Positions 1 through 64,000 of a stretch of DNA of 64,000 nucleotides are shown here, in pieces; position 1 is the stretch's first letter, and each line of letters opens with the position of its first letter. This stretch comes from a virus. Lineage: Duplodnaviria > Caudoviricetes. The stretch lies in the IMG/VR virus record IMGVR_UViG_3300021400_000128, positions 1 through 64,000 of that record. One strand, given 5' to 3'. The position numbers were made by a program, and so were the translations under genes. The notes beneath the pieces were generated by a model. The model was not told where the DNA came from and searched no databases. It saw only the letters and a program-made list of their open reading frames with translations.

Positions 1-90
1 AATCTCTGACGGAGTTCAATTCCCTTATTGTTTTCACCTTCCGCAATGATAATAAACTGCTTATCTGTTGGCTTTAGAATTTCAGCTGCT

Positions 91-483
91 TCATCTATTG
101 GGTTCATCATCAACTCCTTTCATAATTTTTGTAACGATTCCATCCTCTGTACTGCTTCCTTTCACAACATTAGGATCATTATCGTCACGATATCCGGCCA
201 TCTCCATCAGCTTTTTTGCGACATTATTATCCCGGCTCGACTGCTTACCATACATCTTGATTGCACCTTCGAGGATATTACGCATATCGCTGTGTACAGG
301 ATATCCAATTCCCTGAAAAGCATCCATAAGAGATTTGGCCATAGCGGCGAACATAACCATACCTTGTGTGTAATTGAATCTATGGCGGACTTCAATTTCC
401 GTGTTTTCCCTCCCCGCTATGATGATAAATTGCTCATCTGTTGGTTTCAGTATTTCTGTAGCCCTGGTTATTGCATCGCTCAT
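91..483 (-). CDS. hypothetical phage protein
   Basis: 130-aa ORF with GAGGA RBS, co-oriented with the operon; C-terminal DPNVVKG..GIV.KIMKG motif shared with the 805-1194 ORF. Confidence 0.7.
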   Translation of the reverse strand: MSDAITRATEILKPTDEQFIIIAGRENTEIEVRHRFNYTQGMVMFAAMAKSLMDAFQGIGYPVHSDMRNILEGAIKMYGKQSSRDNNVAKKLMEMAGYRDDNDPNVVKGSSTEDGIVTKIMKGVDDEPNR

Positions 484-804
484 ATTTATTCCTCCTCATG
501 GATGATTTCGGTTACTTTTTCTTTAGCAAAGTATTCAATAATAATTTTCAGGATTTGTTCCAGGTTTTTATCAGTAAATTCGATACATTCATCATTACTC
601 TTTACTTTTCTGATTTTTCCTCCGGAAGCAAGCACGTAAGTAATCTTCATGACTTATCCGATCGTCTTTCCTTTTTTCTCGTTCCGTTGTGCATCGATAA
701 TCAGTTAAGGCAGCAAAGGCAGTAATTTCTCGTATTCCTTTAGATAGGACAATGCATCTGTTCTCGGCTGCCACTTATCAATTGCTTCTTGTTTCTCAAA
801 GAAT

Positions 805-1194
805 CTAATCACTTCCTGCAGCGTCATCAATTTTTCCTTTCATGATTCTTGAAACAATTCCTTCCCCTGTGCTGTTTGAACTGACATTGTAAATCGGTGG
901 ATTCGTTGTGATACAAACGCTCCCCGCTGTAGTAGTTCCTTTCACAACATTCGGATCATCGTCAGACCATGTGCAATAAGGTTTTTCCCACCACATTGGG
1001 GGATTCTGATACCATGACGGTGGCGTTTTGTGCCAATCATCAGCAATTGGCACGTATGGTTTTGCTTCGATTTTGTGATCCTGCACCGGGATGGCAGGAA
1101 TGGTAAATTTATCAACAGTTACCTTATTGTCCTTATTGTCGTCTTCCGTTATTGTGATTTTGTATCCTTCAACATGAATTTCAATCGGTTTCAT
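805..1194 (-). CDS. hypothetical phage protein
   Basis: ORF starting MKPIEI after AAGGAG, overlapping the upstream stop; Pro/Trp-rich middle. Confidence 0.7.
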   Translation of the reverse strand: MKPIEIHVEGYKITITEDDNKDNKVTVDKFTIPAIPVQDHKIEAKPYVPIADDWHKTPPSWYQNPPMWWEKPYCTWSDDDPNVVKGTTTAGSVCITTNPPIYNVSSNSTGEGIVSRIMKGKIDDAAGSD

Positions 1195-1504
1195 TCTTTG
1201 CTCCTTCCCAATCAATTTTTGATCCGCATTTTTGACAAAATACCCAGAATCGTCCTAAGTGTGTTGCGCATCCACCGCAGCGCCATCGATTTCCAATCTT
1301 GAATGGCTTAACCGGAGAATTGTATCTGTCATTTTTTCCGTCTCTATATCCTTTTTCGTATTGATCGCGGTCATAATTCAGTGCTTTCAGCAGTTCCGCT
1401 CTATTCACATCAATTCCATATGACTTAATAACGCTCATAAGGTTATCTTCTAATTTCTCAGTCATATTTCTCTCGATAATTCTGATTGGGCTATCGTAAC
1501 TCAT
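1181..1504 (-). CDS. zinc-ribbon protein
   Basis: C-terminal CGGC-x9-CQKCGSKIDW motif. Confidence 0.7.
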   Translation of the reverse strand: MSYDSPIRIIERNMTEKLEDNLMSVIKSYGIDVNRAELLKALNYDRDQYEKGYRDGKNDRYNSPVKPFKIGNRWRCGGCATHLGRFWVFCQKCGSKIDWEGAKNETD

Positions 1505-1512
1505 CTCTCTCC

Positions 1513-1869
1513 TTACTGTTTTTCTTTTCGGTAATACTTATATCGATCCATGTCTTTTTTGTAAATCCAACACTCAACGCCGGAACAAGTGGTCGCGTAA
1601 ATAACATTGTCATCATTTTTCGGTACTCCATATATAGTCAGCCATTCTCCGACTAAATCATGTGTCCAATATACGGGTTTTCCTTCCATTTGTCTGAGTT
1701 GTTCCCATGTAAGCGGCTCATTTTCCGCAGCTTTTAATTTCATCTGAACATACTCAGGCAGAATTTCTTGATAACCTTTCAGATAGGCAATCGCTTCATC
1801 TCTGATATTCCAATCTTCGGTCTGTTGTCTTTGATCTAAAAAATAGATAACCTGTTCAAGACTGTGCAT
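1513..1869 (-). CDS. hypothetical protein, paralogue family member 1
   Basis: ENEPLTWEQLRQMEGKPVYW motif; ends YRKEKQ. Confidence 0.75.
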   Translation of the reverse strand: MHSLEQVIYFLDQRQQTEDWNIRDEAIAYLKGYQEILPEYVQMKLKAAENEPLTWEQLRQMEGKPVYWTHDLVGEWLTIYGVPKNDDNVIYATTCSGVECWIYKKDMDRYKYYRKEKQ

Positions 1870-2416
1870 TTATTCTCTCCTTACTGTAAGCTTGTCTGTA
1901 GGCTTGCCATGTCTTTCCATATCCAGAAATAGTCAAATAAAATCTCCCACCATCTCGTACAAATGTGAATAATGTAGGCTTACCAAATGTCGGACGTTCG
2001 GGGTTTTTTACAATTAAAGCCCATCCCGTTTGTTGTTCATCATCCATGTACTCCACCCACACAGGTTTCCCTTCCATGTCTTTCAGTTCGTTCCAACTCA
2101 ACGGCGGATTCTCTTGCAGTTCCGCCCACCATTGCTTCAAAGCAACGTAATCAGCAGATATACCCTCCATCTCCGCTTTGGCTTTCTGAAAATCCTTAGC
2201 CGCCTTGATGAGCTTATCCTGCTTTTTCTCAATCTCCGGACCCTTTTCCGCCCACAGTTTACGGTCAGCCTCCCACTGGATCTTGTCTGAACGGTACATT
2301 TTCAGGTAGAGGAGTGTATCCTTCGCAAGATAATAACCTTCATTTTCATAATCACCTTCCGTTGGATTTGCTGTCATCTCTGTGAGATCTTCAATCAACC
2401 CATCAAGCGTCTTCAT
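1856..2416 (-). CDS. hypothetical protein, paralogue family member 2
   Basis: Likely start MKTLDGLIE; ENPPLSWNELKDMEGKPVWVE and KTWQAYR motifs. Confidence 0.75.
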   Translation of the reverse strand: MKTLDGLIEDLTEMTANPTEGDYENEGYYLAKDTLLYLKMYRSDKIQWEADRKLWAEKGPEIEKKQDKLIKAAKDFQKAKAEMEGISADYVALKQWWAELQENPPLSWNELKDMEGKPVWVEYMDDEQQTGWALIVKNPERPTFGKPTLFTFVRDGGRFYLTISGYGKTWQAYRQAYSKERINAQS

Positions 2417-2597
2417 CTTTTCTGTCTTCCATTCTGATTTTTGCATACTCATTCCACTGTGAGCGGTCAAGGTGTTCAAATAATTCCGTCATAATCTTTG
2501 TAGCTTCTCCGATTGCCCTGATAATCTGCCATGTAAATCCTCCCATAGTTACAATCAACAGCATTGTCATTGTAATAAGCATTGTGTTGTCCATCAC
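2403..2597 (-). CDS. small membrane protein
   Basis: 64 aa with a hydrophobic N-terminal helix; translationally coupled to its neighbours. Confidence 0.55.
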   Translation of the reverse strand: MMDNTMLITMTMLLIVTMGGFTWQIIRAIGEATKIMTELFEHLDRSQWNEYAKIRMEDRKDEDA

Positions 2598-2824
2598 TCA
2601 CCTCGTAATTGCTGTTTTATTGATTTCATTTCCTCATCTCCGTAAGATATATCCCACCAAGATTGCACTTTTTTCAAGTGCTCTATCTGTTTATCAGTAA
2701 GTAAAAAAATGTTATCTGCAACAACTCTTGCTCTTTTGCTTCTGTCAGGATGTGCAGAGCCGCTGAATTTACATTGACACATCTCAAACGGATATTCGCA
2801 AATTGGACATTTATCTTTCATCAC
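2594..2824 (-). CDS. hypothetical Cys/His-rich protein
   Basis: CPIC..CQC..HPDR motif; ATGA overlap. Confidence 0.65.
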   Translation of the reverse strand: MMKDKCPICEYPFEMCQCKFSGSAHPDRSKRARVVADNIFLLTDKQIEHLKKVQSWWDISYGDEEMKSIKQQLRGE

Positions 2825-3198
2825 TCACCTCTCGTCATCTCCGCTCCACAGTTCGGGCATGCCACCCATTGTCCATCCGCATAGTCTCTGTTATAACTGG
2901 GTGCTTCGATGCCATATACATGCATCCCTTTTCCGCACTCTGAACATTTCCAAACAGGGTCACCACCGGGCGTGACATATCCGTGAACTTCTATCCACTT
3001 TCCCTTCTTCCGTTCTGGCTCTATGGTCGGCGCATTCTCAAAACCGTCGAGACTTGTTCCATCCAAATCAGCAATAACTCCATCAATTATTGCTTGCGCG
3101 GTCAGTGAACTGTCTTTAAATTCGATCTTATCGAATTCTAATTTTTTGGATGTTTCCTTTAAAAATTCAATAAAAGCATCTGCATCAATTAATCTCAT
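2821..3198 (-). CDS. zinc-ribbon protein (MRLIDADA... type)
   Basis: Likely start MRLIDADA; KKGKW, CSECG and CPNCGAEM motifs typical of phage early-region proteins. Confidence 0.75.
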   Translation of the reverse strand: MRLIDADAFIEFLKETSKKLEFDKIEFKDSSLTAQAIIDGVIADLDGTSLDGFENAPTIEPERKKGKWIEVHGYVTPGGDPVWKCSECGKGMHVYGIEAPSYNRDYADGQWVACPNCGAEMTRGE

Positions 3199-3676
3199 CC
3201 GTCCTTCTTTCTTTTTTGTATGCTTCCCATTCCGTTCCCATATTAACTTTCCATAGATGACCGTTATAAGGAACTTTCGCAACATCGAAAGATATAAAAT
3301 AAGCTATTACATCTGCTTTTATATCCGTAATGAGAACCCATTTCTTTTGTTCTTTCCACTCAACTAAAACAGGTTTACCCTCGAACTGTTTCAACTCTTC
3401 CCAGGTTAGAGGAAAATTTTCGTCTTTCCAAATTTCGTCTTTCAAAGAATTGAGTTCTGTTACTGTATCATGATATTTTTTCTCTATTGTAGGTATGTAT
3501 TCTTGATACTCCTTCAGGTAGTATAGTGCGTCCAGTTTGACAGTTGTTCCTTCAGGATCACAGCTTGGGCAATAAGGACAATCATCATTGCAATTACCTA
3601 ATTCATCAATTGGATTTAAGCAATATTCAATTCCTTTGATGGTTTCATCGAGCGTTTTTAAAGGTGTTTTCATCAT
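3185..3676 (-). CDS. hypothetical protein, paralogue family member 3
   Basis: KTLDETI, DALYYLKEYQ, PLTWEELKQFEGKPV and WEAYKKER motifs. Confidence 0.75.
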   Translation of the reverse strand: MMKTPLKTLDETIKGIEYCLNPIDELGNCNDDCPYCPSCDPEGTTVKLDALYYLKEYQEYIPTIEKKYHDTVTELNSLKDEIWKDENFPLTWEELKQFEGKPVLVEWKEQKKWVLITDIKADVIAYFISFDVAKVPYNGHLWKVNMGTEWEAYKKERRTDEIN

Positions 3677-4737
3677 TCCTCATTCTTTAACAGATATTTG
3701 TTATTGAGAACCTTCATTGATAATGAAGCACTGATCAGCGGTGAGAATACAGGTTCTGTAGGTCTGATGACGATTCCTTCTTTCTTACCACCGTTTGGAT
3801 ATTCACCGTCAGCCCGTTCAAGTAACGCCTCCACCGTTGGATACCTGGATGGAAGATCATAACCAACTTCTTCAATGGGAACTGTAAGCATATCAAGAAC
3901 TCCGCATACATTCTGTAATTCAGTAAGTCCAACACGCTTTCCATTTACACGGACATTGAATACGTACCATTCAGGTTTTGCAAGCTTCAGGCGGTTCTTT
4001 TGGATTCCCGGAGCGCATAATTCACCCTGGATCGTCAGTGTCTTGATTGCTTCGCTCTGGTATTCACATCTATCCATGAGAAGTTCCATCTTCTCTTTAT
4101 ATCCACGTTCTTTGACAAGCCGATAGAAGGAGCTGGTGTCATCATCTTTGTATTCAAAGTTATGCCCGGTGACATGGAAACCGTTCTCATCAACACTGAC
4201 AGAATGTGAAGATCCATCCATCTTTGTACTGATATAGTATTCCAGTCCTGCAAACGACTGTATCAGCTCCGGATTTTCCTGCACTCTTGTTTCATCGGTA
4301 TGTGGTACATCGTAAGGCAGCTCTCCCATGATCGTACCGCCGGTTGTAACCCGTTCCTCTATTTCCCATTTTCGCACGCCGAGGATATCTGTCACATCAT
4401 CACCAACATGATAGATTGCTTCTGTCAGTTCTGGAAACTCTGATATTGGCATTAACAAGCCTTGTGATATTTGACCACGGAGCTTTAGTGTACGAAGTTT
4501 AAATCCTTCACCCATCAAGTCAGTCTTCTTGTAACTTGTTGCTCGTAAGAATTCGAATTCGGGACGTACAGGAAGGAAGCTATCAATCTCGAAATAAACA
4601 GCATCGTTACCTTCTTTAAATTGGTCTTTTTTGATAACAACCTGCCAACCTAACACATGAGCTAATTCAAGTCGATCTGCTCCGTCAATTGGTTCAATTT
4701 TCCAAATCTTTTGAATACTGGCTAATTTGCGACTCAT
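3673..4737 (-). CDS. ATP-dependent RNA ligase, Rnl2/DRB0094-like, with an N-terminal OB-like domain
   Basis: N-terminal SRKLASIQKI..IEPIDGADRLE; nucleotidyltransferase motifs KMDGSS, QGE, EGIVIR and terminal KVLN..YLL. Confidence 0.85.
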   Translation of the reverse strand: MSRKLASIQKIWKIEPIDGADRLELAHVLGWQVVIKKDQFKEGNDAVYFEIDSFLPVRPEFEFLRATSYKKTDLMGEGFKLRTLKLRGQISQGLLMPISEFPELTEAIYHVGDDVTDILGVRKWEIEERVTTGGTIMGELPYDVPHTDETRVQENPELIQSFAGLEYYISTKMDGSSHSVSVDENGFHVTGHNFEYKDDDTSSFYRLVKERGYKEKMELLMDRCEYQSEAIKTLTIQGELCAPGIQKNRLKLAKPEWYVFNVRVNGKRVGLTELQNVCGVLDMLTVPIEEVGYDLPSRYPTVEALLERADGEYPNGGKKEGIVIRPTEPVFSPLISASLSMKVLNNKYLLKNEE

Positions 4738-4867
4738 TTTATTCTCCTTAGATTATTTGCGCATTCGTGAAATAATAATGATGATTCCGGTGATTATCCA
4801 TGCGATTCCAATCACATTGCGAATGATGATATCTTTTTGAGACACGTAAACCCACATAGAATATCCT

Positions 4868-5251
4868 TTACTCAATATAATCAATCGCAGCATAAATATC
4901 AGCCGGAACATTTCCTGCCCATACAAAACTATTTTTCAGGACATATTCGTTGTAGCTGGCGGCGGTCTTGTTGGCTCTCATCTTTGCCTGTTCTGCCCAG
5001 CCTTGCTTTTCTGCGGTATCTGCATCTCTATACTGCTTATATGTCAACACATCAAAATTCCAGGAGGATATCATTGCACGGCAAGTATCTTCAACTTCTT
5101 TCCGCTGCTCGTATGTGATTTCGTCGGTTTTATGCATTGTGAATCTGTACTGATTCCAGATCGATCGTCCGGTTGGTGTCAATTCAAAGAATATCACTCC
5201 GATAATTAAAATGACTGCTAAAATAATCCCTAACCATTTCCAAATTTTCAT
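4868..5251 (-). CDS. membrane-anchored protein
   Basis: N-terminal TM helix WLGIILAVILIIGVIFF followed by a soluble helical domain. Confidence 0.7.
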   Translation of the reverse strand: MKIWKWLGIILAVILIIGVIFFELTPTGRSIWNQYRFTMHKTDEITYEQRKEVEDTCRAMISSWNFDVLTYKQYRDADTAEKQGWAEQAKMRANKTAASYNEYVLKNSFVWAGNVPADIYAAIDYIE

Positions 5252-5273
5252 TTAGCTCACCTTCTTTTTGTTT

Positions 5274-5825
5274 TTAGTTTTTCAGTAATGTGTCAACATC
5301 AAAAGGTACATCGGAATAAAGATACGATCCGACCCATTCCATGTAATTACCATTGACCGTGAAGAAAAAGATCCCATCTGGGTTTTCTCCATACGCTCCA
5401 TCAACATCCGGGAGCCAGCGGTTGAATCCAAATGAATCATCCGGATGGATTTCGTAATATTCACTATCTGGAGTCAGATAATTCCGCAGTGAGGATACCT
5501 TTCCGTCAACGACAAAATTACCGATGACCGTACCCATTGGAGAGAATAGCAGGATATAACCAAGCGGTTTCGCAACCGGGCAAATCAGTGTATTGGCTTT
5601 TTCACGCTGTCCATTCACCCAATACGTCCGACGTATCAAGTTGTAGCGTTCTAATGAATACTCAACATCGTTCGGTGTCGGCTGGTTCTGCGCCAACTTA
5701 TTTCCAATATTCAATTGACTTCTCACATCATCTCTTGCTGTATAAGAATCCGAACCGCTTTCATTGCATCCGGTAGTAATGAGCATTACAAAAATACAAA
5801 CTAAAATAACAATTTGCTTTTTCAT
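5274..5825 (-). CDS. putative lipoprotein
   Basis: MKKQIVILVCIFVMLITTGC signal peptide with lipobox-like Cys. Confidence 0.7.
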   Translation of the reverse strand: MKKQIVILVCIFVMLITTGCNESGSDSYTARDDVRSQLNIGNKLAQNQPTPNDVEYSLERYNLIRRTYWVNGQREKANTLICPVAKPLGYILLFSPMGTVIGNFVVDGKVSSLRNYLTPDSEYYEIHPDDSFGFNRWLPDVDGAYGENPDGIFFFTVNGNYMEWVGSYLYSDVPFDVDTLLKN

Positions 5826-5900
5826 GAATACACTCCAAATTATTTTCAAAATTTTTTTGTAATTGGCTTTATAAGATGCTGGAACACTTCTTGTTCGAGA

Positions 5901-6515
5901 TCAATTAACTCTTCCGGTTGTTTTATTCAGCAGTTCCGCATCAAGATGAGTCTCCATATCTGAAATAGCTTGATGCTTCATCTGTCCATGTAACCAGTTA
6001 AACATTCCGCAAGGCTTAAATTCCCGGCAGTTCTTTTCATTGCAATTACACGCAGGAGTGAACAATCCACGATAGATGTCATCCTTCTTGCAAATCTCAT
6101 AAACGATTCTTGCCATGATTTCATGGGTGGTCTGATCTGCTTTAAAACAGAGACGCTTCCTTGCCATGAACAAAAGCTCCGCTGCGTTGATATCCATGAT
6201 GTGAGTTACAGGAGCATCCTGACGATCCGCTCCACGTTCCGGGTTCTTGCGTTGTGACTGAACGTAATGCTCCACACCGTATTTATGACGAACAAAATGA
6301 ACAGAATTACAATACGGGATATCCTTCATCATGATCGTGAACATTAGTGTCCTGATTGGGCTGTGTTCACTGCGGAGAATCTTTCGCTTCCATTCATCCG
6401 TCGGCTCGTTCGGAGCATTGAATTTTCCTTGTGTTGCCCTTGCGAACAGAAGGCATCGTTTCCAATCCTCTTCTGTGGGATATCGCAAAATCTCAATTGA
6501 CCAATTCTTTATCAT
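5901..6515 (-). CDS. thyX: flavin-dependent thymidylate synthase
   Basis: EHSPIR motif; HFVRH-x7-QSQR variant of the ThyX RHRx7S motif; RLC.KA. Confidence 0.75.
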   Translation of the reverse strand: MIKNWSIEILRYPTEEDWKRCLLFARATQGKFNAPNEPTDEWKRKILRSEHSPIRTLMFTIMMKDIPYCNSVHFVRHKYGVEHYVQSQRKNPERGADRQDAPVTHIMDINAAELLFMARKRLCFKADQTTHEIMARIVYEICKKDDIYRGLFTPACNCNEKNCREFKPCGMFNWLHGQMKHQAISDMETHLDAELLNKTTGRVN

Positions 6516-6705
6516 TGTCTCTCCTGTCTTTTAATTCCTTCAACCATTCAACAAGGCGCATATTCCAGGTAGCAATCTCTCGTGCTTCCTCTCGTGCTTC
6601 GTCTGATGGCAAATATTTATAGATTTTTGTAAATGGTTCAAAATAAGATACAGCCTCATCAAGCGTTTCAGGATATTTCTCTCTATTCGGTTTTTGTATC
6701 ATCAC
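6493..6705 (-). CDS. hypothetical protein
   Basis: 70-aa coupled ORF; TLDEA...LVEWLKELK. Confidence 0.6.
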   Translation of the reverse strand: MMIQKPNREKYPETLDEAVSYFEPFTKIYKYLPSDEAREEAREIATWNMRLVEWLKELKDRRDNDKELVN

Positions 6706-6898
6706 CTAATTTTTTTGATTTCGGTTCAGGTTTTAGGTTTCCGTCTGTCGCAATCAGCTCCATCTCAACGGTTTTTAATCTTCCTTCGAGTTTTTCTATA
6801 TACTTAGTCATGCCTAAAAAATAGATAACTATTAATCCAAACATTAATCCAACTATTATTCCGCCAATCATTTCCGCTCTTTCCGATAGGCTTGCCAT
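6683..6898 (-). CDS. small membrane protein
   Basis: Hydrophobic IGGIIVGLMFGLIVIYFLG segment followed by a coiled segment; start uncertain. Confidence 0.55.
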   Translation of the reverse strand: MASLSERAEMIGGIIVGLMFGLIVIYFLGMTKYIEKLEGRLKTVEMELIATDGNLKPEPKSKKLGDDTKTE

Positions 6899-7311
6899 GT
6901 TTTACCAAGATTGTCCTTACTGTAAGCAAAATGATTTTCCGCACGTCTGTCAGAATATATACAAACAATATTTTCTTCGTAAACTTCTGAAATAATTTCC
7001 CATTGTCTTGAAAAAACAAATTCTTTTGTTCTCATTGCCTCTTCGGAATCATCCCATTCCACCCACACAGGCTTGCCTTTCATGGTTTTGAGCTCATCCC
7101 ATGTGAGCGGCTGGTTATCCTCAAGGTCTGCCATCGCTTTGATATAGCTATACTGTAAAGTGTGGTACTCCCTCAGGTAGTGGAGCGCATCCTGCAAGAA
7201 ACAACTTTTCACACAATCGTCTTCACGGTAATGGCATTCAAAACAGCCTTTTTCTTCAAACAGTTTGGCGTAGAAGTCTACGCCTTTTATCACTTCATCA
7301 AGCGTCCTCAT
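6868..7311 (-). CDS. hypothetical protein, paralogue family member 4
   Basis: Likely start MRTLDEVI; DALHYLREY, PLTWDELKTMKGKPVWVEW and KTWQAYRKER motifs. Confidence 0.75.
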   Translation of the reverse strand: MRTLDEVIKGVDFYAKLFEEKGCFECHYREDDCVKSCFLQDALHYLREYHTLQYSYIKAMADLEDNQPLTWDELKTMKGKPVWVEWDDSEEAMRTKEFVFSRQWEIISEVYEENIVCIYSDRRAENHFAYSKDNLGKTWQAYRKERK

Positions 7312-7775
7312 CCCCTCTCCTTCCGGTAGGCTTGCCATTTGTCAGGCTCATAGTCATCTCTGGTAAGGACGAATATCCGATCGTCGCAATATCTGAAGTA
7401 TTCAAGATCGTTATCGACCTTATTCGCGATCAGCACCCATGCGCCATCTGATGACCATTCCAGCCATACAGGCTTTCCTTCCATGGTCTTCAACTGTTCC
7501 CAGCTCAACGGCGGATTCTCTTGCTGTTCCGTCCACCATTGTCTCAATGCCACATAGTCTGTCAGTACTTCATCGAACTCTGCCTTCTTTTCCTGTAAAG
7601 TTTTCTTTTCGTTATCAAGACAATGCTCCTCATAAGCGTGCCATTTCATATGTTCCTGGTACTCTCTTAGATAATAGAGTGCATCAGCTATTTCATCAGG
7701 ATCAGGACGATGCCCAAGGTCTTTTAGACTTTGTTTAACTGATAAATTTTCAATCACTTCATCCAGTGTCATCAT
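7308..7775 (-). CDS. hypothetical protein, paralogue family member 5
   Basis: MTLDEVI, DALYYLREYQ, ENPPLSWEQLKTMEGKPVW and WQAYRKER motifs. Confidence 0.75.
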   Translation of the reverse strand: MMTLDEVIENLSVKQSLKDLGHRPDPDEIADALYYLREYQEHMKWHAYEEHCLDNEKKTLQEKKAEFDEVLTDYVALRQWWTEQQENPPLSWEQLKTMEGKPVWLEWSSDGAWVLIANKVDNDLEYFRYCDDRIFVLTRDDYEPDKWQAYRKERG

Positions 7776-7966
7776 TTCACCTTTTTCTTGTAAATCTTGT
7801 ATCCCATCACCTGAAACTGTCCATTTTCATCTGTGGCATTTGGATATATGTACGGTGTTGAGCGTAAATATGGATCAGCTTCTTTATTTGTCACCGGTTC
7901 AAATTCTTTGTATTCCTCCGCGAACTTTTCCAATATGCCGATGACCTTTTCTTCAAACTCAGTCAT
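7772..7966 (-). CDS. hypothetical protein
   Basis: Likely start MTEFEE; overlaps flanking genes. Confidence 0.55.
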   Translation of the reverse strand: MTEFEEKVIGILEKFAEEYKEFEPVTNKEADPYLRSTPYIYPNATDENGQFQVMGYKIYKKKVK

Positions 7967-8234
7967 TCCGTTCAAGTTTCCTTTCAACAAGTTCCATGAC
8001 TGCGTAATTGGCGATATCAAGGAGCGTATCTTCTATTGATTCGTCTGTAACCTTTTGGATGTGTCCGGTGATCAACGTTTTCAGGCGATTCAGTTTGTCT
8101 TGTAGCCTGATACAGATAGCTTCGGGATATTCTTTACGGAGCTTTGAAAAGCTGTCACCATAATCAGCGTTCTTTGCTTCATAGGTTTCAGTCATCTTTT
8201 TACAGATTTCACGATGGATTTCAATGTTCGTCAT
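7959..8234 (-). CDS. DUF1599 / nucleotide-modification-associated domain 1-like protein
   Basis: YEAKNADYGDSF, IRL.DK..RL and ESIEDTLLDIANYA signature. Confidence 0.75.
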   Translation of the reverse strand: MTNIEIHREICKKMTETYEAKNADYGDSFSKLRKEYPEAICIRLQDKLNRLKTLITGHIQKVTDESIEDTLLDIANYAVMELVERKLERND

Positions 8235-8454
8235 TTTTCGATCCTTTCGCCAAGCTCTGCCATTGTTTTGCATTCTTTGCTTCTGATTCGACAATCTTCA
8301 ATAGCATTGTTGTGATATCCGCTCTGCCGACAATTCGCCCCATCGTAAAATACGCAGCAGCTTCAGGATTCTTTTTTCCAAGCTCATATATTGCTTCATT
8401 CACAGCATCCATCGCCAACTCACTATCCAATCTTTCAAAATTCAGATCATCCAT
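8221..8454 (-). CDS. hypothetical protein
   Basis: 77-aa coupled ORF. Confidence 0.6.
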   Translation of the reverse strand: MDDLNFERLDSELAMDAVNEAIYELGKKNPEAAAYFTMGRIVGRADITTMLLKIVESEAKNAKQWQSLAKGSKNDEH

Positions 8455-8472
8455 ATCTTCAATCCTTTATTT

Positions 8473-8506
8473 AAAAAAAGCCTGCCTGCGGTTCACAGGC
8501 TTTTTG
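8473..8506 (-). terminator. intrinsic terminator-like hairpin
   Basis: AAAAAGCCTG..CAGGCTTTTT stem with T-tracts on both strands. Confidence 0.55.
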
Positions 8507-8980
8507 TTGGGAGACAATTTTTCTGACATAAGAGCACCCTTTATTTCAATTCGATTTTTTCGAATCACTTCTAAATCACAAAGGACATTCTCCTTTCTAT
8601 GTCAAAAAAAATTCCGCAGTAAACGCGAGGGCACATCCCTCACGAACGTTCTCAAAAATGGAAGGATCCCCGTCTGCGCCGAACAGGTCTCCTTCCGTTT
8701 AGGGTATATTTTTCGGAGTTCTTTTCAAATGAAGAAATGGCGCATTATGAAAAACAACCATTGCCATTGGTTGGTATTTCCAACAGCCGCCCCGGGTGGC
8801 CGACGGCTGAAGACATTTAGAGAATTTTCAGTTTATTCAGTTGTAGTCTGATTAACAAACAAGCAATCCACCAAAGTGCAAAGTTGGCAGTGATTCAAAT
8901 AGCAAAATAAAATATTTTCTAATGTCTTATTTATTAATCTCATCCGGTAAGACACGAGCCAATTGCTCAACGATGTCCTG

Positions 8981-9053
8981 AGCCGTCAACGGGACTCGAA
9001 CCCGTATCTTCAGATTGGAAGTCTGTTGCACTGTCCAATTGTGCTATGACGGC
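8981..9053 (-). tRNA. tRNA-Gly(TCC)
   Basis: Acceptor GCCGTCA/TGACGGC; anticodon loop CTTCCAA; T arm ACGGG-TTCGAGT-CCCGT; no encoded CCA. Confidence 0.85.
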
Positions 9054-9194
9054 TTACGTGACGCTGAGAATCCATCACAGATATAGATTTATTATGCAAA
9101 ACTGTAAATATTTTTATTTGTAAAGCGGTTAGGGGTAATACCGCTCTCCTGTTAGTATAGTTTTTTATCTCAGTAAAACGCAAGGGTATTTCCC

Positions 9195-9620
9195 TTACGA
9201 ACGTTCTTTATTGAAAATTTCCGTTAATTTTTCAATTGCGTTTTTGCAAGTCTCCGATTCCTTTTTCATTTCAAGGTATTCCAGTTTCTTTTGAAGGATT
9301 TCAAGCATTTCGATGAATTGCCTGTTTGCGAAAGCGATACCTGTTTGTGCGTACACAAGCACATCGTCAGCCGCATCATCGTAATCTTTTTCCTGTTCAA
9401 TCAAATAGTCATAAAACATTTTGCAGATGGTCGCCACGGAGAATCCCATATCCTCAATAACATTGTCTGTCGTATTCGCCATTCCTGACTGAACCAAGCC
9501 GTCCCCGATATTGTGTGAAACGACATATGCCAATGTCAAGCCTTTTTCATGAGCCAATGTTTCAAGCTCTTGAGTAAATTGAGCAACCTTTCTATCAGCT
9601 TCTTCTTGCGTCATTTTCAT
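9195..9620 (-). CDS. hypothetical protein
   Basis: ORF starting MKMTQEE after AAGGA. Confidence 0.65.
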   Translation of the reverse strand: MKMTQEEADRKVAQFTQELETLAHEKGLTLAYVVSHNIGDGLVQSGMANTTDNVIEDMGFSVATICKMFYDYLIEQEKDYDDAADDVLVYAQTGIAFANRQFIEMLEILQKKLEYLEMKKESETCKNAIEKLTEIFNKERS

Positions 9621-9859
9621 ATTCCTTCTTGTTGTAAAACATCTCGCATAAACTGTTAGCATCTGTTTTTAAGTTGCACTGTGGCTCATTGTAGGCTATC
9701 TCCGGCATCCGACAGAGACCATCAGTCCAATAATCGCAATCAGAGCATTTGTTATCTAACCAACTACTCATTTACGCCACCGATAAAATAACAATAAAAA
9801 AATCGAAACAAGACACCAGAGCAGAGCGATCAAAGTTGAAATTTTCAAATCGTTCCATA

Positions 9860-10084
9860 TCATTCCGTAAAATATCCTCTGGAATCAAAAGCAAGCGTTT
9901 TATCAGAAGCGAAATTAACAAGCAGTCGATATGGATATTCCTCATTTTGCCGGTACACAGCTTCAACATTACCGATAACAGGGATATGAAATGCTTCACA
10001 CGCCTCGGCTTCCTGCGCCGTACTGTAATGAGTGTGACAAAGTTCACATTCGTATGTAACACGTTCGATCATCAACTCCTCCAC
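9860..10084 (-). CDS. hypothetical zinc-finger-like protein
   Basis: Y.CELC....Y.T..EA..CE..H motif. Confidence 0.55.
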   Translation of the reverse strand: MEELMIERVTYECELCHTHYSTAQEAEACEAFHIPVIGNVEAVYRQNEEYPYRLLVNFASDKTLAFDSRGYFTE

Positions 10085-10154
10085 AATGCGACAACCAGCA
10101 GCACAAGAACGATAAGCAAGAGAATAAGCCCTGAATCTGCAATGATTTCCACAA

Positions 10155-10970
10155 TTATTTCTTTCCTAAGAATTTGTTGACAAAGTAAATCTGCCCTTTC
10201 GGGAGGATTTTCGGTGTTTTATTGATTCTTACTGATCCATCAGATAAAACCTGCGTTGATTCTTTGATTTCAAATAATCCCATTTCCATTGACTTCTGTG
10301 TAGGCAGGTTCTTTGATGATCCATTCTGCATAAGATATCCGTTTCCACGGAGCCAATCGAAAAACCGATTCTGTCCCATGTTAACGCCGTTCTGTTTGAG
10401 GATTTTTGCCATTTCACCAACAAGGATACTTGTCTTTGAAGCGCTTACCGCATCCGCAAACTGCACTTTCGGGAGCATTTTAGCATTTTCTTTTTCAAGG
10501 CGTACTGTCTCTGCTTGCGCAAGCTTCCGCATTTCTCGTTCTTCTTTGAGTTCTGTGATGATTCGGATCATCAGGTCAGGGTTGTCCAGAAGCTCGTCTG
10601 CTGCATACATCCCATGTTTACGGATAGAAGGGATAACTTCATGCGCAATCCAACGCTTAAATTGTTTTGCTTCTTTATTTCTGCTTCCAAGCACCAGAGT
10701 ATATAATCCTGGTTCATTCACAAAAGACATATAAGATTTTCCTGTTGCAGCACTATCATTTGAAATGAGAGTGGTCTTTTTCTCGTCGTCATCAAGTCTT
10801 GTTAATGCTTGTGATGGATTTCCGATTTCTAATGCCTTGCAAACATCTGATGCCACAAACCACGGTTCGCCGTCAACAATAAATGTCCGCACCTTTCCGA
10901 ATTCAGAAACAAACGTCCTAACTTTACCGAATTCAGGATTTTCAAAAATTGTAATTTCGTTATTCATCAT
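10155..10970 (-). CDS. phage antirepressor (BRO-N + ANT/KilAC)
   Basis: N-terminal FENPEFG.VRT..GEPWFVASDVCKAL..VNEPGLY..AKQFKRWI..EVIPSIRKHG; C-terminal FADAVSAS..ILVGE.AK..GQNR.F.WLR..PTQKSME.GLF. Confidence 0.9.
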   Translation of the reverse strand: MMNNEITIFENPEFGKVRTFVSEFGKVRTFIVDGEPWFVASDVCKALEIGNPSQALTRLDDDEKKTTLISNDSAATGKSYMSFVNEPGLYTLVLGSRNKEAKQFKRWIAHEVIPSIRKHGMYAADELLDNPDLMIRIITELKEEREMRKLAQAETVRLEKENAKMLPKVQFADAVSASKTSILVGEMAKILKQNGVNMGQNRFFDWLRGNGYLMQNGSSKNLPTQKSMEMGLFEIKESTQVLSDGSVRINKTPKILPKGQIYFVNKFLGKK

Positions 10971-11167
10971 TCCATTTCCTCGTCGAGCCATTCCTCAAAT
11001 TGCTGCCAGCATTGATCATACGTATCAGATGTACATTTATATTTTCCGAATCGATCAGGCTTATACATAACACATTCAAGACAGGTTGTGTGAAAAAACA
11101 ATTTTCCAAATAACCTGAAAACTGCGTCTTCTTTACTAATTTCGTCTAACCATTGTCTATGCGTCAT
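10967..11167 (-). CDS. hypothetical Cys-rich protein
   Basis: 66 aa; C..C, C, C..F..WL pattern. Confidence 0.55.
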   Translation of the reverse strand: MTHRQWLDEISKEDAVFRLFGKLFFHTTCLECVMYKPDRFGKYKCTSDTYDQCWQQFEEWLDEEME

Positions 11168-11193
11168 AATTCGTTAAAAGTGCTGTTTGACGG

Positions 11194-11372
11194 TTGACAC
11201 TCCCCATGCCTAAAGGCAGGAGATTCTTAAGAAGGTTGCTAAGATAGCCTTATTCTTAAAGGGCTTGCCAAAAGCCCGCTACCCAGTCTTTCAAAATTGA
11301 AATTCTGTTTACATTTCCGTTACCGCCTTATATCCCCATAACTGAAGCAAGGGGTTTTACGGCTGTTTTCAG
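11194..11372 (-). mobile_element. non-autonomous IS200/IS605-family miniature element (PATE/MITE), no tnpA/tnpB
   Basis: Left end hairpin GCCGTAAAACCCCTTGCTTCAGTTATGGGGATATAAGGC preceded by TTAT; right end GAATCTCCTGCCTTTAGGCATGGGGAGTGTCAA ending in TCAA; 179 bp with no transposase ORF. Confidence 0.8.
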
Positions 11373-11401
11373 ATAACCGATTACATAGAATCGAATTTAT
11401 C

Positions 11402-11557
11402 CTAAAATGCTATTTCGTCTGTATCTTCGTTGAGGATTTCCGGCTCTTTTCTCAGTCCGCCGAGTTCAGAAATATCGTGATAATTGCCATTTTCATCAAA
11501 CCAGTCATCCTCAACCCATTCATCAGGCTGCGCACCCCAAGACCATTCAAATGCCAT
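11402..11557 (-). CDS. small acidic Trp-rich protein (not in the ORF track)
   Basis: ACGGAGG RBS, then MAFEWSWGAQPDEWVEDDWFDENG...EIAF (51 aa), directly behind a class A promoter. Confidence 0.65.
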   Translation of the reverse strand: MAFEWSWGAQPDEWVEDDWFDENGNYHDISELGGLRKEPEILNEDTDEIAF

Positions 11558-11595
11558 GGTAAACCTCCGTTTTTTCAAACTATTTATTTGTCATT

Positions 11596-11662
11596 CAACT
11601 TACATTATTTATTATATATGTTTTTTATTATTTGTCAATGTTTCTATTTTATTTTTATGATT
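11596..11662 (-). promoter_or_regulatory. class A sigma70 promoter cassette
   Basis: TTGACA(11638-11633)-16 bp-TATAAT(11616-11611), followed by TGTAAGTTGA leader. Confidence 0.75.
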
Positions 11663-11697
11663 GTATTCTTGTTTTTTTCTGCATTATTATTCAAACA

Positions 11698-12639
11698 TTA
11701 AAATAGCTTTTCTTGATACGGTCTAAGTGGCGTCCGGTAATCGTTATCCACACAGTACAAAACTTCTCTGCGATACACGTTATTCGTCTGAGCAGCAAGG
11801 GTTACTTGCTTATCAGTCTCCCACACAACACCACCGAGACTGTATGAGCTGAAATAGACAGGATAGGGTCTGCTGATCGCCCAATTATAAAAAGCCCCGC
11901 TGTCAAAAATCTGACCATAATCATTTGCTATGTTTTCATAAATATTCTGGTATGGAATATCACAGTAAACCACATCACCATCCTGGTATTTGTAGTCACG
12001 GTAATCCATACAGGTCATTTGCAGACATTGCTGCCGATCTAAATTTTCAAGCTTCTGGATTCTCTCAAGACGTTCAAGGTGATCCATTTTTGACAGAGCT
12101 TGAAGTTTTTTTGCGTCCGGGTTATCCGGGTTTGCTTCAAGCTCTGCTTTGCATGTTTGGTTTAGCTCTATTCTCCGTCCTTTGATGGTATCAATCACAT
12201 TTTCAAGATTCAGATATTTCAAATCTGATATCGGTGTTCCGCTAACACAGAAATCATGTCCCTGGTGTTTATATTCTTCAATATCTTTACCATAAAGATA
12301 CGATTTGCCATCATTACCGAAGCTCCAGCAGGTCTTAATATAACCATCCGTATCTTTCAAACGCAAGAAGTCATCACGGCTGATCCATTGCGGTTTGAAA
12401 TTTTTGTAATTATATTTTCCGTCAATAGCATCCTGAATCACTTTCGGCAGCAGCGGGTTAATATCGTTGTACACAACCTGTTTCCACTTGTAAGACAGCA
12501 GCGCACAATGACTGATTGCGAATCCACCGCCGAAAAGGTCTATAAAACGCTTTCCTGACGGTAAATGAGCGATAATATCTTCTGCAATGCTTGACTTGCT
12601 GCCCTGGTAAGGTATGCCGTATGTAGCCATTAAATCCAT
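11698..12639 (-). CDS. DNA adenine methyltransferase, D12/Dam-like
   Basis: PYQGSK, DLFGGG (SAM-binding), YNDIN and YCDIPY (motif IV variant). Confidence 0.75.
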   Translation of the reverse strand: MDLMATYGIPYQGSKSSIAEDIIAHLPSGKRFIDLFGGGFAISHCALLSYKWKQVVYNDINPLLPKVIQDAIDGKYNYKNFKPQWISRDDFLRLKDTDGYIKTCWSFGNDGKSYLYGKDIEEYKHQGHDFCVSGTPISDLKYLNLENVIDTIKGRRIELNQTCKAELEANPDNPDAKKLQALSKMDHLERLERIQKLENLDRQQCLQMTCMDYRDYKYQDGDVVYCDIPYQNIYENIANDYGQIFDSGAFYNWAISRPYPVYFSSYSLGGVVWETDKQVTLAAQTNNVYRREVLYCVDNDYRTPLRPYQEKLF

Positions 12640-13045
12640 CCTCTGGTAATGATGATTGCTTCGGAATCATGGAGGAGCTTCTGTCGGCACTTTCTACCAC
12701 CGAATTTCGAATATGGACATAGCAAACAATCATGATCGCCAAGACAGCATTTCAATCCTTCGAGCACGATTTTTGATTTGATGATATCGCTCACTTTGTC
12801 TCTTCCTTCTTTTCTTCAAACATGTAGCAATACATATCATCATCAACTTTGCGCCAAGCTTTGTTTCCTTCACTCCACAATGGAATCAGGCACATTCCAT
12901 TGATTTTATATTTACAGTTTTGACATTTTTGTTCCATCTTTTTATCCTTTAATTGATTAAATAAAGATCTCCAAATTTGTCCGGCACTTATTTACTTGAT
13001 GTTAAATTGTTTACAGGGGATTCAAAAAGCCGAAAAAAAAAATTG

Positions 13046-13639
13046 TTATTTATTTTTACTGAATTTAGCAGTCTCAACCGTCATTGCGCCATTGTATCGG
13101 CTGCTTCTCGATTCATCGCTGTACACCCTTTGCGGTGTTTCCCCGAGCTTGTAACAAATCATCTGAACGATTCTTGCGCCAACCGGGATACGGATCGTAT
13201 GTACGCCGTCATTCTTCAATTCAAGTGTCAATCTTCCATGAAATCCGGCATCCACAACACCAGCCATCATGTGGTTTATAAACATCCTGCCGAGTGTAGA
13301 CTTTGTAAATATCTGTCCGCAGATATCATCCGGCATCGTCACAAATTCCTGGGTAACACCGAGGAGACACTCATTAGGGCGCAGTGTAATATACCCATCA
13401 TCGGATTGGTAATCAGTCCAATAAGCCAAATCGTATAATTTCCGCTCTTCTTCGCACGAAAAGCCATACATAACATCGTTGTTGATTGTATTTGGGCGTT
13501 TGAAATCTTTTGAAATCGTCAGGTCAATTGAATTTGGATTCACCTGGTTTATTAGATCTTCTTTTGTAACGCCGTCAGATTTTTCAAAATCAAACATTGA
13601 ATCTATACGCATAATTATTTGGTTATCTGTTAAAATCAT
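13046..13639 (-). CDS. dcd: dCTP deaminase
   Basis: MILTD, QVNPNSIDL, KSTLGR, AG.VDAGF.G.LTLE, G.RI.Q and RY motifs. Confidence 0.85.
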   Translation of the reverse strand: MILTDNQIIMRIDSMFDFEKSDGVTKEDLINQVNPNSIDLTISKDFKRPNTINNDVMYGFSCEEERKLYDLAYWTDYQSDDGYITLRPNECLLGVTQEFVTMPDDICGQIFTKSTLGRMFINHMMAGVVDAGFHGRLTLELKNDGVHTIRIPVGARIVQMICYKLGETPQRVYSDESRSSRYNGAMTVETAKFSKNK

Positions 13640-13908
13640 TTTGAAATTCCTTCCGTAATGAGATGATAATTCTGATGAAACGCAGGTCTTTGAGTTAACC
13701 TGAATTGTCCGTTTTCATACTGATCCAGTTCTTTGAGTTTCCTGTCAATTATCCTGGTAATTGCTGTGGGTGTCATTTGTGGTTGGAATCTGTCACAAAG
13801 TCCATAAGGCGATACAATCTCCTTCATACACTCCAGTTTTCCGTTCTTATAGGCTACCACGTGACCGCAATTTTTACAGCAATGTCTCTTTTTGTTTAAA
13901 GATTGCAC
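13636..13908 (-). CDS. hypothetical Cys-rich protein
   Basis: CKNC..C..V.P...CDRF; coupled ORF. Confidence 0.6.
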   Translation of the reverse strand: MQSLNKKRHCCKNCGHVVAYKNGKLECMKEIVSPYGLCDRFQPQMTPTAITRIIDRKLKELDQYENGQFRLTQRPAFHQNYHLITEGISK

Positions 13909-14162
13909 TCTAATACCTCCCCCGTCGGTTTAAAAACTAAATAATTTCTCAATTCTCTTGATAAACGCATTTCACAAACCGAATCCATCATCGCATCAGT
14001 CATTTCCAAGGCAACATTTTTTCCGTATTTTTTTGCGATCCTGGAATGAAATATCTGTCCGCGTTTTGCTGAACGTGCATCATTCAAATGCTCTGCCATT
14101 GCGGAAACGATATTCTGATATTCCGTGATTTCGTCATTCGTCATACTTGCTATATTGAACAT
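13896..14162 (-). CDS. hypothetical protein
   Basis: 88-aa coupled ORF. Confidence 0.6.
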   Translation of the reverse strand: MFNIASMTNDEITEYQNIVSAMAEHLNDARSAKRGQIFHSRIAKKYGKNVALEMTDAMMDSVCEMRLSRELRNYLVFKPTGEVLECNL

Positions 14163-14331
14163 TGTCTGTAACCCCTAACTTTGCAATCAGCCGCTGCATA
14201 GCTGCCTTCACATCATTTTCTGTCCATCCATCGTCATAATCTTCCGGTACTTCCTCGAAATCCTGTGTTTGTACCTCTGGGATAACCGGAGTTCGCTTCA
14301 TTCTCAGATATTCAGATATTGGTCTGCTCAT
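14134..14331 (-). CDS. hypothetical acidic protein
   Basis: Likely start MSRPISE at the ATGA overlap. Confidence 0.55.
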   Translation of the reverse strand: MSRPISEYLRMKRTPVIPEVQTQDFEEVPEDYDDGWTENDVKAAMQRLIAKLGVTDNVQYSKYDE

Positions 14332-14594
14332 TTGCACATCACCCAAAGCTTTCCAAGTAAGGCCCCTGCGACCTTGCTTCCGTAACGCTCCGTCATTTCA
14401 TCAAGAAAATTATGCTCCGCAAGGTATATTGTTTCTCGATTTTTCGTTTTACTGATATTAACCTTCAACTCTTTCAACCAGTCAATATCCTCTTCCAGCA
14501 CCCAAGCGTCTGTATCGGTCTGTCTTACTTGAGACCAATCATTGACCTTGTGAATATTCAGCGGTATTTTTTCTTCAGTTACTTTTTCTGACAT
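14328..14594 (-). CDS. hypothetical protein
   Basis: 88 aa; AAGGAG RBS. Confidence 0.6.
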   Translation of the reverse strand: MSEKVTEEKIPLNIHKVNDWSQVRQTDTDAWVLEEDIDWLKELKVNISKTKNRETIYLAEHNFLDEMTERYGSKVAGALLGKLWVMCK

Positions 14595-14621
14595 ATTAAT
14601 CAGCTCCTTTTAAATCATTCA

Positions 14622-15347
14622 TTACGCAGCAGGCTCTTTTTTTAATTGCGCCATAATAGCTTTTCGTCTTTCCGCTGCTTTATCCGGATCGTATTCAGCT
14701 TTCATACCTTTCGTTGTTAACCCAATGCCGTACTTTTCACGGTAATACTCTTCCGCTTTTATCTGTCTGGCATCATATTCTTCCCATGTTTCAGGTCGTG
14801 ACGGTTCAGGTAGAGCCGATGTATCAGGTGCGGCAATTCGCCAATCTTCATTCTGCTGAATCTGCGGTGGCAGAGCGTAATACTCAGCTTCACGTTGTGC
14901 AAGTTCCCGGTACGAAGAACGGATCATAGATGCCACAACTGTCTGAAATTGAGCTGTTTCCACGACACGCCAATCACGGAGCTGTTTTGGTGTTCCGACA
15001 AGTTTTTGAAGAATCGGAGGCAAAAGTTGAAATTGCTTCAGCGCATCGTCTTTACCGTAAGCTTTTTCAACGGCGTTGCTGATTTTCTGAAAAGCTTCCA
15101 TCTCTGTCATCTGCCCACTCATTTTGCTTCTTGCCATTTGATGTCGAATGTCCGCAATAGTAGGCTTGTAGCTCATCAAGTTGATTGTGTTTACAATTCC
15201 CTGCATCACTAAAGCAGGATCGTCGTTTTTGAACATCACAGACCATGTCTTCAGCACTGAATCTTTGTCGACACCGTCATAAAATTTTTGACCGTAATTA
15301 CTTTCAAGAAGCATGAGCATCTCACCAATATTTTTCAAAGTCATCAT
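14622..15347 (-). CDS. replicative helicase loader/inhibitor (G39P-like N-terminus)
   Basis: Position after the initiator; L...Y...., W..MF.., PTIADIR motif. Confidence 0.65.
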   Translation of the reverse strand: MMTLKNIGEMLMLLESNYGQKFYDGVDKDSVLKTWSVMFKNDDPALVMQGIVNTINLMSYKPTIADIRHQMARSKMSGQMTEMEAFQKISNAVEKAYGKDDALKQFQLLPPILQKLVGTPKQLRDWRVVETAQFQTVVASMIRSSYRELAQREAEYYALPPQIQQNEDWRIAAPDTSALPEPSRPETWEEYDARQIKAEEYYREKYGIGLTTKGMKAEYDPDKAAERRKAIMAQLKKEPAA

Positions 15348-16258
15348 AGGTCAATCACATCCCCTGCTTCTAAAAAATTCTCATTCATCTCTGCTGATAG
15401 CCGTTCAGCTCTTTCGATCCAGGTTTCTTCTTTGGGTTTTATTTTTTGGCGTTGAACTTGTAGTTTCTCGACACCATCACGGTTCGCCCAATTTTGCAAA
15501 GTCAGATTGTGATTTCGTTTAGCGTACTCTTTTCTTCGCTTACCGCTTTCGTCGATTTCGATGTACGTGTCTAAACTCCGAATCAGTTCATCCGCAGCTT
15601 GAGATCCATATTTTTCACAAAGTCCGTTGTATTCATCTTCACTTAATTTCACATTTTCAAAATTTCCAAAAGTTTTCAAATTACCACGTTTGGATTTTTT
15701 TTGCGTGACGGATGACGCGTTAGCGTCACATTCACTCTTTTCTTTTTCTTCTCTCTTCTTTTCTTCTCTTATCTTTTCTTTATCTTCTTCTTTTTCTTCT
15801 TCTTTTTCTAACGTGACGATTTTTTGCTTTGCGTCACATTGAATTTCCGTATCGTCACGTGACGGTTGCGTGACGGTCGTCACGTTGTTGCGTGACGGTT
15901 GCGTGACGGTCGTCACGTTATCATGTGACAGTTTATTGTTGTCTCGATATTTTTTAGAACGCTCTGCGTCACTCATGTTTGCATTTTGTCTCTTTTCAAA
16001 ATTCGTGACGATAATTACATCGTCTTCATTTTGGTAAAGCAATCCGGCATCGATTAAGTTGCGAAGAGATTTCTTGATTTCGGATTCTTTCATGTATAAT
16101 TCGAGAGAAATATCCTCAATAGAAGGTAAGGCTCCTTCTAAATCTTCATATCCGGCAAGCAAAACTAACTTGAAAAACACAAGCTGATCTCGCTCTGAAA
16201 GCTTCCTGATTTTTCTGTCATGCAGTGATTCTGTATAAAATTTGACCCAACTTTTCAT
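15344..16258 (-). CDS. phage replication initiator / replisome organizer
   Basis: N-terminal WVKF....D.KIRKL..LVLLAG winged-helix-like region, AERSKKYR, EK-rich linker, internal iterons, C-terminal FENVKLS.DEY domain. Confidence 0.8.
   Translation of the reverse strand: MKSWVKFYTESLHDRKIRKLSERDQLVFFKLVLLAGYEDLEGALPSIEDISLELYMKESEIKKSLRNLIDAGLLYQNEDDVIIVTNFEKRQNANMSDAERSKKYRDNNKLSHDNVTTVTQPSRNNVTTVTQPSRDDTEIQCDAKQKIVTLEKEEEKEEDKEKIREEKKREEKEKSECDANASSVTQKKSKRGNLKTFGNFENVKLSEDEYNGLCEKYGSQAADELIRSLDTYIEIDESGKRRKEYAKRNHNLTLQNWANRDGVEKLQVQRQKIKPKEETWIERAERLSAEMNENFLEAGDVIDL
15703..15930. repeat. putative origin-of-replication iterons
   Basis: Multiple CGTGAC/GTCACG units, including a tandem duplication of CGTGACGGTTGCGTGACGGTCGTCACGTT, inside the initiator gene next to a T-rich pyrimidine tract. 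Confidence 0.7.
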
Positions 16259-16617
16259 CGATGAAGCACCTGACTTTCAATTTGATTTTTAGAATTTTCA
16301 ATTCCGCTGCCGGAATTTTCATTGGAATTTTCTCCAGGTTTTTCAGAATTTTTATTTTGATTTTGATTGTTTTCTGTCCAACTTTCATCAGAATTTTCTG
16401 AATTTTCGTTAGTGGTTTCTGAATTATCTGAACCATTTTCTGTCGGTTCATGTTCAATTTCATTGTCTTCCGGATAAAATTCTTTGAAAATTTCTATCAT
16501 TTTTTCAACATCATTACTGTCGACAACATCTAAAAATTGGTAAATTTTTCTGAAAAGCGAATCGGAAACCTCTTCGTTGCTCAAAAGTTTTTGCATAATG
16601 ACATGTTTGTTCATCAA
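16255..16617 (-). CDS. hypothetical protein with N/E/S low-complexity tail
   Basis: AGGAG RBS; coupled to the initiator. Confidence 0.6.
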   Translation of the reverse strand: MMNKHVIMQKLLSNEEVSDSLFRKIYQFLDVVDSNDVEKMIEIFKEFYPEDNEIEHEPTENGSDNSETTNENSENSDESWTENNQNQNKNSEKPGENSNENSGSGIENSKNQIESQVLHR

Positions 16618-16626
16618 AAAACTCCT

Positions 16627-17433
16627 TTAATTTTTAGAATTTTTTTGTAAGTTTTGTTCTTCCAGATAATCAAAAAAGGTCTTCGGCTGATCTTCAAAAT
16701 TCAACATTTCATTAACCGCTCGGTTATAAAAATCTTTGTAAACTTCAAATCCAAAAGCATTTCGGCCAAGATCATGCGCTGCCCGCAGTGTAGAGCCGCT
16801 GCCGGCACATGGATCGATAACAACATCACCTTTATCTGTAAAGATAGATATGAGCTTCTGTAATACTTTTATGGGTTTCTGTGTGGGATGAATGCGCGGA
16901 ATGTTTGCTCCGTCCTTCTGCCATTCAAACCAGTTCAGGATCATGTGCCCATTGTTGTTGAATTTCGGCAGCTTGTCTCGGTAAAGCACTAAGGCGTATT
17001 CCGTGGCACCGCATATTCGCATATTGGCTTTTAATACCTGGGGCGATGTATGTTTCACAAATACCAACGGGATGTAGTTTACAAATCCATGCTTCTTCGC
17101 ATTCTCGATCACCATCTGCTGTTGTTGGTAAGAGCAGAAAACGATCATGCAAGGACTTTTTCCACGCTCTTTAGGTTCTTTGATTAACAGCTTGCTGCAA
17201 AAGTGGAAGTATTCCGCAAGGTTGAAGTTGTAATCAGTAAAGAATGCAGCTTTTCCTGCTTTATCGCTTTCTCCGTTCTTGTTATCACCATCAACATACC
17301 ATTGAGGATTAGAACCATAGAAATTTCGTCCTATACTATACGGAATGTCGCAAATAACTAATTGTGCTTTTGGAATGTGATATCCGCGAAAATTTTGGTA
17401 ACTGTCATGGTATAGTTCGCACTTCAACGTCAC
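16627..17433 (-). CDS. site-specific DNA methyltransferase (N6-A/N4-C, beta class)
   Basis: AQLVICDIPY, HPTQKP and VIDPCAGSGST motifs. Confidence 0.85.
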   Translation of the reverse strand: MTLKCELYHDSYQNFRGYHIPKAQLVICDIPYSIGRNFYGSNPQWYVDGDNKNGESDKAGKAAFFTDYNFNLAEYFHFCSKLLIKEPKERGKSPCMIVFCSYQQQQMVIENAKKHGFVNYIPLVFVKHTSPQVLKANMRICGATEYALVLYRDKLPKFNNNGHMILNWFEWQKDGANIPRIHPTQKPIKVLQKLISIFTDKGDVVIDPCAGSGSTLRAAHDLGRNAFGFEVYKDFYNRAVNEMLNFEDQPKTFFDYLEEQNLQKNSKN

Positions 17434-17519
17434 TTATACATCTCCTAAAGGTTTTTAAAATTTTTGAGCATTCTGCTTCCAAAATGCTCAAAGAAATCAA
17501 AAAATCAGATCTGTTTTTT

Positions 17520-18068
17520 TTATGCGGCTTTTGTACCTGTAGCCATGATACAAATGTTACCGGCAATTACTTCGTGTGCCGCAGAGAGGAGCATTTGAAC
17601 AAGGTTATTGTTCTTTTCTTCAATTGATTCACCATTCACATTGCTGTGAATTTCAAGACCTTCACCGATTTTCTTGATCGTTACATAGGATTCCGGAATT
17701 TTGATCGGCATCTGGAGCGGCTCCGTAACCTTTGATTCCGTCGGGTTTTCGATTTCCTTCACGCCAGCATAAAAGGTGTATCGGTTTTCTTCTTTTACAC
17801 TCCATGCCTTTTGAAGATAATTATTGACACCCGTCTTACTGATGATATAGACAAGCATCTTGCGCTCTGCATCGAATATCTGAGCATGGTTTTTCGGATC
17901 TTTGTATTGACCAAGGATGTTATGTTGATTCCTTCCGGTCAGTACCTTTTCAATATGCTTTCTGTCAAACCACAGCCGATTTCCACGTTTGTAGTAAGTG
18001 ACATCCACCTCACCCATCCGGCATACACCGGACGGGGAGAGTGTTTCATAATTCTTGTTGGTGCTCAT
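17520..18068 (-). CDS. putative DNA-binding protein (divergent BRO-like)
   Basis: WF..K.IEKVL and IISK.GV..YL resemble BRO-N; weak similarity. Confidence 0.45.
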   Translation of the reverse strand: MSTNKNYETLSPSGVCRMGEVDVTYYKRGNRLWFDRKHIEKVLTGRNQHNILGQYKDPKNHAQIFDAERKMLVYIISKTGVNNYLQKAWSVKEENRYTFYAGVKEIENPTESKVTEPLQMPIKIPESYVTIKKIGEGLEIHSNVNGESIEEKNNNLVQMLLSAAHEVIAGNICIMATGTKAA

Positions 18069-18102
18069 TTTGGCAAATCCTTTATTCAAATTGTCACAAT
18101 TC

Positions 18103-18570
18103 TTAGAAAGGGAGGTCTTCCGGGAAGTCGTATTGTCCCTGATTCATCTGCTGCGTTTGCGTTTTCTGCGCTTGCTGCTGCGGCTGATTCTGTTGGTTCT
18201 GTTGCCCGAAGGTCTTATATCCGGCAATTACACGAACAGTCTCGGCTGAGACATCGAAAGCAGCACCATACGTGCCATCAGCGCGTTGAAACAGCTTCGG
18301 GCTTCCCGTTGCAGGATCACAGATCAAACGCCCTTCTACGTAAGCTGTGGAGCCCTTCTGAGCATATTTACTGATGTAATCAGCAGTCGCTCCGTAACAG
18401 GTTACACGGAACCATGTGGTTTCTGTTTTCTTTCCGGTCTGTTGCTGTTGCTTCTGTGACAAAGTTCTGTCTGTTGCCAACGCAAATGTAGTAACCGGAG
18501 ATCCATCTGGCATAAAACGAGCTTCAGGGTCACGACCAAATTTTCCAATCAAAGTAAGTTTCTGTACCAT
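18103..18570 (-). CDS. ssb: single-stranded DNA-binding protein
   Basis: LIG..GRDPE.R, ETTWFRV, KGS..YVEGRL, Q-rich linker, acidic DLPF tail. Confidence 0.92.
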   Translation of the reverse strand: MVQKLTLIGKFGRDPEARFMPDGSPVTTFALATDRTLSQKQQQQTGKKTETTWFRVTCYGATADYISKYAQKGSTAYVEGRLICDPATGSPKLFQRADGTYGAAFDVSAETVRVIAGYKTFGQQNQQNQPQQQAQKTQTQQMNQGQYDFPEDLPF

Positions 18571-18653
18571 AATTAAAATTCATCCTTTCAATTTTTTATT
18601 CATTACTATCTTCGGGGCTGAAGAACATCAGCCCCGTTGTTGCCATTTTTGGA

Positions 18654-19397
18654 TTAAAAACCGCCCTGCTTTTTAGCAGTGTCAAAGAGCAGATATATCG
18701 CGGTGATGCGGTTTTGTAAGTTTTCCTTTTGAGAAGGTGTCAGTCCATTGCGTTTCAGAGCATCGGTCATCGAGCTAAGAAGTTCAAAAAGTTCCTGAAC
18801 CTTCATTTCACCGTAAGTTTTGCCATCTTTTGACTGAAAAGACTCGGCTTCTTCTAATGTCATAGATGTTTTGAAGTTTGCTGGTAAACTAAATTTTTTG
18901 AGCATAACTTCATCGCCTGGATAATCACTTCTTTCAGTCTGCGGAGCAGTCTTCTTTACTGATTTCTCAGGCGTTGTCGCATCTGGATCGATTAATTCCT
19001 TAGTAGGAATATTGAAGACCTGAAACAGCGCATATTTACATGCAGCCGACATCGCTTTATTGGAACTTTTATCAGCACTGTCCATGCCTTCACTTTGTAC
19101 CACTGCAGATACATGGGAGCCATCTTCAGCATAGAATGTGTATTTCACTTTCAGGACACTGTAGATCAGGTTTCCGCCTTTTGCAGTTGTGCGCTCCTCA
19201 CGCTTTGCATCAACCACTTCCGGAACGTAGAATACACCGTACTTTGGAAGCAGATTCTGCAATGCGTTCATTACGTCATCGATTCCCCGGTATGCGTACC
19301 CTTGCTGAGAATTACGCTGATCCTTACCAATCGCAGGGCATTCTTTCATGATCGATGCGATTTTTCCGTAAATCAAAGGGATAGAATTGTTTTCCAT
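18654..19397 (-). CDS. ERF-family single-strand annealing recombinase
   Basis: K...N..QGY.YRGIDDV, EG.DS.DK..NKAMS.A.KYAL...F.I and DPDA motifs. Confidence 0.85.
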   Translation of the reverse strand: MENNSIPLIYGKIASIMKECPAIGKDQRNSQQGYAYRGIDDVMNALQNLLPKYGVFYVPEVVDAKREERTTAKGGNLIYSVLKVKYTFYAEDGSHVSAVVQSEGMDSADKSSNKAMSAACKYALFQVFNIPTKELIDPDATTPEKSVKKTAPQTERSDYPGDEVMLKKFSLPANFKTSMTLEEAESFQSKDGKTYGEMKVQELFELLSSMTDALKRNGLTPSQKENLQNRITAIYLLFDTAKKQGGF

Positions 19398-19576
19398 TTC
19401 AAATTACCTCTCATTCAAATTATTTTTTTTACATTAACGGCTGCCCGGCAATCGAACTGAGAACAACAACTGCCAAGAATGCCGAAAAAAGTACTAATCC
19501 GATTTTTGCGACAAAAGGATGAATAATTTCATCGTCCGTTTCAGTATCAGGTTTTCGATAACTCAAATCGATCATG

Positions 19577-19792
19577 TTAATCTCCTTCTGTCGTAAGTAA
19601 TTTGATGACATGGGCTCGCCATTTACTGATGATGTACTCTCTGCTGTATTTCAGTCCTTCTATAGGTCTGAATGGTTTAAAATCCGTTGTCAGATCACAG
19701 GAAAGGAAGCTCTCAGCCGTCCGGTCACTGCAATGAGCTGGAACAACACCACACTGAGGACACCAAGATTTACAGTATTTGCAAAGCCCCAT
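19577..19792 (-). CDS. hypothetical Cys-rich protein
   Basis: GGAGG RBS; 71 aa. Confidence 0.55.
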   Translation of the reverse strand: MGLCKYCKSWCPQCGVVPAHCSDRTAESFLSCDLTTDFKPFRPIEGLKYSREYIISKWRAHVIKLLTTEGD

Positions 19793-19809
19793 GTCAACCT
19801 CCTTTGGAA

Positions 19810-19989
19810 TCAGGCGATTCCCATGTATTCGCGATCCACTCCAAGCTGAATGAATTTGTTCAGCATTGACATGAAGCGATTCTCGAAATCAGCTCCGGTT
19901 TCGTTATCGCCGATTTCGTAGTATTCCTTTGCTGTGATATACAGGACATCAGCTTCTTCAAACATTGCTTCGACTGATTCAAGATTCAT
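19810..19989 (-). CDS. small hypothetical protein (not in the ORF track)
   Basis: AGGAG RBS, MNLESVEAMFEEAD...GIA (59 aa); first gene after the promoter at 20089. Confidence 0.6.
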   Translation of the reverse strand: MNLESVEAMFEEADVLYITAKEYYEIGDNETGADFENRFMSMLNKFIQLGVDREYMGIA

Positions 19990-20054
19990 TTTTCAACTCC
20001 TAAGGTTTGGTTCGTGCTCGCTCCGCCAAGATACTTGCACTTGTTTTTAATGAT

Positions 20055-20103
20055 GTAATAATTTTATTATTATTTGTAATATTTGTCAAGTGTATATTAC
20101 ATT
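20055..20103 (-). promoter_or_regulatory. sigma70 promoter for the early replication operon
   Basis: TTGACA(20089-20084)-17 bp-TAAAAT(20066-20061). Confidence 0.65.
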
Positions 20104-20167
20104 TTTATTATATTTTGAAATTTATCAAATACTTTCATAACTATAAGAAATTTTTATATTACAGATT

Positions 20168-20202
20168 AAAAAAAAGCGTTGATATAACTCAACGCTTTTT
20201 TT
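20168..20202. terminator. bidirectional terminator-like hairpin after xis
   Basis: AAAAAAAGCGTTGA..TCAACGCTTTTTTT. Confidence 0.65.
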
Positions 20203-20221
20203 ATTGTCTATATTAAAAATT

Positions 20222-20455
20222 TCAGATGTTCGCTGCTGATATTCGCCAAGTATTACCAATTTTTACAGCTGGGATATCTCCTGTATGGATGCGGTTATAT
20301 ATTGTCTGTGGTGTCACAGACATAATAGAAGCATATTCTTTAATACTGTAATATGGCTTATTTCCGCCCAATTTCATTGCAGCGATCTGTAATTCAAGCT
20401 GTTCAATTCGTATTTCCAGCTCCGTTATTTTCCTGGTACATTGGATGTCGTTCAT
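20222..20455 (-). CDS. xis: excisionase-like HTH protein
   Basis: YYSIKEYA..M.V...TIY..I..G.IPAVKIG..WRI (HTH_17 type). Confidence 0.75.
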   Translation of the reverse strand: MNDIQCTRKITELEIRIEQLELQIAAMKLGGNKPYYSIKEYASIMSVTPQTIYNRIHTGDIPAVKIGNTWRISAANI

Positions 20456-20457
20456 AT

Positions 20458-20646
20458 TTAGTCCTCGTAGAATATCTTCCAATCAACATTAAAATGTTCT
20501 GCTAATAATTTCGCATTTTTTATCGTCAGAATTCTGATTCCTTTCTCTATCTGGCAATAGCCTGATTGTCCAATACCTAATATAGCCGCAACTTCACTTT
20601 GCGTTAGATTTTTTTCTTTTCGAAAATCTTTTAAGTTCATTTTCAC
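20458..20646 (-). CDS. cro: Cro-like XRE repressor
   Basis: LK.FR....LTQ.EVA..LGI....Y..IE.G; divergent from cI. Confidence 0.85.
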   Translation of the reverse strand: MKMNLKDFRKEKNLTQSEVAAILGIGQSGYCQIEKGIRILTIKNAKLLAEHFNVDWKIFYED

Positions 20647-20649
20647 CTC

Positions 20650-20760
20650 ATCACTGTAATTATATCACATTTTGTAATATTTTTATGGTTTATAACAATT
20701 TTCGTATTCAATACTATTATTATCTTGAATTATTACTATTAGTGATATAATAATATAAAA
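20650..20760. promoter_or_regulatory. cI/cro switch region with palindromic operators
   Basis: ATATCAC-ATTTT-GTAATAT (20662-20680) and TATTAC-TATTA-GTGATA (20731-20747), consensus ATYAC-N5-GTRAT. Confidence 0.6.
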
Positions 20761-20778
20761 AAGGAGAGGAGGCTTGTC

Positions 20779-21438
20779 ATGAATCCGATAAAATTTTTTA
20801 GAAAAAAAGCTGGATTATCTCAATCAGACTTAGCTCAGAAAATGAATGTTGTTCAAGGTACAGTCTCGCTTTGGGAAAGTGGAAAAAGAAGTCCGTCTCT
20901 GGAAGATATCATTAAATTATCAGAGATTTTGAGTATATCACCTGAAAATCTCTTAAAGTCGGATATTTCTACGACCGAAGAAAACTTTAGAGAAATCAAT
21001 ATTAAATCTGTTCCTGAATTTACAGAAGAAGCATTTACTGTTCCTGTTGTAGCCTCACTCCGTTGTGGATATAATTCATCCGGTCATCCTATCTTTGACG
21101 TATTAAAAAAAGAAGAACTTCCACCATCTTATAAAAAAAGATATGGAGCTGATATTGTCCTGGTCAAAGCTGTTGGTGATTCCATGCTGCCATCGATCCG
21201 TCCGCGTGATATGCTGATCTGTAAACCAGGAACAGGATGGAGTAATGGCGACATCGTAGTTGTGAATGTAGATGATTCCGACACAATTAAAAGAATCTTT
21301 CATGCTAAAGATGGTGGTATCGATCTGAAACCAGACAATGAAAAATTCAAAACAATGCATTTCACACCGGAGGATTTAGTAAATTATCCGCCGCATGTTC
21401 TCGGTCGTGTCGTAAGAAACTACGGTCAGGATTTATAA
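20779..21438 (+). CDS. cI: CI-like repressor, XRE HTH + S24 peptidase
   Basis: N-terminal HTH (LSQ.DLA..M.V...TVS.WESG.R.P); CG putative autocleavage site; GDSM and KR catalytic motifs. Confidence 0.92.
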   Translation: MNPIKFFRKKAGLSQSDLAQKMNVVQGTVSLWESGKRSPSLEDIIKLSEILSISPENLLKSDISTTEENFREINIKSVPEFTEEAFTVPVVASLRCGYNSSGHPIFDVLKKEELPPSYKKRYGADIVLVKAVGDSMLPSIRPRDMLICKPGTGWSNGDIVVVNVDDSDTIKRIFHAKDGGIDLKPDNEKFKTMHFTPEDLVNYPPHVLGRVVRNYGQDL

Positions 21439-21554
21439 AAAAAAACACGGTGATTGCTTTTTATAAAGGATTATAAATTGTATTATTATTCTTTATAATT
21501 TGTCTTATTTTTAATAATTAACAAGTGCATTTTAGAGATATTTTTCTATTATAT

Positions 21555-21597
21555 CTCTTAATCAGCGTGTTCGGGGTTCGAGTCCCCGATGGGTCAC
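21555..21597 (+). other. attP core: 3' half of tRNA-Lys(CTT)
   Basis: CTCTTAA anticodon loop, ATCAG, T arm TCGGGG-TTCGAGT-CCCCGA, TGGGTCA; no 5' half; lies directly upstream of the integrase. Confidence 0.8.
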
Positions 21598-21698
21598 TTA
21601 ATTTTTTAAGCTCCGCCAAGATTCTTAAAAAATTAGTCGTAATATTGATTAATTTGCACTTGTTAACCCACTTAATTATTATTTAAGGTAGGTAAGCA

Positions 21699-22652
21699 AT
21701 GGCAAAGGTTATCCGAAAAAACACGCTGACACCTGAAAAAACCAAAATTTCAGATGCGTATGAGTTATTCTTAGGTTCCAGGAAGACTTCTTGCGCTGAT
21801 AAGACGTATAAAATTTATCACGATTTAGGCAGTCGGTTTATTGTTCCCTCTCTTACAGCTTTATCGGTAACAGGTTACATGGATGATGTAACTGCTGTTG
21901 TATTGCGTGCATCTATAAATGAGTACGATCAATCTCATACGAAAGGTGGAGCATGGTTTATATACCGTCATTTGAAAGTCTTTATTAATTGGTATTGGGA
22001 AGAAAATGACATTGAAACGCCTAATCCAATTAAAAAGATAAAAATCAAGAAACCGAAAACCCCACCGAAGCAAGGTATCACCCGTGAAGAAATTGATAAA
22101 TTACTGAAGGCAGCGAAGGAGCAGATTTTTCCTGAAAGAGATACTGCAATGCTTATGATTCTGTCAGATACAGGGATTCGTCTATCTTCTTTAATGGGAT
22201 TAAAGATCGGTGATGTAAATGTTGCTAAGTCTCAATTTGTAGTCTTTGAGAAAGACCAGGATTTTCATATAAAATCTTTCGGAACGTCGACCGGGAAAGC
22301 AATAAAGAAATATTTGAATTGTCTTGAAGATACCAATCCAGAAGATCCATTTTGGTTCAAAACAGATGGAAACCCAATGACAGAAGCAGGAATGAAACAA
22401 GCTTTGCGCCGATTATGTAAGGATGCTGGAATCGAGCTTCACCTTTTTCATGATTTCCGCCGATTCTATGGTTTGGAATTGTACAAAAAGACTCATGATA
22501 TCTATTTTGTTTCCCGTGCTTTGGATCATAAAGATATTGAGGTAACAAAAAGATATCTTGCTATTGATGCAATAGAAGACGCAGAAGCTATTAGATTCAT
22601 GTCACCTATGGATAACAAGGGTACAGTCACGGTAAAGCGCAAAAAAAGATAA
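21699..22652 (+). CDS. int: tyrosine integrase
   Basis: DTGIR, HDFRR, LDH and TKRY catalytic residues. Confidence 0.92.
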   Translation: MAKVIRKNTLTPEKTKISDAYELFLGSRKTSCADKTYKIYHDLGSRFIVPSLTALSVTGYMDDVTAVVLRASINEYDQSHTKGGAWFIYRHLKVFINWYWEENDIETPNPIKKIKIKKPKTPPKQGITREEIDKLLKAAKEQIFPERDTAMLMILSDTGIRLSSLMGLKIGDVNVAKSQFVVFEKDQDFHIKSFGTSTGKAIKKYLNCLEDTNPEDPFWFKTDGNPMTEAGMKQALRRLCKDAGIELHLFHDFRRFYGLELYKKTHDIYFVSRALDHKDIEVTKRYLAIDAIEDAEAIRFMSPMDNKGTVTVKRKKR

Positions 22653-22654
22653 TA

Positions 22655-22704
22655 AAAAAAAACAGAGCGTCAGTTTTTCCCGAATGACCACGCTCTGTTT
22701 TTTG
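22655..22704. terminator. terminator hairpin after int
   Basis: AAAAAACAGAGCGT..ACGCTCTGTTTTTT. Confidence 0.65.
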
Positions 22705-22794
22705 CAGTTTTCCAACTGCGGGTTTACCGTATGGATATTTTAACACAATTTATTGGTTTGTGTCGAATTTCTGTTTTCTTTTTGATTTTCATTC

Positions 22795-22828
22795 AAAAAA
22801 AAGCACCTCATTACAAGGTGCTTTATTT
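22795..22828 (-). terminator. terminator closing the tRNA transcript
   Basis: AAAGCACCT..AGGTGCTTT with a T-tract on the minus strand. Confidence 0.55.
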
Positions 22829-22935
22829 GGAATCCATAGAAGGTCGAAAGGTAAGTAGTTGAAAGACCGACGGATTCTTATGCCATCGTAATGGCTATTT
22901 CAGAAGCTATCATGAACAATGATCAATGATCTTAG

Positions 22936-23019
22936 TGGCGATTGGTGGACTCGCACCACCGAAGGGCGTTGCCCGGCTGATTTACAGTCAGATCCCTTTG
23001 CTGCTCGGGACAAACCGCC
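22936..23019 (-). tRNA. tRNA-Tyr(GTA)
   Basis: Anticodon loop CTGTAAA, long variable arm, T loop TGCGAGT (variant), acceptor GGCGGTT/AATCGCC. Confidence 0.8.
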
Positions 23020-23067
23020 ATAAAAGATGATTACCGTGCATACCTATGTCACAATGGCAGTAAACTC

Positions 23068-23141
23068 GACCACCAACGGCAGGATTCGAACGTGCTCCTG
23101 TAATCATCCACTGCATCATTCTGGTATGATACCACCCGCGC
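23068..23141 (-). pseudogene. degenerate tRNA-like relic
   Basis: T-arm-like GCACG-TTCGAAT-CCTGC, but no coherent D or anticodon arm. Confidence 0.35.
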
Positions 23142-23184
23142 TAACATTATTTTTAAGCAGGACTGAATCGCGCTTGTCCTTCTG

Positions 23185-23272
23185 CGGGTGGTGCAGGATT
23201 CGAACCTGCGATGGGCTATTCACCATAGATAGTTTCGATGCATCCGTCTTCAGCCGCTCGACCAACCCACCC
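23185..23272 (-). tRNA. tRNA-Ser(CGA), possibly degenerate
   Basis: GGTCGAGCGG D arm, CGA anticodon in an imperfect stem, long variable arm, GCAGG-TTCGAAT-CCTGC, G discriminator. Confidence 0.65.
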
Positions 23273-23310
23273 TAAAGCGACATTTTTGCGGAAAATATCG
23301 CTAAACCGTC

Positions 23311-23383
23311 GGATGATATAGTCACAACACAATTAGGGCCACCGTCGGTCGTGAACACGGCATGAAGCCGAATTTCGTCATCC
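23311..23383 (-). ncRNA. tRNA-3'-associated three-way-junction element, copy 1
   Basis: GGATGA/TCATCC closing stem enclosing CGGC-TTCAT-GCCG and TCACGAC/GTTGTGA hairpins. Confidence 0.55.
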
Positions 23384-23388
23384 TTTAG

Positions 23389-23461
23389 CCGGGCAGATTG
23401 GCTTTGCACCAATGACCTTCTCTTCTTCAGAGAGACGCTCTACTGACTGAGCTACCACCCG
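23389..23461 (-). tRNA. tRNA-Phe(GAA)
   Basis: GCTC/GAGC D stem, TCTCT-CTGAAGA-AGAGA anticodon arm, variant T loop TGCAAAG. Confidence 0.8.
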
Positions 23462-23535
23462 TAAAGCGACACTTTTTTGCGCTGCATGGAAAGTCTCGCT
23501 GAACCACTGCCTTAATGGAGGTCTAATGCGCATAC

Positions 23536-23594
23536 GGATGATATAGTCACCACCGGGGCACGTGAACACGGCATGAAGCCGAATTTCGTCATCC
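23536..23594 (-). ncRNA. tRNA-3'-associated three-way-junction element, copy 2
   Basis: 36-nt and 16-nt blocks identical to copy 1; different third-hairpin loop. Confidence 0.55.
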
Positions 23595-23597
23595 TTG

Positions 23598-23670
23598 TTG
23601 CGGTGGATTGGAATCGAACCAATGTCCTTCTGGTTATGAGCCAGACGCGCTGCCTCTGCGCTACCCCGCA
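23598..23670 (-). tRNA. tRNA-Met(CAT), initiator-like
   Basis: TGCGGGG..CCGCAA acceptor, TCTGG-CTCATAA-CCAGA, ATTGG-TTCGATT-CCAAT. Confidence 0.8.
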
Positions 23671-23773
23671 ATGAAGCTTGACTTTTTTAGGGAAAGTCAA
23701 GCTGAAAACCCTCCAAACTAACAACAAACTTAAGAAAGGAATGCCTAAATGAACGAAATCGCTATTTAGCTAA

Positions 23774-23860
23774 ATCCTGTGTGCGGACTCGAACCGCAAT
23801 TGATGGTATTCACCATCTTCACACCTGATCCAGTTGCCTTTCTCACTGCTCTCACAGGAT
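23774..23860 (-). ncRNA. tRNA-like element with aberrant D/anticodon region
   Basis: ATCCTGTG/CACAGGAT closing stem, GATGGT-GAAT-ACCATC arm, TGCGG-TTCGAGT-CCGCA T arm. Confidence 0.5.
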
Positions 23861-23864
23861 CATC

Positions 23865-24385
23865 TTATTTTTCGTCCGATATGGTAAAGATGTAAACCGT
23901 ATCAGACTGGCTCATCAAATTCGCGATTTCGATGAGCTTTGTTCTCCGGTCTGGATTTGCACCAGATGTTGCCTTGGGTGTACTGCGCCTTACTGTACAA
24001 TGCTGCCGGTGGTGATAACGCTTTCGCTCCCACTAACATCAGCCAGATTCGAACTGACTTTTCCCAAGACTTCTCCTTTTTGAGTACCGGAGAATGCAAG
24101 CGTTTTGTAGTGTCATATCATCGGAGTTGATTTCACACTTCCAGGCAAGCTTACTTTTCCTTTATTATCCTTTGTTTGGATAATCGATCAGTTTTGTTTT
24201 CTCTGTCCCAACTCTGCTCGGTCACATTTCTGCTCCTATCGTCTTTTGCGTCCAATGGGCAACTTAGCGTACTCGGCAACTTAGGGTACTGATAACGGGT
24301 AACTGATTCACCCTTAGACCAGAATCGGTACGCCGTAAGAGAGAGAACCCTTTTGGAGAGTCAAGATCGACGTTTCCGGTCAATG
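23865..24385 (-). ncRNA. candidate large structured non-coding RNA
   Basis: No credible ORF; many hairpins, nested long-range helices and two T-loop hairpins; starts just downstream of TGCTATAAT. Confidence 0.55.
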
Positions 24386-24387
24386 TT

Positions 24388-24422
24388 TATATTATAGCAG
24401 ATTGTTTTGATTTTGTACAGAT
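24388..24422 (-). promoter_or_regulatory. extended -10 promoter for the ncRNA/tRNA unit
   Basis: TGCTATAAT at about 24399-24391. Confidence 0.55.
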
Positions 24423-24751
24423 ATTAGTTTTAATGTTCTTTATTCGATTACGAATTAATATAATAACTGTTATCATATTTTTGTACTGTGATTTTAAATT
24501 TATCGAAATCGAAACGTTTAAAAATGAGTTGAATATTTTCTACTCAAAAAATTCAACTCATTTTTGAAAAGTGTCGTTGATTTTCAATTTAATAATTTCT
24601 TGTATGATAACTATTGTTTTTTATACAAAAAAAGAGTCTGTTTCCAAGCTCGTAAATTTGATTAGCTGTCTCCTAAATTACATCATATCTCGCGCCAGGA
24701 TCAATTCTGCTGGCTTTTGTATATTCAGATAAACAACTTTACACATTCGAT

Positions 24752-24783
24752 AAAAAAACCCCGGAAATTAACGCTCCGGGGTT
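24752..24783 (-). terminator. terminator at the end of the tail operon
   Basis: AACCCCGGA..TCCGGGGTTTTTTT. Confidence 0.7.
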
Positions 24784-24793
24784 AATTTGATGG

Positions 24794-24931
24794 TTATTCT
24801 CCAAGAATCTCAGTACATTCTTCAACTGTGATCCATTTGCCGACAGCTTTTCTTACTCTGGATTCATTCCAGAGTCCACGGTCATAGTATCCTTTTACAA
24901 GATCAAATTTAGGACTGTGATTGTTTGTCAT
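24794..24931 (-). CDS. XkdX-family small protein (not in the ORF track)
   Basis: MTNNHSPKFDLVKGYYDRGLWNESRVRKAVGKWITVEECTEILGE. Confidence 0.75.
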   Translation of the reverse strand: MTNNHSPKFDLVKGYYDRGLWNESRVRKAVGKWITVEECTEILGE

Positions 24932-25023
24932 TATGCTTCTCCTTCCAACATCAAAAGATAATCGATATCCGCCTGAATGCGGTCAAACCAGGGCTTTAAA
25001 AGCCAATGTAAAAATGATCTCAT
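24931..25023 (-). CDS. 30-aa mini-protein (not in the ORF track)
   Basis: GAGGAGG RBS; MRSFLHWLLKPWFDRIQADIDYLLMLEGEA; coupled on both sides. Confidence 0.55.
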   Translation of the reverse strand: MRSFLHWLLKPWFDRIQADIDYLLMLEGEA

Positions 25024-25370
25024 ATTTCCTCCTCTGTAATCATAAGCAGATAATCAATATCCGCTCTTGCTTGCTCAGTTTCTGTTTCGAGTGCTTCGTT
25101 CTCCATCGTCAAGAAGTCAACATCAGCACGAAGCTGATCTGTTTCCGTCGGTTCTGGCATAGGGAGCTCGTCGATATCTGATTGTATTTCTTCTGTTGTA
25201 CGCAGAATAATCTCTTCATCATCGTCTTTGTAAAGCGGGATACCATGCTCTTCATAGGCATCACCCGGTATTTCACCGACCAACCAGCTTTCATCGGGTT
25301 CAATGTCTTCACTCCAGTCACAACAAGGATGTACTCTGTGCATTTCATCAATTGTATAAAATATTTTCAT
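25020..25370 (-). CDS. XkdW-like tail fibre assembly protein
   Basis: Likely start MKIFYT; C-terminal coiled coil (LRADVDFL..ARADIDYLLM); lies between the fibre gene and xkdX. Confidence 0.6.
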   Translation of the reverse strand: MKIFYTIDEMHRVHPCCDWSEDIEPDESWLVGEIPGDAYEEHGIPLYKDDDEEIILRTTEEIQSDIDELPMPEPTETDQLRADVDFLTMENEALETETEQARADIDYLLMITEEEI

Positions 25371-25380
25371 ATTCTGCTCC

Positions 25381-26592
25381 TTATATGCAATACATTGCCG
25401 AACCACGAATAATCGCATTTACACTCCAGTCTGCCATAGGCGTAAAACCAATTACACCTGAAGTCGTAATTGAAAAAATTCCCGGATTACCTGCATTACC
25501 AGCGAATCCAAACAATGAACAACCGCTTGGGTGGGTTGGACAATATTCTTCCGGAAGCGTAGCTAAATTTCTGATCGTACTTGCTGAAATATCCGTTCTT
25601 ACTTTTACTCCGTCGAAATATAGATAGACAAAAACCCCTATCTTGCGATAGTAAATCATCCCGGAATAAACAGAGGAATTGGACAAGGATTTCCGACCGG
25701 AATCCGTTCCGCCAGTGCCGCCCTGTGCAACCGTGACAGGTGTTTTGGAAGTCAGAATATCATACGTTTTATTTTGAGTTAAAGAATCAGGTACCGGTAA
25801 GTAATATAATTCCGTATTTGAGTAATCGTCATCATACATGCGAAATGCCATGCGATGATTTGAATTTGACAAGTAAAAAGAACCTTGCTCCTGATCAGAC
25901 GCATTAAGGAATCTTAATAGCTTATCACCATCGCGCTTGATTACATAAGAGCTTCCGGTCGTCGCCAGATTTCCCGTAATCGTACCCCCAGAGATGTTCA
26001 CCTTCCCGTCCAGAGCGGTCTTCACCCCGCCAGATGTAACTGGATTCGTGCTGGATGCCGTCGGCGTGGTGTCAAGATTCTTTGACGTTAGAATGCTGTA
26101 CCACTTTGTAGCCGTCATTCCGCTGTCAGGTACCGGCAGCTGATATACTTCGCTGTATTGTTGCTGATCTGCTGGATACTCTCTGATAAACATTCGATTA
26201 TCGGTTAATGTTACGGCACCTAATGAAGTATTGCTTTGTTTAAGCTCTAATGATGGTTGGTAACTTTTCTCGATTCCCAGATTCCCTGTCATGGTATCGC
26301 CGGACTTGCTCACCCTCCCGTCCAGAGCGGTCTTCACCCCGCCCGAGGTCACCGGGTTCGTGCTGGATGCCGTAGGCGTGGTGTCAAAGGTCAGCTTATC
26401 CTGTTTCCCGGCCAGCTTCGTATTCATCTCCGTCTCGGTATAATACCGGTCATCATGCGTGTGGCTCTTGGCCGCATAAGCACTGTCATGATTGTGATTC
26501 GAATCTGCTTTCCCGGTAAGCGCATTTCGGGCAGTTTCATCTTTGACGTTATACCACGTCCCGCCGATTTTGATTTTCTTTGCATCTGTCAT
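25381..26592 (-). CDS. tail fibre / receptor-binding protein
   Basis: [10 protein letters not shown], duplicated DTTPTASSTNPVTSGGVKTALDG, GGTG repeat; C-terminal YRKIG..V..LATLP..Y.P head domain. Confidence 0.75.
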   Translation of the reverse strand: MTDAKKIKIGGTWYNVKDETARNALTGKADSNHNHDSAYAAKSHTHDDRYYTETEMNTKLAGKQDKLTFDTTPTASSTNPVTSGGVKTALDGRVSKSGDTMTGNLGIEKSYQPSLELKQSNTSLGAVTLTDNRMFIREYPADQQQYSEVYQLPVPDSGMTATKWYSILTSKNLDTTPTASSTNPVTSGGVKTALDGKVNISGGTITGNLATTGSSYVIKRDGDKLLRFLNASDQEQGSFYLSNSNHRMAFRMYDDDYSNTELYYLPVPDSLTQNKTYDILTSKTPVTVAQGGTGGTDSGRKSLSNSSVYSGMIYYRKIGVFVYLYFDGVKVRTDISASTIRNLATLPEEYCPTHPSGCSLFGFAGNAGNPGIFSITTSGVIGFTPMADWSVNAIIRGSAMYCI

Positions 26593-26607
26593 TTATATCT
26601 CTCCTTT

Positions 26608-27720
26608 CTACGCCGTTACCTTGACTCCGGTCACGACAGTTTTACTTGACACAGTAATATTTGGAATACTTTTCGCCGTGTAGCTCAGTGACGGAGCACT
26701 CCCCGCGGTAAAGATGATTCCCTCTTCCTCAGCATCATACGTCAACGTCGGCACACTTCCCGCACTCCACGCCGTAATATCATCCGCCGGAATCGCTGTC
26801 CCGGCAGAAGCAGAGCCAACAGTCGTCGTAGATGCTTCGATTTGCGTGTACTGAACAACCTTACTGCCGTTGTGATAATAAATCGGATGTTCCCGATGTA
26901 AAGTCATCGCATATCCACTTGTTGCCCTACCCAGCTGAATATAGTAGTATCCGTCATTGCTTGTTGGTAAAGTCTGCGTTGTCGGAGTCGCTGAAGCAAT
27001 ACGAAACAGTCCGCTTGATTGTTTTGAGCATTTTAAATACACATTTTTATTAGCGGTCAGCGAACTGTCACCGCAGTTGAAGGTATATCGCAAGTCTATT
27101 GCAGACACACTCCAGTAACAAGCACCGCCACCGATTGCTCCATCTGCTGCCACATTGGTTGTTGAGTTGTAATAATAAATATCTTTGAACGGATCAAAAT
27201 CCACACTTGTCAGCATTGTCTTTGTCGTTCCAGTGACATTATCATTATTATTGAGCGGAGTCAGAGTGTCCGCGTCCGTATGAAATAATAATTGATACCG
27301 ATACACCGCTGATTTGGCGATAAAATTTCCGCTCCCATGATACAGATTTGCCAGCGTGTACTGGTTGTTGTACCAATAGTGCTCTATCCATGCGGAGCCG
27401 TCATAAGTAAAAGCCAGCACTGCCCCGGCAGGCCAGCCGTTTGTGCTTGCGTTTGTGGATGGTCTCGTTGTGCCGTATCGATAAATGATTTTCGCACCCG
27501 TACCGTTGACATTGAGCGTAGGATTCGCTACGGAATTTGCGTACTGAAATTTCACAAAAATTGTTGCTCCGGTGATCAATTTGAATCCTGTCATATCAAC
27601 GACTTTCGCCGCAGTCGCCGCAGCCGTCTGACAATACCCATAAGCCGTACTGCCGAGAGCATGCAAAGTCCCGTCATCATCCTCGATTTGCCCCGCCCAT
27701 CCTGTTACTTGTGAAGCCAT
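26608..27720 (-). CDS. tail fibre-related structural protein
   Basis: TAAATAAKVV..F.L..GA...VKF..AN...NPTLNVNGTGAK domain; C-terminus shared with the 994-aa fibre. Confidence 0.7.
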   Translation of the reverse strand: MASQVTGWAGQIEDDDGTLHALGSTAYGYCQTAAATAAKVVDMTGFKLITGATIFVKFQYANSVANPTLNVNGTGAKIIYRYGTTRPSTNASTNGWPAGAVLAFTYDGSAWIEHYWYNNQYTLANLYHGSGNFIAKSAVYRYQLLFHTDADTLTPLNNNDNVTGTTKTMLTSVDFDPFKDIYYYNSTTNVAADGAIGGGACYWSVSAIDLRYTFNCGDSSLTANKNVYLKCSKQSSGLFRIASATPTTQTLPTSNDGYYYIQLGRATSGYAMTLHREHPIYYHNGSKVVQYTQIEASTTTVGSASAGTAIPADDITAWSAGSVPTLTYDAEEEGIIFTAGSAPSLSYTAKSIPNITVSSKTVVTGVKVTA

Positions 27721-27760
27721 TCTCTATCCTCCTTTATTCCTTGCTCTTTGCTCCTTGATC

Positions 27761-30745
27761 CTAACTAATCCCCGTCACCACCGTCTTACTCGTCACTGAA
27801 ATATTCGGAATACTTCTGGCCGTATAACTCAAAGCCGGAACAGACCCCTTCCCCAGCTTGATCACACCATTACTCACCGAAATCGACGGCAGCGTTCCCG
27901 CACTCCACGCCGTAATATCATCCGCCGCAATAGCCGTCCCCGCCGAAGCAGAACCGACAGAAACCGTCTCAACCTCATGCGTGTGGGACTTCGCGGCGTA
28001 TGCGCTGTCGTGATTGTGCGTTTTGGCAGCGTAGGCTGTGCTTTCCGTGTAGGCGGCAGTGCCGAGCCCTTTGACTGGAACGTCGGCAGCGGTGCCGTTG
28101 GTGTTGACGGAGATCGTTCCGTTGGCGGAGCCTGTGGCGATGGAACGGACACCGGCGTTGCTGATTTTCGTACCGGATACCGTTATGCCGTTTTCACCGG
28201 TATAGATTGTGTTTGCATCATCGCGCCACGCCGGAACACCGTCAGCATCGGTTTTCCAGACTTTATTTGCCTGTCCGCTGCCAGAGGCGACATACCCTTC
28301 AGAACTTGCACTATTCGCCTTCCAGGTATTTGTCGGTGTCGCCCATTCATATGTTCCGGCTGTCGCTGTCGCTTTGAGAAATTTTCCGTTATTAGTCGTG
28401 CCGTTCGCAGGAACATGTTTGTTTCCATCCGTTGTCGGATGAGAATAATTATTGAACGTCTCCCATGTACCTTTTGGCGTAAGGGCTTTTGTAGTTGTGC
28501 TTCCATCAAAAGTAATCCCGGTACGGATGAGTTTTGAATTTGCAGAACTATCAGCAACAATGATCTTGTCACCATTTGCAACAGCGGTATCTGCCGTGAT
28601 AGCTCCTGCACTTGTAATGTTGCCATGTGCATGTGATGACGCTGCCTTGCCTGACAGAGCCGTATTCAGGTCTGACTGAGAGGATAAAGTTCCTGTAATG
28701 GCTCCCCATGCAACTGAGGATGTGGATTCACCTTCGCTGTCGGCAACCATGACCCAATCATTATCTTTCCGGGCGTAATAGTTACCGTCGTTTGGAGCGT
28801 CATCAATTGAAGCCATGGCACCAAGGTCAGCCGTATTGGCTTTCGCGTTCAACTTGGTGTTCATCTCCGCCTCGGTATAATAACGGTCATCATGTGTATG
28901 AGTTTTCGCAGCGTATGCACTATCATGGTCATGGGACGCAGTAGCATATGCCGTGCTTGCCGTGTATGCTGCTGTACCAAGACCTTTGACAGAAACATTA
29001 GCTGAAGTTCCATTGGTATTTACCGAGATTGTTCCGTTAGCTGTTCCTGTGGCGATGCTTCTAACGCCGGAGTTGGAAATTTTTGTTCCGGATACTGTTA
29101 CACCATTTTCGCCAGTATATGTGGTATCGGTGATCATTATTTGATTCCATGCACCATATGTACTGCCGGTATTATGCCTTATATAAATACTATTCGTTCC
29201 GGCAACTTGTAATATTTGCGTCCGATATCCTGAAGCATCCCGAAAACATACCATACCAAAAGCATTTGTATTAGCCGGTTTGTTTACTACCGTATTTCCC
29301 CCTGCGGCAAAATACCAGGTCGTATTATCCGGAATGATATCATTCAGATCCTCTGTTTTCAATTGAATTGCTAAAGCAGATTTCGCCATATCCGCAGTCC
29401 CATGAATGCCCAGATACACGTCATCATGGTCATGATCGGTGTCGGCTTTGTTTGCAAGCAGCGTGTTTGTTTCAGTCTCCGTGTAATAGCGGTCATCATG
29501 ATCATGAGAAGCAGGAGCGTATGCTGTGCTTGCTGTATAAGCCGCACTACCAAGACCCTTTACCGCAACATTGGCGGATGTTCCATTCGTATTGACGGAA
29601 ATCGTACCGTTTGATGTACCCGTAGCAATGGAACGGACACCTGAGTTACTGATTTTTGTACCGGATACCGTAACACCATTCTCACCTGTGTAAACTGTAT
29701 CTGTCGCGTTCAGGGTGTCGCCGTCCATCGTAAGGTTCGTCCCGACCTTAATACCGCCCTTTGTTGACGCGGATGCAGTCGGCAAACTATAGTTGTTGAA
29801 CGTTTCCCATGTCCCTTTTTGCGTTAGTGCTTTGGTTGCTGTACTGCCGTCAAATGTGATGGAAGCCCCAGTCAGTTTTGAGCTGTCAGAATTATCAACA
29901 ATAACAATTTTGTCACCGTTGGCTATCGTCTGTGTGGCGGTAATCGCTCCGCCTGTATTGATATTTCCATACGTTGGTTTGGCATGTACATGATCGGAAC
30001 GTGCTATTGTATTTGCGGATCCATTTGATGCCGTACCTAATGCGGCTGGTGTTCCGCTTGTCGGGAAATTTGCTGAGAATGTCGTACCGGATAGATTGAT
30101 ACCATTCCCATTTGAATAGGTGGTATCAGTGAATTTTGCATCGGCAGGAACTGACTTTCCAATCGTGAATCCGCTGTCCTGAATCACTTTTCCAGAATTA
30201 CCGTCAAAGGTTGCAACATGGTTATCAGTTGCATTTGCTGGTCCGGTAACAGTTCCATCCACATTTGATTGAATGACTGTCCAATGCGAATTGTTTGCAG
30301 ATGTCCCATCAGTTTCACAAATAATCATGTCACCGATTTCGCACTTCTGACCTGCATATGTTCCATCTGTTGCAACTTTATACGTCCAACCTTTGTAATG
30401 TGTCGCTGGAAGAGTTGTTACCGTCGTGCCTGAACTACCGATTGTACCCTTGAACACCATCGCATCATTCGCTTTGAAAGCTGATTGAACGAATTCTGTT
30501 GTAGCGATTTGTGTTGTATTTGTTCCATCTGCTGCTGTTGGTGCTGTCGGTACTCCAGTCAATTCAGGTGAAGCGAGATTCGCTTTCAAATTTAATTTAG
30601 AATTAACTTCAGTCTCAGTGTAATACCGGCTGTCATGATTATGCGTATTGATTGTATTTCGTGCAACTTCGTCTTTGATTTCGATTTCTGCAATGACGTT
30701 ACCGCTATTTCTATCCTTTATTTTCAATGCTTTTACATCTGCCAT
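27761..30745 (-). CDS. long repetitive tail fibre protein
   Basis: [17 protein letters not shown] repeat, three [26 protein letters not shown] units, several H.HD.RYYTE motifs. Confidence 0.8.
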
Positions 30746-30758
30746 GAGATATCCCTCC

Positions 30759-32837
30759 TCAGATCGTTAACGTGAGACATTCTGTTGTTGAGTCATAATC
30801 TGCTGAGATATTTGATTCCACCCAACTGCCATTTTTACGTACATACTCTTTGTTATTAGCTTGTGCATCATCCTCAAAAGCCATGTCTGAAAGCATATTT
30901 TCGGCAACTTCAAAAATGACACCTTCTTCCGGTTCGTCATATTGAGCACCCATATATCCATCGCCATCTTGTCCCCTTGGTATAACGAAATCAAGTACAG
31001 CGTTATTTTCTGTACCGCTGTTCGTTACAGATGCGTTTGTCCCTGATGCCCCGGTCGCAACAGTACCCACGCTGATAGTTGCGGATTTCGGTAAACCAAA
31101 ATTGAGCTTTGCTTCGTATTGTGTTCCTGCATTTGAAACAGTGGGTGTTGATCCGGGTGTTAGTGGAGTGACTGTTCCAACCGTGACTGTAGGAGATTTG
31201 GGAAGTCCGAAATTGAGCCTCGCTTCATATTGTGATCCAACATTTGTGACAGTTGGTGTTGAACCAGGATTCAGCCCTGTTACTGTTCCAACATTTACAG
31301 TACTTGATTTTGGTAAACCAAAGTCAAAACTCGCTTCATATTTAGTTCCTGAATTTGAAACAGTTGGTGTTGCACCAGGGTCTAATTGTGTCACTGTTCC
31401 GATATCAACGGTAGATGATTTCGGCAATCCGAATTTCAATTTTGGAGCATATTCAGTCCCTGTATTTGATACAGTAGGCGTAGCTCCAGGATTCAAGGCT
31501 GTTGGCGTATCAATCGTTACTTTCGCCGCTTGTGGGATTCCGAAGTTTAAAACAGCATCTGTACTCGTTCCAACATTACTAACGGTTGGTTTTGTTCCTG
31601 CCGTAAGACCTGTTACTGTTCCGACTGTGATAGTTCCAGTATCTCCTTTCGAGACAAGTTTCATCCAATACGATGTATTCGTAACAGCCGTTCCTGCCGG
31701 AACTGTTTTTATAGCAATATAACTGCTCCCGTTTTGAATCACAACGTCCATACGGGCATATTTTACTGAATCCGACCATGTTCCTCTTGGATTGACAGTA
31801 ATTTGCTTAGACTCAGGATTATTAAGGCTTGCATTGTTCGTCCAAGATAAAACACCTGTGTCAGACATTTCAGGAGTGAAAATCGCACCGGCATCCAGTA
31901 TCAGCGTTCTGCCTTCCACCCTTGCACCGGAACCTCCGCCATTCGGAATACCGAATTTCAGCCGTGCCCGGTTTGGATCATTGGGGAGCAGGTCCTGAAC
32001 ATACGCAGGAGACCCGGCGGGAAGTGTTTCAGTTTCCGCAACAGAAACTTCTCCCTGGTCACCTTTCGGAAGGGTAAAATCAAAAGTCGCATTGAGCGGT
32101 GTTCCAACGTTTGTCACTGTTGCTGTTGCACCTTGTTTTACTGTTCCAACCGCAATTGTCGCGGATTGCCCATAATTCACACATTCACTGCAAAGGAAAT
32201 CCGTTTTCTGTGAATTTGTATAAACCGATACGAAAACGCCTCGTGTGTTGGTGTATGTAAAGGTCTTTGTCCCGGTAAAATTTCCGCTGTAAGATGACGA
32301 CAATACATAATTCGACGCATAGTAGGCAAGCGTTCTGACTTCCGCATAGCAGGCTTTGTTATAAACAGCTCCGTCTTTATAGAGCGTGATCGTGCATGTA
32401 CCGTCAGGGGAGGTCGCCATAACAGGTACGACCGTCCAATCATTCCGTCCGCAATTTATAGTATTGGCGCATAAGATTTTTTCCCTAAAGCTGTCCTCAT
32501 AAATCGTTACGAAAAACGCTTTCACATTGGTGTATGTAAAGGTGACTGTTCCGGTAATAACCTCACTGTAAGAGCTCTCTGTCCAGATGCTACCATGATA
32601 ATAAGCAAGAACTTGCACATAAGCGTAATGTGATTCCTGTGTACATAGAACTCCATCTTTGTATAACCGCATAGTGCATTGTCCATCCGGTGTATCAGTC
32701 ATGGTCAATGAAAGCGTCCAAACGATTCCGTCATCACCTTTCGCTCCGGCAGGGCCGGTTCGGCCCGGTACTCCTTTTCCTGTCATGCGGATAATGATCG
32801 GATCTTCTTTGATTTTGATGATTGTCTTGTCAGTCAT
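30759..32837 (-). CDS. collagen-like / repeat-containing fibre protein
   Basis: GxY stretch, about six ~37-aa VGTVT.L.PG.TPTVSN.GT..EA.LNFGLPK repeats, carbohydrate-binding-like W...Y..DVV..GSSY..W module. Confidence 0.75.
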
Positions 32838-32846
32838 TTTTCACCT

Positions 32847-33737
32847 CTAAATCGACTTTGCCACACACCACCATGCGGAACCTTCCCACCAGATAATCAG
32901 GTTATACCGCTTGTTTTTTGCGGTCACTGCTTCCCCGACCTGTTTCACCTCTGTTGAGGAAAAAGTCACGCCGGTAAATGACGCGTTGGAAGTGAAATTT
33001 ACACCGAATATCACGCCCCGTGTGGCTTGGGGGAGGGTGATTGCCAATGATCCGATTGCGGTATCGTTTTCATATTCTGTTCCGCTTACTGCTGTCAGGG
33101 AAGTTCCAGAGAAGGTGGTGAAACTCACCGCTTTGTCTACTTCGAGATTCGTTCGCGCATCGGCAGCATTTGACGCGCCTGTACCGCCATTTGCAACTGG
33201 AACCGCCCCGTTTGTGTTTCCTAATCCAAGCGCATTCCGTGCAGCCGCCACGGTCGTTTGTCCTGTCCCACCGTTGGCAATAGGTACAGCCCCGCTTGTG
33301 TTTCCTAAACCTAAAGCATTTCGTGCAGCCGCCACAGTCTTTTGTCCCGTACCGCCGCTTTCAATAGGAATGACACTCTCACCGGATTGGAGAACTTCTT
33401 TCCAAGGGTATATCCATCCGTTGGAATTTCCTGCACGTCTATAGATTTTTCCTGCTCCGCCTGCCGCAGTTGGCTGGGTGAACCATAGTTGCGAAACATT
33501 CTCGAATGCGAACAAGCTAAACAGCATACCGTATTTTGATGGCTGATCGTTCAATTGGTTCGATTCCCTGTAATAACAGCAGATATTCCCCAGCGCAGCC
33601 CATTCGGCAGGCGTATCATTGGCAACACTTGTTATCGGCGCGTTGAATGTGGAAAAGGTCAAAGCGTAATTGACCACTCCTGTAGTAATCTCGCCAAGCC
33701 TCACCTGGTCAACTATATAAGTCGGATTCGATGCCAT
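32847..33737 (-). CDS. tail fibre protein (GGTG repeats)
   Basis: IP..GGTGQ.TVAAARNALGLG repeated; pyocin-knob-like N-terminal part. Confidence 0.7.
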   Translation of the reverse strand: MASNPTYIVDQVRLGEITTGVVNYALTFSTFNAPITSVANDTPAEWAALGNICCYYRESNQLNDQPSKYGMLFSLFAFENVSQLWFTQPTAAGGAGKIYRRAGNSNGWIYPWKEVLQSGESVIPIESGGTGQKTVAAARNALGLGNTSGAVPIANGGTGQTTVAAARNALGLGNTNGAVPVANGGTGASNAADARTNLEVDKAVSFTTFSGTSLTAVSGTEYENDTAIGSLAITLPQATRGVIFGVNFTSNASFTGVTFSSTEVKQVGEAVTAKNKRYNLIIWWEGSAWWCVAKSI

Positions 33738-33748
33738 TTTCTTCTCCT

Positions 33749-34096
33749 TTACGCCAGGGCATTTGTTACAGCCTTCTGTACAATGAACTTTCCGCCGATA
33801 TAGTAGTAGACCACACGTTCAGACTCAACATCCTCATACAGTGCGATATCATACTCATAATTTCCGCAAGCAATATTTTTGGTATCTGCAGCACTAAGCA
33901 TGTACCGCACACAAGCTGTCGCGAAGTCAATAGAACAGCGAAAGCTTGCAGTAAGGACACGATCTTCTTTTGTCGGACGAATCTGACCCATCACCTTCAT
34001 TCCGGTCAGGTCAATGGGCTTGTCATCGGCATCAACGACATAAAAGCACTTGTCAAATGTCTCGCCTCTTCGAACTTCATAATCGTATTCGTACAT
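33749..34096 (-). CDS. BppU-like baseplate/adaptor protein
   Basis: RGETF, P.DLTG...GQIR, L...DT, Y.YDI pattern. Confidence 0.65.
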   Translation of the reverse strand: MYEYDYEVRRGETFDKCFYVVDADDKPIDLTGMKVMGQIRPTKEDRVLTASFRCSIDFATACVRYMLSAADTKNIACGNYEYDIALYEDVESERVVYYYIGGKFIVQKAVTNALA

Positions 34097-34107
34097 GATT
34101 CCTCCGC

Positions 34108-34848
34108 TTATATTGCTGCTATCTGATAATACAGATAAGACATTTCTGACGCGGTGAGCCAGCGACTATAGAAAGCACCGGCTTGAATACTAAACCTGCC
34201 TAAGTTACCATAAGAACTATTATTGTTTCCAAATAATGGCCCATTCCTATATGTATAACCAATTCTGCCTTGTATCTGCCTTACGGTGCCATTAAAATAT
34301 ATTTCTCCTTCATTTTCTCCATCAATGGGATTCATCCATCCAATATTGTATCCAAAGATACCTGACAAATCATATATGACAGGTTTTGAAGGTATTTTTG
34401 CGCCCCAATGAGCCCATTCATCTCCACTTTCCCATGCCATTTCAAAATTACCACAAATACCACAATCGGCTGAAGAACCACCACCATCCTGAGGATCCAT
34501 GTTGTCGTAAATTACTCCGCGTGCCATTTGTCCAATACCACCAGCTATGTCACTATATCGAATGATTACCGATTTGACAGATGAGATAATACTATTGTTG
34601 TTTAGATTACGTACAGGTCTCAACCCTTCAACAAATGTATATCCTATAGCATTGTCGAATGTTACTGCGCCCGTTTTTGTTAGTGTGTTACCTTGCCCGG
34701 TAAGGTCTGTGAGTGCGGCTGATTCGCTCCCTGCCCCTTTAAATTGATACGCAGCAAGACAATCGGCAGGATCAAAGTTCGGAGGAAGCCACCATCCGCC
34801 GGAACCCATAACAATCGCTCTTTTTTTCCATTCCAGATAACTGCTCAT
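34108..34848 (-). CDS. putative receptor-binding / LamG-like tail protein
   Basis: Likely start MSSYLEW; ..AAYQF, DLTG.GN.L and C-terminal FYSR.LT..E..L motifs. Confidence 0.55.
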   Translation of the reverse strand: MSSYLEWKKRAIVMGSGGWWLPPNFDPADCLAAYQFKGAGSESAALTDLTGQGNTLTKTGAVTFDNAIGYTFVEGLRPVRNLNNNSIISSVKSVIIRYSDIAGGIGQMARGVIYDNMDPQDGGGSSADCGICGNFEMAWESGDEWAHWGAKIPSKPVIYDLSGIFGYNIGWMNPIDGENEGEIYFNGTVRQIQGRIGYTYRNGPLFGNNNSSYGNLGRFSIQAGAFYSRWLTASEMSYLYYQIAAI

Positions 34849-35687
34849 AACGCAACTCCTTTTGACGCGCACCAGTATTTTCCGAAACCGCTGTCCCACC
34901 AAATGATTAGGTTATACCGTTTACTATTCATTGTTAAGGAATCTCCGATGACTTTCACGTCTGTATTCGTTCCTCCTTTTCGGAACGTTACTCCTGAAAA
35001 AGAAGCATTTGCCGTGAAACAAACTCCTGTGATAAAGGTGTCATTTGGATTAGAAGGCAAATTGATGATGATTGAATGTAATGCAGTGGCACATCTGTAT
35101 TCGATATCATTCACGCAGTTCACTGTTGCTGTTATTTTATTATCAGGTGTGGTCGTCGTAGAAAAAGTGGTCACGGAATCATTCCCCAGCTTATACACAT
35201 AGCGCATATCCGTAATATCCGCCGGGTAGATATTTGTTGTACCGGCACCGATCGTGATTTTGGCAAGAGCTAATTCATAGGTGCCGCCGGTGTTGGTTAC
35301 AAGTGTAGGAGCTTTCGGACTTGTTGCCTCCGCACCGGTTTTCACATCCAGTTCAACGATTGATTTACTGGTATTCCCATAAGTCACACGCAGCACAACC
35401 AGGTCAATTCTTGGCAGTGAACCATGCTTCGCAATACTGAGTGTTTTTTGTGTAGTCAGCCATACCCGGTGATTATCTACCATCGCCTGGCCGGGACGGA
35501 CATATACACTCATTCCCATACCATCTGTTGGAACATAGACCTCCATCGGAGGTGTTGGTTGGGTTTTCCCATCTGGCTGGGCAAGAACGCCATCCGGGAT
35601 GATACCCCGCCAGTAATTCGCCCAGTTGGATTGTTCCAGACCGTAAATACCGTTGAAAAATCCGTATCGGTCACATTCTATAGCCAT
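34845..35687 (-). CDS. baseplate / minor tail protein
   Basis: V..G.A, PRIDLVVLR, K.G.....P.AP.L, YELALA.I, ITD.R motifs. Confidence 0.75.
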   Translation of the reverse strand: MAIECDRYGFFNGIYGLEQSNWANYWRGIIPDGVLAQPDGKTQPTPPMEVYVPTDGMGMSVYVRPGQAMVDNHRVWLTTQKTLSIAKHGSLPRIDLVVLRVTYGNTSKSIVELDVKTGAEATSPKAPTLVTNTGGTYELALAKITIGAGTTNIYPADITDMRYVYKLGNDSVTTFSTTTTPDNKITATVNCVNDIEYRCATALHSIIINLPSNPNDTFITGVCFTANASFSGVTFRKGGTNTDVKVIGDSLTMNSKRYNLIIWWDSGFGKYWCASKGVAL

Positions 35688-37073
35688 TTAATGTTCCTCC
35701 TGTACCTTCAGCCTTTTGTCGATCCCGCTCATCATCTCAAATACCTCACTGAAAATGCTTTCTTCAACTTTTCCAATAGTTGGTGATACATTTTCGGTCT
35801 GGTCAACAAACGAAATTGTCACCGTTTCGATAGTTGATGCAAATTCTTTCCCGTCTATAATAACCTTGACCTTATCTCCGCATCGCCAATCCTTCATAAA
35901 CATAAGATCGTCTGTTGGGGCAAGTGTGATTGAATATTTTTCTTTAGCAGCATTATCTTTTAATTGCTGATTCGCTTCTTCTCTTAGTAATTTTTCAGCG
36001 TCCTCTGCTGTTACTGTTTCATCTTCTTCTGTTTCTTCATCATCGTCACAAATCGTGATGTCAGATTTTGAAATGAATTTTTCTATGCGCCCATATTTTT
36101 TGATGCTTTCCGTATCTTCCGCATAAACCCAGACTCTGGTTTCATATTGTTCAGTTTCTGGTGTATTAGGGTCTTTCCATTCTTCTTCCGGTACATCGAT
36201 AACTTCTGTGTAGTCACCGGAACAAACCCATACTGCGTTGAATTTGGGATAAGAACGAGTTACAGACCATTTCGCCACATTACCGAATTCAGGTGAAATG
36301 ACGATCAGCTGATTGTTTACATACGTCTTACTGCTATCCATCCCGGATAAATCTCGTTGAATCGGAATGGTGATTTCTTTCCGTCCTGTGATCGGATCCC
36401 ATACATATTGAGGAAATAAGTTAGCGTTTTTCCCAATTTCATCTAATACTGTATTTAGTGATTTCAGACGATAAGCCGATATTCCCTTTTCCCCTCTATC
36501 CGCAATAGGAATTTTGTCTGCTTCGGATGAATTCGGAAAGTGCATACCGGAAATCTCTCGACCTTTTTGTGTCAAGTTTTTATCAAAGCAGTTCCGCATA
36601 TAATGAATCATGCGGTCATAAGCATATTCTTCAGCTCCTTCTTTCCCACATTTATCGTATGTATCATCGTCAAAAGTCAAATCCTGAAATCCCTTGTTTT
36701 GGTCATAATCAGTCAGGATGATTCGATGATTGAATATTTCACTTTCGTCAACACCATCGACCTGCCATTCGTATGTGTTTGTAAGTACATCTTTGCATTT
36801 AATTTCAGTACTCTTAATAATTCCGGTCATCAAGAGTTCTGCGTTTCTGTAAATCAGTACAGTATCTCCGACTTCAAAAGGACATTTATTGATATTCTTT
36901 CCTTTCAGGCTGAACTTATTTTGTTTAGAAAAGTTCAGTGTCATATTGAGAGAATTGAAATTTTCAATAAGCTCATACCGCTTTCCATAATACTGATCCT
37001 GCTCATAAGGAATCAGAAGATTCGTCCTGTCTCGTTCGGCATAGCGTCTGTAAATATCATAAGTGACGATCAT
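35688..37073 (-). CDS. Gp37/Tal-like baseplate hub protein
   Basis: Position after Dit; GRIEKF, DW..GDKV.V, P.IG motifs of siphovirus Gp37-like proteins. Confidence 0.75.
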   Translation of the reverse strand: MIVTYDIYRRYAERDRTNLLIPYEQDQYYGKRYELIENFNSLNMTLNFSKQNKFSLKGKNINKCPFEVGDTVLIYRNAELLMTGIIKSTEIKCKDVLTNTYEWQVDGVDESEIFNHRIILTDYDQNKGFQDLTFDDDTYDKCGKEGAEEYAYDRMIHYMRNCFDKNLTQKGREISGMHFPNSSEADKIPIADRGEKGISAYRLKSLNTVLDEIGKNANLFPQYVWDPITGRKEITIPIQRDLSGMDSSKTYVNNQLIVISPEFGNVAKWSVTRSYPKFNAVWVCSGDYTEVIDVPEEEWKDPNTPETEQYETRVWVYAEDTESIKKYGRIEKFISKSDITICDDDEETEEDETVTAEDAEKLLREEANQQLKDNAAKEKYSITLAPTDDLMFMKDWRCGDKVKVIIDGKEFASTIETVTISFVDQTENVSPTIGKVEESIFSEVFEMMSGIDKRLKVQEEH

Positions 37074-38344
37074 AGAATACCGCCCCTTCGCTCTGTATAT
37101 ACAAATTTCAGGAAAGATACCGGTGTTGTCTCGCTGTTATTGAAAGTTACTTTGTTCGTACCATGAGACAGCCACCAGTCCAGCGTAGAATCAGCAGATA
37201 ACCATGGAATCAAGTTTGTAACCGCATTGTTCTTTGCTGTTTTCGTGATTTTCCGCTTCAGCGGCGTTGTGGTGATTTTTATCTGTTCATTTACATCCAA
37301 CACGACCGACACATCAAGTTTAATTTTTCTTCCAGTGCTTTCATTGATCAGTGAGATATTCTTCGCCGGGCCGTTGATGATGATATCCGGATACACCTTA
37401 TCACACTGTATATACAAGCCCTGTTCATTATTGGATTGTGCCGAAGCCATATACAGCGTCATCCTTTTGACGATCGCATAATATTTTGTAAAGGTCTTTC
37501 GTGCTTGATATTTCGTCACGTTATTAATATCAATCGGCCACCATGACACACCGCTTGTAGATTTACCGGTATAAGCAACCGCCTCTGCTTGAGTGTCGAA
37601 AAGTTTTGTTTCCTCAAAGGTTGTGGGCCACCAGTGATTTCCAGGCGCACTCTCCCCGGTCTCGTTGATAGCCTCTGCCTGCGTGTCGCAGATCATCGCA
37701 TGATCCATATAGACAGATTTATCCGGGTCGATCGTATAATACTTTGTCTCGCCGTTGATTTTTACTTCCCACCAATTCTTTCCTGCGGTTGGTTCACCTG
37801 TGATTTGAACAGCTTCAGCTTTTGTATTGTAAAGAATCGCATTATCAAAGACAAGATACCCGCTCCGGTCATCTTGTTTGATGGTGTAGCTGTATTCAAA
37901 TCCATTGTAAAAGTATGGATCAGTTGCCCGAAACGTAAGAGAGAACTTAACACGAGTGCTGTTATCTCTGTTGATAGCATCCAATCCTTTTTCATATACA
38001 CAATTCAGATAGACATAATGATTATCTGCCACACGAATACGGAGCTTTCCCCAATCACCTTCCCGTTGTCCTGTCTGAATCAGGATTGCCTTCACTTCAT
38101 CAAATTTTTCTTCCCAATGCGGTATATCAGGCGGGTCTGCCCAGAAATGACAAACAACCTTCCGTTCTTTTAATGTGATAGACACAACGTCACGAGTGCC
38201 ATCGGCGTAATCATGGTCTTTCAATGATAAAGAAGGAGCTTCAAAACCATCACGTCCCTGTAATTCATGTGCGAAAGTTCCCTCATCGTCATCAAGGATA
38301 GCTTCTTCACCACGTGCATTGATGTAGCTCAATCGAATTGGCAT
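37070..38344 (-). CDS. distal tail protein (Dit) with internal insertion
   Basis: Directly after the tape measure; F.ATDPYF, P.I.I.GP, L..G.N.. motifs. Confidence 0.8.
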   Translation of the reverse strand: MPIRLSYINARGEEAILDDDEGTFAHELQGRDGFEAPSLSLKDHDYADGTRDVVSITLKERKVVCHFWADPPDIPHWEEKFDEVKAILIQTGQREGDWGKLRIRVADNHYVYLNCVYEKGLDAINRDNSTRVKFSLTFRATDPYFYNGFEYSYTIKQDDRSGYLVFDNAILYNTKAEAVQITGEPTAGKNWWEVKINGETKYYTIDPDKSVYMDHAMICDTQAEAINETGESAPGNHWWPTTFEETKLFDTQAEAVAYTGKSTSGVSWWPIDINNVTKYQARKTFTKYYAIVKRMTLYMASAQSNNEQGLYIQCDKVYPDIIINGPAKNISLINESTGRKIKLDVSVVLDVNEQIKITTTPLKRKITKTAKNNAVTNLIPWLSADSTLDWWLSHGTNKVTFNNSETTPVSFLKFVYTERRGGIL

Positions 38345-38366
38345 TGTTTTTTATCCTCCTTCCTTT

Positions 38367-41300
38367 TTATCTTGCTAACCATAATTCTCTTCTGACAACA
38401 GATGTCAGTTCATCTTCCACCATTGCCCGGAATGCGTCATCTCCAACGATTGTTCCGAAAGTGGTGTTGATATTCTGACTGTTGTCATTTGTTATCGTGC
38501 CGCCGCCGGAAGAGCCGAGAATACGGTTGTAAGATACGAATTCCGCACTATTCGATAACAGATTCAGGCTGTGGCGTGTCCGCGCGATCTCATCCATGAG
38601 TGTGTTATTGGAGAACACTTGCCATGCTTGAGATGTGTTATTCGTAATAAGCTCAGGCCCATGTTCACCGACAATGGCTGTACCGTATCGGAAGTTGTGA
38701 GTACCACCGGCGGCGGCGGTCGATGGTACATACTTTTTACTGCCACCGCCACCGCCCTTACTGCCACCGCCACCGCCACCATCCATGGAGGCAAGTACCA
38801 TAAGCGCATTTATAACTGCCCAGATTGCATCAGCCCACGCAAGAAAAGCTGTTTCTGCGTCATGTGCAGCACCTTCTAATGCGCGTGTTTTTGCTTCTGC
38901 GGCACTACCAAGTACAATAAATTTCTTTATTGCTTCCTGCCACCTGGAACCGAGCCAAAATTCAGCAAGTTCATTGAATTTCTGCACCGTGGTTGTCATG
39001 GAATCAGCCATTTTCTGAAGAACAGGGTTGAGATTTGAATCAATAATCGGAGCTTGCGCTTCTGCTGCTTTCGCAAATTCTTCAAGTCCGGCAATTAATG
39101 TTGCGCCAACCTCTTCCTCACCAAGTGTACCGAGTTCACCATCTTCGCCAAGCTCACCACCTGTAAGAACGATCATGATTGTGGATATTGCATTTGCCAT
39201 GATTTGCAAAGCATTTCCTAACGCAGTCCAGGAATCAATGATATTTGAATCAAATTCTGTTGTCAGAAACGCAATCAAGCCTTCAAGTAATTCAGGAGAG
39301 AACATTGATAATAAAGCAAGTATTGATTCAACATCTAATCCGCCGAAAAGCAGACCGAAGATTCCCCCCATGCCACCGTCCTCACTGTTCGCGGAAAGTG
39401 CGCTTCCTTCTCCCATCAGTGCGTTCAGTTGAGTAATGACATCCCCGATTATCTGTAATGCGTTCGCAAAATTCATCCATTGTGCTATAACTTCTTCGTT
39501 CAATTCGGCTGTAGCTAATTGATGTAATGCTGTGAAAATTCCGGTAACAGCAGCGCCCCCATCATCGGCTTCACTTAACACAGCCTGGATAGTTGCTACT
39601 GTTGATCCAAGTGTTTCCATTGCTGTGGCAAAGACGAGCCAACTTGCGATGCTGTTTTCATCAAGTTCCGCTTGCGCCATCTGTTGGAGCGTTTGTAAAA
39701 TGCCTGTTATTGCGGCACCGCTATCTGCACCTTCACCGCCTTCGCCTAAAGCTGTTTGGATGGTCGCGATTGCTCCACTAAGAGTTGTTATTGCATTACC
39801 AAAAGTTGTCCAACTGTCCGCCGATTCTTTATCAATTGTGATATTAGATAAATTAGTTAACAAGTTAATAAATTCAGTGGATATTCCACCGGTTTCTGAT
39901 GTACCAAATGCTTGGATCATTGAACCAACAGAGGCTCCAAGAGATGCCATCGAATCAGCAAAATCACTCCAGTTTTGGATGTTAGCTTTATTGAGTTCCG
40001 TTTCGGCAACACCTTTTAGCACGCCAAATTTTTGTTTAACAATATCGATATCTTCACCGAAATTCTTCTGGAATAAACCAACTGCATTACCAAGGCTTGC
40101 GATTACCTTCTGCATTGAATCCCAATTTTCGATTTTTGTTACATCCAGTTCAACATCTGCAAAATTTTTCAGTGCATTCTTCATTTTGTTGAACTTTTTA
40201 ACATCTCCGCCGAAACCGAGTATCAGATTACTCACAGCATTACCAAGTGAGCTGATTACCTTTCCTAATTCCCTCCAATTGCTGATTTGGTCACTGTTCA
40301 ATTCTTTATTAGAGGCAGTTTGTAAAGCTGTGAACAATTTTGTTATTGTTTCGCTGTCATTTCCAAACGAAGATATGAACGATGATATAGAACTACCGAT
40401 ATTTGACATCGTATTTCCAAAATCATTCCAATTCTGAATGTTATCCGTATTCACTTCAAGATCTGAAATGTTCTTCAATGATTCAAATAAACTGTATATA
40501 TCATTTCCTAATTTATTTGAAGCAGGAACTGCCATCGCATTTGGGTCTAATCCAGTAATATTAGCAGTAGAATCGCCGAACATTCCGGTAATTGTTTTTA
40601 ATGAATTACCGAGATCTTTCAACATGGACGAGAAGTCTTTCCAAGCTGAGATATTTTCTTGATTCAGCTCTAATTCAGAGGCTTCTTTCAGGATTTTAAA
40701 GATTCGTTTCGGTACTGTCAGATCTTCACCGAATCCGGTTCTCAGTCCTGTCATTGCAGTTCCGAGTGTAGAAAGGGCTGTTGACATCTTGTGCCATGAC
40801 GATGCTTTTTCTGCGTCGATTTCAATGTTGAATAGCTCTTGAATTGCTCCGATTGTATCTTCGTTTAGGAATTCGCTAAGTCCTTCAAGACCTTGAGCAA
40901 AAAGCTCCGACAAATCGAAATCTTCGCCGAAAAGCGTACCGAGAAGTCCGTTATTTTTCTTTTCTTTGCTTAATCGCTCATATTCTTCAGGATTAAGTTC
41001 TTTTAATCTTGCAAGCTCTTCTTCATATGCTTTTCTCTGTTCTAAATGCTGTTTTTCGTTCCAAGCCTGACGCTCTTCCATTGTCCAGCCTTTAGCTTGT
41101 GATGTTCCTAATGTCAGGTAGTTGTCAAGCCATTGTTGTTTTCTTCCTGGATCTTCAAATACATGCCACCAGTCAACGCCAGCCCATACTCCGCCCTTTC
41201 CGTCAAGCGTGGATTCAACCAACCCTTGCAGCATATCACTGTAATGAGTGGTTAAAATCTGATCTCCACTCGCAAGAGCTTTTTGATATTCAGCAAGCAA

Positions 41301-44300
41301 TTCATCTGCGTATTCTTTTCTTGCTCCTCTTGTTCCGGAATAGGATGCGGATGATGTAGGCTTGTCTCCGTTTGGATTAGCACCTCCACCACCTATATAC
41401 GCGATCTTTTCTTGACCAATCTTTTCTTTGAGTTCATCTAATTCACCGCTAAGAAGACTGAAGAACAATGCTGTCCATTTCGGATTTTCACTTTCTGCTA
41501 CGAACTGTGACAAGAGCTCTGCTGATTCGTCATCGGCCATCACAGAAAAGATACTTTCCAACTTGTCAGCTATAATATCTGAATCGGTGATTTGCTTATT
41601 TTTAACTTCCTCAACGAGTTCGTTGTATTTGTCAAAGGATGCAACATAATCCTGTGCTTCTTTTGTTCCGACATTTTCAATTTGAGCAAAGAAATCGCTG
41701 TTAAAGCCAACAGTATCCATTACTTGCTGAAGCACCGGGCCGAGCGTTTCCATGTAATTTTGTTGTTCGCCGAGTGAATCGTAATAAGCTTGTTCGGTAA
41801 ATCCATTTTTCTCCATCCACAGGGCGATCCCTGCTTCATCTAAACCCTCTGTGCCTTTGGATATTGCGTAAGAATTGGAGAGCAAAAAGTCGGAATACAT
41901 TGAATCAAATCCTTTTTGCATTCCTTCGCTCCATTCATCTTTAAAGGTAGGAGCTGCCATAGCCTGTCCATCTTTTCCACCTGCTGCAACCAATCCAGCT
42001 TCTTCAATTGCAGGAATAAGTGTTGTACTAATGTAATCAGCTATGAATGTCTTATCCACGCCATTAGTGGAAATTGCATTTATATAAGCATCTTGTATAT
42101 CTTGTGGCAGATGTGAGTGGTTGATCGCGGATTCAATGAATTTAGCATATTGCTCTTCTGTCATATTTTTTGTATTGGACAAATCAGTCCAATACTTCAT
42201 GCTTTCGATCCATTTATCCATATGAGCTAAAGGTTGCCCATTAAGTTCATTTTTCAGATCGTTTAATGATTTTGGCAGCTCAGTTTCAATAAATGAACGG
42301 AGCTGACTTTCCATCTGATAATATGTATCAGTATCATCGTAATGTTGTTTAGGAAGTGTAGCTTTAATGCCATTTACTAAATCATATATACTCTGAAACA
42401 GAGCAGCTAAATCTGCTTGTGATGTATTTTGATCGGCAAGCTTATCATTGACTGTGTTTATTTCTTTTTGTGACAATCCAATTTCTTTTAGAATGTCAGA
42501 ATATGTATCCTTGGCTTCTTGAAATTCATCGCCAGTAAGATTACCTTCTTCCAGATCTTTAATTTGACCAAGAACATCAAGTTGATCGATAATCTGTTTT
42601 AATGATTGCTCTGTCTCTTTATCGACATCTTTTGTATCTTTAAAGAAGGAATCATCAGCCTTTTTTCCGAATATCCAAGAGGAAAGACCAGACAATAAAC
42701 CGCCGGATTTTTCTTCATTTGCTGAATTGATGTGCTTACTTACAATATCGTCAATGGTTTTGACGTTTTCGCTTTTTTGTTCTTTTAGTTCGTCGGTTAG
42801 ATTGTTTGTAGATTGCAGTAATTGTTCGTTTCCAGTTTCAAGTGTTACAATAATATCTCTGAGTAAAGCCAGATATGTTTCCTTATCTGTCGCACTATTC
42901 AGAGCATCCATTACTGCTTTTTCTGTTTTATCATCTAAACCAACGCCAACAGAATCATCTAAAAGCCAGTTTGAAACTGATTTCTGAATTGTATCGAGTG
43001 ATGCGTATTCATTATCTTGCGATTTTGTAAGTATATTTTTAAGTTGATCGATTGCATCCTCGTTATATTCTTTATTAGAGCTGATGGAATCCTTGAATTC
43101 CTGTTCAATTGATTCTGTAGCCTTTTGTAACAAGCTTTCCTGTGATTTTGTAAACTCAATCAGTGCCTTTGATTCAGCTTCGTTTTCAGCTGCCGTGCTC
43201 CGTGGCTTTCCGTCTTTGGATTTAGATGATTCTTCCTCAGCTTTCGTATTTGTTTCTGTGGATTGCGTATTACTTTCAACAGCGGCGGTGTTCAGACCTA
43301 ACTGTTCATACAAACCATCAATTTTAGATTGTAAATATGGATCTTCGGCCACATAATCATATTTGGATGCAACATATTTATCCGCGTAATCTCTCCTGGA
43401 TTCAGCAGACTTTTTCATGTTTGGATCATATTTTTCAACAGCACTTTGAATGTCGTTTAATATGCTTTGGGTAAATTCTTCAAATAATGATTCATCCGTT
43501 ACTCCTTGTAACGAGTCATATTCTTTTCGTATCTCTTTCTCAGATTTTGTTGGTAATCCTGTTGTTGGATCAGTATAAGTATTAAAATAATCCAAGTATG
43601 ATAAGTTATTAGCTGCATGAACCTTATCAAGATAATCCATACCATATTCATCTTCAAACGCTTTATAAGTTTTTCCTCTGATTTCCTGTCCATTGCTCAT
43701 AACAACGACATCGCCGTTCAGCAAACCTAACATGTGCTGCCATGCGCTTCTAATTTCTTCAATGAATCCGAGTACCTTATCGCGAATTTCTTTAAATTTT
43801 TGAGCGACCTCTGCTCCGAATATTTTTTCAAGTCCTGCTGAAATATCAACAGAATTGACAACATCACAAATCGTTTCCCAAATTCCTTTGAAGAAGTCAA
43901 CAATTCCGTTTAATAAATCTTCTAAAAATGCACCGAATTTATTCCAGATATGTTCTAAACGCCCAACAAGGTTTTCCCATGCCCATTTGATTTTTTCAGT
44001 ATCACCTGTAACAACACCAATAATGAAAGCACCAAGGGAAACAATAATGTCAAACGGTAAGCGAACAATACTCACAATTAGATCAGCAGCATCTATAACC
44101 GCGGCTAAGATATCATCGATTGCTTTGAATAATCCATTTACCGCTCCAAGAATGATAGTTCCAAGCCAAGTAACCATCGCAGCAATAGCAACGCCCGCAG
44201 GTGCAAGTGTTTCTAATAATTCTTTGAATTTCGGAGCAACATTTGTGATAATACCTTCAACAACACCCTGGATTGAGTTCTTGATCGTGCCAAATACATT

Positions 44301-46502
44301 AGATAACAATTCACCAAAGTTGATAAATTGACCGAGAATTGCAAAGCCTTCAACAAGTGCCGTGATAAATAAAGCAACACCGCCGACAATTCCAGAAAAA
44401 GATCCTAAACCAATACTGCCGATTGTAGAAAGGACAGTTCCTAATAATCCGCCAACCTCTGCTGCACCTGTAATCCCATTATATAGAAGGGTTACTGTGT
44501 TTACAACATCCATAAGCCCGCCAATAAGATTTAGCGCGCCCCAACCTAAAGCAATTCCACCAATGGCTTGTCCTATTTTCTCGATCCATCCCCAAACTTG
44601 TTCAATCGTTTGAACAATATTTTCAGGTAGGATATCTTTCATCACGTCTTTAATACCTTTAACAGCATCCGTGAAGACTTTTTGAACAACAGCACCGATA
44701 CCTTCAGTGTCAAATAATTCCTTCAAATTACCGATATAAGAAAAGGCACTTTTTATTGCATTTTTAATTGGTTGAATAAAATTCGTAACATCTGTAATAA
44801 TGGTTTGAATTTTTTCTTTAAAACCTTCCGGCAGTCCATCCCAGATTTTTTGAAGTGTAGGTTTGATATCAGCAACAAGGAGATCAAAAACACCTTTGAA
44901 TCCATTCGTCTGAAAGGCATTTTGTATATCAGTCCATTTTTGGGTAACAGCATTTTTGATTTCATCAAATACACCAGATACATCGGTTTTAATCTTTTCA
45001 AGAACTCCGCTGATTCTGCCTTTTTGAAATGCACTGATAAGACTTTGGATATACTGAATTACATCTTGAGTTTTATCTTGAATTTCAAATAGATTCTTAT
45101 TCCATGCCACACCAAAAGCAGCACCGAGCAATGTGAGCCTTGTTATAGGATTATTTAGTTTTCCGAGTATTCCAAAGAAACCAGATAATTTGTTTATGGC
45201 AAAAGCAGTAGCTAACGCAACACCTATTCCTTTTATTGCACTAATAATTTGATCTTTATATTCAAGAAATTTATCAAGATATCCTCTGATTTCTTTGATT
45301 TTTTCTATCCATTTATCAGCAAACTCTTCTCCGCCGATATCTGAAAGCATTGTTTTTACTGCACCAAGGTTCAGGCTTTTCCCGCTGAAAAAATCCTTCA
45401 GCATATTTATCGCCCGTGACATAGTACCGTTTTCAAGTGTCGCACCAATTTTCTGAAATGGTTCCAGAATACCTTGCGCCCATTTATTAATTCCTTCGCC
45501 CCATCGGGAAAAATCTCCGCCGGTCAGCATTTTCATTAGATATTCAACATAAGGAGCAAGTGTCTTTGATACGGTTTTAGATGTTTCAAGAAACAGATCG
45601 TTGATAGCACTGACTTTGATATCACCTAATGACGAGCGAAGTCCCTCAATCGTGCTTGCCATTGCATCAACAGCATTACCATAATTATCTAAAGCGAATG
45701 TATTGAGTGCATTGAAGAAATCTTCGGTAGATATCTTTCCTTCTGCAATAGCTTTATTGAAATCATTGTTATCTTTAATGAGAATATTGTATTTTTCAGA
45801 AAGGATCCCGAAGATTTGATTCATCTTATCCATTCCGAACCCGTTATTTGCAAATTGCCGCAAATCCATTGCTGTAATGCGTCCGGTTGCACCAGTTTGA
45901 GCCAGCGCAGCAGAGAATCTCTTCATTTCAGCTTGCCCCATACCAAGTCCGGCACCAAGAGCAAGGATAGCTTCTGTAGTCTTTTTTGCAGTCTCAACGG
46001 ATTGCCCCATGTTGGCATTTTGCTTGAAGGATTCCATAACCTCCATAAGCTCATATGGTGATTTCAAAGATAATTCCTTGAACCAATCCATGAGCTCTTT
46101 GGTTTTTACTTCTGCCTGTGCAGTTGCTTCCGTATAATCTTTAACTTGTCCCGTTTTAACCAAGTCGGAGGTAACAAGGCTCTTCATTCCCATCTCAAGG
46201 GATTGCATTCTTGCGGTGGTTGCATATATTTCATTACCAACTTGTTTGATTTTCCCGATTGCTTTTTCAAATCCTTCAGCAAGCACATTACCGGCAGCAA
46301 TGAGGCTGATCTCCTTTAATCCTGAGTGCAGTTCATTGACAGCATTAGATGTGCTTTTAATGGATTTCTCTGCGCTTCCAGTTGTTGAGAAAGCTTTATC
46401 AATTTGTGTAGCAGTAGATCGCACTTTAGCGGTGAGTTCGTCTAATGCTTTTTCAAATCGATTTGTACGCGCATCGATATCAATTACAACATTCTGTGCC
46501 AT
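38367..46502 (-). CDS. tail tape measure protein
   Basis: 2711 aa; N-terminal tape-measure domain, W/F helical repeats, hydrophobic segments, C-terminal VGEHGPELI. Confidence 0.92.
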   Translation of the reverse strand: MAQNVVIDIDARTNRFEKALDELTAKVRSTATQIDKAFSTTGSAEKSIKSTSNAVNELHSGLKEISLIAAGNVLAEGFEKAIGKIKQVGNEIYATTARMQSLEMGMKSLVTSDLVKTGQVKDYTEATAQAEVKTKELMDWFKELSLKSPYELMEVMESFKQNANMGQSVETAKKTTEAILALGAGLGMGQAEMKRFSAALAQTGATGRITAMDLRQFANNGFGMDKMNQIFGILSEKYNILIKDNNDFNKAIAEGKISTEDFFNALNTFALDNYGNAVDAMASTIEGLRSSLGDIKVSAINDLFLETSKTVSKTLAPYVEYLMKMLTGGDFSRWGEGINKWAQGILEPFQKIGATLENGTMSRAINMLKDFFSGKSLNLGAVKTMLSDIGGEEFADKWIEKIKEIRGYLDKFLEYKDQIISAIKGIGVALATAFAINKLSGFFGILGKLNNPITRLTLLGAAFGVAWNKNLFEIQDKTQDVIQYIQSLISAFQKGRISGVLEKIKTDVSGVFDEIKNAVTQKWTDIQNAFQTNGFKGVFDLLVADIKPTLQKIWDGLPEGFKEKIQTIITDVTNFIQPIKNAIKSAFSYIGNLKELFDTEGIGAVVQKVFTDAVKGIKDVMKDILPENIVQTIEQVWGWIEKIGQAIGGIALGWGALNLIGGLMDVVNTVTLLYNGITGAAEVGGLLGTVLSTIGSIGLGSFSGIVGGVALFITALVEGFAILGQFINFGELLSNVFGTIKNSIQGVVEGIITNVAPKFKELLETLAPAGVAIAAMVTWLGTIILGAVNGLFKAIDDILAAVIDAADLIVSIVRLPFDIIVSLGAFIIGVVTGDTEKIKWAWENLVGRLEHIWNKFGAFLEDLLNGIVDFFKGIWETICDVVNSVDISAGLEKIFGAEVAQKFKEIRDKVLGFIEEIRSAWQHMLGLLNGDVVVMSNGQEIRGKTYKAFEDEYGMDYLDKVHAANNLSYLDYFNTYTDPTTGLPTKSEKEIRKEYDSLQGVTDESLFEEFTQSILNDIQSAVEKYDPNMKKSAESRRDYADKYVASKYDYVAEDPYLQSKIDGLYEQLGLNTAAVESNTQSTETNTKAEEESSKSKDGKPRSTAAENEAESKALIEFTKSQESLLQKATESIEQEFKDSISSNKEYNEDAIDQLKNILTKSQDNEYASLDTIQKSVSNWLLDDSVGVGLDDKTEKAVMDALNSATDKETYLALLRDIIVTLETGNEQLLQSTNNLTDELKEQKSENVKTIDDIVSKHINSANEEKSGGLLSGLSSWIFGKKADDSFFKDTKDVDKETEQSLKQIIDQLDVLGQIKDLEEGNLTGDEFQEAKDTYSDILKEIGLSQKEINTVNDKLADQNTSQADLAALFQSIYDLVNGIKATLPKQHYDDTDTYYQMESQLRSFIETELPKSLNDLKNELNGQPLAHMDKWIESMKYWTDLSNTKNMTEEQYAKFIESAINHSHLPQDIQDAYINAISTNGVDKTFIADYISTTLIPAIEEAGLVAAGGKDGQAMAAPTFKDEWSEGMQKGFDSMYSDFLLSNSYAISKGTEGLDEAGIALWMEKNGFTEQAYYDSLGEQQNYMETLGPVLQQVMDTVGFNSDFFAQIENVGTKEAQDYVASFDKYNELVEEVKNKQITDSDIIADKLESIFSVMADDESAELLSQFVAESENPKWTALFFSLLSGELDELKEKIGQEKIAYIGGGGANPNGDKPTSSASYSGTRGARKEYADELLAEYQKALASGDQILTTHYSDMLQGLVESTLDGKGGVWAGVDWWHVFEDPGRKQQWLDNYLTLGTSQAKGWTMEERQAWNEKQHLEQRKAYEEELARLKELNPEEYERLSKEKKNNGLLGTLFGEDFDLSELFAQGLEGLSEFLNEDTIGAIQELFNIEIDAEKASSWHKMSTALSTLGTAMTGLRTGFGEDLTVPKRIFKILKEASELELNQENISAWKDFSSMLKDLGNSLKTITGMFGDSTANITGLDPNAMAVPASNKLGNDIYSLFESLKNISDLEVNTDNIQNWNDFGNTMSNIGSSISSFISSFGNDSETITKLFTALQTASNKELNSDQISNWRELGKVISSLGNAVSNLILGFGGDVKKFNKMKNALKNFADVELDVTKIENWDSMQKVIASLGNAVGLFQKNFGEDIDIVKQKFGVLKGVAETELNKANIQNWSDFADSMASLGASVGSMIQAFGTSETGGISTEFINLLTNLSNITIDKESADSWTTFGNAITTLSGAIATIQTALGEGGEGADSGAAITGILQTLQQMAQAELDENSIASWLVFATAMETLGSTVATIQAVLSEADDGGAAVTGIFTALHQLATAELNEEVIAQWMNFANALQIIGDVITQLNALMGEGSALSANSEDGGMGGIFGLLFGGLDVESILALLSMFSPELLEGLIAFLTTEFDSNIIDSWTALGNALQIMANAISTIMIVLTGGELGEDGELGTLGEEEVGATLIAGLEEFAKAAEAQAPIIDSNLNPVLQKMADSMTTTVQKFNELAEFWLGSRWQEAIKKFIVLGSAAEAKTRALEGAAHDAETAFLAWADAIWAVINALMVLASMDGGGGGGSKGGGGGSKKYVPSTAAAGGTHNFRYGTAIVGEHGPELITNNTSQAWQVFSNNTLMDEIARTRHSLNLLSNSAEFVSYNRILGSSGGGTITNDNSQNINTTFGTIVGDDAFRAMVEDELTSVVRRELWLAR

Positions 46503-46528
46503 GATCGCTTTCCTTTCACTGGAATTTC

Positions 46529-46606
46529 GACTTAAAGAAAAAGAAGACAGTCACTATTATTGACTGCCTTCTTAGGGTCTTTTTGTCACTAAATCTATTA
46601 TAACAT
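46529..46606 (-). promoter_or_regulatory. class B promoter + leader terminator (before tape measure)
   Basis: TGTTATAAT, then AGACCCT-AAGAAGGCAGTCA-loop-TGACTGTCTTCTT-TTTCTTTAAGTC. Confidence 0.8.
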
Positions 46607-46743
46607 ACTTAGTTATTCTCTTTATGTTTTGATTTCAACGTCATATATAACTTATTCTTTAGCGTTTACTATTTTAAATATCACAATGTTGTTCTATTTA
46701 CACTTTCCCTGTGCTTGATATAATTGAATTGCTGGAGGATAAT

Positions 46744-47241
46744 ATGAAAAAATACACATTACTTTTTGTTTTATTTATGTTGTTGATATCGGTAAGAATA
46801 GGATTTTGTCAGACTTGTGATTGTGAAGTTTTACAAAATGAAATCGACAATCTTAATATGCAAATTGACATATTGAAAGGTTATCGTTTTCAATTTGAAA
46901 ACGATAACCTTATTTCTTTTGGTGATTATGAAATATTATTTAAAGATATATATACATTAGAAGATAAAGATGATAAATATTTATCTATATTCATTCAGTA
47001 TTATAACAATTCCAATAAATCGAATAATTTTGAAAATTCAATTGGTTATAGATTTTTTGAAAATGGAATTGAATTAGATGTTGCATCTAAGCGTACAGAT
47101 AGATATATAAAGCCTGGAGCAAATATTCATATAAATTTAGTTTATAAATTACATTCTTCAAATGGAGTTATAGAATGTGATTTGTGGTCATTAGATAATC
47201 CTGATATTGTTCATTCCAGTGTTATTTATAATCTTGAATAA
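46744..47241 (+). CDS. secreted/membrane accessory protein (possible superinfection-exclusion moron)
   Basis: MKKY signal peptide; very AT-rich; Ig-like F.NG.EL..IKPGA domain; opposite strand, followed by hairpin 47290-47310. Confidence 0.65.
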   Translation: MKKYTLLFVLFMLLISVRIGFCQTCDCEVLQNEIDNLNMQIDILKGYRFQFENDNLISFGDYEILFKDIYTLEDKDDKYLSIFIQYYNNSNKSNNFENSIGYRFFENGIELDVASKRTDRYIKPGANIHINLVYKLHSSNGVIECDLWSLDNPDIVHSSVIYNLE

Positions 47242-47318
47242 ATCCGGATCATGCTTATGCCGGTGTAATTTACAAGTTCAAATTATCAAATAGCCGGGTA
47301 TCCCGGCTATAATTTTGT

Positions 47319-47555
47319 CTATTCCCTTTTTTGATACAAATCCCATTCCGTCAGTGTCTCTTCATCATCCAGAATATCGGTTAACTTACATCCGAGCACG
47401 TTGCACAGCTTTAGCAGGATCGAAAATTCCGCCTTGTTGAGGTTGCGCCATCCCTGCTCGTAAGACCTGATTGTCTGAGTGTTGACACCTATCAGTTCCG
47501 CGATATCACTTTGCGTTAACGCTTTAGCTTTGCGTATTTCTTTCAATTTTGACAT
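47319..47555 (-). CDS. XRE-family HTH regulator
   Basis: LKEIRK...LTQS..AE..GV...TI..YEQG.R..NKA. Confidence 0.85.
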   Translation of the reverse strand: MSKLKEIRKAKALTQSDIAELIGVNTQTIRSYEQGWRNLNKAEFSILLKLCNVLGCKLTDILDDEETLTEWDLYQKRE

Positions 47556-47623
47556 TGTTGTGTTATAATTTTTTCATGAGCAGGGGATTGGGATTTTTCA
47601 ATCCCGCACCCCTATATTCTAAC

Positions 47624-47710
47624 TTAGCAAGCCGTCCGTGTGATTATCAGTGCCACTAACACCGCAATCAACAGGGCGGTTACTATTTTATATAATAGTT
47701 TTCTGCTCAT
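47624..47710 (-). CDS. 28-aa hydrophobic peptide (type I toxin-like; not in the ORF track)
   Basis: MSRKLLYKIVTALLIAVLVALIITRTAC; GAGAGGG RBS; TTGACA-16-TATAAT promoter at 47829-47802. Confidence 0.6.
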   Translation of the reverse strand: MSRKLLYKIVTALLIAVLVALIITRTAC

Positions 47711-47919
47711 GATGTCAAAGTACCCTCTCTCTGAATCTAACCTCGCCTGAACGTTAGATATCTTCGATTCAGTATTTCGAATGTTTCCAATCGATACAAT
47801 AATTATATCACTTAAGTTATATTTGTCAATGAAATAATGGATTATTTGGAGAGTTTTGTACTAATTTGTAACTATAAATAAAAATAAGCCCGTTTAGACG
47901 GGTTTATTTTTATAGATTT

Positions 47920-48348
47920 TTAGGTATGCCTTTTTTCAACAGGATAAATCTGATGATTCGGGTCTATCCACAAAACTTGAAGTAACGATTCTATTTTTAT
48001 ACACCAAATTCGATATGCAGCATTAACACGAAAAGACCATAGTTCATCTATATCGTCTAAATTGATTTGTGCAATACGTTTTTGTGCGAATTTTGCAAGC
48101 CGATTTACTGCAATCGGATGATCTCTTTTTGAATCTGCTGTGAGTTCTTTCCACCCTCGAAATTCCGTTGACTTTAACATGTCTGCAACATCAGAGAATT
48201 GTAGATCACTTCTCAAACCGGATGGATATTCAATATCAGAATCAAAATATGCAAAACTCCAGAATACCTTATTTTTATCAAAAGACGAACCATTATCTTT
48301 GGGTATTTTTTCTTGTTGCTTATTTGGAAGATTCTTAGCTTTTTTCAT
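47920..48348 (-). CDS. putative toxin (RelE-like) paired with a Panacea antitoxin
   Basis: L.SFR....RI......QVLWIDP.H.IYP; directly downstream of the DUF4065 gene. Confidence 0.6.
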   Translation of the reverse strand: MKKAKNLPNKQQEKIPKDNGSSFDKNKVFWSFAYFDSDIEYPSGLRSDLQFSDVADMLKSTEFRGWKELTADSKRDHPIAVNRLAKFAQKRIAQINLDDIDELWSFRVNAAYRIWCIKIESLLQVLWIDPNHQIYPVEKRHT

Positions 48349-48351
48349 ACG

Positions 48352-48807
48352 TCAATCAAGTAAACTAATTGCACTATAATAATCAGCCATCGAATCCCAT
48401 GATATTTCCTTGTTTCCTCGTTCTGCTGGTGCTAAACCTATCCGCGCAATTCTCCAAGGGTCTTCAGAATGAGATAAATCAATCAACCATTGTGAAGATT
48501 TATCTCCGTAATGTTCAAGAACAGCATCAATAGTCTCTCGTCCAATGGCATCGATATTTTCAATATTTCCATCGAATGTATCTTCTTTTACATAATACAT
48601 ACCGCGATGTTTATAAAAAAGTGCAGGAATAACAGGCCCATTTGCCCATGCTTCGATGCGTTCTTGAAATAGTGGACGATCGTCCCATACAAGAGACCAT
48701 GCTTGACAATAATACGCTAATTTTTCGAGTTTCATAGCAGTTATCTCACCAAGCTTATTTAATATATATTTTGCCACATCAAATACCGTTGCTTTCGATT
48801 GTTCCAT
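48352..48807 (-). CDS. Panacea (DUF4065/SocA-like) antitoxin
   Basis: VFDVAKYIL, MKL.KL.YY.QAW, LF...IEAW.NGPV, L..LSH.E.PW signature. Confidence 0.85.
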   Translation of the reverse strand: MEQSKATVFDVAKYILNKLGEITAMKLEKLAYYCQAWSLVWDDRPLFQERIEAWANGPVIPALFYKHRGMYYVKEDTFDGNIENIDAIGRETIDAVLEHYGDKSSQWLIDLSHSEDPWRIARIGLAPAERGNKEISWDSMADYYSAISLLD

Positions 48808-48943
48808 TGTACACCTACCCACAACATATTTTATATTTCAACTGTTATTATATACAGAATTCATTTGTTTTTTATAGGTAGATTGTAAAAACTATAAACA
48901 AATGTAATAACTTAATAAAATAAAGGACTCGTTATTAAGTCCT

Positions 48944-49246
48944 TTATTTCCTTTTGTACCATTTGTGCCAGTTCTGGATCTCCTTTGCTTCGTCATATTC
49001 ACCGCGTCTGTAGCCATGGAATCCGCGCCTTGCTTTTCGGATATACAGATACTCTTTCAGCGTGAAAATGCTGTACATATCACAGATATCATACGTCTGA
49101 AAGAAACGCTTATGCGCAGCAGGAGCGAGAGTATCATCAAGTTCCATCCGGTCAATTTTGTGCCGAAACATCCTTTTTGCTTTCCGCTTATCTTCTTTGT
49201 GCTTTCGATCACCGCAGTACGGCGTTTTCTTGTATGACCTGCTCAT
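48944..49246 (-). CDS. basic hypothetical protein
   Basis: MSRSYKKTP..DICD..W.KWY.RK; GAGG RBS. Confidence 0.7.
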   Translation of the reverse strand: MSRSYKKTPYCGDRKHKEDKRKAKRMFRHKIDRMELDDTLAPAAHKRFFQTYDICDMYSIFTLKEYLYIRKARRGFHGYRRGEYDEAKEIQNWHKWYKRK

Positions 49247-49304
49247 AGTATCCTCTCTGATTAATTATAACAGGATGCTTACAATGTTTGCGTCTATCGT
49301 TTCG

Positions 49305-49823
49305 TCAACAATTCACTTTATTAGCTTTCCTTGCTTTTTTCATCAAATTACGTGATGGTCTGTAGCCTTTTTCTCTGCAAACATCCAAAATTATCTTAGC
49401 TTCTGCGGGTAAGGTTCCTTCTCTGATGCCGATAGAGCCATGTGTTACAAAAATACTTTGATTATCTTCACTTATATTTAGATCGTGGCATATCTCATGA
49501 TACGTCATTTGTACACTCATACCGTTTTTGATAATTGTATAAGTTCCTCTATGCCGTTTTTTGACAGAAAAAGTACCAGCTAATTTTCTGTAGTAAACCT
49601 GAAGCTGCATTTTTTTGTACTTGTATTGATATAATGGGAAATCTTCCGGGCTTACCAACATTTTTCCATCTTCGGTGAATATTCCCTTGCCGGTTTCATC
49701 TGTGTGACATTTTTGTTTTGACAGGATTCTTATACCAAGATCTAATTGTTCATATTTAATCAACGTCCAGCTGTATATAGAACCTTCTTCTTTAAAATCA
49801 TTTATTACGTATTTTATATTCAT
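49305..49823 (-). CDS. hypothetical protein
   Basis: 172-aa ORF in an accessory operon. Confidence 0.6.
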   Translation of the reverse strand: MNIKYVINDFKEEGSIYSWTLIKYEQLDLGIRILSKQKCHTDETGKGIFTEDGKMLVSPEDFPLYQYKYKKMQLQVYYRKLAGTFSVKKRHRGTYTIIKNGMSVQMTYHEICHDLNISEDNQSIFVTHGSIGIREGTLPAEAKIILDVCREKGYRPSRNLMKKARKANKVNC

Positions 49824-49850
49824 GTTATTCTTTTTTGATGTGTTCTCTGT

Positions 49851-50204
49851 TCAACAATCGCTAATCAAATCCAGATCCGCTCCACGATAATCAACAAAAA
49901 CACCATTTGCCGATAAAACTTCTCTATTCGCTTTGATGAAACTCACAAAGCGAATAGCAGATTCATAAGCATCCCGTATATCCTGAATTTCCCAACCGTT
50001 GAATAAATTATCACCTGGCTCCTCTTCGCCGTTTTCAATTTTTTGGTTGTTTTTTTCTATCGTTTCATAAGCTGATTTAGTCCACGCTGCAACATTGGAT
50101 AACGCAGAGAGCATCATTCTCCTCCGTTTGTCAACTTTGTGGTAGTTGTGTATTTTACGGATTTCTTCTTCATCACGAGCGAAACCAAATTCATCCACTA
50201 TCAT
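49851..50204 (-). CDS. hypothetical protein
   Basis: 117-aa coupled ORF. Confidence 0.6.
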   Translation of the reverse strand: MIVDEFGFARDEEEIRKIHNYHKVDKRRRMMLSALSNVAAWTKSAYETIEKNNQKIENGEEEPGDNLFNGWEIQDIRDAYESAIRFVSFIKANREVLSANGVFVDYRGADLDLISDC

Positions 50205-50205
50205 C

Positions 50206-50820
50206 TCATTTCCCTTCTTTCAAAATATCAAGAGCCCATTCATATGCTTCAGCCGTTACACGATCCGGGATATACCCTTCACCACCTTCATTAACCACAT
50301 TGTTCAAATTTTCTTGCCAGAGTTTCACTTCTTTTTCTGTCAGCAATTTTCCGTTCATTGCAATTTCTTTTTCAGCTTTCGCAATGATGGATTTTGCAGC
50401 CCTGATATGGGACGCTTTGTTTTCCGCTTCGTCTTTTGCAATTACTTCTGCTATCTCTTCTGTCTGACCTTCAGCGATAACTTCTTCAAAAAATTTTTCA
50501 ACATTTGTAATAATTTCAGGATCGGTCAGTACAACATTTAGTCCTTCGATTTTTTTGCTTCCTTCCGGGAATACTTCTTTTGACCCAGTTTGAAACAATC
50601 TCCGATATTCACGTGCACTCCAAAGCTTCAGTCCGCAGCCGATGTTTTCTTCATGTTTCACACCGTCAACAAAAATCGCAATGTAATTGTGATTTACTAA
50701 TCTTTTTCCAATGGTGACAATATAACCATCAGAATCTATTGTTTCATCTTGAAGAAAGACATTGTATTCTGCTTCGATTTTGTATTGATGCCCATTTTTC
50801 GTCCATTCAAATGTTTTCAT
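50206..50820 (-). CDS. hypothetical protein
   Basis: Likely start MKTFEW after GAGGTG; C-terminal N.V.NEGGEGYIP motif. Confidence 0.7.
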   Translation of the reverse strand: MKTFEWTKNGHQYKIEAEYNVFLQDETIDSDGYIVTIGKRLVNHNYIAIFVDGVKHEENIGCGLKLWSAREYRRLFQTGSKEVFPEGSKKIEGLNVVLTDPEIITNVEKFFEEVIAEGQTEEIAEVIAKDEAENKASHIRAAKSIIAKAEKEIAMNGKLLTEKEVKLWQENLNNVVNEGGEGYIPDRVTAEAYEWALDILKEGK

Positions 50821-50896
50821 ATTATCACCTCGTTCCATCAGCTATCTTTAATTATTCACAAATGCGGTCATTTGCAAAGTGTATTCGTCAAATTAC

Positions 50897-51325
50897 TCAC
50901 CAATTAAGAACTAAACTCCGCTCCGGGGTGAATCCCTGATCGATAATGTTCTGCGTCCAGGTTTGCAAGAATTGATCGCCATCATGGAGCCAAGTGGACA
51001 AATAGCTGATTCTGCCGTTCTGGTTTCTGAAATACTCAACATTCATTCCCATGTAATCATTTCTGAAAGACAGAGGAAGAATCGATTTTTCAGCTTCGTT
51101 GACACTAAATGTTATTTCAGGATCACGCATTGCATCGCCATTCATTTCACCATAATGAGCAATGCTGTACACAGGGTTTCCCTCAAAGTCGTTGTAGCCG
51201 ATGTTTTCAATTACCAGATCCATGTACCCGTTTGCCGTGAATTTAGCATATCCGCCGTTTTCATTGACCTTTTCGATGAAAGGAATCAGTCTTTTATAAT
51301 TGGTTTTGCCACTCTTGATTTTCAT
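50897..51325 (-). CDS. DUF6908/DUF1249-like protein
   Basis: GYMDL.IE, SIAHY...NGD.MRDPE, FL..W..NI..QG. Confidence 0.7.
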   Translation of the reverse strand: MKIKSGKTNYKRLIPFIEKVNENGGYAKFTANGYMDLVIENIGYNDFEGNPVYSIAHYGEMNGDAMRDPEITFSVNEAEKSILPLSFRNDYMGMNVEYFRNQNGRISYLSTWLHDGDQFLQTWTQNIIDQGFTPERSLVLNW

Positions 51326-51469
51326 GATTACTCCTTTTCTTCTTGACTGTAATGTACTGACAGCGATTCTTTTTTACATCAATCGACTTAATTCATCAGT
51401 GGTCAAAATTCCATAATTGTATTTGCATTTAAATTCAGCCTTGAACCGAACTTATTAGCAACAGAAAAG

Positions 51470-52510
51470 TCATATTTTTTTTACTTCTTCTTTTCCTTCA
51501 ACGACCTCTCGGTTTACCATTTCGACAAATTTTTCTATCTCTTTGTAATCCGGTTTTTCCGGCAGGTCAGATTTCTTCGCTGCCTTATTCATGTTTGAGT
51601 CAAGCTCATTCACCATCTCAAAGAACTCTGGAATAAGCAGTCCTTTTTCGTTCATATACTTCCCGTTACGGATATCCATCAATAAGTCATGGTCAGCTAC
51701 CCTGTGAGTGTGCATTGTGCCCGTTTCAAACAGTTCAGTACACATCTTCAGCAGTCTGACAAGGTGCATAGCATGCTTGTTGACCTTGTTATGAGTAATT
51801 GCATCTGCTGCGCGGCGGCCAATCTTACTGTAGTCCTTTACGATGTTGTTCATCTCGGACCACATACACTTGTAATCCCGCAGCGGATAATGATGCAGGT
51901 TGACGTCCATAAAAATCTCAGTTGACATACCATCTTGTACGGCTTTATCGACGTACAGTCTGATTGCGTCTTCCGGATAGTCAAAGAACTTCTCGTGGAA
52001 GGAAAACTCTGCGTTCTGAACCGAACGAAGGATGTGAACTTCCTGCTGTTCCTGATCAAGCGTGCGTGCTGTTTTGTTGTCCAGGCGTGATAACTGTGAT
52101 CGCGCATATCCACCGAAAGTATGGAGAATTCGCTTTGAGATAAACATGTTCCTTTTCCGCAACAGCATTACACCGATCCGGTTTGCAATGATATATTGAT
52201 CAGGATCAAGGAACAATAACTCAAGCACATTTGGGTTTGCTTCGGTAAGCAGCTTGACAACTTTATTGAACGAATAAATCACAGTGTCAGTCTGATTGTC
52301 AACAACTTGCTCAAAAGGCTTCCCCAGCAGGATTTCGGACGCAGAATTCAATGCGATACCCCTGATGTCAATGTCTGAGCCTTCGACATTTGTACCGTAG
52401 GCATAAGATCCACCGGGACACAGAAGGATAATGTTATCCCCAAGCGGTTCTGCTTTAAGGAAGTCGTATTCTTTTTGCTGTAAAAGTTTTTCGAAATTTT
52501 CTTTATACAT
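51470..52510 (-). CDS. Pol-beta-type nucleotidyltransferase (YcgL/RlaP-like)
   Basis: GGSYAYGT...SD.DIRG, NPN.LE.L, F.GYA..Q, KHAMHL.RL, L..IR.G, LP..PD. Confidence 0.8.
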   Translation of the reverse strand: MYKENFEKLLQQKEYDFLKAEPLGDNIILLCPGGSYAYGTNVEGSDIDIRGIALNSASEILLGKPFEQVVDNQTDTVIYSFNKVVKLLTEANPNVLELLFLDPDQYIIANRIGVMLLRKRNMFISKRILHTFGGYARSQLSRLDNKTARTLDQEQQEVHILRSVQNAEFSFHEKFFDYPEDAIRLYVDKAVQDGMSTEIFMDVNLHHYPLRDYKCMWSEMNNIVKDYSKIGRRAADAITHNKVNKHAMHLVRLLKMCTELFETGTMHTHRVADHDLLMDIRNGKYMNEKGLLIPEFFEMVNELDSNMNKAAKKSDLPEKPDYKEIEKFVEMVNREVVEGKEEVKKI

Positions 52511-52524
52511 ATTACTCCTTTCGG

Positions 52525-52740
52525 TTATAGAACAAGTCTGCTGCTGCCACCGGAAATTTCATCGACCACATCCCAGTCTGTCAACGTAGATTCTGGAATC
52601 GTCTTGCCTTTTCCTGCTGCATCGTTAATAGTTTCAAAATAGAGAAAGATTTCTCCTTTTACATTTTGAGTGAAAAACCTTTTGATACGAATTCCGTTCA
52701 GTTTTTTATCTTTATCAATTGTTCGCAGCATCATAGCCAT
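52525..52740 (-). CDS. hypothetical protein
   Basis: Likely start MAMMLR after AGGAG. Confidence 0.5.
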   Translation of the reverse strand: MAMMLRTIDKDKKLNGIRIKRFFTQNVKGEIFLYFETINDAAGKGKTIPESTLTDWDVVDEISGGSSRLVL

Positions 52741-52965
52741 TTTTCTTCTCCTTATTCTTCTTTTTTGCAAATCAAAAGAGCCTCTTTTGGCAAAGACTCT
52801 TTTGATTAAATGGTTAAACAACTACCCTTTTTTCTTTGCTTCGACCATACGTTCGACGATCCAGGTGGCAGAATTGATCTTCAACTTGCTACTGGAAATT
52901 TCTTCGACCACATCCCAGTCAATGTAGATTCGGGGATGTCTTTCTATTTCATTTCTCACCTCCCA

Positions 52966-53406
52966 TTAGATACAGGAAACAAGCGCGAACACTTTTTCGA
53001 TTTTCGCCGTCAACTCAGCGTTCTTATCCTGAAGTTCGTGTTTCTGCTTTTCGTACAGGTCAAGCATGAATTTCAGGCTTTCGATTTCGGTTTCGAGATC
53101 ATCAACCTTCTGACGAAGAGCAATGTTATCCTCAGCGATACCGCGAAATTTCCAGTACAGTTCTGAGAACCAGACGTTCACGGTCTTACCAGTGGAAAGG
53201 TTGATCTCAAACCGATCATTCAGGTCGCAGATATAGTCATAATAATGACCTTCAGCAGTTGACCGGTAAATCGGATATCCGGCTCTCTGTGAGCACTCCT
53301 CATCCTTGCTGTAATCAGTTGGGAAAATCTGATCGACGATAGCCCAGGCTTCCTTGCGGCTGTTAACTTCAATGCGGGTTTTGGGTGTGGCGATGGCAGT
53401 GTTCAT
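52966..53406 (-). CDS. hypothetical protein with C-terminal coiled coil
   Basis: First gene after a class A promoter; GGAGG RBS; AW...IFPTDY..D...S.RAGYPIY..YICDL..R.E.N. Confidence 0.75.
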   Translation of the reverse strand: MNTAIATPKTRIEVNSRKEAWAIVDQIFPTDYSKDEECSQRAGYPIYRSTAEGHYYDYICDLNDRFEINLSTGKTVNVWFSELYWKFRGIAEDNIALRQKVDDLETEIESLKFMLDLYEKQKHELQDKNAELTAKIEKVFALVSCI

Positions 53407-53409
53407 AAG

Positions 53410-53504
53410 ACCTCCGTGATTCAAATTTGTTTAATCAACTTACATTTATTATTATATTAGTTTTTATATATTTGTCAATGTCTATTATTATTTTTATTAC
53501 ATTG
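53410..53504 (-). promoter_or_regulatory. class A promoter cassette
   Basis: AATGTAATAAAAA..TTGACA-16-TATAAT..TGTAAGTTGA..TTTGAATCACGGAGG. Confidence 0.8.
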
Positions 53505-53777
53505 AAATTATTATTTTCGTGGCATTAGGAAAATGATTTTATTGGAGCGTTTTTTATCTTTTATAGCGCATCAGGATTAAATATTTCAGGCTTTTGTTAT
53601 TGAAATGTAAAGTAGTTAGGATAATAAAGAAAAACCCCACAGATTCACACTGCGGGGCTAATTTCAATGTCTTTTTGTCATTTGGATTATTAACCATGCA
53701 ATAATAAAGAGAAATCCATAGATCAACATTGATTTATATAATCCAAACAAAAAATTAACGGTTTGGCTGCTCATAGG

Positions 53778-54104
53778 TCAATCTTCATACAGAACTTTCA
53801 ATCCATAGGACTTGGCGATGAAATGCTCCGCCTGACATCCCCTGGCTTTATCCCATCCACGGCAGAAGTACACGGTATCGACTTTACTCATCGCTTCAAT
53901 AGACTTACCGAGAAAATAGACCGCATTGTGTTGTACGCCCTGTTTCACAAGTTCAGAGTTTTCATATTCTTTGTCGTTAAAAAACGTATTTTCTACGGTA
54001 AATCCATTTTTTTGCAACCACTGAAAAGCTTTGTTCCGTGTCTCAATAATTTCAGCTGAGCTCTTACCGTTCATCGGTTGACTAATCATTGCTCTTTTTG
54101 TCAT
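53778..54104 (-). CDS. DUF4406-like protein
   Basis: ISQPMNGK, L..SIE.M...D.VYF..GW..ARGC..EH..A..YGL. Confidence 0.7.
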   Translation of the reverse strand: MTKRAMISQPMNGKSSAEIIETRNKAFQWLQKNGFTVENTFFNDKEYENSELVKQGVQHNAVYFLGKSIEAMSKVDTVYFCRGWDKARGCQAEHFIAKSYGLKVLYED

Positions 54105-54744
54105 TTCTTTCCTCCCTTTTACGCTTACTCAGATTCATCAGACTGTTCACGAGATTATTCTCCATCGTCTGTTCATTTTCTTTCTTTGGTAATGCAAAGG
54201 TCTTTTGTCCTTTCTGGATCCGTTTCTTTTCTGATTTTGGCATGTCGCTTGTAATTTTTGTTTGTCTCATACCGACGACATAATTCATGGATGTAGAATC
54301 ACTCATCATCAAACCTTCAAACAAAACAAGAAACTCCCACCAGTGCATATACTCAATTTCCTGTAACCGAATATGATAAAAGGATAAAAATGAACAATAA
54401 ATAAATTTCGCATCGAAAATAAAATCAAAATATGCCGGTTTGGGATGCTCTTTGTTCTTTTGCTTTTCCTTTTTTCTTGCGTCATTCTCTGCTTCAGGAA
54501 ATCCAGAATAGAATTGCAGCAGTGCGCTCAAAAAATCATCTGCATAGATATACTCCTTCGGGTACTCTTTTACAACAAGATCGCAAATTTCTTTAAATGC
54601 TTCGTTTTGGTCTTTGGCAACAGACAAATTCTGGATCATGTATCCTGCTTGTATCCATATCCGAAAGTCTGTATAAATATCAAATGGAATGCCATTTACC
54701 GTAATGGCATCTGGCATCCCATCTGTCAGAATATTCTTCAGCAT
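54082..54744 (-). CDS. Gp15-like tail assembly protein
   Basis: P....V.G....I.TDFR.WI, FDF..DA..IY..F...Y.I.L....MHWWEF..LF.GL. Confidence 0.8.
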   Translation of the reverse strand: MLKNILTDGMPDAITVNGIPFDIYTDFRIWIQAGYMIQNLSVAKDQNEAFKEICDLVVKEYPKEYIYADDFLSALLQFYSGFPEAENDARKKEKQKNKEHPKPAYFDFIFDAKFIYCSFLSFYHIRLQEIEYMHWWEFLVLFEGLMMSDSTSMNYVVGMRQTKITSDMPKSEKKRIQKGQKTFALPKKENEQTMENNLVNSLMNLSKRKREERNDKKSND

Positions 54745-54750
54745 TGCTTA

Positions 54751-55143
54751 TCAGCGTCGTGCGCGTCGATTGGTACGGTCAATCATGTCAATGACAGGCT
54801 TAGACCGTTCAGCAAGTTTGTCCATCTTCTTCAGAGTATCTTCATATTCCTGATCGCGGATTTCCTGATATTCAGCCTGATATGCTTCATCAATTGCTTT
54901 GGCAACACGATACATCCAGGTCAGGTTTTCTTTTTTACCATTCGGGAATACCTTCTTCACAGCTTCTTCACCGAGCAGAATCTTCACAAGGTTGTAGCTT
55001 GCTTCGTATGAAGTCATGTTGTCCAGATTGTCATTATGAGCTTGGAGCTTTTCGTCGATCTCGGCTGTACGCTCTGCCACCTCATATTCTTCCCCACCGA
55101 TACGAACAAAGATTTTTTTAGGTTCGTAACTTAAATCAATCAT
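54751..55143 (-). CDS. tail assembly chaperone
   Basis: Position after the major tail protein; ends NRRARR; GGAGG RBS. Confidence 0.75.
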   Translation of the reverse strand: MIDLSYEPKKIFVRIGGEEYEVAERTAEIDEKLQAHNDNLDNMTSYEASYNLVKILLGEEAVKKVFPNGKKENLTWMYRVAKAIDEAYQAEYQEIRDQEYEDTLKKMDKLAERSKPVIDMIDRTNRRARR

Positions 55144-55157
55144 CCTTATCCTCCGTT

Positions 55158-55230
55158 TCTTAAACAAAAAAAGACAGTCATTATTTGACTGCCTTCTTAG
55201 GGTCTTGATGTCTATTTCTTATTTTACCAT
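55158..55230 (-). promoter_or_regulatory. class B promoter + leader terminator (before tail chaperone)
   Basis: TGGTAAAAT, then AGACCCTAAGAAGGCAGTCA-AATAA-TGACTGTCTTTTTTTGTTTAAG. Confidence 0.8.
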
Positions 55231-55264
55231 AAAAAATTTCTATTTTATTTTTTTTGACAAGAAT

Positions 55265-55296
55265 AAAAAACCGGAGTATATCACTCCGGTTATTTG
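55265..55296 (-). terminator. terminator after the major tail gene
   Basis: AACCGGAGT..ACTCCGGTTTTTT. Confidence 0.65.
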
Positions 55297-55318
55297 TTGG
55301 TTTACTTTGGTTATCTGA

Positions 55319-56107
55319 TTAACCAGCGGTGCCGTTCTGCACAGAGCCAAATCCTTTAACGTAGTTTGCGTTGGAAACTTCCGCAATTGCAAGATATTTT
55401 CCAGAAGCAACTTCAAGTTGATCTGCTCCATCCCAAAATTCCCATCCTTCAACAACACGTTCATTGTAATCAGGAGCTTCAGGCTGTGCATCGAAAACTT
55501 TCCACAGGTATTTATTGTTCTGCGCAGGGTTCGGATTAACATCAACCTTTACCTTACCACTTTCACCAGCTTTAATTGTGATTGTCAGATTTTTAACAAC
55601 CTTTTCAGGCAGTTCACCGTCATCATCAAACTCAAGCGTTTCAAGATTGAAAGTTCCATCAATGAACTTACCGACAACATTCAGATTACCGGACATAGTA
55701 AGTGTTTCACCGCCGCCGCCTTGAATATCAGTCACTTCTACAGCACAAGTGAAAAGACGTGCAGGAACAATTGTAGTAATCGGAGTACCGTCTTCTTCGA
55801 TCTTGAAATCAGTACGCAGATATTCAACCAGAGCATTAGAACCGACTTTACGGTTGCGTCCGATTTCATAAATGGTCATGATTGCTTCCTGATCATTCCA
55901 TACATCAGTATCAAAAGCAAAGCTTGATTCATAACGAGTGATGGAAGGTGATGCTTCGTCCTCATGAATGTACACTTTGCTTTCTACCTGTGCATTCGGG
56001 CTTTCATCGAGACTGTTGAAACCAGTTCCGCAGAGTGCCCATACTTTATTTGCTTTCGTGCCGATATTCAGATAATCGGCAACTGCGCTTCGGGTAAGTA
56101 ATGCCAT
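55319..56107 (-). CDS. major tail (tube) protein with C-terminal extension
   Basis: G.GF.SLDE.PNAQ....YI, ..GGGE....G.L..VG....GTF motifs. Confidence 0.85.
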   Translation of the reverse strand: MALLTRSAVADYLNIGTKANKVWALCGTGFNSLDESPNAQVESKVYIHEDEASPSITRYESSFAFDTDVWNDQEAIMTIYEIGRNRKVGSNALVEYLRTDFKIEEDGTPITTIVPARLFTCAVEVTDIQGGGGETLTMSGNLNVVGKFIDGTFNLETLEFDDDGELPEKVVKNLTITIKAGESGKVKVDVNPNPAQNNKYLWKVFDAQPEAPDYNERVVEGWEFWDGADQLEVASGKYLAIAEVSNANYVKGFGSVQNGTAG

Positions 56108-56129
56108 CTGTACCTTCTCCTTTTCCTAT

Positions 56130-56204
56130 GACTTAAAACAAAAAGAAGGCAAATCCTTTTATGGACTGCCTTCTTAGGGTCTTATCCTTTTCTTATTATA
56201 ACAT
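56130..56204 (-). promoter_or_regulatory. class B promoter + leader terminator (before major tail protein)
   Basis: TGTTATAAT, then AGACCCTAAGAAGGCAGTCC..GGATTTGCCTTCTTTTTGTTTTAAGTC. Confidence 0.8.
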
Positions 56205-56267
56205 ATTTAGTTACTGTTTTACATCTTTACTCATACAATGCACTATATTTATATATTTATTAATAGT

Positions 56268-56705
56268 TTATCGTTTCGGCTCCAGATATGTGATCCGACA
56301 ACCGAACAAATATTTAGCCACAGTGTCATCCATTCCTGATATAGCTGGCATGTTCGGCATATTTTCGACCTTTACCACAACGCATCCTTTGAAATAAGGA
56401 TAGTTCTTTTTTTCTTCCTGTTCTTCTATCCATTCCATAAGCTTTTCAGCATCAAACATGATTTCCGCATTCTCTTCACTGTTCACATCCACGGTATTCA
56501 GCGGCATATATTGAATTAAAGAAAAGTCATACGCTTTCAGTTTATCGCCGTTCAGATACACCTTCAGCGCATCGGAAGCGGGGTTTGTCGCAATAGTGAT
56601 ATTGCCATTCTGTGTATCTGAAAAATTAAAGAACAGCCGTTTAATATCTTCATTTTGATATAGCCATTGCCAGACTGCTAAATGTTTGTTCTTACCTTCA
56701 GCCAT
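56268..56705 (-). CDS. tail terminator / completion protein
   Basis: Synteny; W..EQ..KKNYP.F, A.Y.....ITY motif. Confidence 0.7.
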   Translation of the reverse strand: MAEGKNKHLAVWQWLYQNEDIKRLFFNFSDTQNGNITIATNPASDALKVYLNGDKLKAYDFSLIQYMPLNTVDVNSEENAEIMFDAEKLMEWIEEQEEKKNYPYFKGCVVVKVENMPNMPAISGMDDTVAKYLFGCRITYLEPKR

Positions 56706-56707
56706 AT

Positions 56708-57046
56708 TTAATTCAGATCCATCCCATCAATAAAATTCTGCATTTCCTGAACAAAGTAATCTTTCACCGAGGGCATCGCCACCTCATTCCACTTCGCTGT
56801 AGCTAAAGGGTGTTTATCTTTTCTGAAATTCATTCTCAGGTTGTTGTACACTTTATTCGCATATGGGGCGTTATAGATCACGGCATACGGTCTTATTGTT
56901 ACATCGTTGCAAAGCCGTCCGGTATTGTAAGGAATGTAAGGTTCAACGAGCTTTCGCCACGTTTCAGCTGCATGCTTTCCGATTTCCTGATTACCTTTTA
57001 CTTTGCTGATTATTGCATTCTTATCGAAATTTTTTACAAGGGGCAT
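56708..57046 (-). CDS. minor capsid / head-tail joining protein
   Basis: PYIP..TG.L, Y.APYA, HPLA..KW.E motif. Confidence 0.75.
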   Translation of the reverse strand: MPLVKNFDKNAIISKVKGNQEIGKHAAETWRKLVEPYIPYNTGRLCNDVTIRPYAVIYNAPYANKVYNNLRMNFRKDKHPLATAKWNEVAMPSVKDYFVQEMQNFIDGMDLN

Positions 57047-57047
57047 A

Positions 57048-57458
57048 TTAGTGTCCTGTTACTTTCAGATGCGCTGTCTGGGTTAATTTTGTATCGTCAG
57101 AAACACCTTCTACGGTAAAACATTTTCCGGCGTACTTTGTTTTGATATCAGATAATCGTGTTCCGTTTCCAACCTCGTCAGTGATTTCACCTTTCACGAT
57201 CAGGTCTTCAGAAGCGACCTCTGCTTCATACTCAGCAGGGATTCTGACAACATACCGCTCTCCTGTAACAAATGAGTTATTTGATACGGATATCGTTTGT
57301 ACTCTATTAAAAAAACAATCTTCGTAAACAGAGCGATTGTAGCTTGTCTTAGGTCGTCCGTACTCATCTTCTATCTCTGCCCGATGATAGATTGTGATCT
57401 TATCATTCCATACAAGATTTCTATAATGACTTCTCATCTCAGGCTCCCTAAACTGCAT
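57048..57458 (-). CDS. head closure protein
   Basis: ITIY, VRIP, DLIVKGE, H.KV.G; synteny; start uncertain. Confidence 0.7.
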   Translation of the reverse strand: MQFREPEMRSHYRNLVWNDKITIYHRAEIEDEYGRPKTSYNRSVYEDCFFNRVQTISVSNNSFVTGERYVVRIPAEYEAEVASEDLIVKGEITDEVGNGTRLSDIKTKYAGKCFTVEGVSDDTKLTQTAHLKVTGH

Positions 57459-57826
57459 GACAGCAGATAATGACCGTTCGGAGCTTTTTCAAATTGCAGA
57501 TATTCTTCTATCAGGTCATTGATGTGTTTTTCCGCCATATCCAAAGACATGATCGTACCGCTTGCGTAACTAATTGAATATCCGTCATTTCCTTCATGAG
57601 CAATTACCGGAGAATAGTTTTCACTCGCGCTGTCATTATTTCCCATGATACCAATCAGTTCAAACATCAGCCGTTTGACAGGTTCACCGATCTCCTTTGC
57701 ATCGGTAAGTCTGTTAAACGTCCGTCTGTCGATTTTTCGCTTTGCTTTGTAGGCTAAACGATTAAAGACGGTCTCCTCTAATGTTCCACCGTATTTTTGA
57801 TATTCGTCAAAAGTCAGATAGTCCAT
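57434..57826 (-). CDS. head-tail connector
   Basis: YLTF.EY..YGG....F..L...A...ID..TFNR, NDGYSISY. Confidence 0.75.
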   Translation of the reverse strand: MDYLTFDEYQKYGGTLEETVFNRLAYKAKRKIDRRTFNRLTDAKEIGEPVKRLMFELIGIMGNNDSASENYSPVIAHEGNDGYSISYASGTIMSLDMAEKHINDLIEEYLQFEKAPNGHYLLSCSLGSLR

Positions 57827-57879
57827 CAGATTCGACCGCCTTCAATGTAAGGAGTTTTGTAAAATGAAACGCCAGTTGG

Positions 57880-59193
57880 TTACGGCAGTTCAATTCCAGT
57901 CAGGTCAGGAGTCACGGTTGTGGTGATTCCGTTCGCGGTCAGGGTGAAGTTGGTAGCACCAGATGCTAATTCCGCGCCTTTTGCGCCTTCCTTCAGTCCA
58001 AACACGAAGTCGAAATACCATGCAGCACCGACTTTCTTCATTTCAGCCTTCGGCAGTGCGTTACCGTTGAACAGTACGCCTTCCGGAGCATCTTTGCTAA
58101 TACCAACACCAGGAATTTCCATACGTCCGGTGACGTAATGGGTTGTGCTCTGATCGAAACCGAGTTCACTCTTCTGAGTTGTACTGATGAGGTTTGCAGT
58201 ACCCTTCAGTGCAAGTGTAGCCGCCCAATTGGTGTCATCGGTGCGGGTCAGAGCGACCTTTCCGGTAATATTGGTGGTATCAAGAGCAACTGAAAGTCCC
58301 GGATAGGAATAAACACCTTCCTGCATACGGGCAAATTTCAGGTTTGCGCCGGTGGTCTTCAGGATAACGACCTTAGATTCATTGGTCATGGCGACGCAGT
58401 AAATCTGGTCTCCGGTGATTTCGGTAGAACGCTTGCGCGGTTTCCGATCCACTTCGATATTGGTATCGCGCTTGATGAAATAGGTCAGAGCGGACAGCTC
58501 GTCACGATGCATCGGATCATTGGTCAGAATGATCGGACTATAGAAGAAGCCACCGACACCGGAAACACGGCGGGACGGAACGATACGCGCATTACCAATC
58601 ATACCGATTTCACCGTTAATCATCACCTGATTGCCGTACTTATTCCGATCAATGAAGTTCGGGTCTTTGCGGAGCGTGGTGACGTTATCCGGGTGTACAA
58701 GCATAATCATATCGATTACGCCTTCAGCCTGGAACAGACCAATAGCATCGATGACGTTTTCATAACTGATTGCGTTATTAGCATTGAACACATTGCTGGA
58801 ATTCAGCAGCTCAACATGAGCATCCTCATCCAGTTTACCGAGAATAGAATCAGCCATGGATGTGGTTGCCTGTCCGACCGGGTTACCATGCGCGGAAAGC
58901 ACCGCGACATCGGAAATTTCAGTACCGATACCCGCCATTTTTACGGTGTAATCGGCACTTTCAGTACCAAGAGCACGAATCGGAATTTCATCACCTTCCG
59001 CGACTTCTTCAGCCTCGCCATCCCAAACAAAACGGGCAACAGTAATAGTACTGCCCGCACGTCCTGTCAGGGTTCGGTCAAGTGTTGCGTAGGGCAGCAC
59101 AGTAATAGCTTTTTCAAGCTTTGCCTGAATCATATCTCCAATGACTTCAGGATCAATAAGTTTGCTAAGAGTAGTCAGTTCATAGTCCGCCAT
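57880..59193 (-). CDS. major capsid protein (N4-gp56-like) with C-terminal extra domain
   Basis: T.L..LIDPEV..DMI, D.TL.G..G.TITV, EVAEG..I, I.D.AVLS..G.P, GEIG.I...RIV.S, KR...IE.DR. Confidence 0.9.
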   Translation of the reverse strand: MADYELTTLSKLIDPEVIGDMIQAKLEKAITVLPYATLDRTLTGRAGSTITVARFVWDGEAEEVAEGDEIPIRALGTESADYTVKMAGIGTEISDVAVLSAHGNPVGQATTSMADSILGKLDEDAHVELLNSSNVFNANNAISYENVIDAIGLFQAEGVIDMIMLVHPDNVTTLRKDPNFIDRNKYGNQVMINGEIGMIGNARIVPSRRVSGVGGFFYSPIILTNDPMHRDELSALTYFIKRDTNIEVDRKPRKRSTEITGDQIYCVAMTNESKVVILKTTGANLKFARMQEGVYSYPGLSVALDTTNITGKVALTRTDDTNWAATLALKGTANLISTTQKSELGFDQSTTHYVTGRMEIPGVGISKDAPEGVLFNGNALPKAEMKKVGAAWYFDFVFGLKEGAKGAELASGATNFTLTANGITTTVTPDLTGIELP

Positions 59194-59206
59194 TTCTCTC
59201 TCCTCC

Positions 59207-59437
59207 TTAGATTACGCAGATTTTTACGCCTCGCTTCGGTTTTTTCTCCACTGTCTTGTTTTGCGTCTCTGTCTCTGCTTTTACTGGTTTTATTTCTGGT
59301 TTCTTTTCTTCAACAACTGCGGGTTCTTCCGCTTTAACAACAATGTCCGGCATGATTACCGGATCTTCTGCAAACACTTCATCCTGAACAACAACAGGTT
59401 CATCCATATCAAGACTGCTTTTCTTAGCCCTTGCCAT
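59207..59437 (-). CDS. small hypothetical head-region protein
   Basis: GGAGG RBS; lies between scaffold and capsid. Confidence 0.6.
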   Translation of the reverse strand: MARAKKSSLDMDEPVVVQDEVFAEDPVIMPDIVVKAEEPAVVEEKKPEIKPVKAETETQNKTVEKKPKRGVKICVI

Positions 59438-59439
59438 CT

Positions 59440-60294
59440 TTACCTCCCCATCGCTCTCGCGTATTCTTCAGGATGTTCATTGCGATAATTCGCACGTTCG
59501 GCGTATCCCATCTTGTCAAGATCAGCTTTCGTGATCCCTGTTTTCGCTTTCGGTTTATGTTCAGCGGCTTCAACAATGGTGGTTTTCGGTGTGATGTATC
59601 GCTTATGTTCCTTCAGATAGTCCTGTAGGTTTTCGTCAAAGTCGCCATCCATCTGCTCCACTTTGTACTGAACAAATTCCACTGCGTCTCGGTCAACGCC
59701 AGCCTTGATAATGGTGTTCTCGTGCCTGAGTTTTTCAACAGCTTCAAAATTCTCTCGTTTCAACTTTTCAATGGTCTCCTCAAGCTTGTTGTTCTTCACA
59801 CGAAGGACACTCATCTTTTCTTCCATCGTCTGCTGACTTTCACGCCATTTATCGAACTGCTCACGTTCTTCTTTGGAAGGGAGCCTTTTTGCAAGCGCAG
59901 ATTTCAGTGCTTTTTCAAATTCAGCCTGGGTAAAGGTCTTTTCAGATCCTTTTTCCTTATTAGCGGCTTTCACTTGCTTTTCCTTGGCTTTGCGCAGCTT
60001 TTCAAAGAAGGCATCAAGTTCAGCGTCCGTATCTTCGTCGGCTTTTTTCTTTTCCGGTTTATTCGGTTTTTCAGGTTCACTTTCCGGTTCGGATTCCTTT
60101 TCAGGTTCCTCATCGGGTTCATCGTTGGTTTTTGTTTCCGGTTCGTCATCCTGTTCAGCAGGTTCGTTTTCCGGTTCCACGGTTTCTGGTTCTGTCGTTT
60201 CTGTTGGTTCGGTTTCTGTCACTTCAGATTCGATCACTTCATTGACAACAGCATCCAGTTCGTCATCTTCGACGTTTTTATTTTTTTTCGCCAT
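59440..60294 (-). CDS. capsid scaffolding protein
   Basis: Acidic E/P-rich N-terminus, KTFTQAE, coiled coil, C-terminal IT...L.KMGY.ER......PEEY. Confidence 0.85.
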   Translation of the reverse strand: MAKKNKNVEDDELDAVVNEVIESEVTETEPTETTEPETVEPENEPAEQDDEPETKTNDEPDEEPEKESEPESEPEKPNKPEKKKADEDTDAELDAFFEKLRKAKEKQVKAANKEKGSEKTFTQAEFEKALKSALAKRLPSKEEREQFDKWRESQQTMEEKMSVLRVKNNKLEETIEKLKRENFEAVEKLRHENTIIKAGVDRDAVEFVQYKVEQMDGDFDENLQDYLKEHKRYITPKTTIVEAAEHKPKAKTGITKADLDKMGYAERANYRNEHPEEYARAMGR

Positions 60295-60338
60295 GATTTT
60301 TTCTCCCGTTTAAAGCCCGTCGGCATGTACCCGATGAC

Positions 60339-60416
60339 GACTTAAAAGAAAAGAAGGCAGTCATTCTCTGACTGCCTTCTTAGGGTCTCATCGTTCGATT
60401 ACTTGTATTATAACAT
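60339..60416 (-). promoter_or_regulatory. class B promoter + leader terminator (before scaffold/capsid)
   Basis: TGTTATAAT, then AGACCCT-AAGAAGGCAGTCA-GAGAA-TGACTGCCTTCTT-TTCTTTTAAGTC (perfect 13-bp stem). Confidence 0.85.
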
Positions 60417-60590
60417 ATTTTTTATATTTAGTGTAATTGTCAATATTTATGACATATTAATTATAAATTTAGTTATTTCTTATTCACTTTATTGATTTTT
60501 AGTAAAAAAAAAACCACTAAATATAGTGGTTATCTGTAAAAGTCGCTATTTCATCATCATTCAGCATACTACCTCGATTCCGATCCTGAA

Positions 60591-60995
60591 TTATGCCGGG
60601 ATAGCAACCCCGGCAGCTTCGATCTTGCGAAGAATGGTTTCCTTGCGGAGCCCTTCGCGGACACCCTTGACGCCCATCTTTTGAGCATAAGCAATCAGCT
60701 CCTGATACACTTTGCAGCCATCTTCAAATCTCTTTTTAGATGCTTCGATTTCTGCAAGGTATTCCTCTTTTGTCATAGTGCAGGATTTAGGAATCCAAAC
60801 TGATTTTGTTCCGTCCCATTCGCCATCAATGCTCGAACATTCGATTAGCACTTTATATGCTTTTTCTGTTTCATGAATCACATCAGCTTGATTCGTGAAA
60901 AAATTCAAGTTATAGTGAAATTCACTTTTTAGATTTAAAAGGAACCATTTTTTTATATAAACTGTCTTAATTTCGGTGTTGGCGTTATTATTCAT
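60591..60995 (-). CDS. hypothetical accessory protein
   Basis: Single gene between a class A promoter and a terminator (60505-60531); ETEKAY, WIPKS motifs. Confidence 0.75.
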   Translation of the reverse strand: MNNNANTEIKTVYIKKWFLLNLKSEFHYNLNFFTNQADVIHETEKAYKVLIECSSIDGEWDGTKSVWIPKSCTMTKEEYLAEIEASKKRFEDGCKVYQELIAYAQKMGVKGVREGLRKETILRKIEAAGVAIPA

Positions 60996-60999
60996 GATA

Positions 61000-61094
61000 C
61001 CCTCCGTGATTCAAATTATTGTTTTCAACTTACAAATATTATTATATGAGTTTTTATATATTTGTCAATGTTTTATTTAATTTTTATTACATAT
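61000..61094 (-). promoter_or_regulatory. class A promoter cassette
   Basis: TTGACA(61068-61063)-16-TATAAT(61046-61041), with the same leader and RBS as 53410-53504. Confidence 0.8.
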
Positions 61095-61240
61095 TAATAC
61101 AAAGAAAAAGCCCGTATTTCAGGGCAAAGATTACATTACTGCTTCAAAAAGGTGCTTACTGGAGCATAATGAAAAGAATTTCAATAAAATCATTTGGATG
61201 TTTTTTTATAATATCCTTCATTTCATCTCCTTGAATTTTT

Positions 61241-62092
61241 TTAATCCCAATTGAAATTCTTTATTTCCATAACACCTGATGGCTCTGTTATTAATTCATC
61301 TGCAATTTTGAGCATTTCATTTTCAAGCTGCTCATATTTAGGAGATCCCATTTTATATTTTCTTTGCTCCTCATATACTTTGTGCATAACTGTTTCTTTT
61401 ATTGTAAATGAATTTTTTGTGTGAAATTGTACTTCAAAGAGTTTTCCATTTTTATTTTGAAGCGTGACATTAATCCCTTTATATGCCCAAGGCTTTGTCC
61501 AAAAGTTTTTAACTTGTATAAGGTTATATCCGGATTCTTGATATGCCTTTAAAGCTTTATTTACATCTTTACCAAATGATTCACTGTTTACTTCATTGGT
61601 ATAGCGAACAAGATCGTTCATTTGAGATGTGTCATTTTTCCCGGCAAGTCGATTTCTTTTTTGTGTAGCAGATGCTCTTGACTTACGTCTGTTTTTTTCT
61701 CCAAGCAGCGGAGCATGGATCATATCTGAAATTCTTTTAACATCTGCCGTAATTTCAGGTTCATTTTTCATTGCTGAATTGTATTCATTCATAAATGTAA
61801 ACTCATCATTTTTTGAAATGTTATTCATTATTTTATTTCCATCATCATCATAATTATTATTTAATATGTGCTGTATTCGATGTCGATCAATATAATGTTT
61901 TGTTTTGGAATTAATTACCCTTTGTCGTGCTTTTTCCTGTGCCGTTTTCTGTGCTTTTAGTTTTCGCTTGTAATCAGTTACCCTGATATATTTCCTTTTC
62001 ATAGCCGGTTTGCCATCATCTCGTAGTATTGGGTTACCGTCTTTATCTTTTCGGATAACCAGTATCGATTTGTAATCTCTGCTTCCACCCAT
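61241..62092 (-). CDS. RelA/SpoT-like small alarmone synthetase (toxSAS / Apk2-like (p)ppNpp synthetase)
   Basis: R.KS..S...K, DLVRYT, VKN.W, YKGIN, FEVQFHT..S..IKE...H..YE..R. Confidence 0.8.
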   Translation of the reverse strand: MGGSRDYKSILVIRKDKDGNPILRDDGKPAMKRKYIRVTDYKRKLKAQKTAQEKARQRVINSKTKHYIDRHRIQHILNNNYDDDGNKIMNNISKNDEFTFMNEYNSAMKNEPEITADVKRISDMIHAPLLGEKNRRKSRASATQKRNRLAGKNDTSQMNDLVRYTNEVNSESFGKDVNKALKAYQESGYNLIQVKNFWTKPWAYKGINVTLQNKNGKLFEVQFHTKNSFTIKETVMHKVYEEQRKYKMGSPKYEQLENEMLKIADELITEPSGVMEIKNFNWD

Positions 62093-62104
62093 ATATCACC
62101 TCGT

Positions 62105-62166
62105 TTAAATTAAAAGAAGGCTGAACACACAATCAGCCTTCTTAGGGTCTCTATGGGTAATTATAA
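62105..62166 (-). promoter_or_regulatory. class B promoter + leader terminator (before synthetase)
   Basis: TATAAT, then AGACCCT-AAGAAGGCTGA-loop-TCAGCCTTCTT-TTAATTTAA; compensatory stem change relative to the other copies. Confidence 0.75.
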
Positions 62167-62167
62167 A

Positions 62168-62464
62168 TTATTTTTCGTTATATATCCCGCCCCAAGTTAG
62201 ACCGGGAATATTTGTTGTATTCAATTCTTCTTGTTTATTTACTATCTTCTGTGCCATTTCTTCTGTAATGACATTTATATCGCTGGGCGAATAGTTACCA
62301 TATCCATGCATTGCATCATGAATTGCGCTTCGAAAGTCACGATAATAAGGTCCAGGTTTATCTGCAAGCCATCCTTTTCCGGGAATGTAATATTCATAAG
62401 GATAATCATCATCACTGTCTCGCAGATGAATTACTAAATAACCAAAAAGATAATATTTTTCCAT
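62168..62464 (-). CDS. candidate immunity/antitoxin protein
   Basis: Small aromatic-rich protein with Y.PGKGW and ITEE.A.K; lies between the HD hydrolase and the synthetase. Confidence 0.6.
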   Translation of the reverse strand: MEKYYLFGYLVIHLRDSDDDYPYEYYIPGKGWLADKPGPYYRDFRSAIHDAMHGYGNYSPSDINVITEEMAQKIVNKQEELNTTNIPGLTWGGIYNEK

Positions 62465-62478
62465 ACAATTTCTCCTTT

Positions 62479-62934
62479 TTACGCTGTTAATTTTTTAAGA
62501 GCAGTATTGTATTTTTCAATCCTCATTTCATTCCATTGTTTTTCCTTATCATTGGCAGGAGGAGTTAATCTTGTTTTATCTAAGTTGTGCTGAAGATCCG
62601 CAATTTTTACTTTTAAAGCCAATGGATTATTTTTGATAGCAGGGATGTAAACTTCCAGATAATCATCCTTTTCATCATGTGTCAGTAGTTTAATTGCGTC
62701 AATGATCTGCGGAGGAAATTGCATAGCAAGTTCTTTCAATGTCATATCCGTATCTTCTGCATCTTCAGCGACATCATGCAACAATGCAACACAAATAGCA
62801 TATTCATCATTTCCCATTTGCTCCGCTAAGTGATAAGGATGAAATATATAAGGCACCCCGGACTTATCTTGAGCTCCATGATGCTTTTCATATGCAATAT
62901 TCATGGCTTTTCTCGTTAGATTTGTATAAATCAT
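62479..62934 (-). CDS. HD-domain small alarmone hydrolase (Mesh1/SAH-like)
   Basis: H....DK.G.PYI.HP, ALLHDV.ED, A..VK.AD..HN. Confidence 0.85.
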   Translation of the reverse strand: MIYTNLTRKAMNIAYEKHHGAQDKSGVPYIFHPYHLAEQMGNDEYAICVALLHDVAEDAEDTDMTLKELAMQFPPQIIDAIKLLTHDEKDDYLEVYIPAIKNNPLALKVKIADLQHNLDKTRLTPPANDKEKQWNEMRIEKYNTALKKLTA

Positions 62935-62966
62935 AAGCTTCCTTGTTGAAGTTTTTATATATTATT

Positions 62967-63155
62967 TTATGCAAAAACCTTCATTTCCGTCAGAATTTGC
63001 AATACATCAGAAATTCCTTCAGCATACCCTGCAGCGAAGGTTTTCTTCTGCTCATCTGTGATAGGTACAATAATTTCGTTGAAAAGATCATTTTCTCGAC
63101 TCAACATTTCGCTGAGAATAGAGGTAAGTTCATTTAAATAATTATTGTTATTCAT
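62967..63155 (-). CDS. hypothetical protein
   Basis: First gene after a class A promoter; GGAGG RBS; starts MNNNN. Confidence 0.65.
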   Translation of the reverse strand: MNNNNYLNELTSILSEMLSRENDLFNEIIVPITDEQKKTFAAGYAEGISDVLQILTEMKVFA

Positions 63156-63159
63156 AATA

Positions 63160-63257
63160 GCCTCCATGATTCAAACAAATTGTTTTTCAACTTACATCAA
63201 TTATTATACATGATAATTATATATTTGTCAATGTTTAATATTATTTTTATTACATTA
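63160..63257 (-). promoter_or_regulatory. class A promoter cassette
   Basis: TTGACA(63231-63226)-17-TATAAT(63208-63203), TGTAAGTTGA, TTTGAATCATGGAGG. Confidence 0.8.
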
Positions 63258-63302
63258 CAATCATAAAAAAAACACGGTTCTCCGTGTCTTTTTTTTACAT
63301 TT

Positions 63303-63500
63303 CTATTTTTCAATCTCTTCTACATACTTCCAAAAATCCATAAATTGTTTACCTGGAAGTCCAGTTCCCATTGCAGATTGATCAATGAGATATTTGACAT
63401 CTTCCCGATCTTCTTTTGATAGTTTTGAATATTCTTCACGCCATTTCTTTGACAAAGGATTTTTTAATAACCCTGCTGCAACCTGATTTACACTTGCCAT
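63303..63500 (-). CDS. small hypothetical protein
   Basis: Likely start MASVNQ after GAGG; followed by terminator 63266-63296. Confidence 0.55.
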   Translation of the reverse strand: MASVNQVAAGLLKNPLSKKWREEYSKLSKEDREDVKYLIDQSAMGTGLPGKQFMDFWKYVEEIEK

Positions 63501-63514
63501 TTTATACCTCATTT

Positions 63515-64000
63515 CTAAAACAATCTATTTTCTGCAATCACAGCCGCTCTATCAAGCACAACTGTATATCCGTTAGAAACTTCAATTACATTGTAACCAG
63601 CCGCTAATGCAATTAAAGCTTCCTGATTACCAACAGCTTTTTGAAGTGCGGGGGAGAACTTTTGCCTTATGCTCTGCAAATCATCATACTTTACAACTTT
63701 TGCTGTTTGAGGATTCAATACTGCATTCATTGAAAGACGACCATACCCCGTATTGCTTCCATAACTATGTGCGAAATAAGTACCTTCACCATAAACACTT
63801 CCGCCTTTTCTGCCGGCAATATAATTATAATCGCTTGTTCGGAAGGCATCAAAAGTGTTTGGATTATCAGCAGATCTCGTAAGTAATTGGCTCTTTGGAA
63901 TATTGTTATCTTTCATAAATTTATTAAATTCTTTTGTGTCCAATACAGTTGGTTTATCGTTTAATCCTAAATCATAGACAACTTTCTGAACTCGACTTTC
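63515..64000 (-). CDS. C-terminal part of a larger protein, ADP-ribosyltransferase-like domain (truncated by the window edge)
   Basis: Frame is open to position 64000; L.RS, GS.YG.GTYF, AAGY..I, VVLDR.A motifs. Confidence 0.55.
   Translation of the reverse strand, partial: ESRVQKVVYDLGLNDKPTVLDTKEFNKFMKDNNIPKSQLLTRSADNPNTFDAFRTSDYNYIAGRKGGSVYGEGTYFAHSYGSNTGYGRLSMNAVLNPQTAKVVKYDDLQSIRQKFSPALQKAVGNQEALIALAAGYNVIEVSNGYTVVLDRAAVIAENRLF

Follow-up and report, generated by a model that had tools for sequence, protein, structure and literature searches.

The DNA analysed here (the window, 64,000 nt) covers the opening 64 kb of a 136,915-bp (137-kb) virus record with direct terminal repeats. The phage is temperate, with a tyrosine integrase, a CI-like repressor, and Erf and tail-fibre genes near the tRNA region. 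A gene-free stretch of the minus strand, lying between a promoter-like site and a terminator-like hairpin, is occupied by a tRNA operon and by two copies of a folded element. The features are given below in coordinate order; the bit scores of the two copies come from a covariance model, R1, that we built from five element copies.

3673-4737, minus strand: DRB0094-family RNA ligase (TIGR02306, 150.8 bits against a cut-off of 151.15, over the full model length)
20779-21438: CI-like repressor
21555-21642: attP core
21699-22652, plus strand: tyrosine integrase
22824-22800, minus strand: terminator-like hairpin and U tract, end of the operon
22935-23019, minus strand: tRNA-Tyr (ARAGORN, Rfam)
23184-23272, minus strand: tRNA-Ser (CGA) (ARAGORN, Rfam), downstream of copy B
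23276-23302, minus strand: leader hairpin, starting 8 nt after copy B and ending 3 nt before tRNA-Ser
23383 to 23311, minus strand: element copy B, 73 nt, after tRNA-Phe (R1, 79.6 bits)
23388-23461, minus strand: tRNA-Phe (GAA) (ARAGORN; Rfam, 57.3 bits), T-loop UGCAAAG, directly upstream of copy B
23465-23500, minus strand: leader hairpin AGCGAGACUUU ... AAAGUGUCGCU, ending 3 nt before tRNA-Phe
23501-23535, minus strand: variable spacer between copy A and the next leader hairpin
23594 to 23536, minus strand: element copy A, 59 nt, after tRNA-Met (R1, 86.9 bits)
23597-23670, minus strand: tRNA-Met (CAU) (ARAGORN; Rfam, 59.6 bits), directly upstream of copy A
about 23676-23704: leader hairpin before tRNA-Met
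24419-24391, minus strand: promoter-like site of the tRNA operon, TGTACA-17-TATAAT with TG, also present in the related metagenomic locus L012

All five tRNAs of the window (one at 8980-9053 and four in 22935-23670) lack an encoded CCA, as had been claimed from the sequence; the discriminator is followed by C and then by A or U. The bacterial tRNA-Lys at the integration site (L006) likewise has no CCA and follows the same post-discriminator pattern. The 88-nt attP core matches, at 93% identity, the flank and 3' part of a bacterial tRNA-Lys(CTT) gene; this indicates that the phage group integrates at tRNA-Lys(CTT), a gene that adjoins the integrase homologues in L006 and L011. Many tRNAs of the phage group (the tRNA-Phe of the window; Met, Tyr, and Thr of L008) have a T-loop of the form UGCAAAN with G at the U55 position, and in tRNA-Met the acceptor end is U1-A72.

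A hairpin stands ahead of each tRNA in these arrays, whether or not the array has the element, and stops 3-5 nt short of the tRNA 5' end. These leader hairpins have an A/U-rich top and are also seen at L008 3769-3792, in L012, and in L032. Their stems covary between lineages: GCUUGAC/GUCAAGC vs GCAAAAC/GUUUUGC before tRNA-Met, and AGCGAGAC vs AGCCAGAC before tRNA-Phe, where the stem reads AGCCAGAC/GUGUGGCU in L012 and is also changed in L021. The leader hairpin is a conserved leader structure of the arrays of this phage group.

Three further segments of the minus strand (23067-23140, 23774-23860, and about 23965-24095) are tRNA-like, with good T arms, and are called by neither ARAGORN nor Rfam; the first extends in L012 into an apparent 5' half of a Ser-type tRNA. 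All three resemble tRNA genes that have decayed or been split. A separate hairpin, GCUCAUC-(GAAAUCGCGAAUUU)-GAUGAGC, lies at 23910-23937 (minus strand), 4 nt past a tRNA-like T arm, and its stem covaries in L012 (GCUUG.../...CAAGC) with the loop unchanged.

The element and its homologues

Copy A is a three-way junction made of P1 (GGAUGA/UCAUCC), P2 (CGGC-UUCAU-GCCG), and P3 (UCAC, 11 nt, GUGA), with the joining strands CGAAAUU (J1/2), UGU (J2/3), and CUAUA (J3/1). Copy B has the same P1, P2, and junction strands, and its P3 is a 7-bp UCACGAC/GUUGUGA helix with a 19-nt loop. The minimum-energy fold of copy A contains P1, P2, and part of P3, and that of copy B is the three-way junction, with z = -2.1 when the downstream hairpin is included. 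In the window a 33-nt core pattern has two exact matches, where 100 shuffles give an expectation of 0, and neither BLAST nor the covariance model finds a third copy anywhere in the 136,915-bp genome. The original prediction of a three-way-junction RNA present twice on the minus strand, with identical blocks of 36 and 16 nt and a third hairpin that varies around a retained TCAC/GTGA stem, is therefore borne out on each point: both blocks are there, and all differences between the copies (four substitutions and a 14-nt indel) fall within P3, with UCAC/GUGA kept in both.

The distance between tRNA and element depends on where the tRNA is taken to end. With the Rfam ends (23599 and 23389) the element starts 4 and 5 nt after the discriminators of tRNA-Met and tRNA-Phe, and with the ARAGORN ends (23597 and 23388) it starts 2 and 4 nt after them. 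The gap of 3 nt first given for tRNA-Met is obtained with the U1-A72 reading, a reading under which the L012 homologue has a perfect 7-bp acceptor stem; the 5 nt given for tRNA-Phe agrees with the Rfam end and not with the ARAGORN end.

Homologues were reached through integrase relatives on metagenomic contigs from ruminant samples and through a scan of JGI metagenomes. The element occurs in no fewer than four further metagenomic phage lineages, whose integrase identities are 64-99%. In L004/L005 (integrase 99% identical) the array reads Met-A-Phe-B-Trp; in L012-L014 (integrase 64% identical) it reads Met-A-Phe and in L021 (JGI scan) Met-A-Phe-Ser-Gln-Tyr, in both cases with no element behind Phe. 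The remaining copy, L022 (JGI scan), keeps every invariant base and has a U-A pair in P2, and it has no tRNA upstream. In its place are a promoter (TTTTCA-16-TAAAAT with TG), which ends 20 nt upstream of the element and from which initiation is expected about 14 nt upstream, and a divergent gene, by eye a serine recombinase, which begins about 27 nt from the element. Downstream of this copy lie a leader hairpin, tRNA-Tyr, and a terminator.

These homologues make the element more than a recent local duplication, and they qualify the description of it as glued to tRNA 3' ends. An upstream tRNA, at a gap of 2-5 nt, is present for six of the seven distinct copies, so the description suits most cases and is not general. 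Because the L022 copy follows a promoter and not a tRNA, the element is not strictly a tRNA 3' trailer. What is constant is the downstream side, where all seven distinct copies are followed by a hairpin and a tRNA. The identity of that tRNA varies, being Ser(CGA) behind the copy-B position in the window, Trp(CCA) in L004, and Tyr behind the L022 copy. Copy B, hairpin, and tRNA together form a cassette-like indel (window 23177-23380; L004 7217-7400) that is absent from L012 and from L021 (296-310) and has AAGGA repeats at both borders.

Beyond these lineages the searches returned little. The related arrays L008-10, L026, L028, L030, and L032 contain no element, which indicates that it is dispensable for tRNA expression and for having a tRNA array, and the loci of the integrase relatives P0002, P0006, P0007, P0008, P0009, P0012, and P0013 also lack it. 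Exact and degenerate pattern scans of IMG/VR found 0 copies outside this genome. Against 50,697 GenBank phage records, blastn with the 901-nt array region returned tRNA-Met look-alikes only, and with copy B nothing. A pattern scan of GTDB species genomes gave a single chance hit (L024) with neither a model match nor a tRNA, and the metagenome hit L023 was set aside as a chance match, its model fit being weak and partial. IMG/VR scans with the tRNA-Phe and tRNA-Met of this array yielded one unrelated 17-tRNA array (L025) and 0 hits, and related-locus searches with the integrase and a 692-aa tail protein as queries found no close relatives. Across the collections searched, the element is confined to a small clade of phages.

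With R1, every homologue is recovered at 76-87 bits, and no other sequence rises above noise. Across the seven distinct sequences, 98 of 98 pair cells are standard pairs, vs 15-62% when the partners are slid, and the minimum-energy fold of every homologue is the same three-way junction. P2 pair 2 is G-C in five sequences, C-G in L012, and U-A in L022; at P2 pair 3, G-C and G-U both occur; P3 has G-U, U-A, or a mismatch as its fifth pair, and as a whole is 4-7 bp long with loops that are unrelated between homologues. Invariant in all copies are P1 (GGAUGA/UCAUCC), UCAC/GUGA, GAAA, UGU, and CUAUA. Read from the other strand, the G-U pairs would turn into A-C mismatches, which places the structure on the tRNA-sense strand. 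The covariation is thin, amounting to one fully compensatory pair among seven distinct sequences, and 9 of 500 shuffles reach the observed score. Two alternative pairings were tried and rejected: the L2 loop with the P1 5' strand, which is broken by UCCAU variants, and a two-pair extension of P2 (A11-U29, U12-G28), which is broken by CGAAAAU variants.

Between the window and L012, identity is 87% over tRNA-Met, 80% over the element (about 90% outside the P3 loop, by hand count from the alignment), and about 51% over the next 60 nt after copy A; by this measure conservation of the element is close to that of the tRNAs, in contrast to the decay of the flanking spacer. The compensatory change in P2, the sense-strand G-U pairs, and the common fold of the homologues uphold the prediction of a conserved structured element, and from these sequence comparisons we conclude that the element is real and under selection. 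It is, on the same grounds, a conserved folded RNA module of 59-73 bases in the tRNA-operon spacers of a small group of ruminant-gut phages.

The window and L004 are 100% identical over tRNA-Met and over the 60 nt past copy A, and their copies A differ at three unpaired positions. At two of these, both within the 36-nt block, copy A of the window has the copy B letter, and L021 has the L004 form there; the third lies in the P3 loop. Since copy A of the window shares copy B letters where L004 and L021 differ, the block is best read, from the letters compared, as the product of recent gene conversion between copies A and B and not as a gauge of constraint. On this reading the block would not be a sign of deep conservation.

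Comparison with described RNA families

A cmscan of 22800-23900 on both strands against Rfam 15, with permissive filters and E <= 10, returned the tRNAs and five chance-level matches, none of which sits on the element alone. In particular, there is no covariance-model match to the twister, twister-sister, pistol, hatchet, or hairpin ribozymes in this 1.1-kb region. The earlier judgement by eye that the element does not fit the HDV, hammerhead, twister, or pistol consensus is thus supported, since neither a ribozyme nor any other Rfam family apart from the tRNAs is matched above chance level, and so is its description as undescribed, since no library family covers the sequence or fold. In a 2026 preprint on some 150 new ribozyme classes, there is no mention of tRNA or of phage.

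Two ribozyme folds were also compared by hand. The nested double pseudoknot of HDV-like and theta ribozymes (P1, P1.1, P2, P3, P4), in which the P1 3' strand comes immediately behind P3, does not fit the element, whose UGUUCAC after P2 is not complementary to GGAUGA. For the hammerhead, GAAA is present and CUGANGA is absent (the element reads AGGAUGA), also in the permuted orders (PMC10085705), and there is no Rfam match. Across homologues the junction strands read YGAAAWU, UGU, and CUAUA (7, 3, and 5 nt).

Several identities other than a ribozyme were rejected as well. A tRNA, a tRNA-like RNA, or an anticodon-loop mimic is disfavoured by the lack of any ARAGORN or Rfam RF00005 call and by a layout of three helices with 5 + 7 unpaired bases beside P1. 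As an intrinsic terminator the element has no U tract after P1, and a terminator scan lists none there. As a miniature transposable element it has only a 6-bp inverted repeat, the flanks differ (CAA/GUA and UAAA/GAC), and both copies lie in the tRNA operon. A peptide gene would have to start at the AUG in GGAUGA, which has no suitable spacing to AAGGA; the ATG frames end differently in copies A and B, and on hand reading the P2 changes in L012 recode the peptide yet keep the pairing.

Transcription and candidate functions

Nineteen of the 20 listed sequencing runs that contain parts of 22800-24450 are recorded as RNA, coming from animal-gut metatranscriptomes, several of them labelled bovine or sheep, in eleven studies in all. 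We examined contigs from four runs of four studies; such contigs show presence in RNA libraries and not RNA ends or levels. A long leader RNA (about 23941-24354, minus strand) is covered in all four runs at depths of 2.2-36, and in run X1 its depth is up to 13 times that of the tRNA part. This long non-coding leader holds T-loop-like hairpins that ARAGORN does not call. Run X1 also has a 526-nt contig (22829-23354, depth 2.7) that extends from near the terminator through tRNA-Tyr and tRNA-Ser into copy B; its end at 23354 was rejected as an RNA end because it lies inside the 36-nt repeat, and hence is an assembly break. Copy A is not covered by the contigs of three of the four runs, and in the fourth (X10) is matched only by a 27-nt piece of an L022-type contig. 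An L022-type contig from sheep gut has its first base at element base 5 and continues across the hairpin and tRNA-Tyr to 26 nt beyond. This start, the one hint of an RNA end in the data, is explained by the L022 promoter about 14 nt upstream as well as it would be by cleavage.

Bacterial pre-tRNAs without CCA are cut by RNase Z after the discriminator and by RNase P at the tRNA 5' end, and CCA is then added. With neither the phage tRNAs nor the host tRNA-Lys encoding CCA, the precursor would be expected to be cut in this way, after its discriminators (RNase Z type) and at its tRNA 5' ends (RNase P), and by these rules we infer that each inter-tRNA stretch would be released as one fragment. The cuts would free an RNA of about 110-135 nt comprising junction, spacer, and leader hairpin and structured at both ends, with the tight three-way junction first and a hairpin followed by UUUA last. 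For L022, the 5' end of the fragment would instead be set where transcription starts, about 14 nt upstream.

Our preferred reading, to which we assign a probability of roughly 0.38, is that the element is a sequence-specifically recognised spacer RNA that would be excised by tRNA-processing enzymes and would have a putative protein or RNA partner. The leader hairpins offer a useful contrast here. They share operon and strand with the element, and both structures are conserved across the phage group; however, leader hairpins stand before every tRNA, occur in all related arrays, and covary freely, whereas the element never exceeds two copies in a genome, is limited to some of the lineages, and has invariant stems. 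That leader stems change freely while P1, the base of P3, and the junction bases do not suggests a junction that serves as a specific binding surface and does more than stabilise, although the invariant junction bases would fit a catalytic core equally well. The excised-RNA reading draws support from the sense orientation of the element between the operon promoter and terminator, from the retained P2 pairing and the like folds of the homologues, and from the RNA contigs that cover the 3' part of copy B to near the terminator and, in the L022 type, the element to tRNA-Tyr. It is weakened by the narrow distribution, by the thin covariation, and by the absence of copy A from the contigs of three runs.

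Other readings share part of this evidence. The element may instead act in cis as a determinant of the precursor, its junction being bound by a host or phage endonuclease or serving as a 5' cap against 5'-end-dependent decay, which we consider possible but somewhat doubtful. Its placement always upstream of a leader hairpin and tRNA, 3-14 nt from the predicted 5' end of the fragment, would suit such a role, as would the fact that this predicted end lies near the element whether it arises from a tRNA cut or from a promoter. Sequence invariance suits recognition by a protein; a simple protective hairpin, by contrast, should covary freely, as the leader hairpins do. It also counts against a cis-acting role that the element stands behind only two tRNAs of the array, that sister arrays have none, and that no nuclease came up as a candidate. 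A new class of small self-cleaving ribozyme, an analogue of theta that would cut near its own 5' edge and leave the tRNA with a trailer of 3-5 nt, appears unlikely. In size and three-way layout the element does resemble a small ribozyme, its junction bases being invariant and its distal P3 variable, and it lies 3-5 nt behind two tRNAs; yet this spacing is looser than that of the 77% of tRNA-associated theta ribozymes that lie within +/-1 nt of the tRNA (PMC10879173). Similarly, the start of the L022-type contig at base 5 could be taken for a cleavage product, but the promoter accounts for it and in L022 no tRNA lies upstream that could be freed. The phage encodes a DRB0094-family RNA ligase, and this family occurs in 54.5% of theta-ribozyme phages, a 140-fold enrichment (PMC10879173); by analogy, the ligase is a parallel with those phages and not evidence of cleavage. 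Searches of the phage genes found no CCA-adding enzyme, RtcB, or 2H-family (2'-5' RNA ligase-like) phosphoesterase, and the lack of a Rfam ribozyme match at E <= 10, the missing CUGANGA, and the unfitting HDV strand order (hand check) tell in the same direction. The wider proposition, that a new self-cleaving ribozyme class or an RNA read by a nuclease with single-site precision punctuates tRNA operons 3' of CCA-less tRNAs and arose independently of theta, is likewise improbable in our view.

The mobility of the cassette bears on a further reading, in which the element is a selfish or neutral repeat without RNA function that is kept as a homology patch for the shuffling of tRNA cassettes. The AAGGA-bounded segment 23177-23380 that is missing from L012 and L021, the exchange of Ser, Trp, or Tyr behind copy B in different phages, the homogenisation of the window copies over 36 nt, and the L022 rearrangement breakpoint, which falls exactly at the 5' end of the element, would all be natural outcomes of such a repeat. 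This makes a poor candidate nonetheless, given the compensatory and G-U-compatible changes in P2, conservation equal to that of the tRNAs beside a spacer at 51% identity, the lack of a target-site duplication, and a number of copies that never exceeds two per genome. A site acting at the DNA level, whether attP, a promoter, or a protein-binding operator, is very improbable: a promoter scan does flag TTCACG-17-TATCAT inside copy A, and the integrase gene is 0.7 kb away, but the spacing of these hexamers shifts by 10-14 nt between copies, attP lies elsewhere (21555-21642), and the G-U pairs become A-C mismatches on the other strand.

Relation to known systems

The usual view of a phage tRNA array is of tRNAs simply strung together; in the present arrays, the spacers also contain conserved RNA modules, and the element combines an invariant core with a variable arm, as is typical of RNAs with a specific tertiary fold. 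Its significance is bounded by its occurrence in few ruminant-gut phage lineages and by its thin covariation. Small RNAs tied to tRNAs include the species 1 and 2 RNAs of phage T4, the 3'ETS-leuZ of E. coli, and the tRNA-miRNA units of the herpesvirus MHV68; T4 small stable RNAs and spacer-derived small RNAs are precedents for structured RNA embedded near tRNAs. Like these, the element is a structured non-tRNA RNA that lies in one transcription unit with tRNAs and whose release by tRNA-processing enzymes is predicted, although it has no sequence or structural relation to them. If it is a released small RNA, as in the reading we prefer, it would be a further case in which phage tRNA processing yields a non-tRNA RNA, possibly aimed at the host.

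If cleavage were instead the true activity, this would be a new ribozyme class of about 59 nt and a second, structurally unrelated route to the removal of tRNA 3' trailers in gut phages. The nearest likeness in layout is to the hammerhead, including its permuted types (PMC10085705), which likewise joins three helices in ~50-60 nt and has a GAAA strand and a distal stem that varies; the element differs in having UGU and CUAUA where the hammerhead has GAAA and the cleavage-site base. In genomic setting the closest parallel is with theta ribozymes, minimal HDV-like ribozymes that lie beside the tRNA genes of gut Caudoviricetes (PMC10879173). The element too is found in gut phages, in sense orientation and directly behind CCA-less phage tRNAs, and this phage, like those with theta ribozymes, encodes a DRB0094-family RNA ligase. 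Unlike theta, it is a plain three-way junction with a tRNA gap of 3-5 nt, and one homologue has no tRNA upstream. A structured non-tRNA RNA beside phage tRNAs is thus of a known kind, exemplified by theta ribozymes (PMC10879173); what is new here, on the evidence of the Rfam 15 search, is a fold and sequence that match no described family.

Follow-up and report, generated by a model that had tools for sequence, protein, structure and literature searches.

Leaders, genes and islands of the late region

The window, the whole 64,000-nucleotide stretch analysed here, carries five short leaders on its minus strand, all laid out in the same order: a promoter with a -10 element only, a 15-nt box, a hairpin, a U-tract, a ribosome site and the gene. 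The source is a 137-kb uncultured gut phage, temperate by its CI-like repressor and integrase. The features are listed below.

38367..46502, minus strand: tape measure gene, 2711 aa, first gene of a ~21-kb tail block without a further leader
46532..46602, minus strand: leader copy 1, before the tape measure gene (ATG 46502); 63.5 bits, E 4e-14; TGtTATAAT with -10 at 46602-46597, box 46580-46566, hairpin 46573-46541, U-tract and TTTAAG to ~46532
within 47802..63231, minus strand: interleaved accessory islands, context outside the leader family
55159..55226, minus strand: leader copy 2, before a 130-aa gene in the chaperone position (ATG 55143); 56.9 bits; TGgTAAAAT with -10 at 55226-55221, box 55205-55191, hairpin 55198-55168, then U-tract
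56134..56200, minus strand: leader copy 3, before a major tail-like gene (ATG 56107); 60.4 bits; TGtTATAAT with -10 at 56200-56195, box 56182-56168, imperfect hairpin 56175-56143, then U-tract
57880-59193, minus strand: major capsid gene (PF25209), driven from copy 4 in the block 57880..60294
59440-60294, minus strand: gene in the scaffold position, in the unit driven from copy 4
60342..60412, minus strand: leader copy 4, before the scaffold-position gene (ATG 60294) and the major capsid gene; 61.4 bits; TGtTATAAT with -10 at 60412-60407, box 60388-60374, hairpin 60381-60351, then U-tract
62105..62165, minus strand: leader copy 5, before a 283-aa gene (ATG 62092); 59.1 bits; TATAAT 62165-62160 without TG, box 62150-62136, hairpin 62143-62114

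All five leaders lie where an earlier note on this DNA had placed them. Their boxes are exact minus-strand copies of the 15-mer AGACCCTAAGAAGGC (46566-46580, 55191-55205, 56168-56182, 60374-60388 and 62136-62150), as compared to 0.07 matches expected by chance in the window, and none of 100 shuffles reaches five. The -10 hexamer is TATAAT in copies 1, 3, 4 and 5 and TAAAAT in copy 2, and TGn is absent before copy 5 only; base by base, this agrees with the extended TG in four copies and the single TAAAAT described before. The spacing between the -10 element and the box, given in the note as 10-19 nt, is indeed variable, and its measured range is 9-18 nt (16, 15, 12, 18 and 9 nt in copies 1-5). 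As had been noticed, the 3' part of the 15-mer, bases 8-15 (AAGAAGGC), pairs as the 5' arm of the hairpin, which has 11-13 bp in the window copies and is followed by the U-tract and TTTAA. In a terminator scan, four of the five copies belong to the highest-ranking terminator-like sites in this region; the scan gives copy 1 a hairpin of 13 pairs with the tail TTTCTTTAAG, and copy 4 one of 13 pairs with 6 GC. Copy 3 has 13 pairs (-16.7 kcal/mol), copy 4 is accompanied by a second small conserved hairpin at ~60340-60305, and copy 5, with a distal stem unlike that of copies 1-4, carries the compensatory change GGCTGA/TCAGCC that the note had reported.

The genes behind the leaders correspond to those named earlier (tape measure, tail chaperone, major tail, scaffold/capsid): we find the tape measure gene, the chaperone-position gene, a major-tail-like gene behind copy 3 (phrog_3099), and the scaffold-position and capsid genes, in whose block a 76-aa gene is also driven from copy 4. 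The RelA/SpoT-like label of the copy 5 gene holds, residues 106-263 of its product, a 283-aa protein beginning with an MGG-leader, matching a small alarmone synthetase (8vx3, E 8.8e-12). Accessory islands between structural genes, likewise postulated from the sequence, are seen between late units with sigma-A consensus promoters and ordinary terminators: perfect TTGACA/TATAAT pairs lie at 63231-63203, 61068-61041, 53478-53451 and 47829-47802, and examples of the closing terminators at 60531-60512, 53659-53633 and 47902-47889. One ordinary terminator (55291-55269) stands just upstream of the copy 2 promoter. Because such terminators lie just upstream of copies 2 and 4, the genes of these two copies need the local promoter for their expression; many leaders lack an additional terminator upstream.

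A covariance-model scan of the whole 136,915-bp phage genome returns 14 terminator-type leaders (44.7-63.5 bits), all 14 on the minus strand and intergenic, besides three variant copies of a translational type. The earlier count of five is therefore right for the window, the genome total being 14 leaders plus the three variants. The units behind them encode holin and M23 endolysin, NrdG/NrdD, terminase, portal, scaffold and capsid, tail tube and tape measure, and further units a ParB-like nuclease, DUF5662 and DUF4417. Late units close at ordinary terminators, with 14 restarts, each at a new leader; we propose that the terminated islands explain this need for separate starts. In the early and lysogeny regions (1-46 kb and 114-137 kb), the scan finds no terminator-type leader, in line with the note, which saw none before early genes. 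The note's restriction to late genes is too narrow: since the NrdG/NrdD, ParB-like nuclease, DUF5662 and DUF4417 units also lie behind leaders, the regulon is better termed middle/late.

In the three variants, at 97.27k, 95.99k and 72.66k, half of the box is predicted to pair as the 5' side of a hairpin in which the Shine-Dalgarno sequence and the AUG are hidden; no terminator is present. The same combination of box half and ribosome-site hairpin recurs at 60.30k in a relative, so that the class comprises four examples in all, three in this genome and one in the relative. The box may accordingly be viewed as having a dual use, as an arm of a terminator or as an arm that hides a ribosome site.

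Conservation of the box and hairpin

The box has the consensus (A/G)GACCCUAAGAAGGC. In the modeled structure, its 5' half (..CCCU) is single-stranded, and the pairing partner of its 3' half AAGAAGGC is a GYCUUYUU further downstream. We analysed covariation in 58 distinct copies from related ruminant-gut phages, 53 of which have a TATAAT-like hexamer 6-28 nt upstream of the box. The commonest gap is also the shortest, 6 nt, at which the box begins at +1, so the box is always transcribed; in the 19 copies whose box begins at +1, seven unpaired nucleotides are left ahead of the arm. No -35 element is present (2.60 matches, as compared to 2.58 in shuffles), and the promoters are -10-only, often of the extended -10 form. 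The motif scan of the full genome and of related phages that the note had suggested extends the family past the window and finds the box kept in relatives. It is identical in a 148-kb relative of 65-80% nucleotide identity, despite differences in promoter spacing, loops and distal stems, and is retained in phages with 67% and 56% capsid identity (43-58 bits; 34 and 28 bits) that were left out of model building.

Across the 58 copies, 89.8% of cells are paired, with compensatory double changes in 125 cells, a result that none of 500 shuffles reaches; slid controls give only 42-63% pairing as compared to 89.8% in the true register. The hairpins have 10-17 pairs (median 13, median -17 kcal/mol) and are followed by a median of 6 U in 9 nt, the predicted form of an intrinsic terminator, with a GC-containing hairpin and then a U-rich tract on the transcribed strand. 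Bases of the 5' arm are invariant and those of the 3' arm drift from C to U, producing G.U pairs (13 and 14 cases at two positions); this asymmetry argues for pairing in the sense-strand RNA, with the 5' arm alone under a further constraint on its sequence. Loops and distal stems are free to vary, the box-to-U-tract distance varies by ~10 nt, and conservation falls on the unpaired lead and the basal 5' arm. These comparisons support both an RNA-level hairpin structure under selection and a box conserved beyond what pairing requires, in line with the earlier view that structure and box are each conserved. The comparison of a covariance model with Rfam, also suggested earlier, yields no family: the leaders have no match at gathering thresholds, and up to an E-value of 5 just chance-level sRNA rows appear. 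Judged by its sequences, the leader is a well-supported, uncatalogued RNA motif, with 58 distinct copies and strong covariation.

Transcript evidence comes from assembled gut metatranscriptome contigs of a single study. These contigs cover the late genes and not the islands, and are deepest over the 57880..60294 scaffold/capsid block. RNA spanning one terminator, that of copy 4, exists, one contig running 60381-60266 across the terminator and into the gene. RNA contigs of two samples stop at the same base, 56159, in the loop of copy 3.

A candidate RNA gate and its alternatives

On balance, we lean toward reading the leader as an RNA gate that would be opened by a factor binding the single-stranded box, locally and not processively. 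Host RNA polymerase would start at the -10-only, often extended -10, promoter, and the box would be transcribed first, or by ~22 nt downstream of the start. By default, the 3' half of the box would close the 11-17-bp hairpin, which with its U-tract would form an intrinsic terminator ~45-60 nt from the start site; in the three variant copies, the box half would instead close a hairpin burying the Shine-Dalgarno sequence and start codon. A sequence-specific factor acting in trans, for which a protein is likelier than an RNA, would bind the emerging single-stranded box and hold the 5' arm, such that neither the terminator nor the ribosome-site hairpin could form and the unit would be expressed. 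We infer both termination at the hairpin and its relief, and a leaky constitutive terminator would be compatible with the sequence alone. Relief would be local to each leader, which would explain why every late block after a terminated island has its own copy; the support for local over processive relief is indirect. An antisense RNA, one of the factors that the note had considered, is unlikely, since nothing complementary to the box occurs elsewhere in either of two full genomes. Among the ~90 phage ORFs scanned with Pfam or PHROGs, a set that leaves out ~130 small ORFs, we found no binding factor and no CAT/RAT, ANTAR, Q, NusG-like or sigma domain.

Processive antitermination of the Q or AlpA type, in which a protein would bind the box as double-stranded DNA beside a promoter-proximally paused polymerase, board it and carry it past the adjacent and every later terminator, seems to us unlikely. 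Its appeal lies in the lambda PR'-tR' layout, a constitutive-looking, host-type promoter with an immediate terminator upstream of late genes. Moreover, two proteins of this kind, Q21-like BrrG in the Bartonella gene transfer agent (bioRxiv 10.1101/2024.11.20.624540) and Pseudomonas AlpA (PMC7969949), work from promoter-near DNA sites and serve more than one locus, and the phage encodes an 86-aa HTH_17 protein (20222-20482), of the excisionase/AlpA-like helix-turn-helix kind, that is conserved in the relative. Yet a DNA element and -10-like pause in fixed register are not found: the gap from -10 to box ranges over 6-28 nt, the distance from box to U-tract shifts by ~10 nt, the box sequence TAAGAA misses the final T of a good -10-like pause element, and the box never lies upstream of +1. 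A processive complex would have no need of 14 restarts after ordinary terminators, and the same box appears to gate ribosome sites that have no terminator. The note had offered RAT-type or N/Q antitermination; local occupancy of the 5' arm fits better, and the processive N/Q type is disfavored because late units end at ordinary terminators, have their own leader each, and share a box that also gates ribosome sites.

We give no more credence to a constitutive element without a switch, whether an insulator against island read-through, a leaky attenuator, or a 5' stabilizer or processing site, with the box kept for a host ribonuclease or the ribosome. Such an element would suit the many leaders that, having no separate upstream terminator, also end the preceding unit; the contig end shared at 56159 could mark a processing site, and AGAAGG and AGAAAGG look like the complement of the Firmicute 16S rRNA 3' tail. 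A promoter ahead of its own strong terminator would nonetheless be wasteful if unrelieved, neither terminator function nor 16S pairing explains the invariant unpaired CCCU, and a temperate phage would be harmed if holin and endolysin leaked unconditionally from a good TATAAT promoter. It is very improbable that the short terminated RNAs are products in their own right, a ~45-60-nt family with a common 5' seed and terminator tail that would act in trans as a decoy or regulator of host RNAs: every copy adjoins a ribosome site and a gene needing expression, several without another promoter, the variant class has no terminator, and no target was found in the phage, even though the predicted shape (conserved 5' single strand, terminator hairpin and U tail) is that of a small RNA and the genome has 14 such promoters. 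Least credible is a DNA-level signal, either a dimeric operator formed by the inverted repeat or a hairpin of single-stranded DNA that would serve replication, nicking or packaging. All copies do share one strand, as strand-specific DNA signals would, and single-stranded DNA hairpins tolerate G.T pairs, but every copy is coupled to an upstream -10 and to a downstream U-tract, ribosome site and start codon, and the unequally conserved arms and variable spacing speak against a dimeric operator.

Extending the local RNA gate to the whole phage is a more tentative step. Possibly, though we stop short of calling it probable, one single-strand RNA-binding factor of an unrecognized family times the whole middle/late program, acting at 14 terminators and three ribosome-site hairpins through an 11-15-nt box. 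With similar reserve, we suggest that such a dispersed, dual-mode (transcription and translation) riboregulon would replace the single Q, N or late-sigma switch in a clade of large temperate gut phages. The whole morphogenesis and lysis program appears to be placed behind many identical gates, an architecture that would allow early or accessory islands with strong promoters and terminators of their own to be inserted between virion genes with late expression still coupled, and that may account in part for the assembly of mosaic 130-150-kb temperate genomes. The box is a ready handle for finding the putative factor, and a leader that is short, portable and off by default, with one key to open it, could serve as a genetic part.

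Comparison with known antitermination systems

For phages of Gram-positive gut bacteria, what is known of late timing concerns mainly RinA/ArpU/Ltr-type activators, and antitermination is known chiefly from lambdoid phages. The lambdoid PR'/tR' (6S RNA)/Q module resembles our leaders in its host-type, constitutive-looking promoter and close terminator, with lysis and virion genes beyond, and is likewise a default-off gate in a temperate phage. In contrast to it, there are 14 gates per genome here and not one or two; transcription includes the conserved element, which overlaps the terminator 5' arm and whose spacing from the -10 varies; the ~90 scanned ORFs include none recognized as a Q or AlpA family protein; and the layout argues against processivity, the same box apparently gating translation as well.

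In the BglG/SacY/LicT RAT and ANTAR (EutV) leaders (PMC3369931, PMC9981650), the recognition element also overlaps the terminator 5' arm, binding and terminator are mutually exclusive, relief acts locally, and several leaders can share one factor. The phage leaders differ in that the recognized part appears single-stranded, the process is late phage expression and not metabolism, and no CAT_RBD or ANTAR domain was found among the ~90 scanned phage ORFs. A RAT-type alternative antiterminator hairpin of ~29 nt was rejected, as a box at +1 in 19 copies leaves 7 unpaired nt and no upstream partner. Part of the box, CCCUAAGAAGG, may resemble the lambda nutL boxB sequence; the N-nut boxB type, with its conserved loop and arginine-rich peptide, is ruled out by the freely varying loops and distal stems. 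Lambda N-nut (boxA/boxB), HK022 put and Tn916 canT (PMC11658703) similarly have an RNA signal just past the promoter of a mobile element that governs terminator passage. Those systems are processive, with one or more folded RNA hairpins separate from the terminator, whereas here the loops are free, the conserved bases are unpaired or belong to the terminator arm, and each unit needs a copy to itself. If it works as read here, the leader gate would be a many-copy variant of known antitermination switches.

Extent and anatomy of the leader family

The window is the first 64 kb of a phage record in IMG/VR (136,915 bp, direct terminal repeats, 40% G+C). No GenBank phage is closely related to it, and it looks temperate because it encodes a repressor and an integrase:

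20779–21438, plus strand, CI-like repressor
21699–22652, plus strand, tyrosine integrase

Gut samples of goat, sheep and bovine origin yielded relatives. An Oscillospiraceae genome bin contains one capsid homologue, and the capsid homologues P0002, P0004, P0008 and P0013 are on contigs of 85–133 kb. The 148-kb relative, a contig assigned to a goat-jejunum genome bin, is clearly a related phage, and its conserved genes share only 65–80% nucleotide identity with ours. As a single-protein query in IMG/VR, TerL returned one close fragment and nothing else.

Five leaders had been described in the window, each with a -10 promoter, a conserved 15-mer (the box), a terminator hairpin and a U-tract ahead of a gene, and the sequence bears this out. 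The exact box, AGACCCTAAGAAGGC (as RNA, 5'-AGACCCUAAGAAGGC), occurs five times, always on the minus strand, which also carries ∼85% of the window ORFs; 0.07 copies are expected by chance, and none of 100 shuffles reached five. Upstream stands TATAAT or TAAAAT, preceded by TGn in four copies; the box follows as stated, after a gap that we measure as 9–18 nt and not 10–19 nt. Box bases 8–15 (AAGAAGGC) form the 5' arm of an 11–13-bp hairpin, which is followed by a U-tract with terminal TTTAA, a Shine-Dalgarno sequence and a start codon, and the distal stem of copy 5 differs with its pairing kept, again as described. Four of the five hairpins were among the strongest terminator-like sites in a consensus scan of 46–63.5 kb. 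A second small hairpin (GUCGUCAUCGGG..CCGACGGGC) lies downstream of the leader 4 terminator (window 60305–60340, minus strand), and every relative examined retains it in its scaffold leader.

The count of five proved too low for the whole genome. A genome-wide scan for the box, proposed in the earlier note, found 10 exact and several diverged copies, all on the minus strand, and a covariance model built from 58 distinct leader copies retrieved 14 full-length leaders at 44.7–63.5 bits (46.5, 55.2, 56.2, 60.4, 62.1, 67.6, 71.5, 75.0, 76.2, 78.2, 90.0, 91.5, 94.6, and 113.3 kb), with none within 1–46 kb or 114–137 kb. On the opposite strand the model recognized only the palindromic stem, with much lower scores. 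The genome has 16 minus-strand occurrences of the core CYCTAAGAARG, each of them between genes, and no plus-strand occurrence. A comparison with Rfam, likewise proposed, gave no leader match at gathering thresholds or relaxed E-values.

Selection on hairpin and box

Further leader copies were taken from IMG/VR fragments, metagenome contigs and the 148-kb relative, and pairing was tested on the 58-sequence alignment with a 13-pair helix that we specified. Across the 58 copies, 89.8% of cells are paired, and both sides have changed in 125. The covariation score is 0.417, compared to 0.160 in shuffles (reached by none of 500) and 0.06–0.10 with a slid partner; the five distal pairs are each realised by between four and six pair types. 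The 5' arm is the box and hardly varies, and the 3' arm drifts from C to U with G.U pairs kept (13 and 14 cases at two positions). The inverted repeat could also be read as a dimeric DNA operator, which would constrain both arms equally, yet the arms are constrained unequally; this unequal drift points to pairing in the sense-strand RNA, with an extra sequence constraint on the 5' arm alone. On this comparative evidence, selection maintains the leader hairpin as an RNA structure. Two other readings of the box and T-tract, a T7-like phage polymerase promoter and an SPO1-like middle promoter, were rejected in view of the variable spacing and the covarying stems.

Of the 58 copies, 53 have a TATAAT-like hexamer upstream (45 perfect, 29 with TGn). 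No -35 element is present, the best match averaging 2.60 of 6 positions versus 2.58 in shuffled flanks, and we therefore regard these as -10-only promoters. The gap from hexamer to box has its mode at exactly 6 nt, which places box base 1 at +1, and extends to 28 nt; since it is never shorter than 6 nt, the box always falls within the RNA, independent of promoter register. Predicted terminated products are 42–59 nt, counted from the box start.

In the 148-kb relative, a single strand carries all 11 exact boxes and all 17 cores. When orthologous leaders are aligned pairwise (tape measure, chaperone, tail tube, scaffold, portal unit and holin), the -10 and box stand out as islands of identity, and spacers, loops and distal stems diverge with compensating changes. 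Outside the model-building set, a phage with 67% capsid identity has five leaders, and L158, a relative with 56% capsid identity, has two, before the scaffold gene and before terS, the latter with the variant box AGACCCTGCGAAGGC. Selection thus acts on the box itself. The relatives with 50–52% capsid identity (L159, L162 and L163) lack the box, and hence supply no variant boxes for correlation with a protein.

Genes behind the leaders, transcripts and islands

The genes behind the leaders are, in order of transcription from 113.3 to 46.5 kb (minus strand):

113.3 kb, holin and M23 endolysin
94.6 kb, NrdG and NrdD
91.5 and 90.0 kb, DUF5662 and DUF4417 proteins and a ParB-like nuclease
box leaders, several proteins beginning MGG
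75.0 kb, probable small terminase subunit
71.5 kb, large terminase
67.6 kb, portal unit
62.1 kb, small-alarmone-synthetase-like MGG protein
60.4 kb, scaffold and capsid
56.2 kb, tail tube
55.2 kb, chaperone
46.5 kb, tape measure and the whole tail block

The earlier label of “late” is essentially right, with some nucleotide-metabolism genes among them; the early and lysogeny regions (a Cro-like gene, ERF recombinase, replisome organiser, antirepressor, and the many small genes across the record ends) are free of leaders. In at least six of the genes behind box leaders, the coding sequence opens with ATGGGYGG. The gene reported as RelA/SpoT-like, behind leader 5, encodes a 283-aa protein starting MGGS (61241–62092, minus strand), whose residues 106–263 do match a small alarmone synthetase (8vx3, E 8.8e-12). 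An HD_4 protein of (p)ppGpp-hydrolase type (62479–62934, minus strand) lies in the island just upstream, and the two look like a toxic synthetase with a hydrolase partner. The genome also encodes an MGG-leader ADP-ribosyltransferase (PF03496) and an ADP-ribosylglycohydrolase (PF03747), at 95052–95948 and 99265–100053, as well as two RNA ligases and a polynucleotide kinase (3673–4737 and 117367–119409). The large terminase is matched by two ORFs, of 439 and 223 aa (genome 67649–68320, 68346–69994, 70209–71528 region), split by an IS200/IS605 TnpA–TnpB pair and the neighbour of the leader at 67.6 kb; the region could be duplicated or interrupted. TnpB (OrfB_IS605) genes lie at 97318–98514, 125164–126294 and 68346–69584. 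Structured repeats (..CCCCTGCCTTTAGGCATGGGGAGTGTCAA) adjoining TnpB genes (window 11168–11476; genome 76683–76872, 97232–97317, and 125069–125163) are probably IS605 ends or guide RNAs.

Gut metatranscriptome runs contain this stretch of DNA. Their contigs cover 54.3–60.4 kb, most deeply over the capsid gene and with the accessory islands uncovered; such contigs cannot give starts, ends or levels, and gaps in their cover prove nothing. One contig spans 60381 (inside box 4) to 60266 (in the scaffold gene), crossing both hairpin and U-tract, and none of the assembled contigs extends upstream of a box. The contigs agree with starts near the boxes and with the existence of read-through RNA. In two samples of one study, contigs stop at the same base of the hairpin 3 loop (56159); a processing site, an artefact of reverse transcription or coincidence could account for this.

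The islands, accessory gene blocks between late units, are headed by perfect TTGACA/TATAAT promoters with a shared conserved leader of their own:

63231–63203, minus strand, island promoter (window)
61068–61041, minus strand, island promoter (window)
53478–53451, minus strand, island promoter (window)
47829–47802, minus strand, island promoter (window)
∼134.1k, 132.7k, 111.6k, 86.1k, 77.2k, and 74.45k, further island-type promoters (genome)

They have a conserved upstream flank, TGTAATAAAAATAA, and share the leader GTAAGTTGA ... AATCACGGAGG; an ordinary terminator usually precedes them, and accessory or early islands lie downstream. Promoters and shared leader constitute a second dispersed regulon. 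A further module joins a strong promoter, a ∼28-codon hydrophobic peptide ORF (MSRKLLYKIVTALLIAVLVALIITRTAC), a hairpin and a 78-aa XRE helix-turn-helix gene (window 47556–47919 and 47319–47555, minus strand); it recurs in L158 (1235–1762), directly upstream of the terS leader, and may be a small toxin with its regulator.

Proposed mode of action, candidate factors and known systems

Ordinary GC-rich terminators close the islands, and others follow late units, for example at 55291–55269 (tail tube gene) and 53659–53633 (chaperone block). Late transcription thus seems to stop there and to resume at the next leader, which would be unexpected with a generally terminator-resistant polymerase (lambda Q or N) and fits relief specific to the box hairpin. 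The many leader copies would follow, since late units are interrupted by terminated islands. A second, translational mode is suggested by copies in which a -10 and the core CYCUAAGAARGG occur without a terminator (97.27, 95.99, and 72.66 kb; 60.30 kb in the 148-kb relative). When folded, these leave CYCU unpaired and AAGAAGG opens the 5' arm of a hairpin with the same topology as in the leaders, with the Shine-Dalgarno sequence in the 3' arm and the start codon under an outer stem. The same recognition element thus leads into two kinds of inhibitory hairpin; these four cases are supporting evidence, not proof. A DNA-level mechanism accounts poorly for such dual use, which is readily explained if a binder occupies the single-stranded box and prevents the 5' arm from pairing.

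A phage antisense RNA is an unlikely binder, because the complement of the box is missing outside the leaders in both full genomes, where only chance 8-mers, mostly coding, were found. When ∼90 ORFs were scanned with Pfam and PHROGs, none showed a domain of a known antiterminator, sigma factor or RNA-binding regulator; neither Q and NusG-like nor CAT and ANTAR domains turned up in these ORFs. Two non-structural genes are common to our phage and L158, for a 60-aa protein (134146–134328) and the XRE protein (47319–47555), and only the former is clearly present in the 148-kb relative, the latter having marginal matches (E 0.002–0.004). The 60-aa protein is predicted to fold as one helix and four strands (pLDDT 82), with nothing significant in the PDB (Foldseek best E 0.97; VIA best Z 4.3), and a guessed Hfq/Sm-like fold found no support in these structure searches. 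A 48-aa ORF directly upstream of the L158 terS leader resembles this 60-aa protein only weakly (hhalign probability 43%). A ribbon-helix-helix-like 117-aa protein (113399–113752; NikA-like, E 0.02) just upstream of the first leader was set aside, its orthologue being absent from the 148-kb relative. We regard these candidates as weak leads, and a host-encoded factor is possible.

The leader feature is real and under strong selection. On balance we lean towards antitermination, with a factor at the single-stranded box, as the best available reading; within it, processive action of the N/Q type is less likely, and so is an antisense RNA. The leaders follow the logic of lambda PR'-tR'-Q, in which a constitutive-looking promoter and an immediate terminator precede the late genes of a temperate phage, but the leaders lack the fixed DNA register and pause element of the Q type. 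RAT- and ANTAR-type leaders are closer in anatomy, with the recognition element likewise overlapping the terminator 5' arm; unlike in the RAT type, the alternative hairpin cannot form. Compared to known antitermination families, the leaders have no conserved loop or Rfam match, and no family protein among the scanned ORFs. The cis-acting processive RNAs put and canT (PMC11658703) differ from them in both fold and processivity. The family is thus probably a variant of conditional termination control, set apart by the number of copies (14+3), by the dual mode and by how well comparison between phages supports it.
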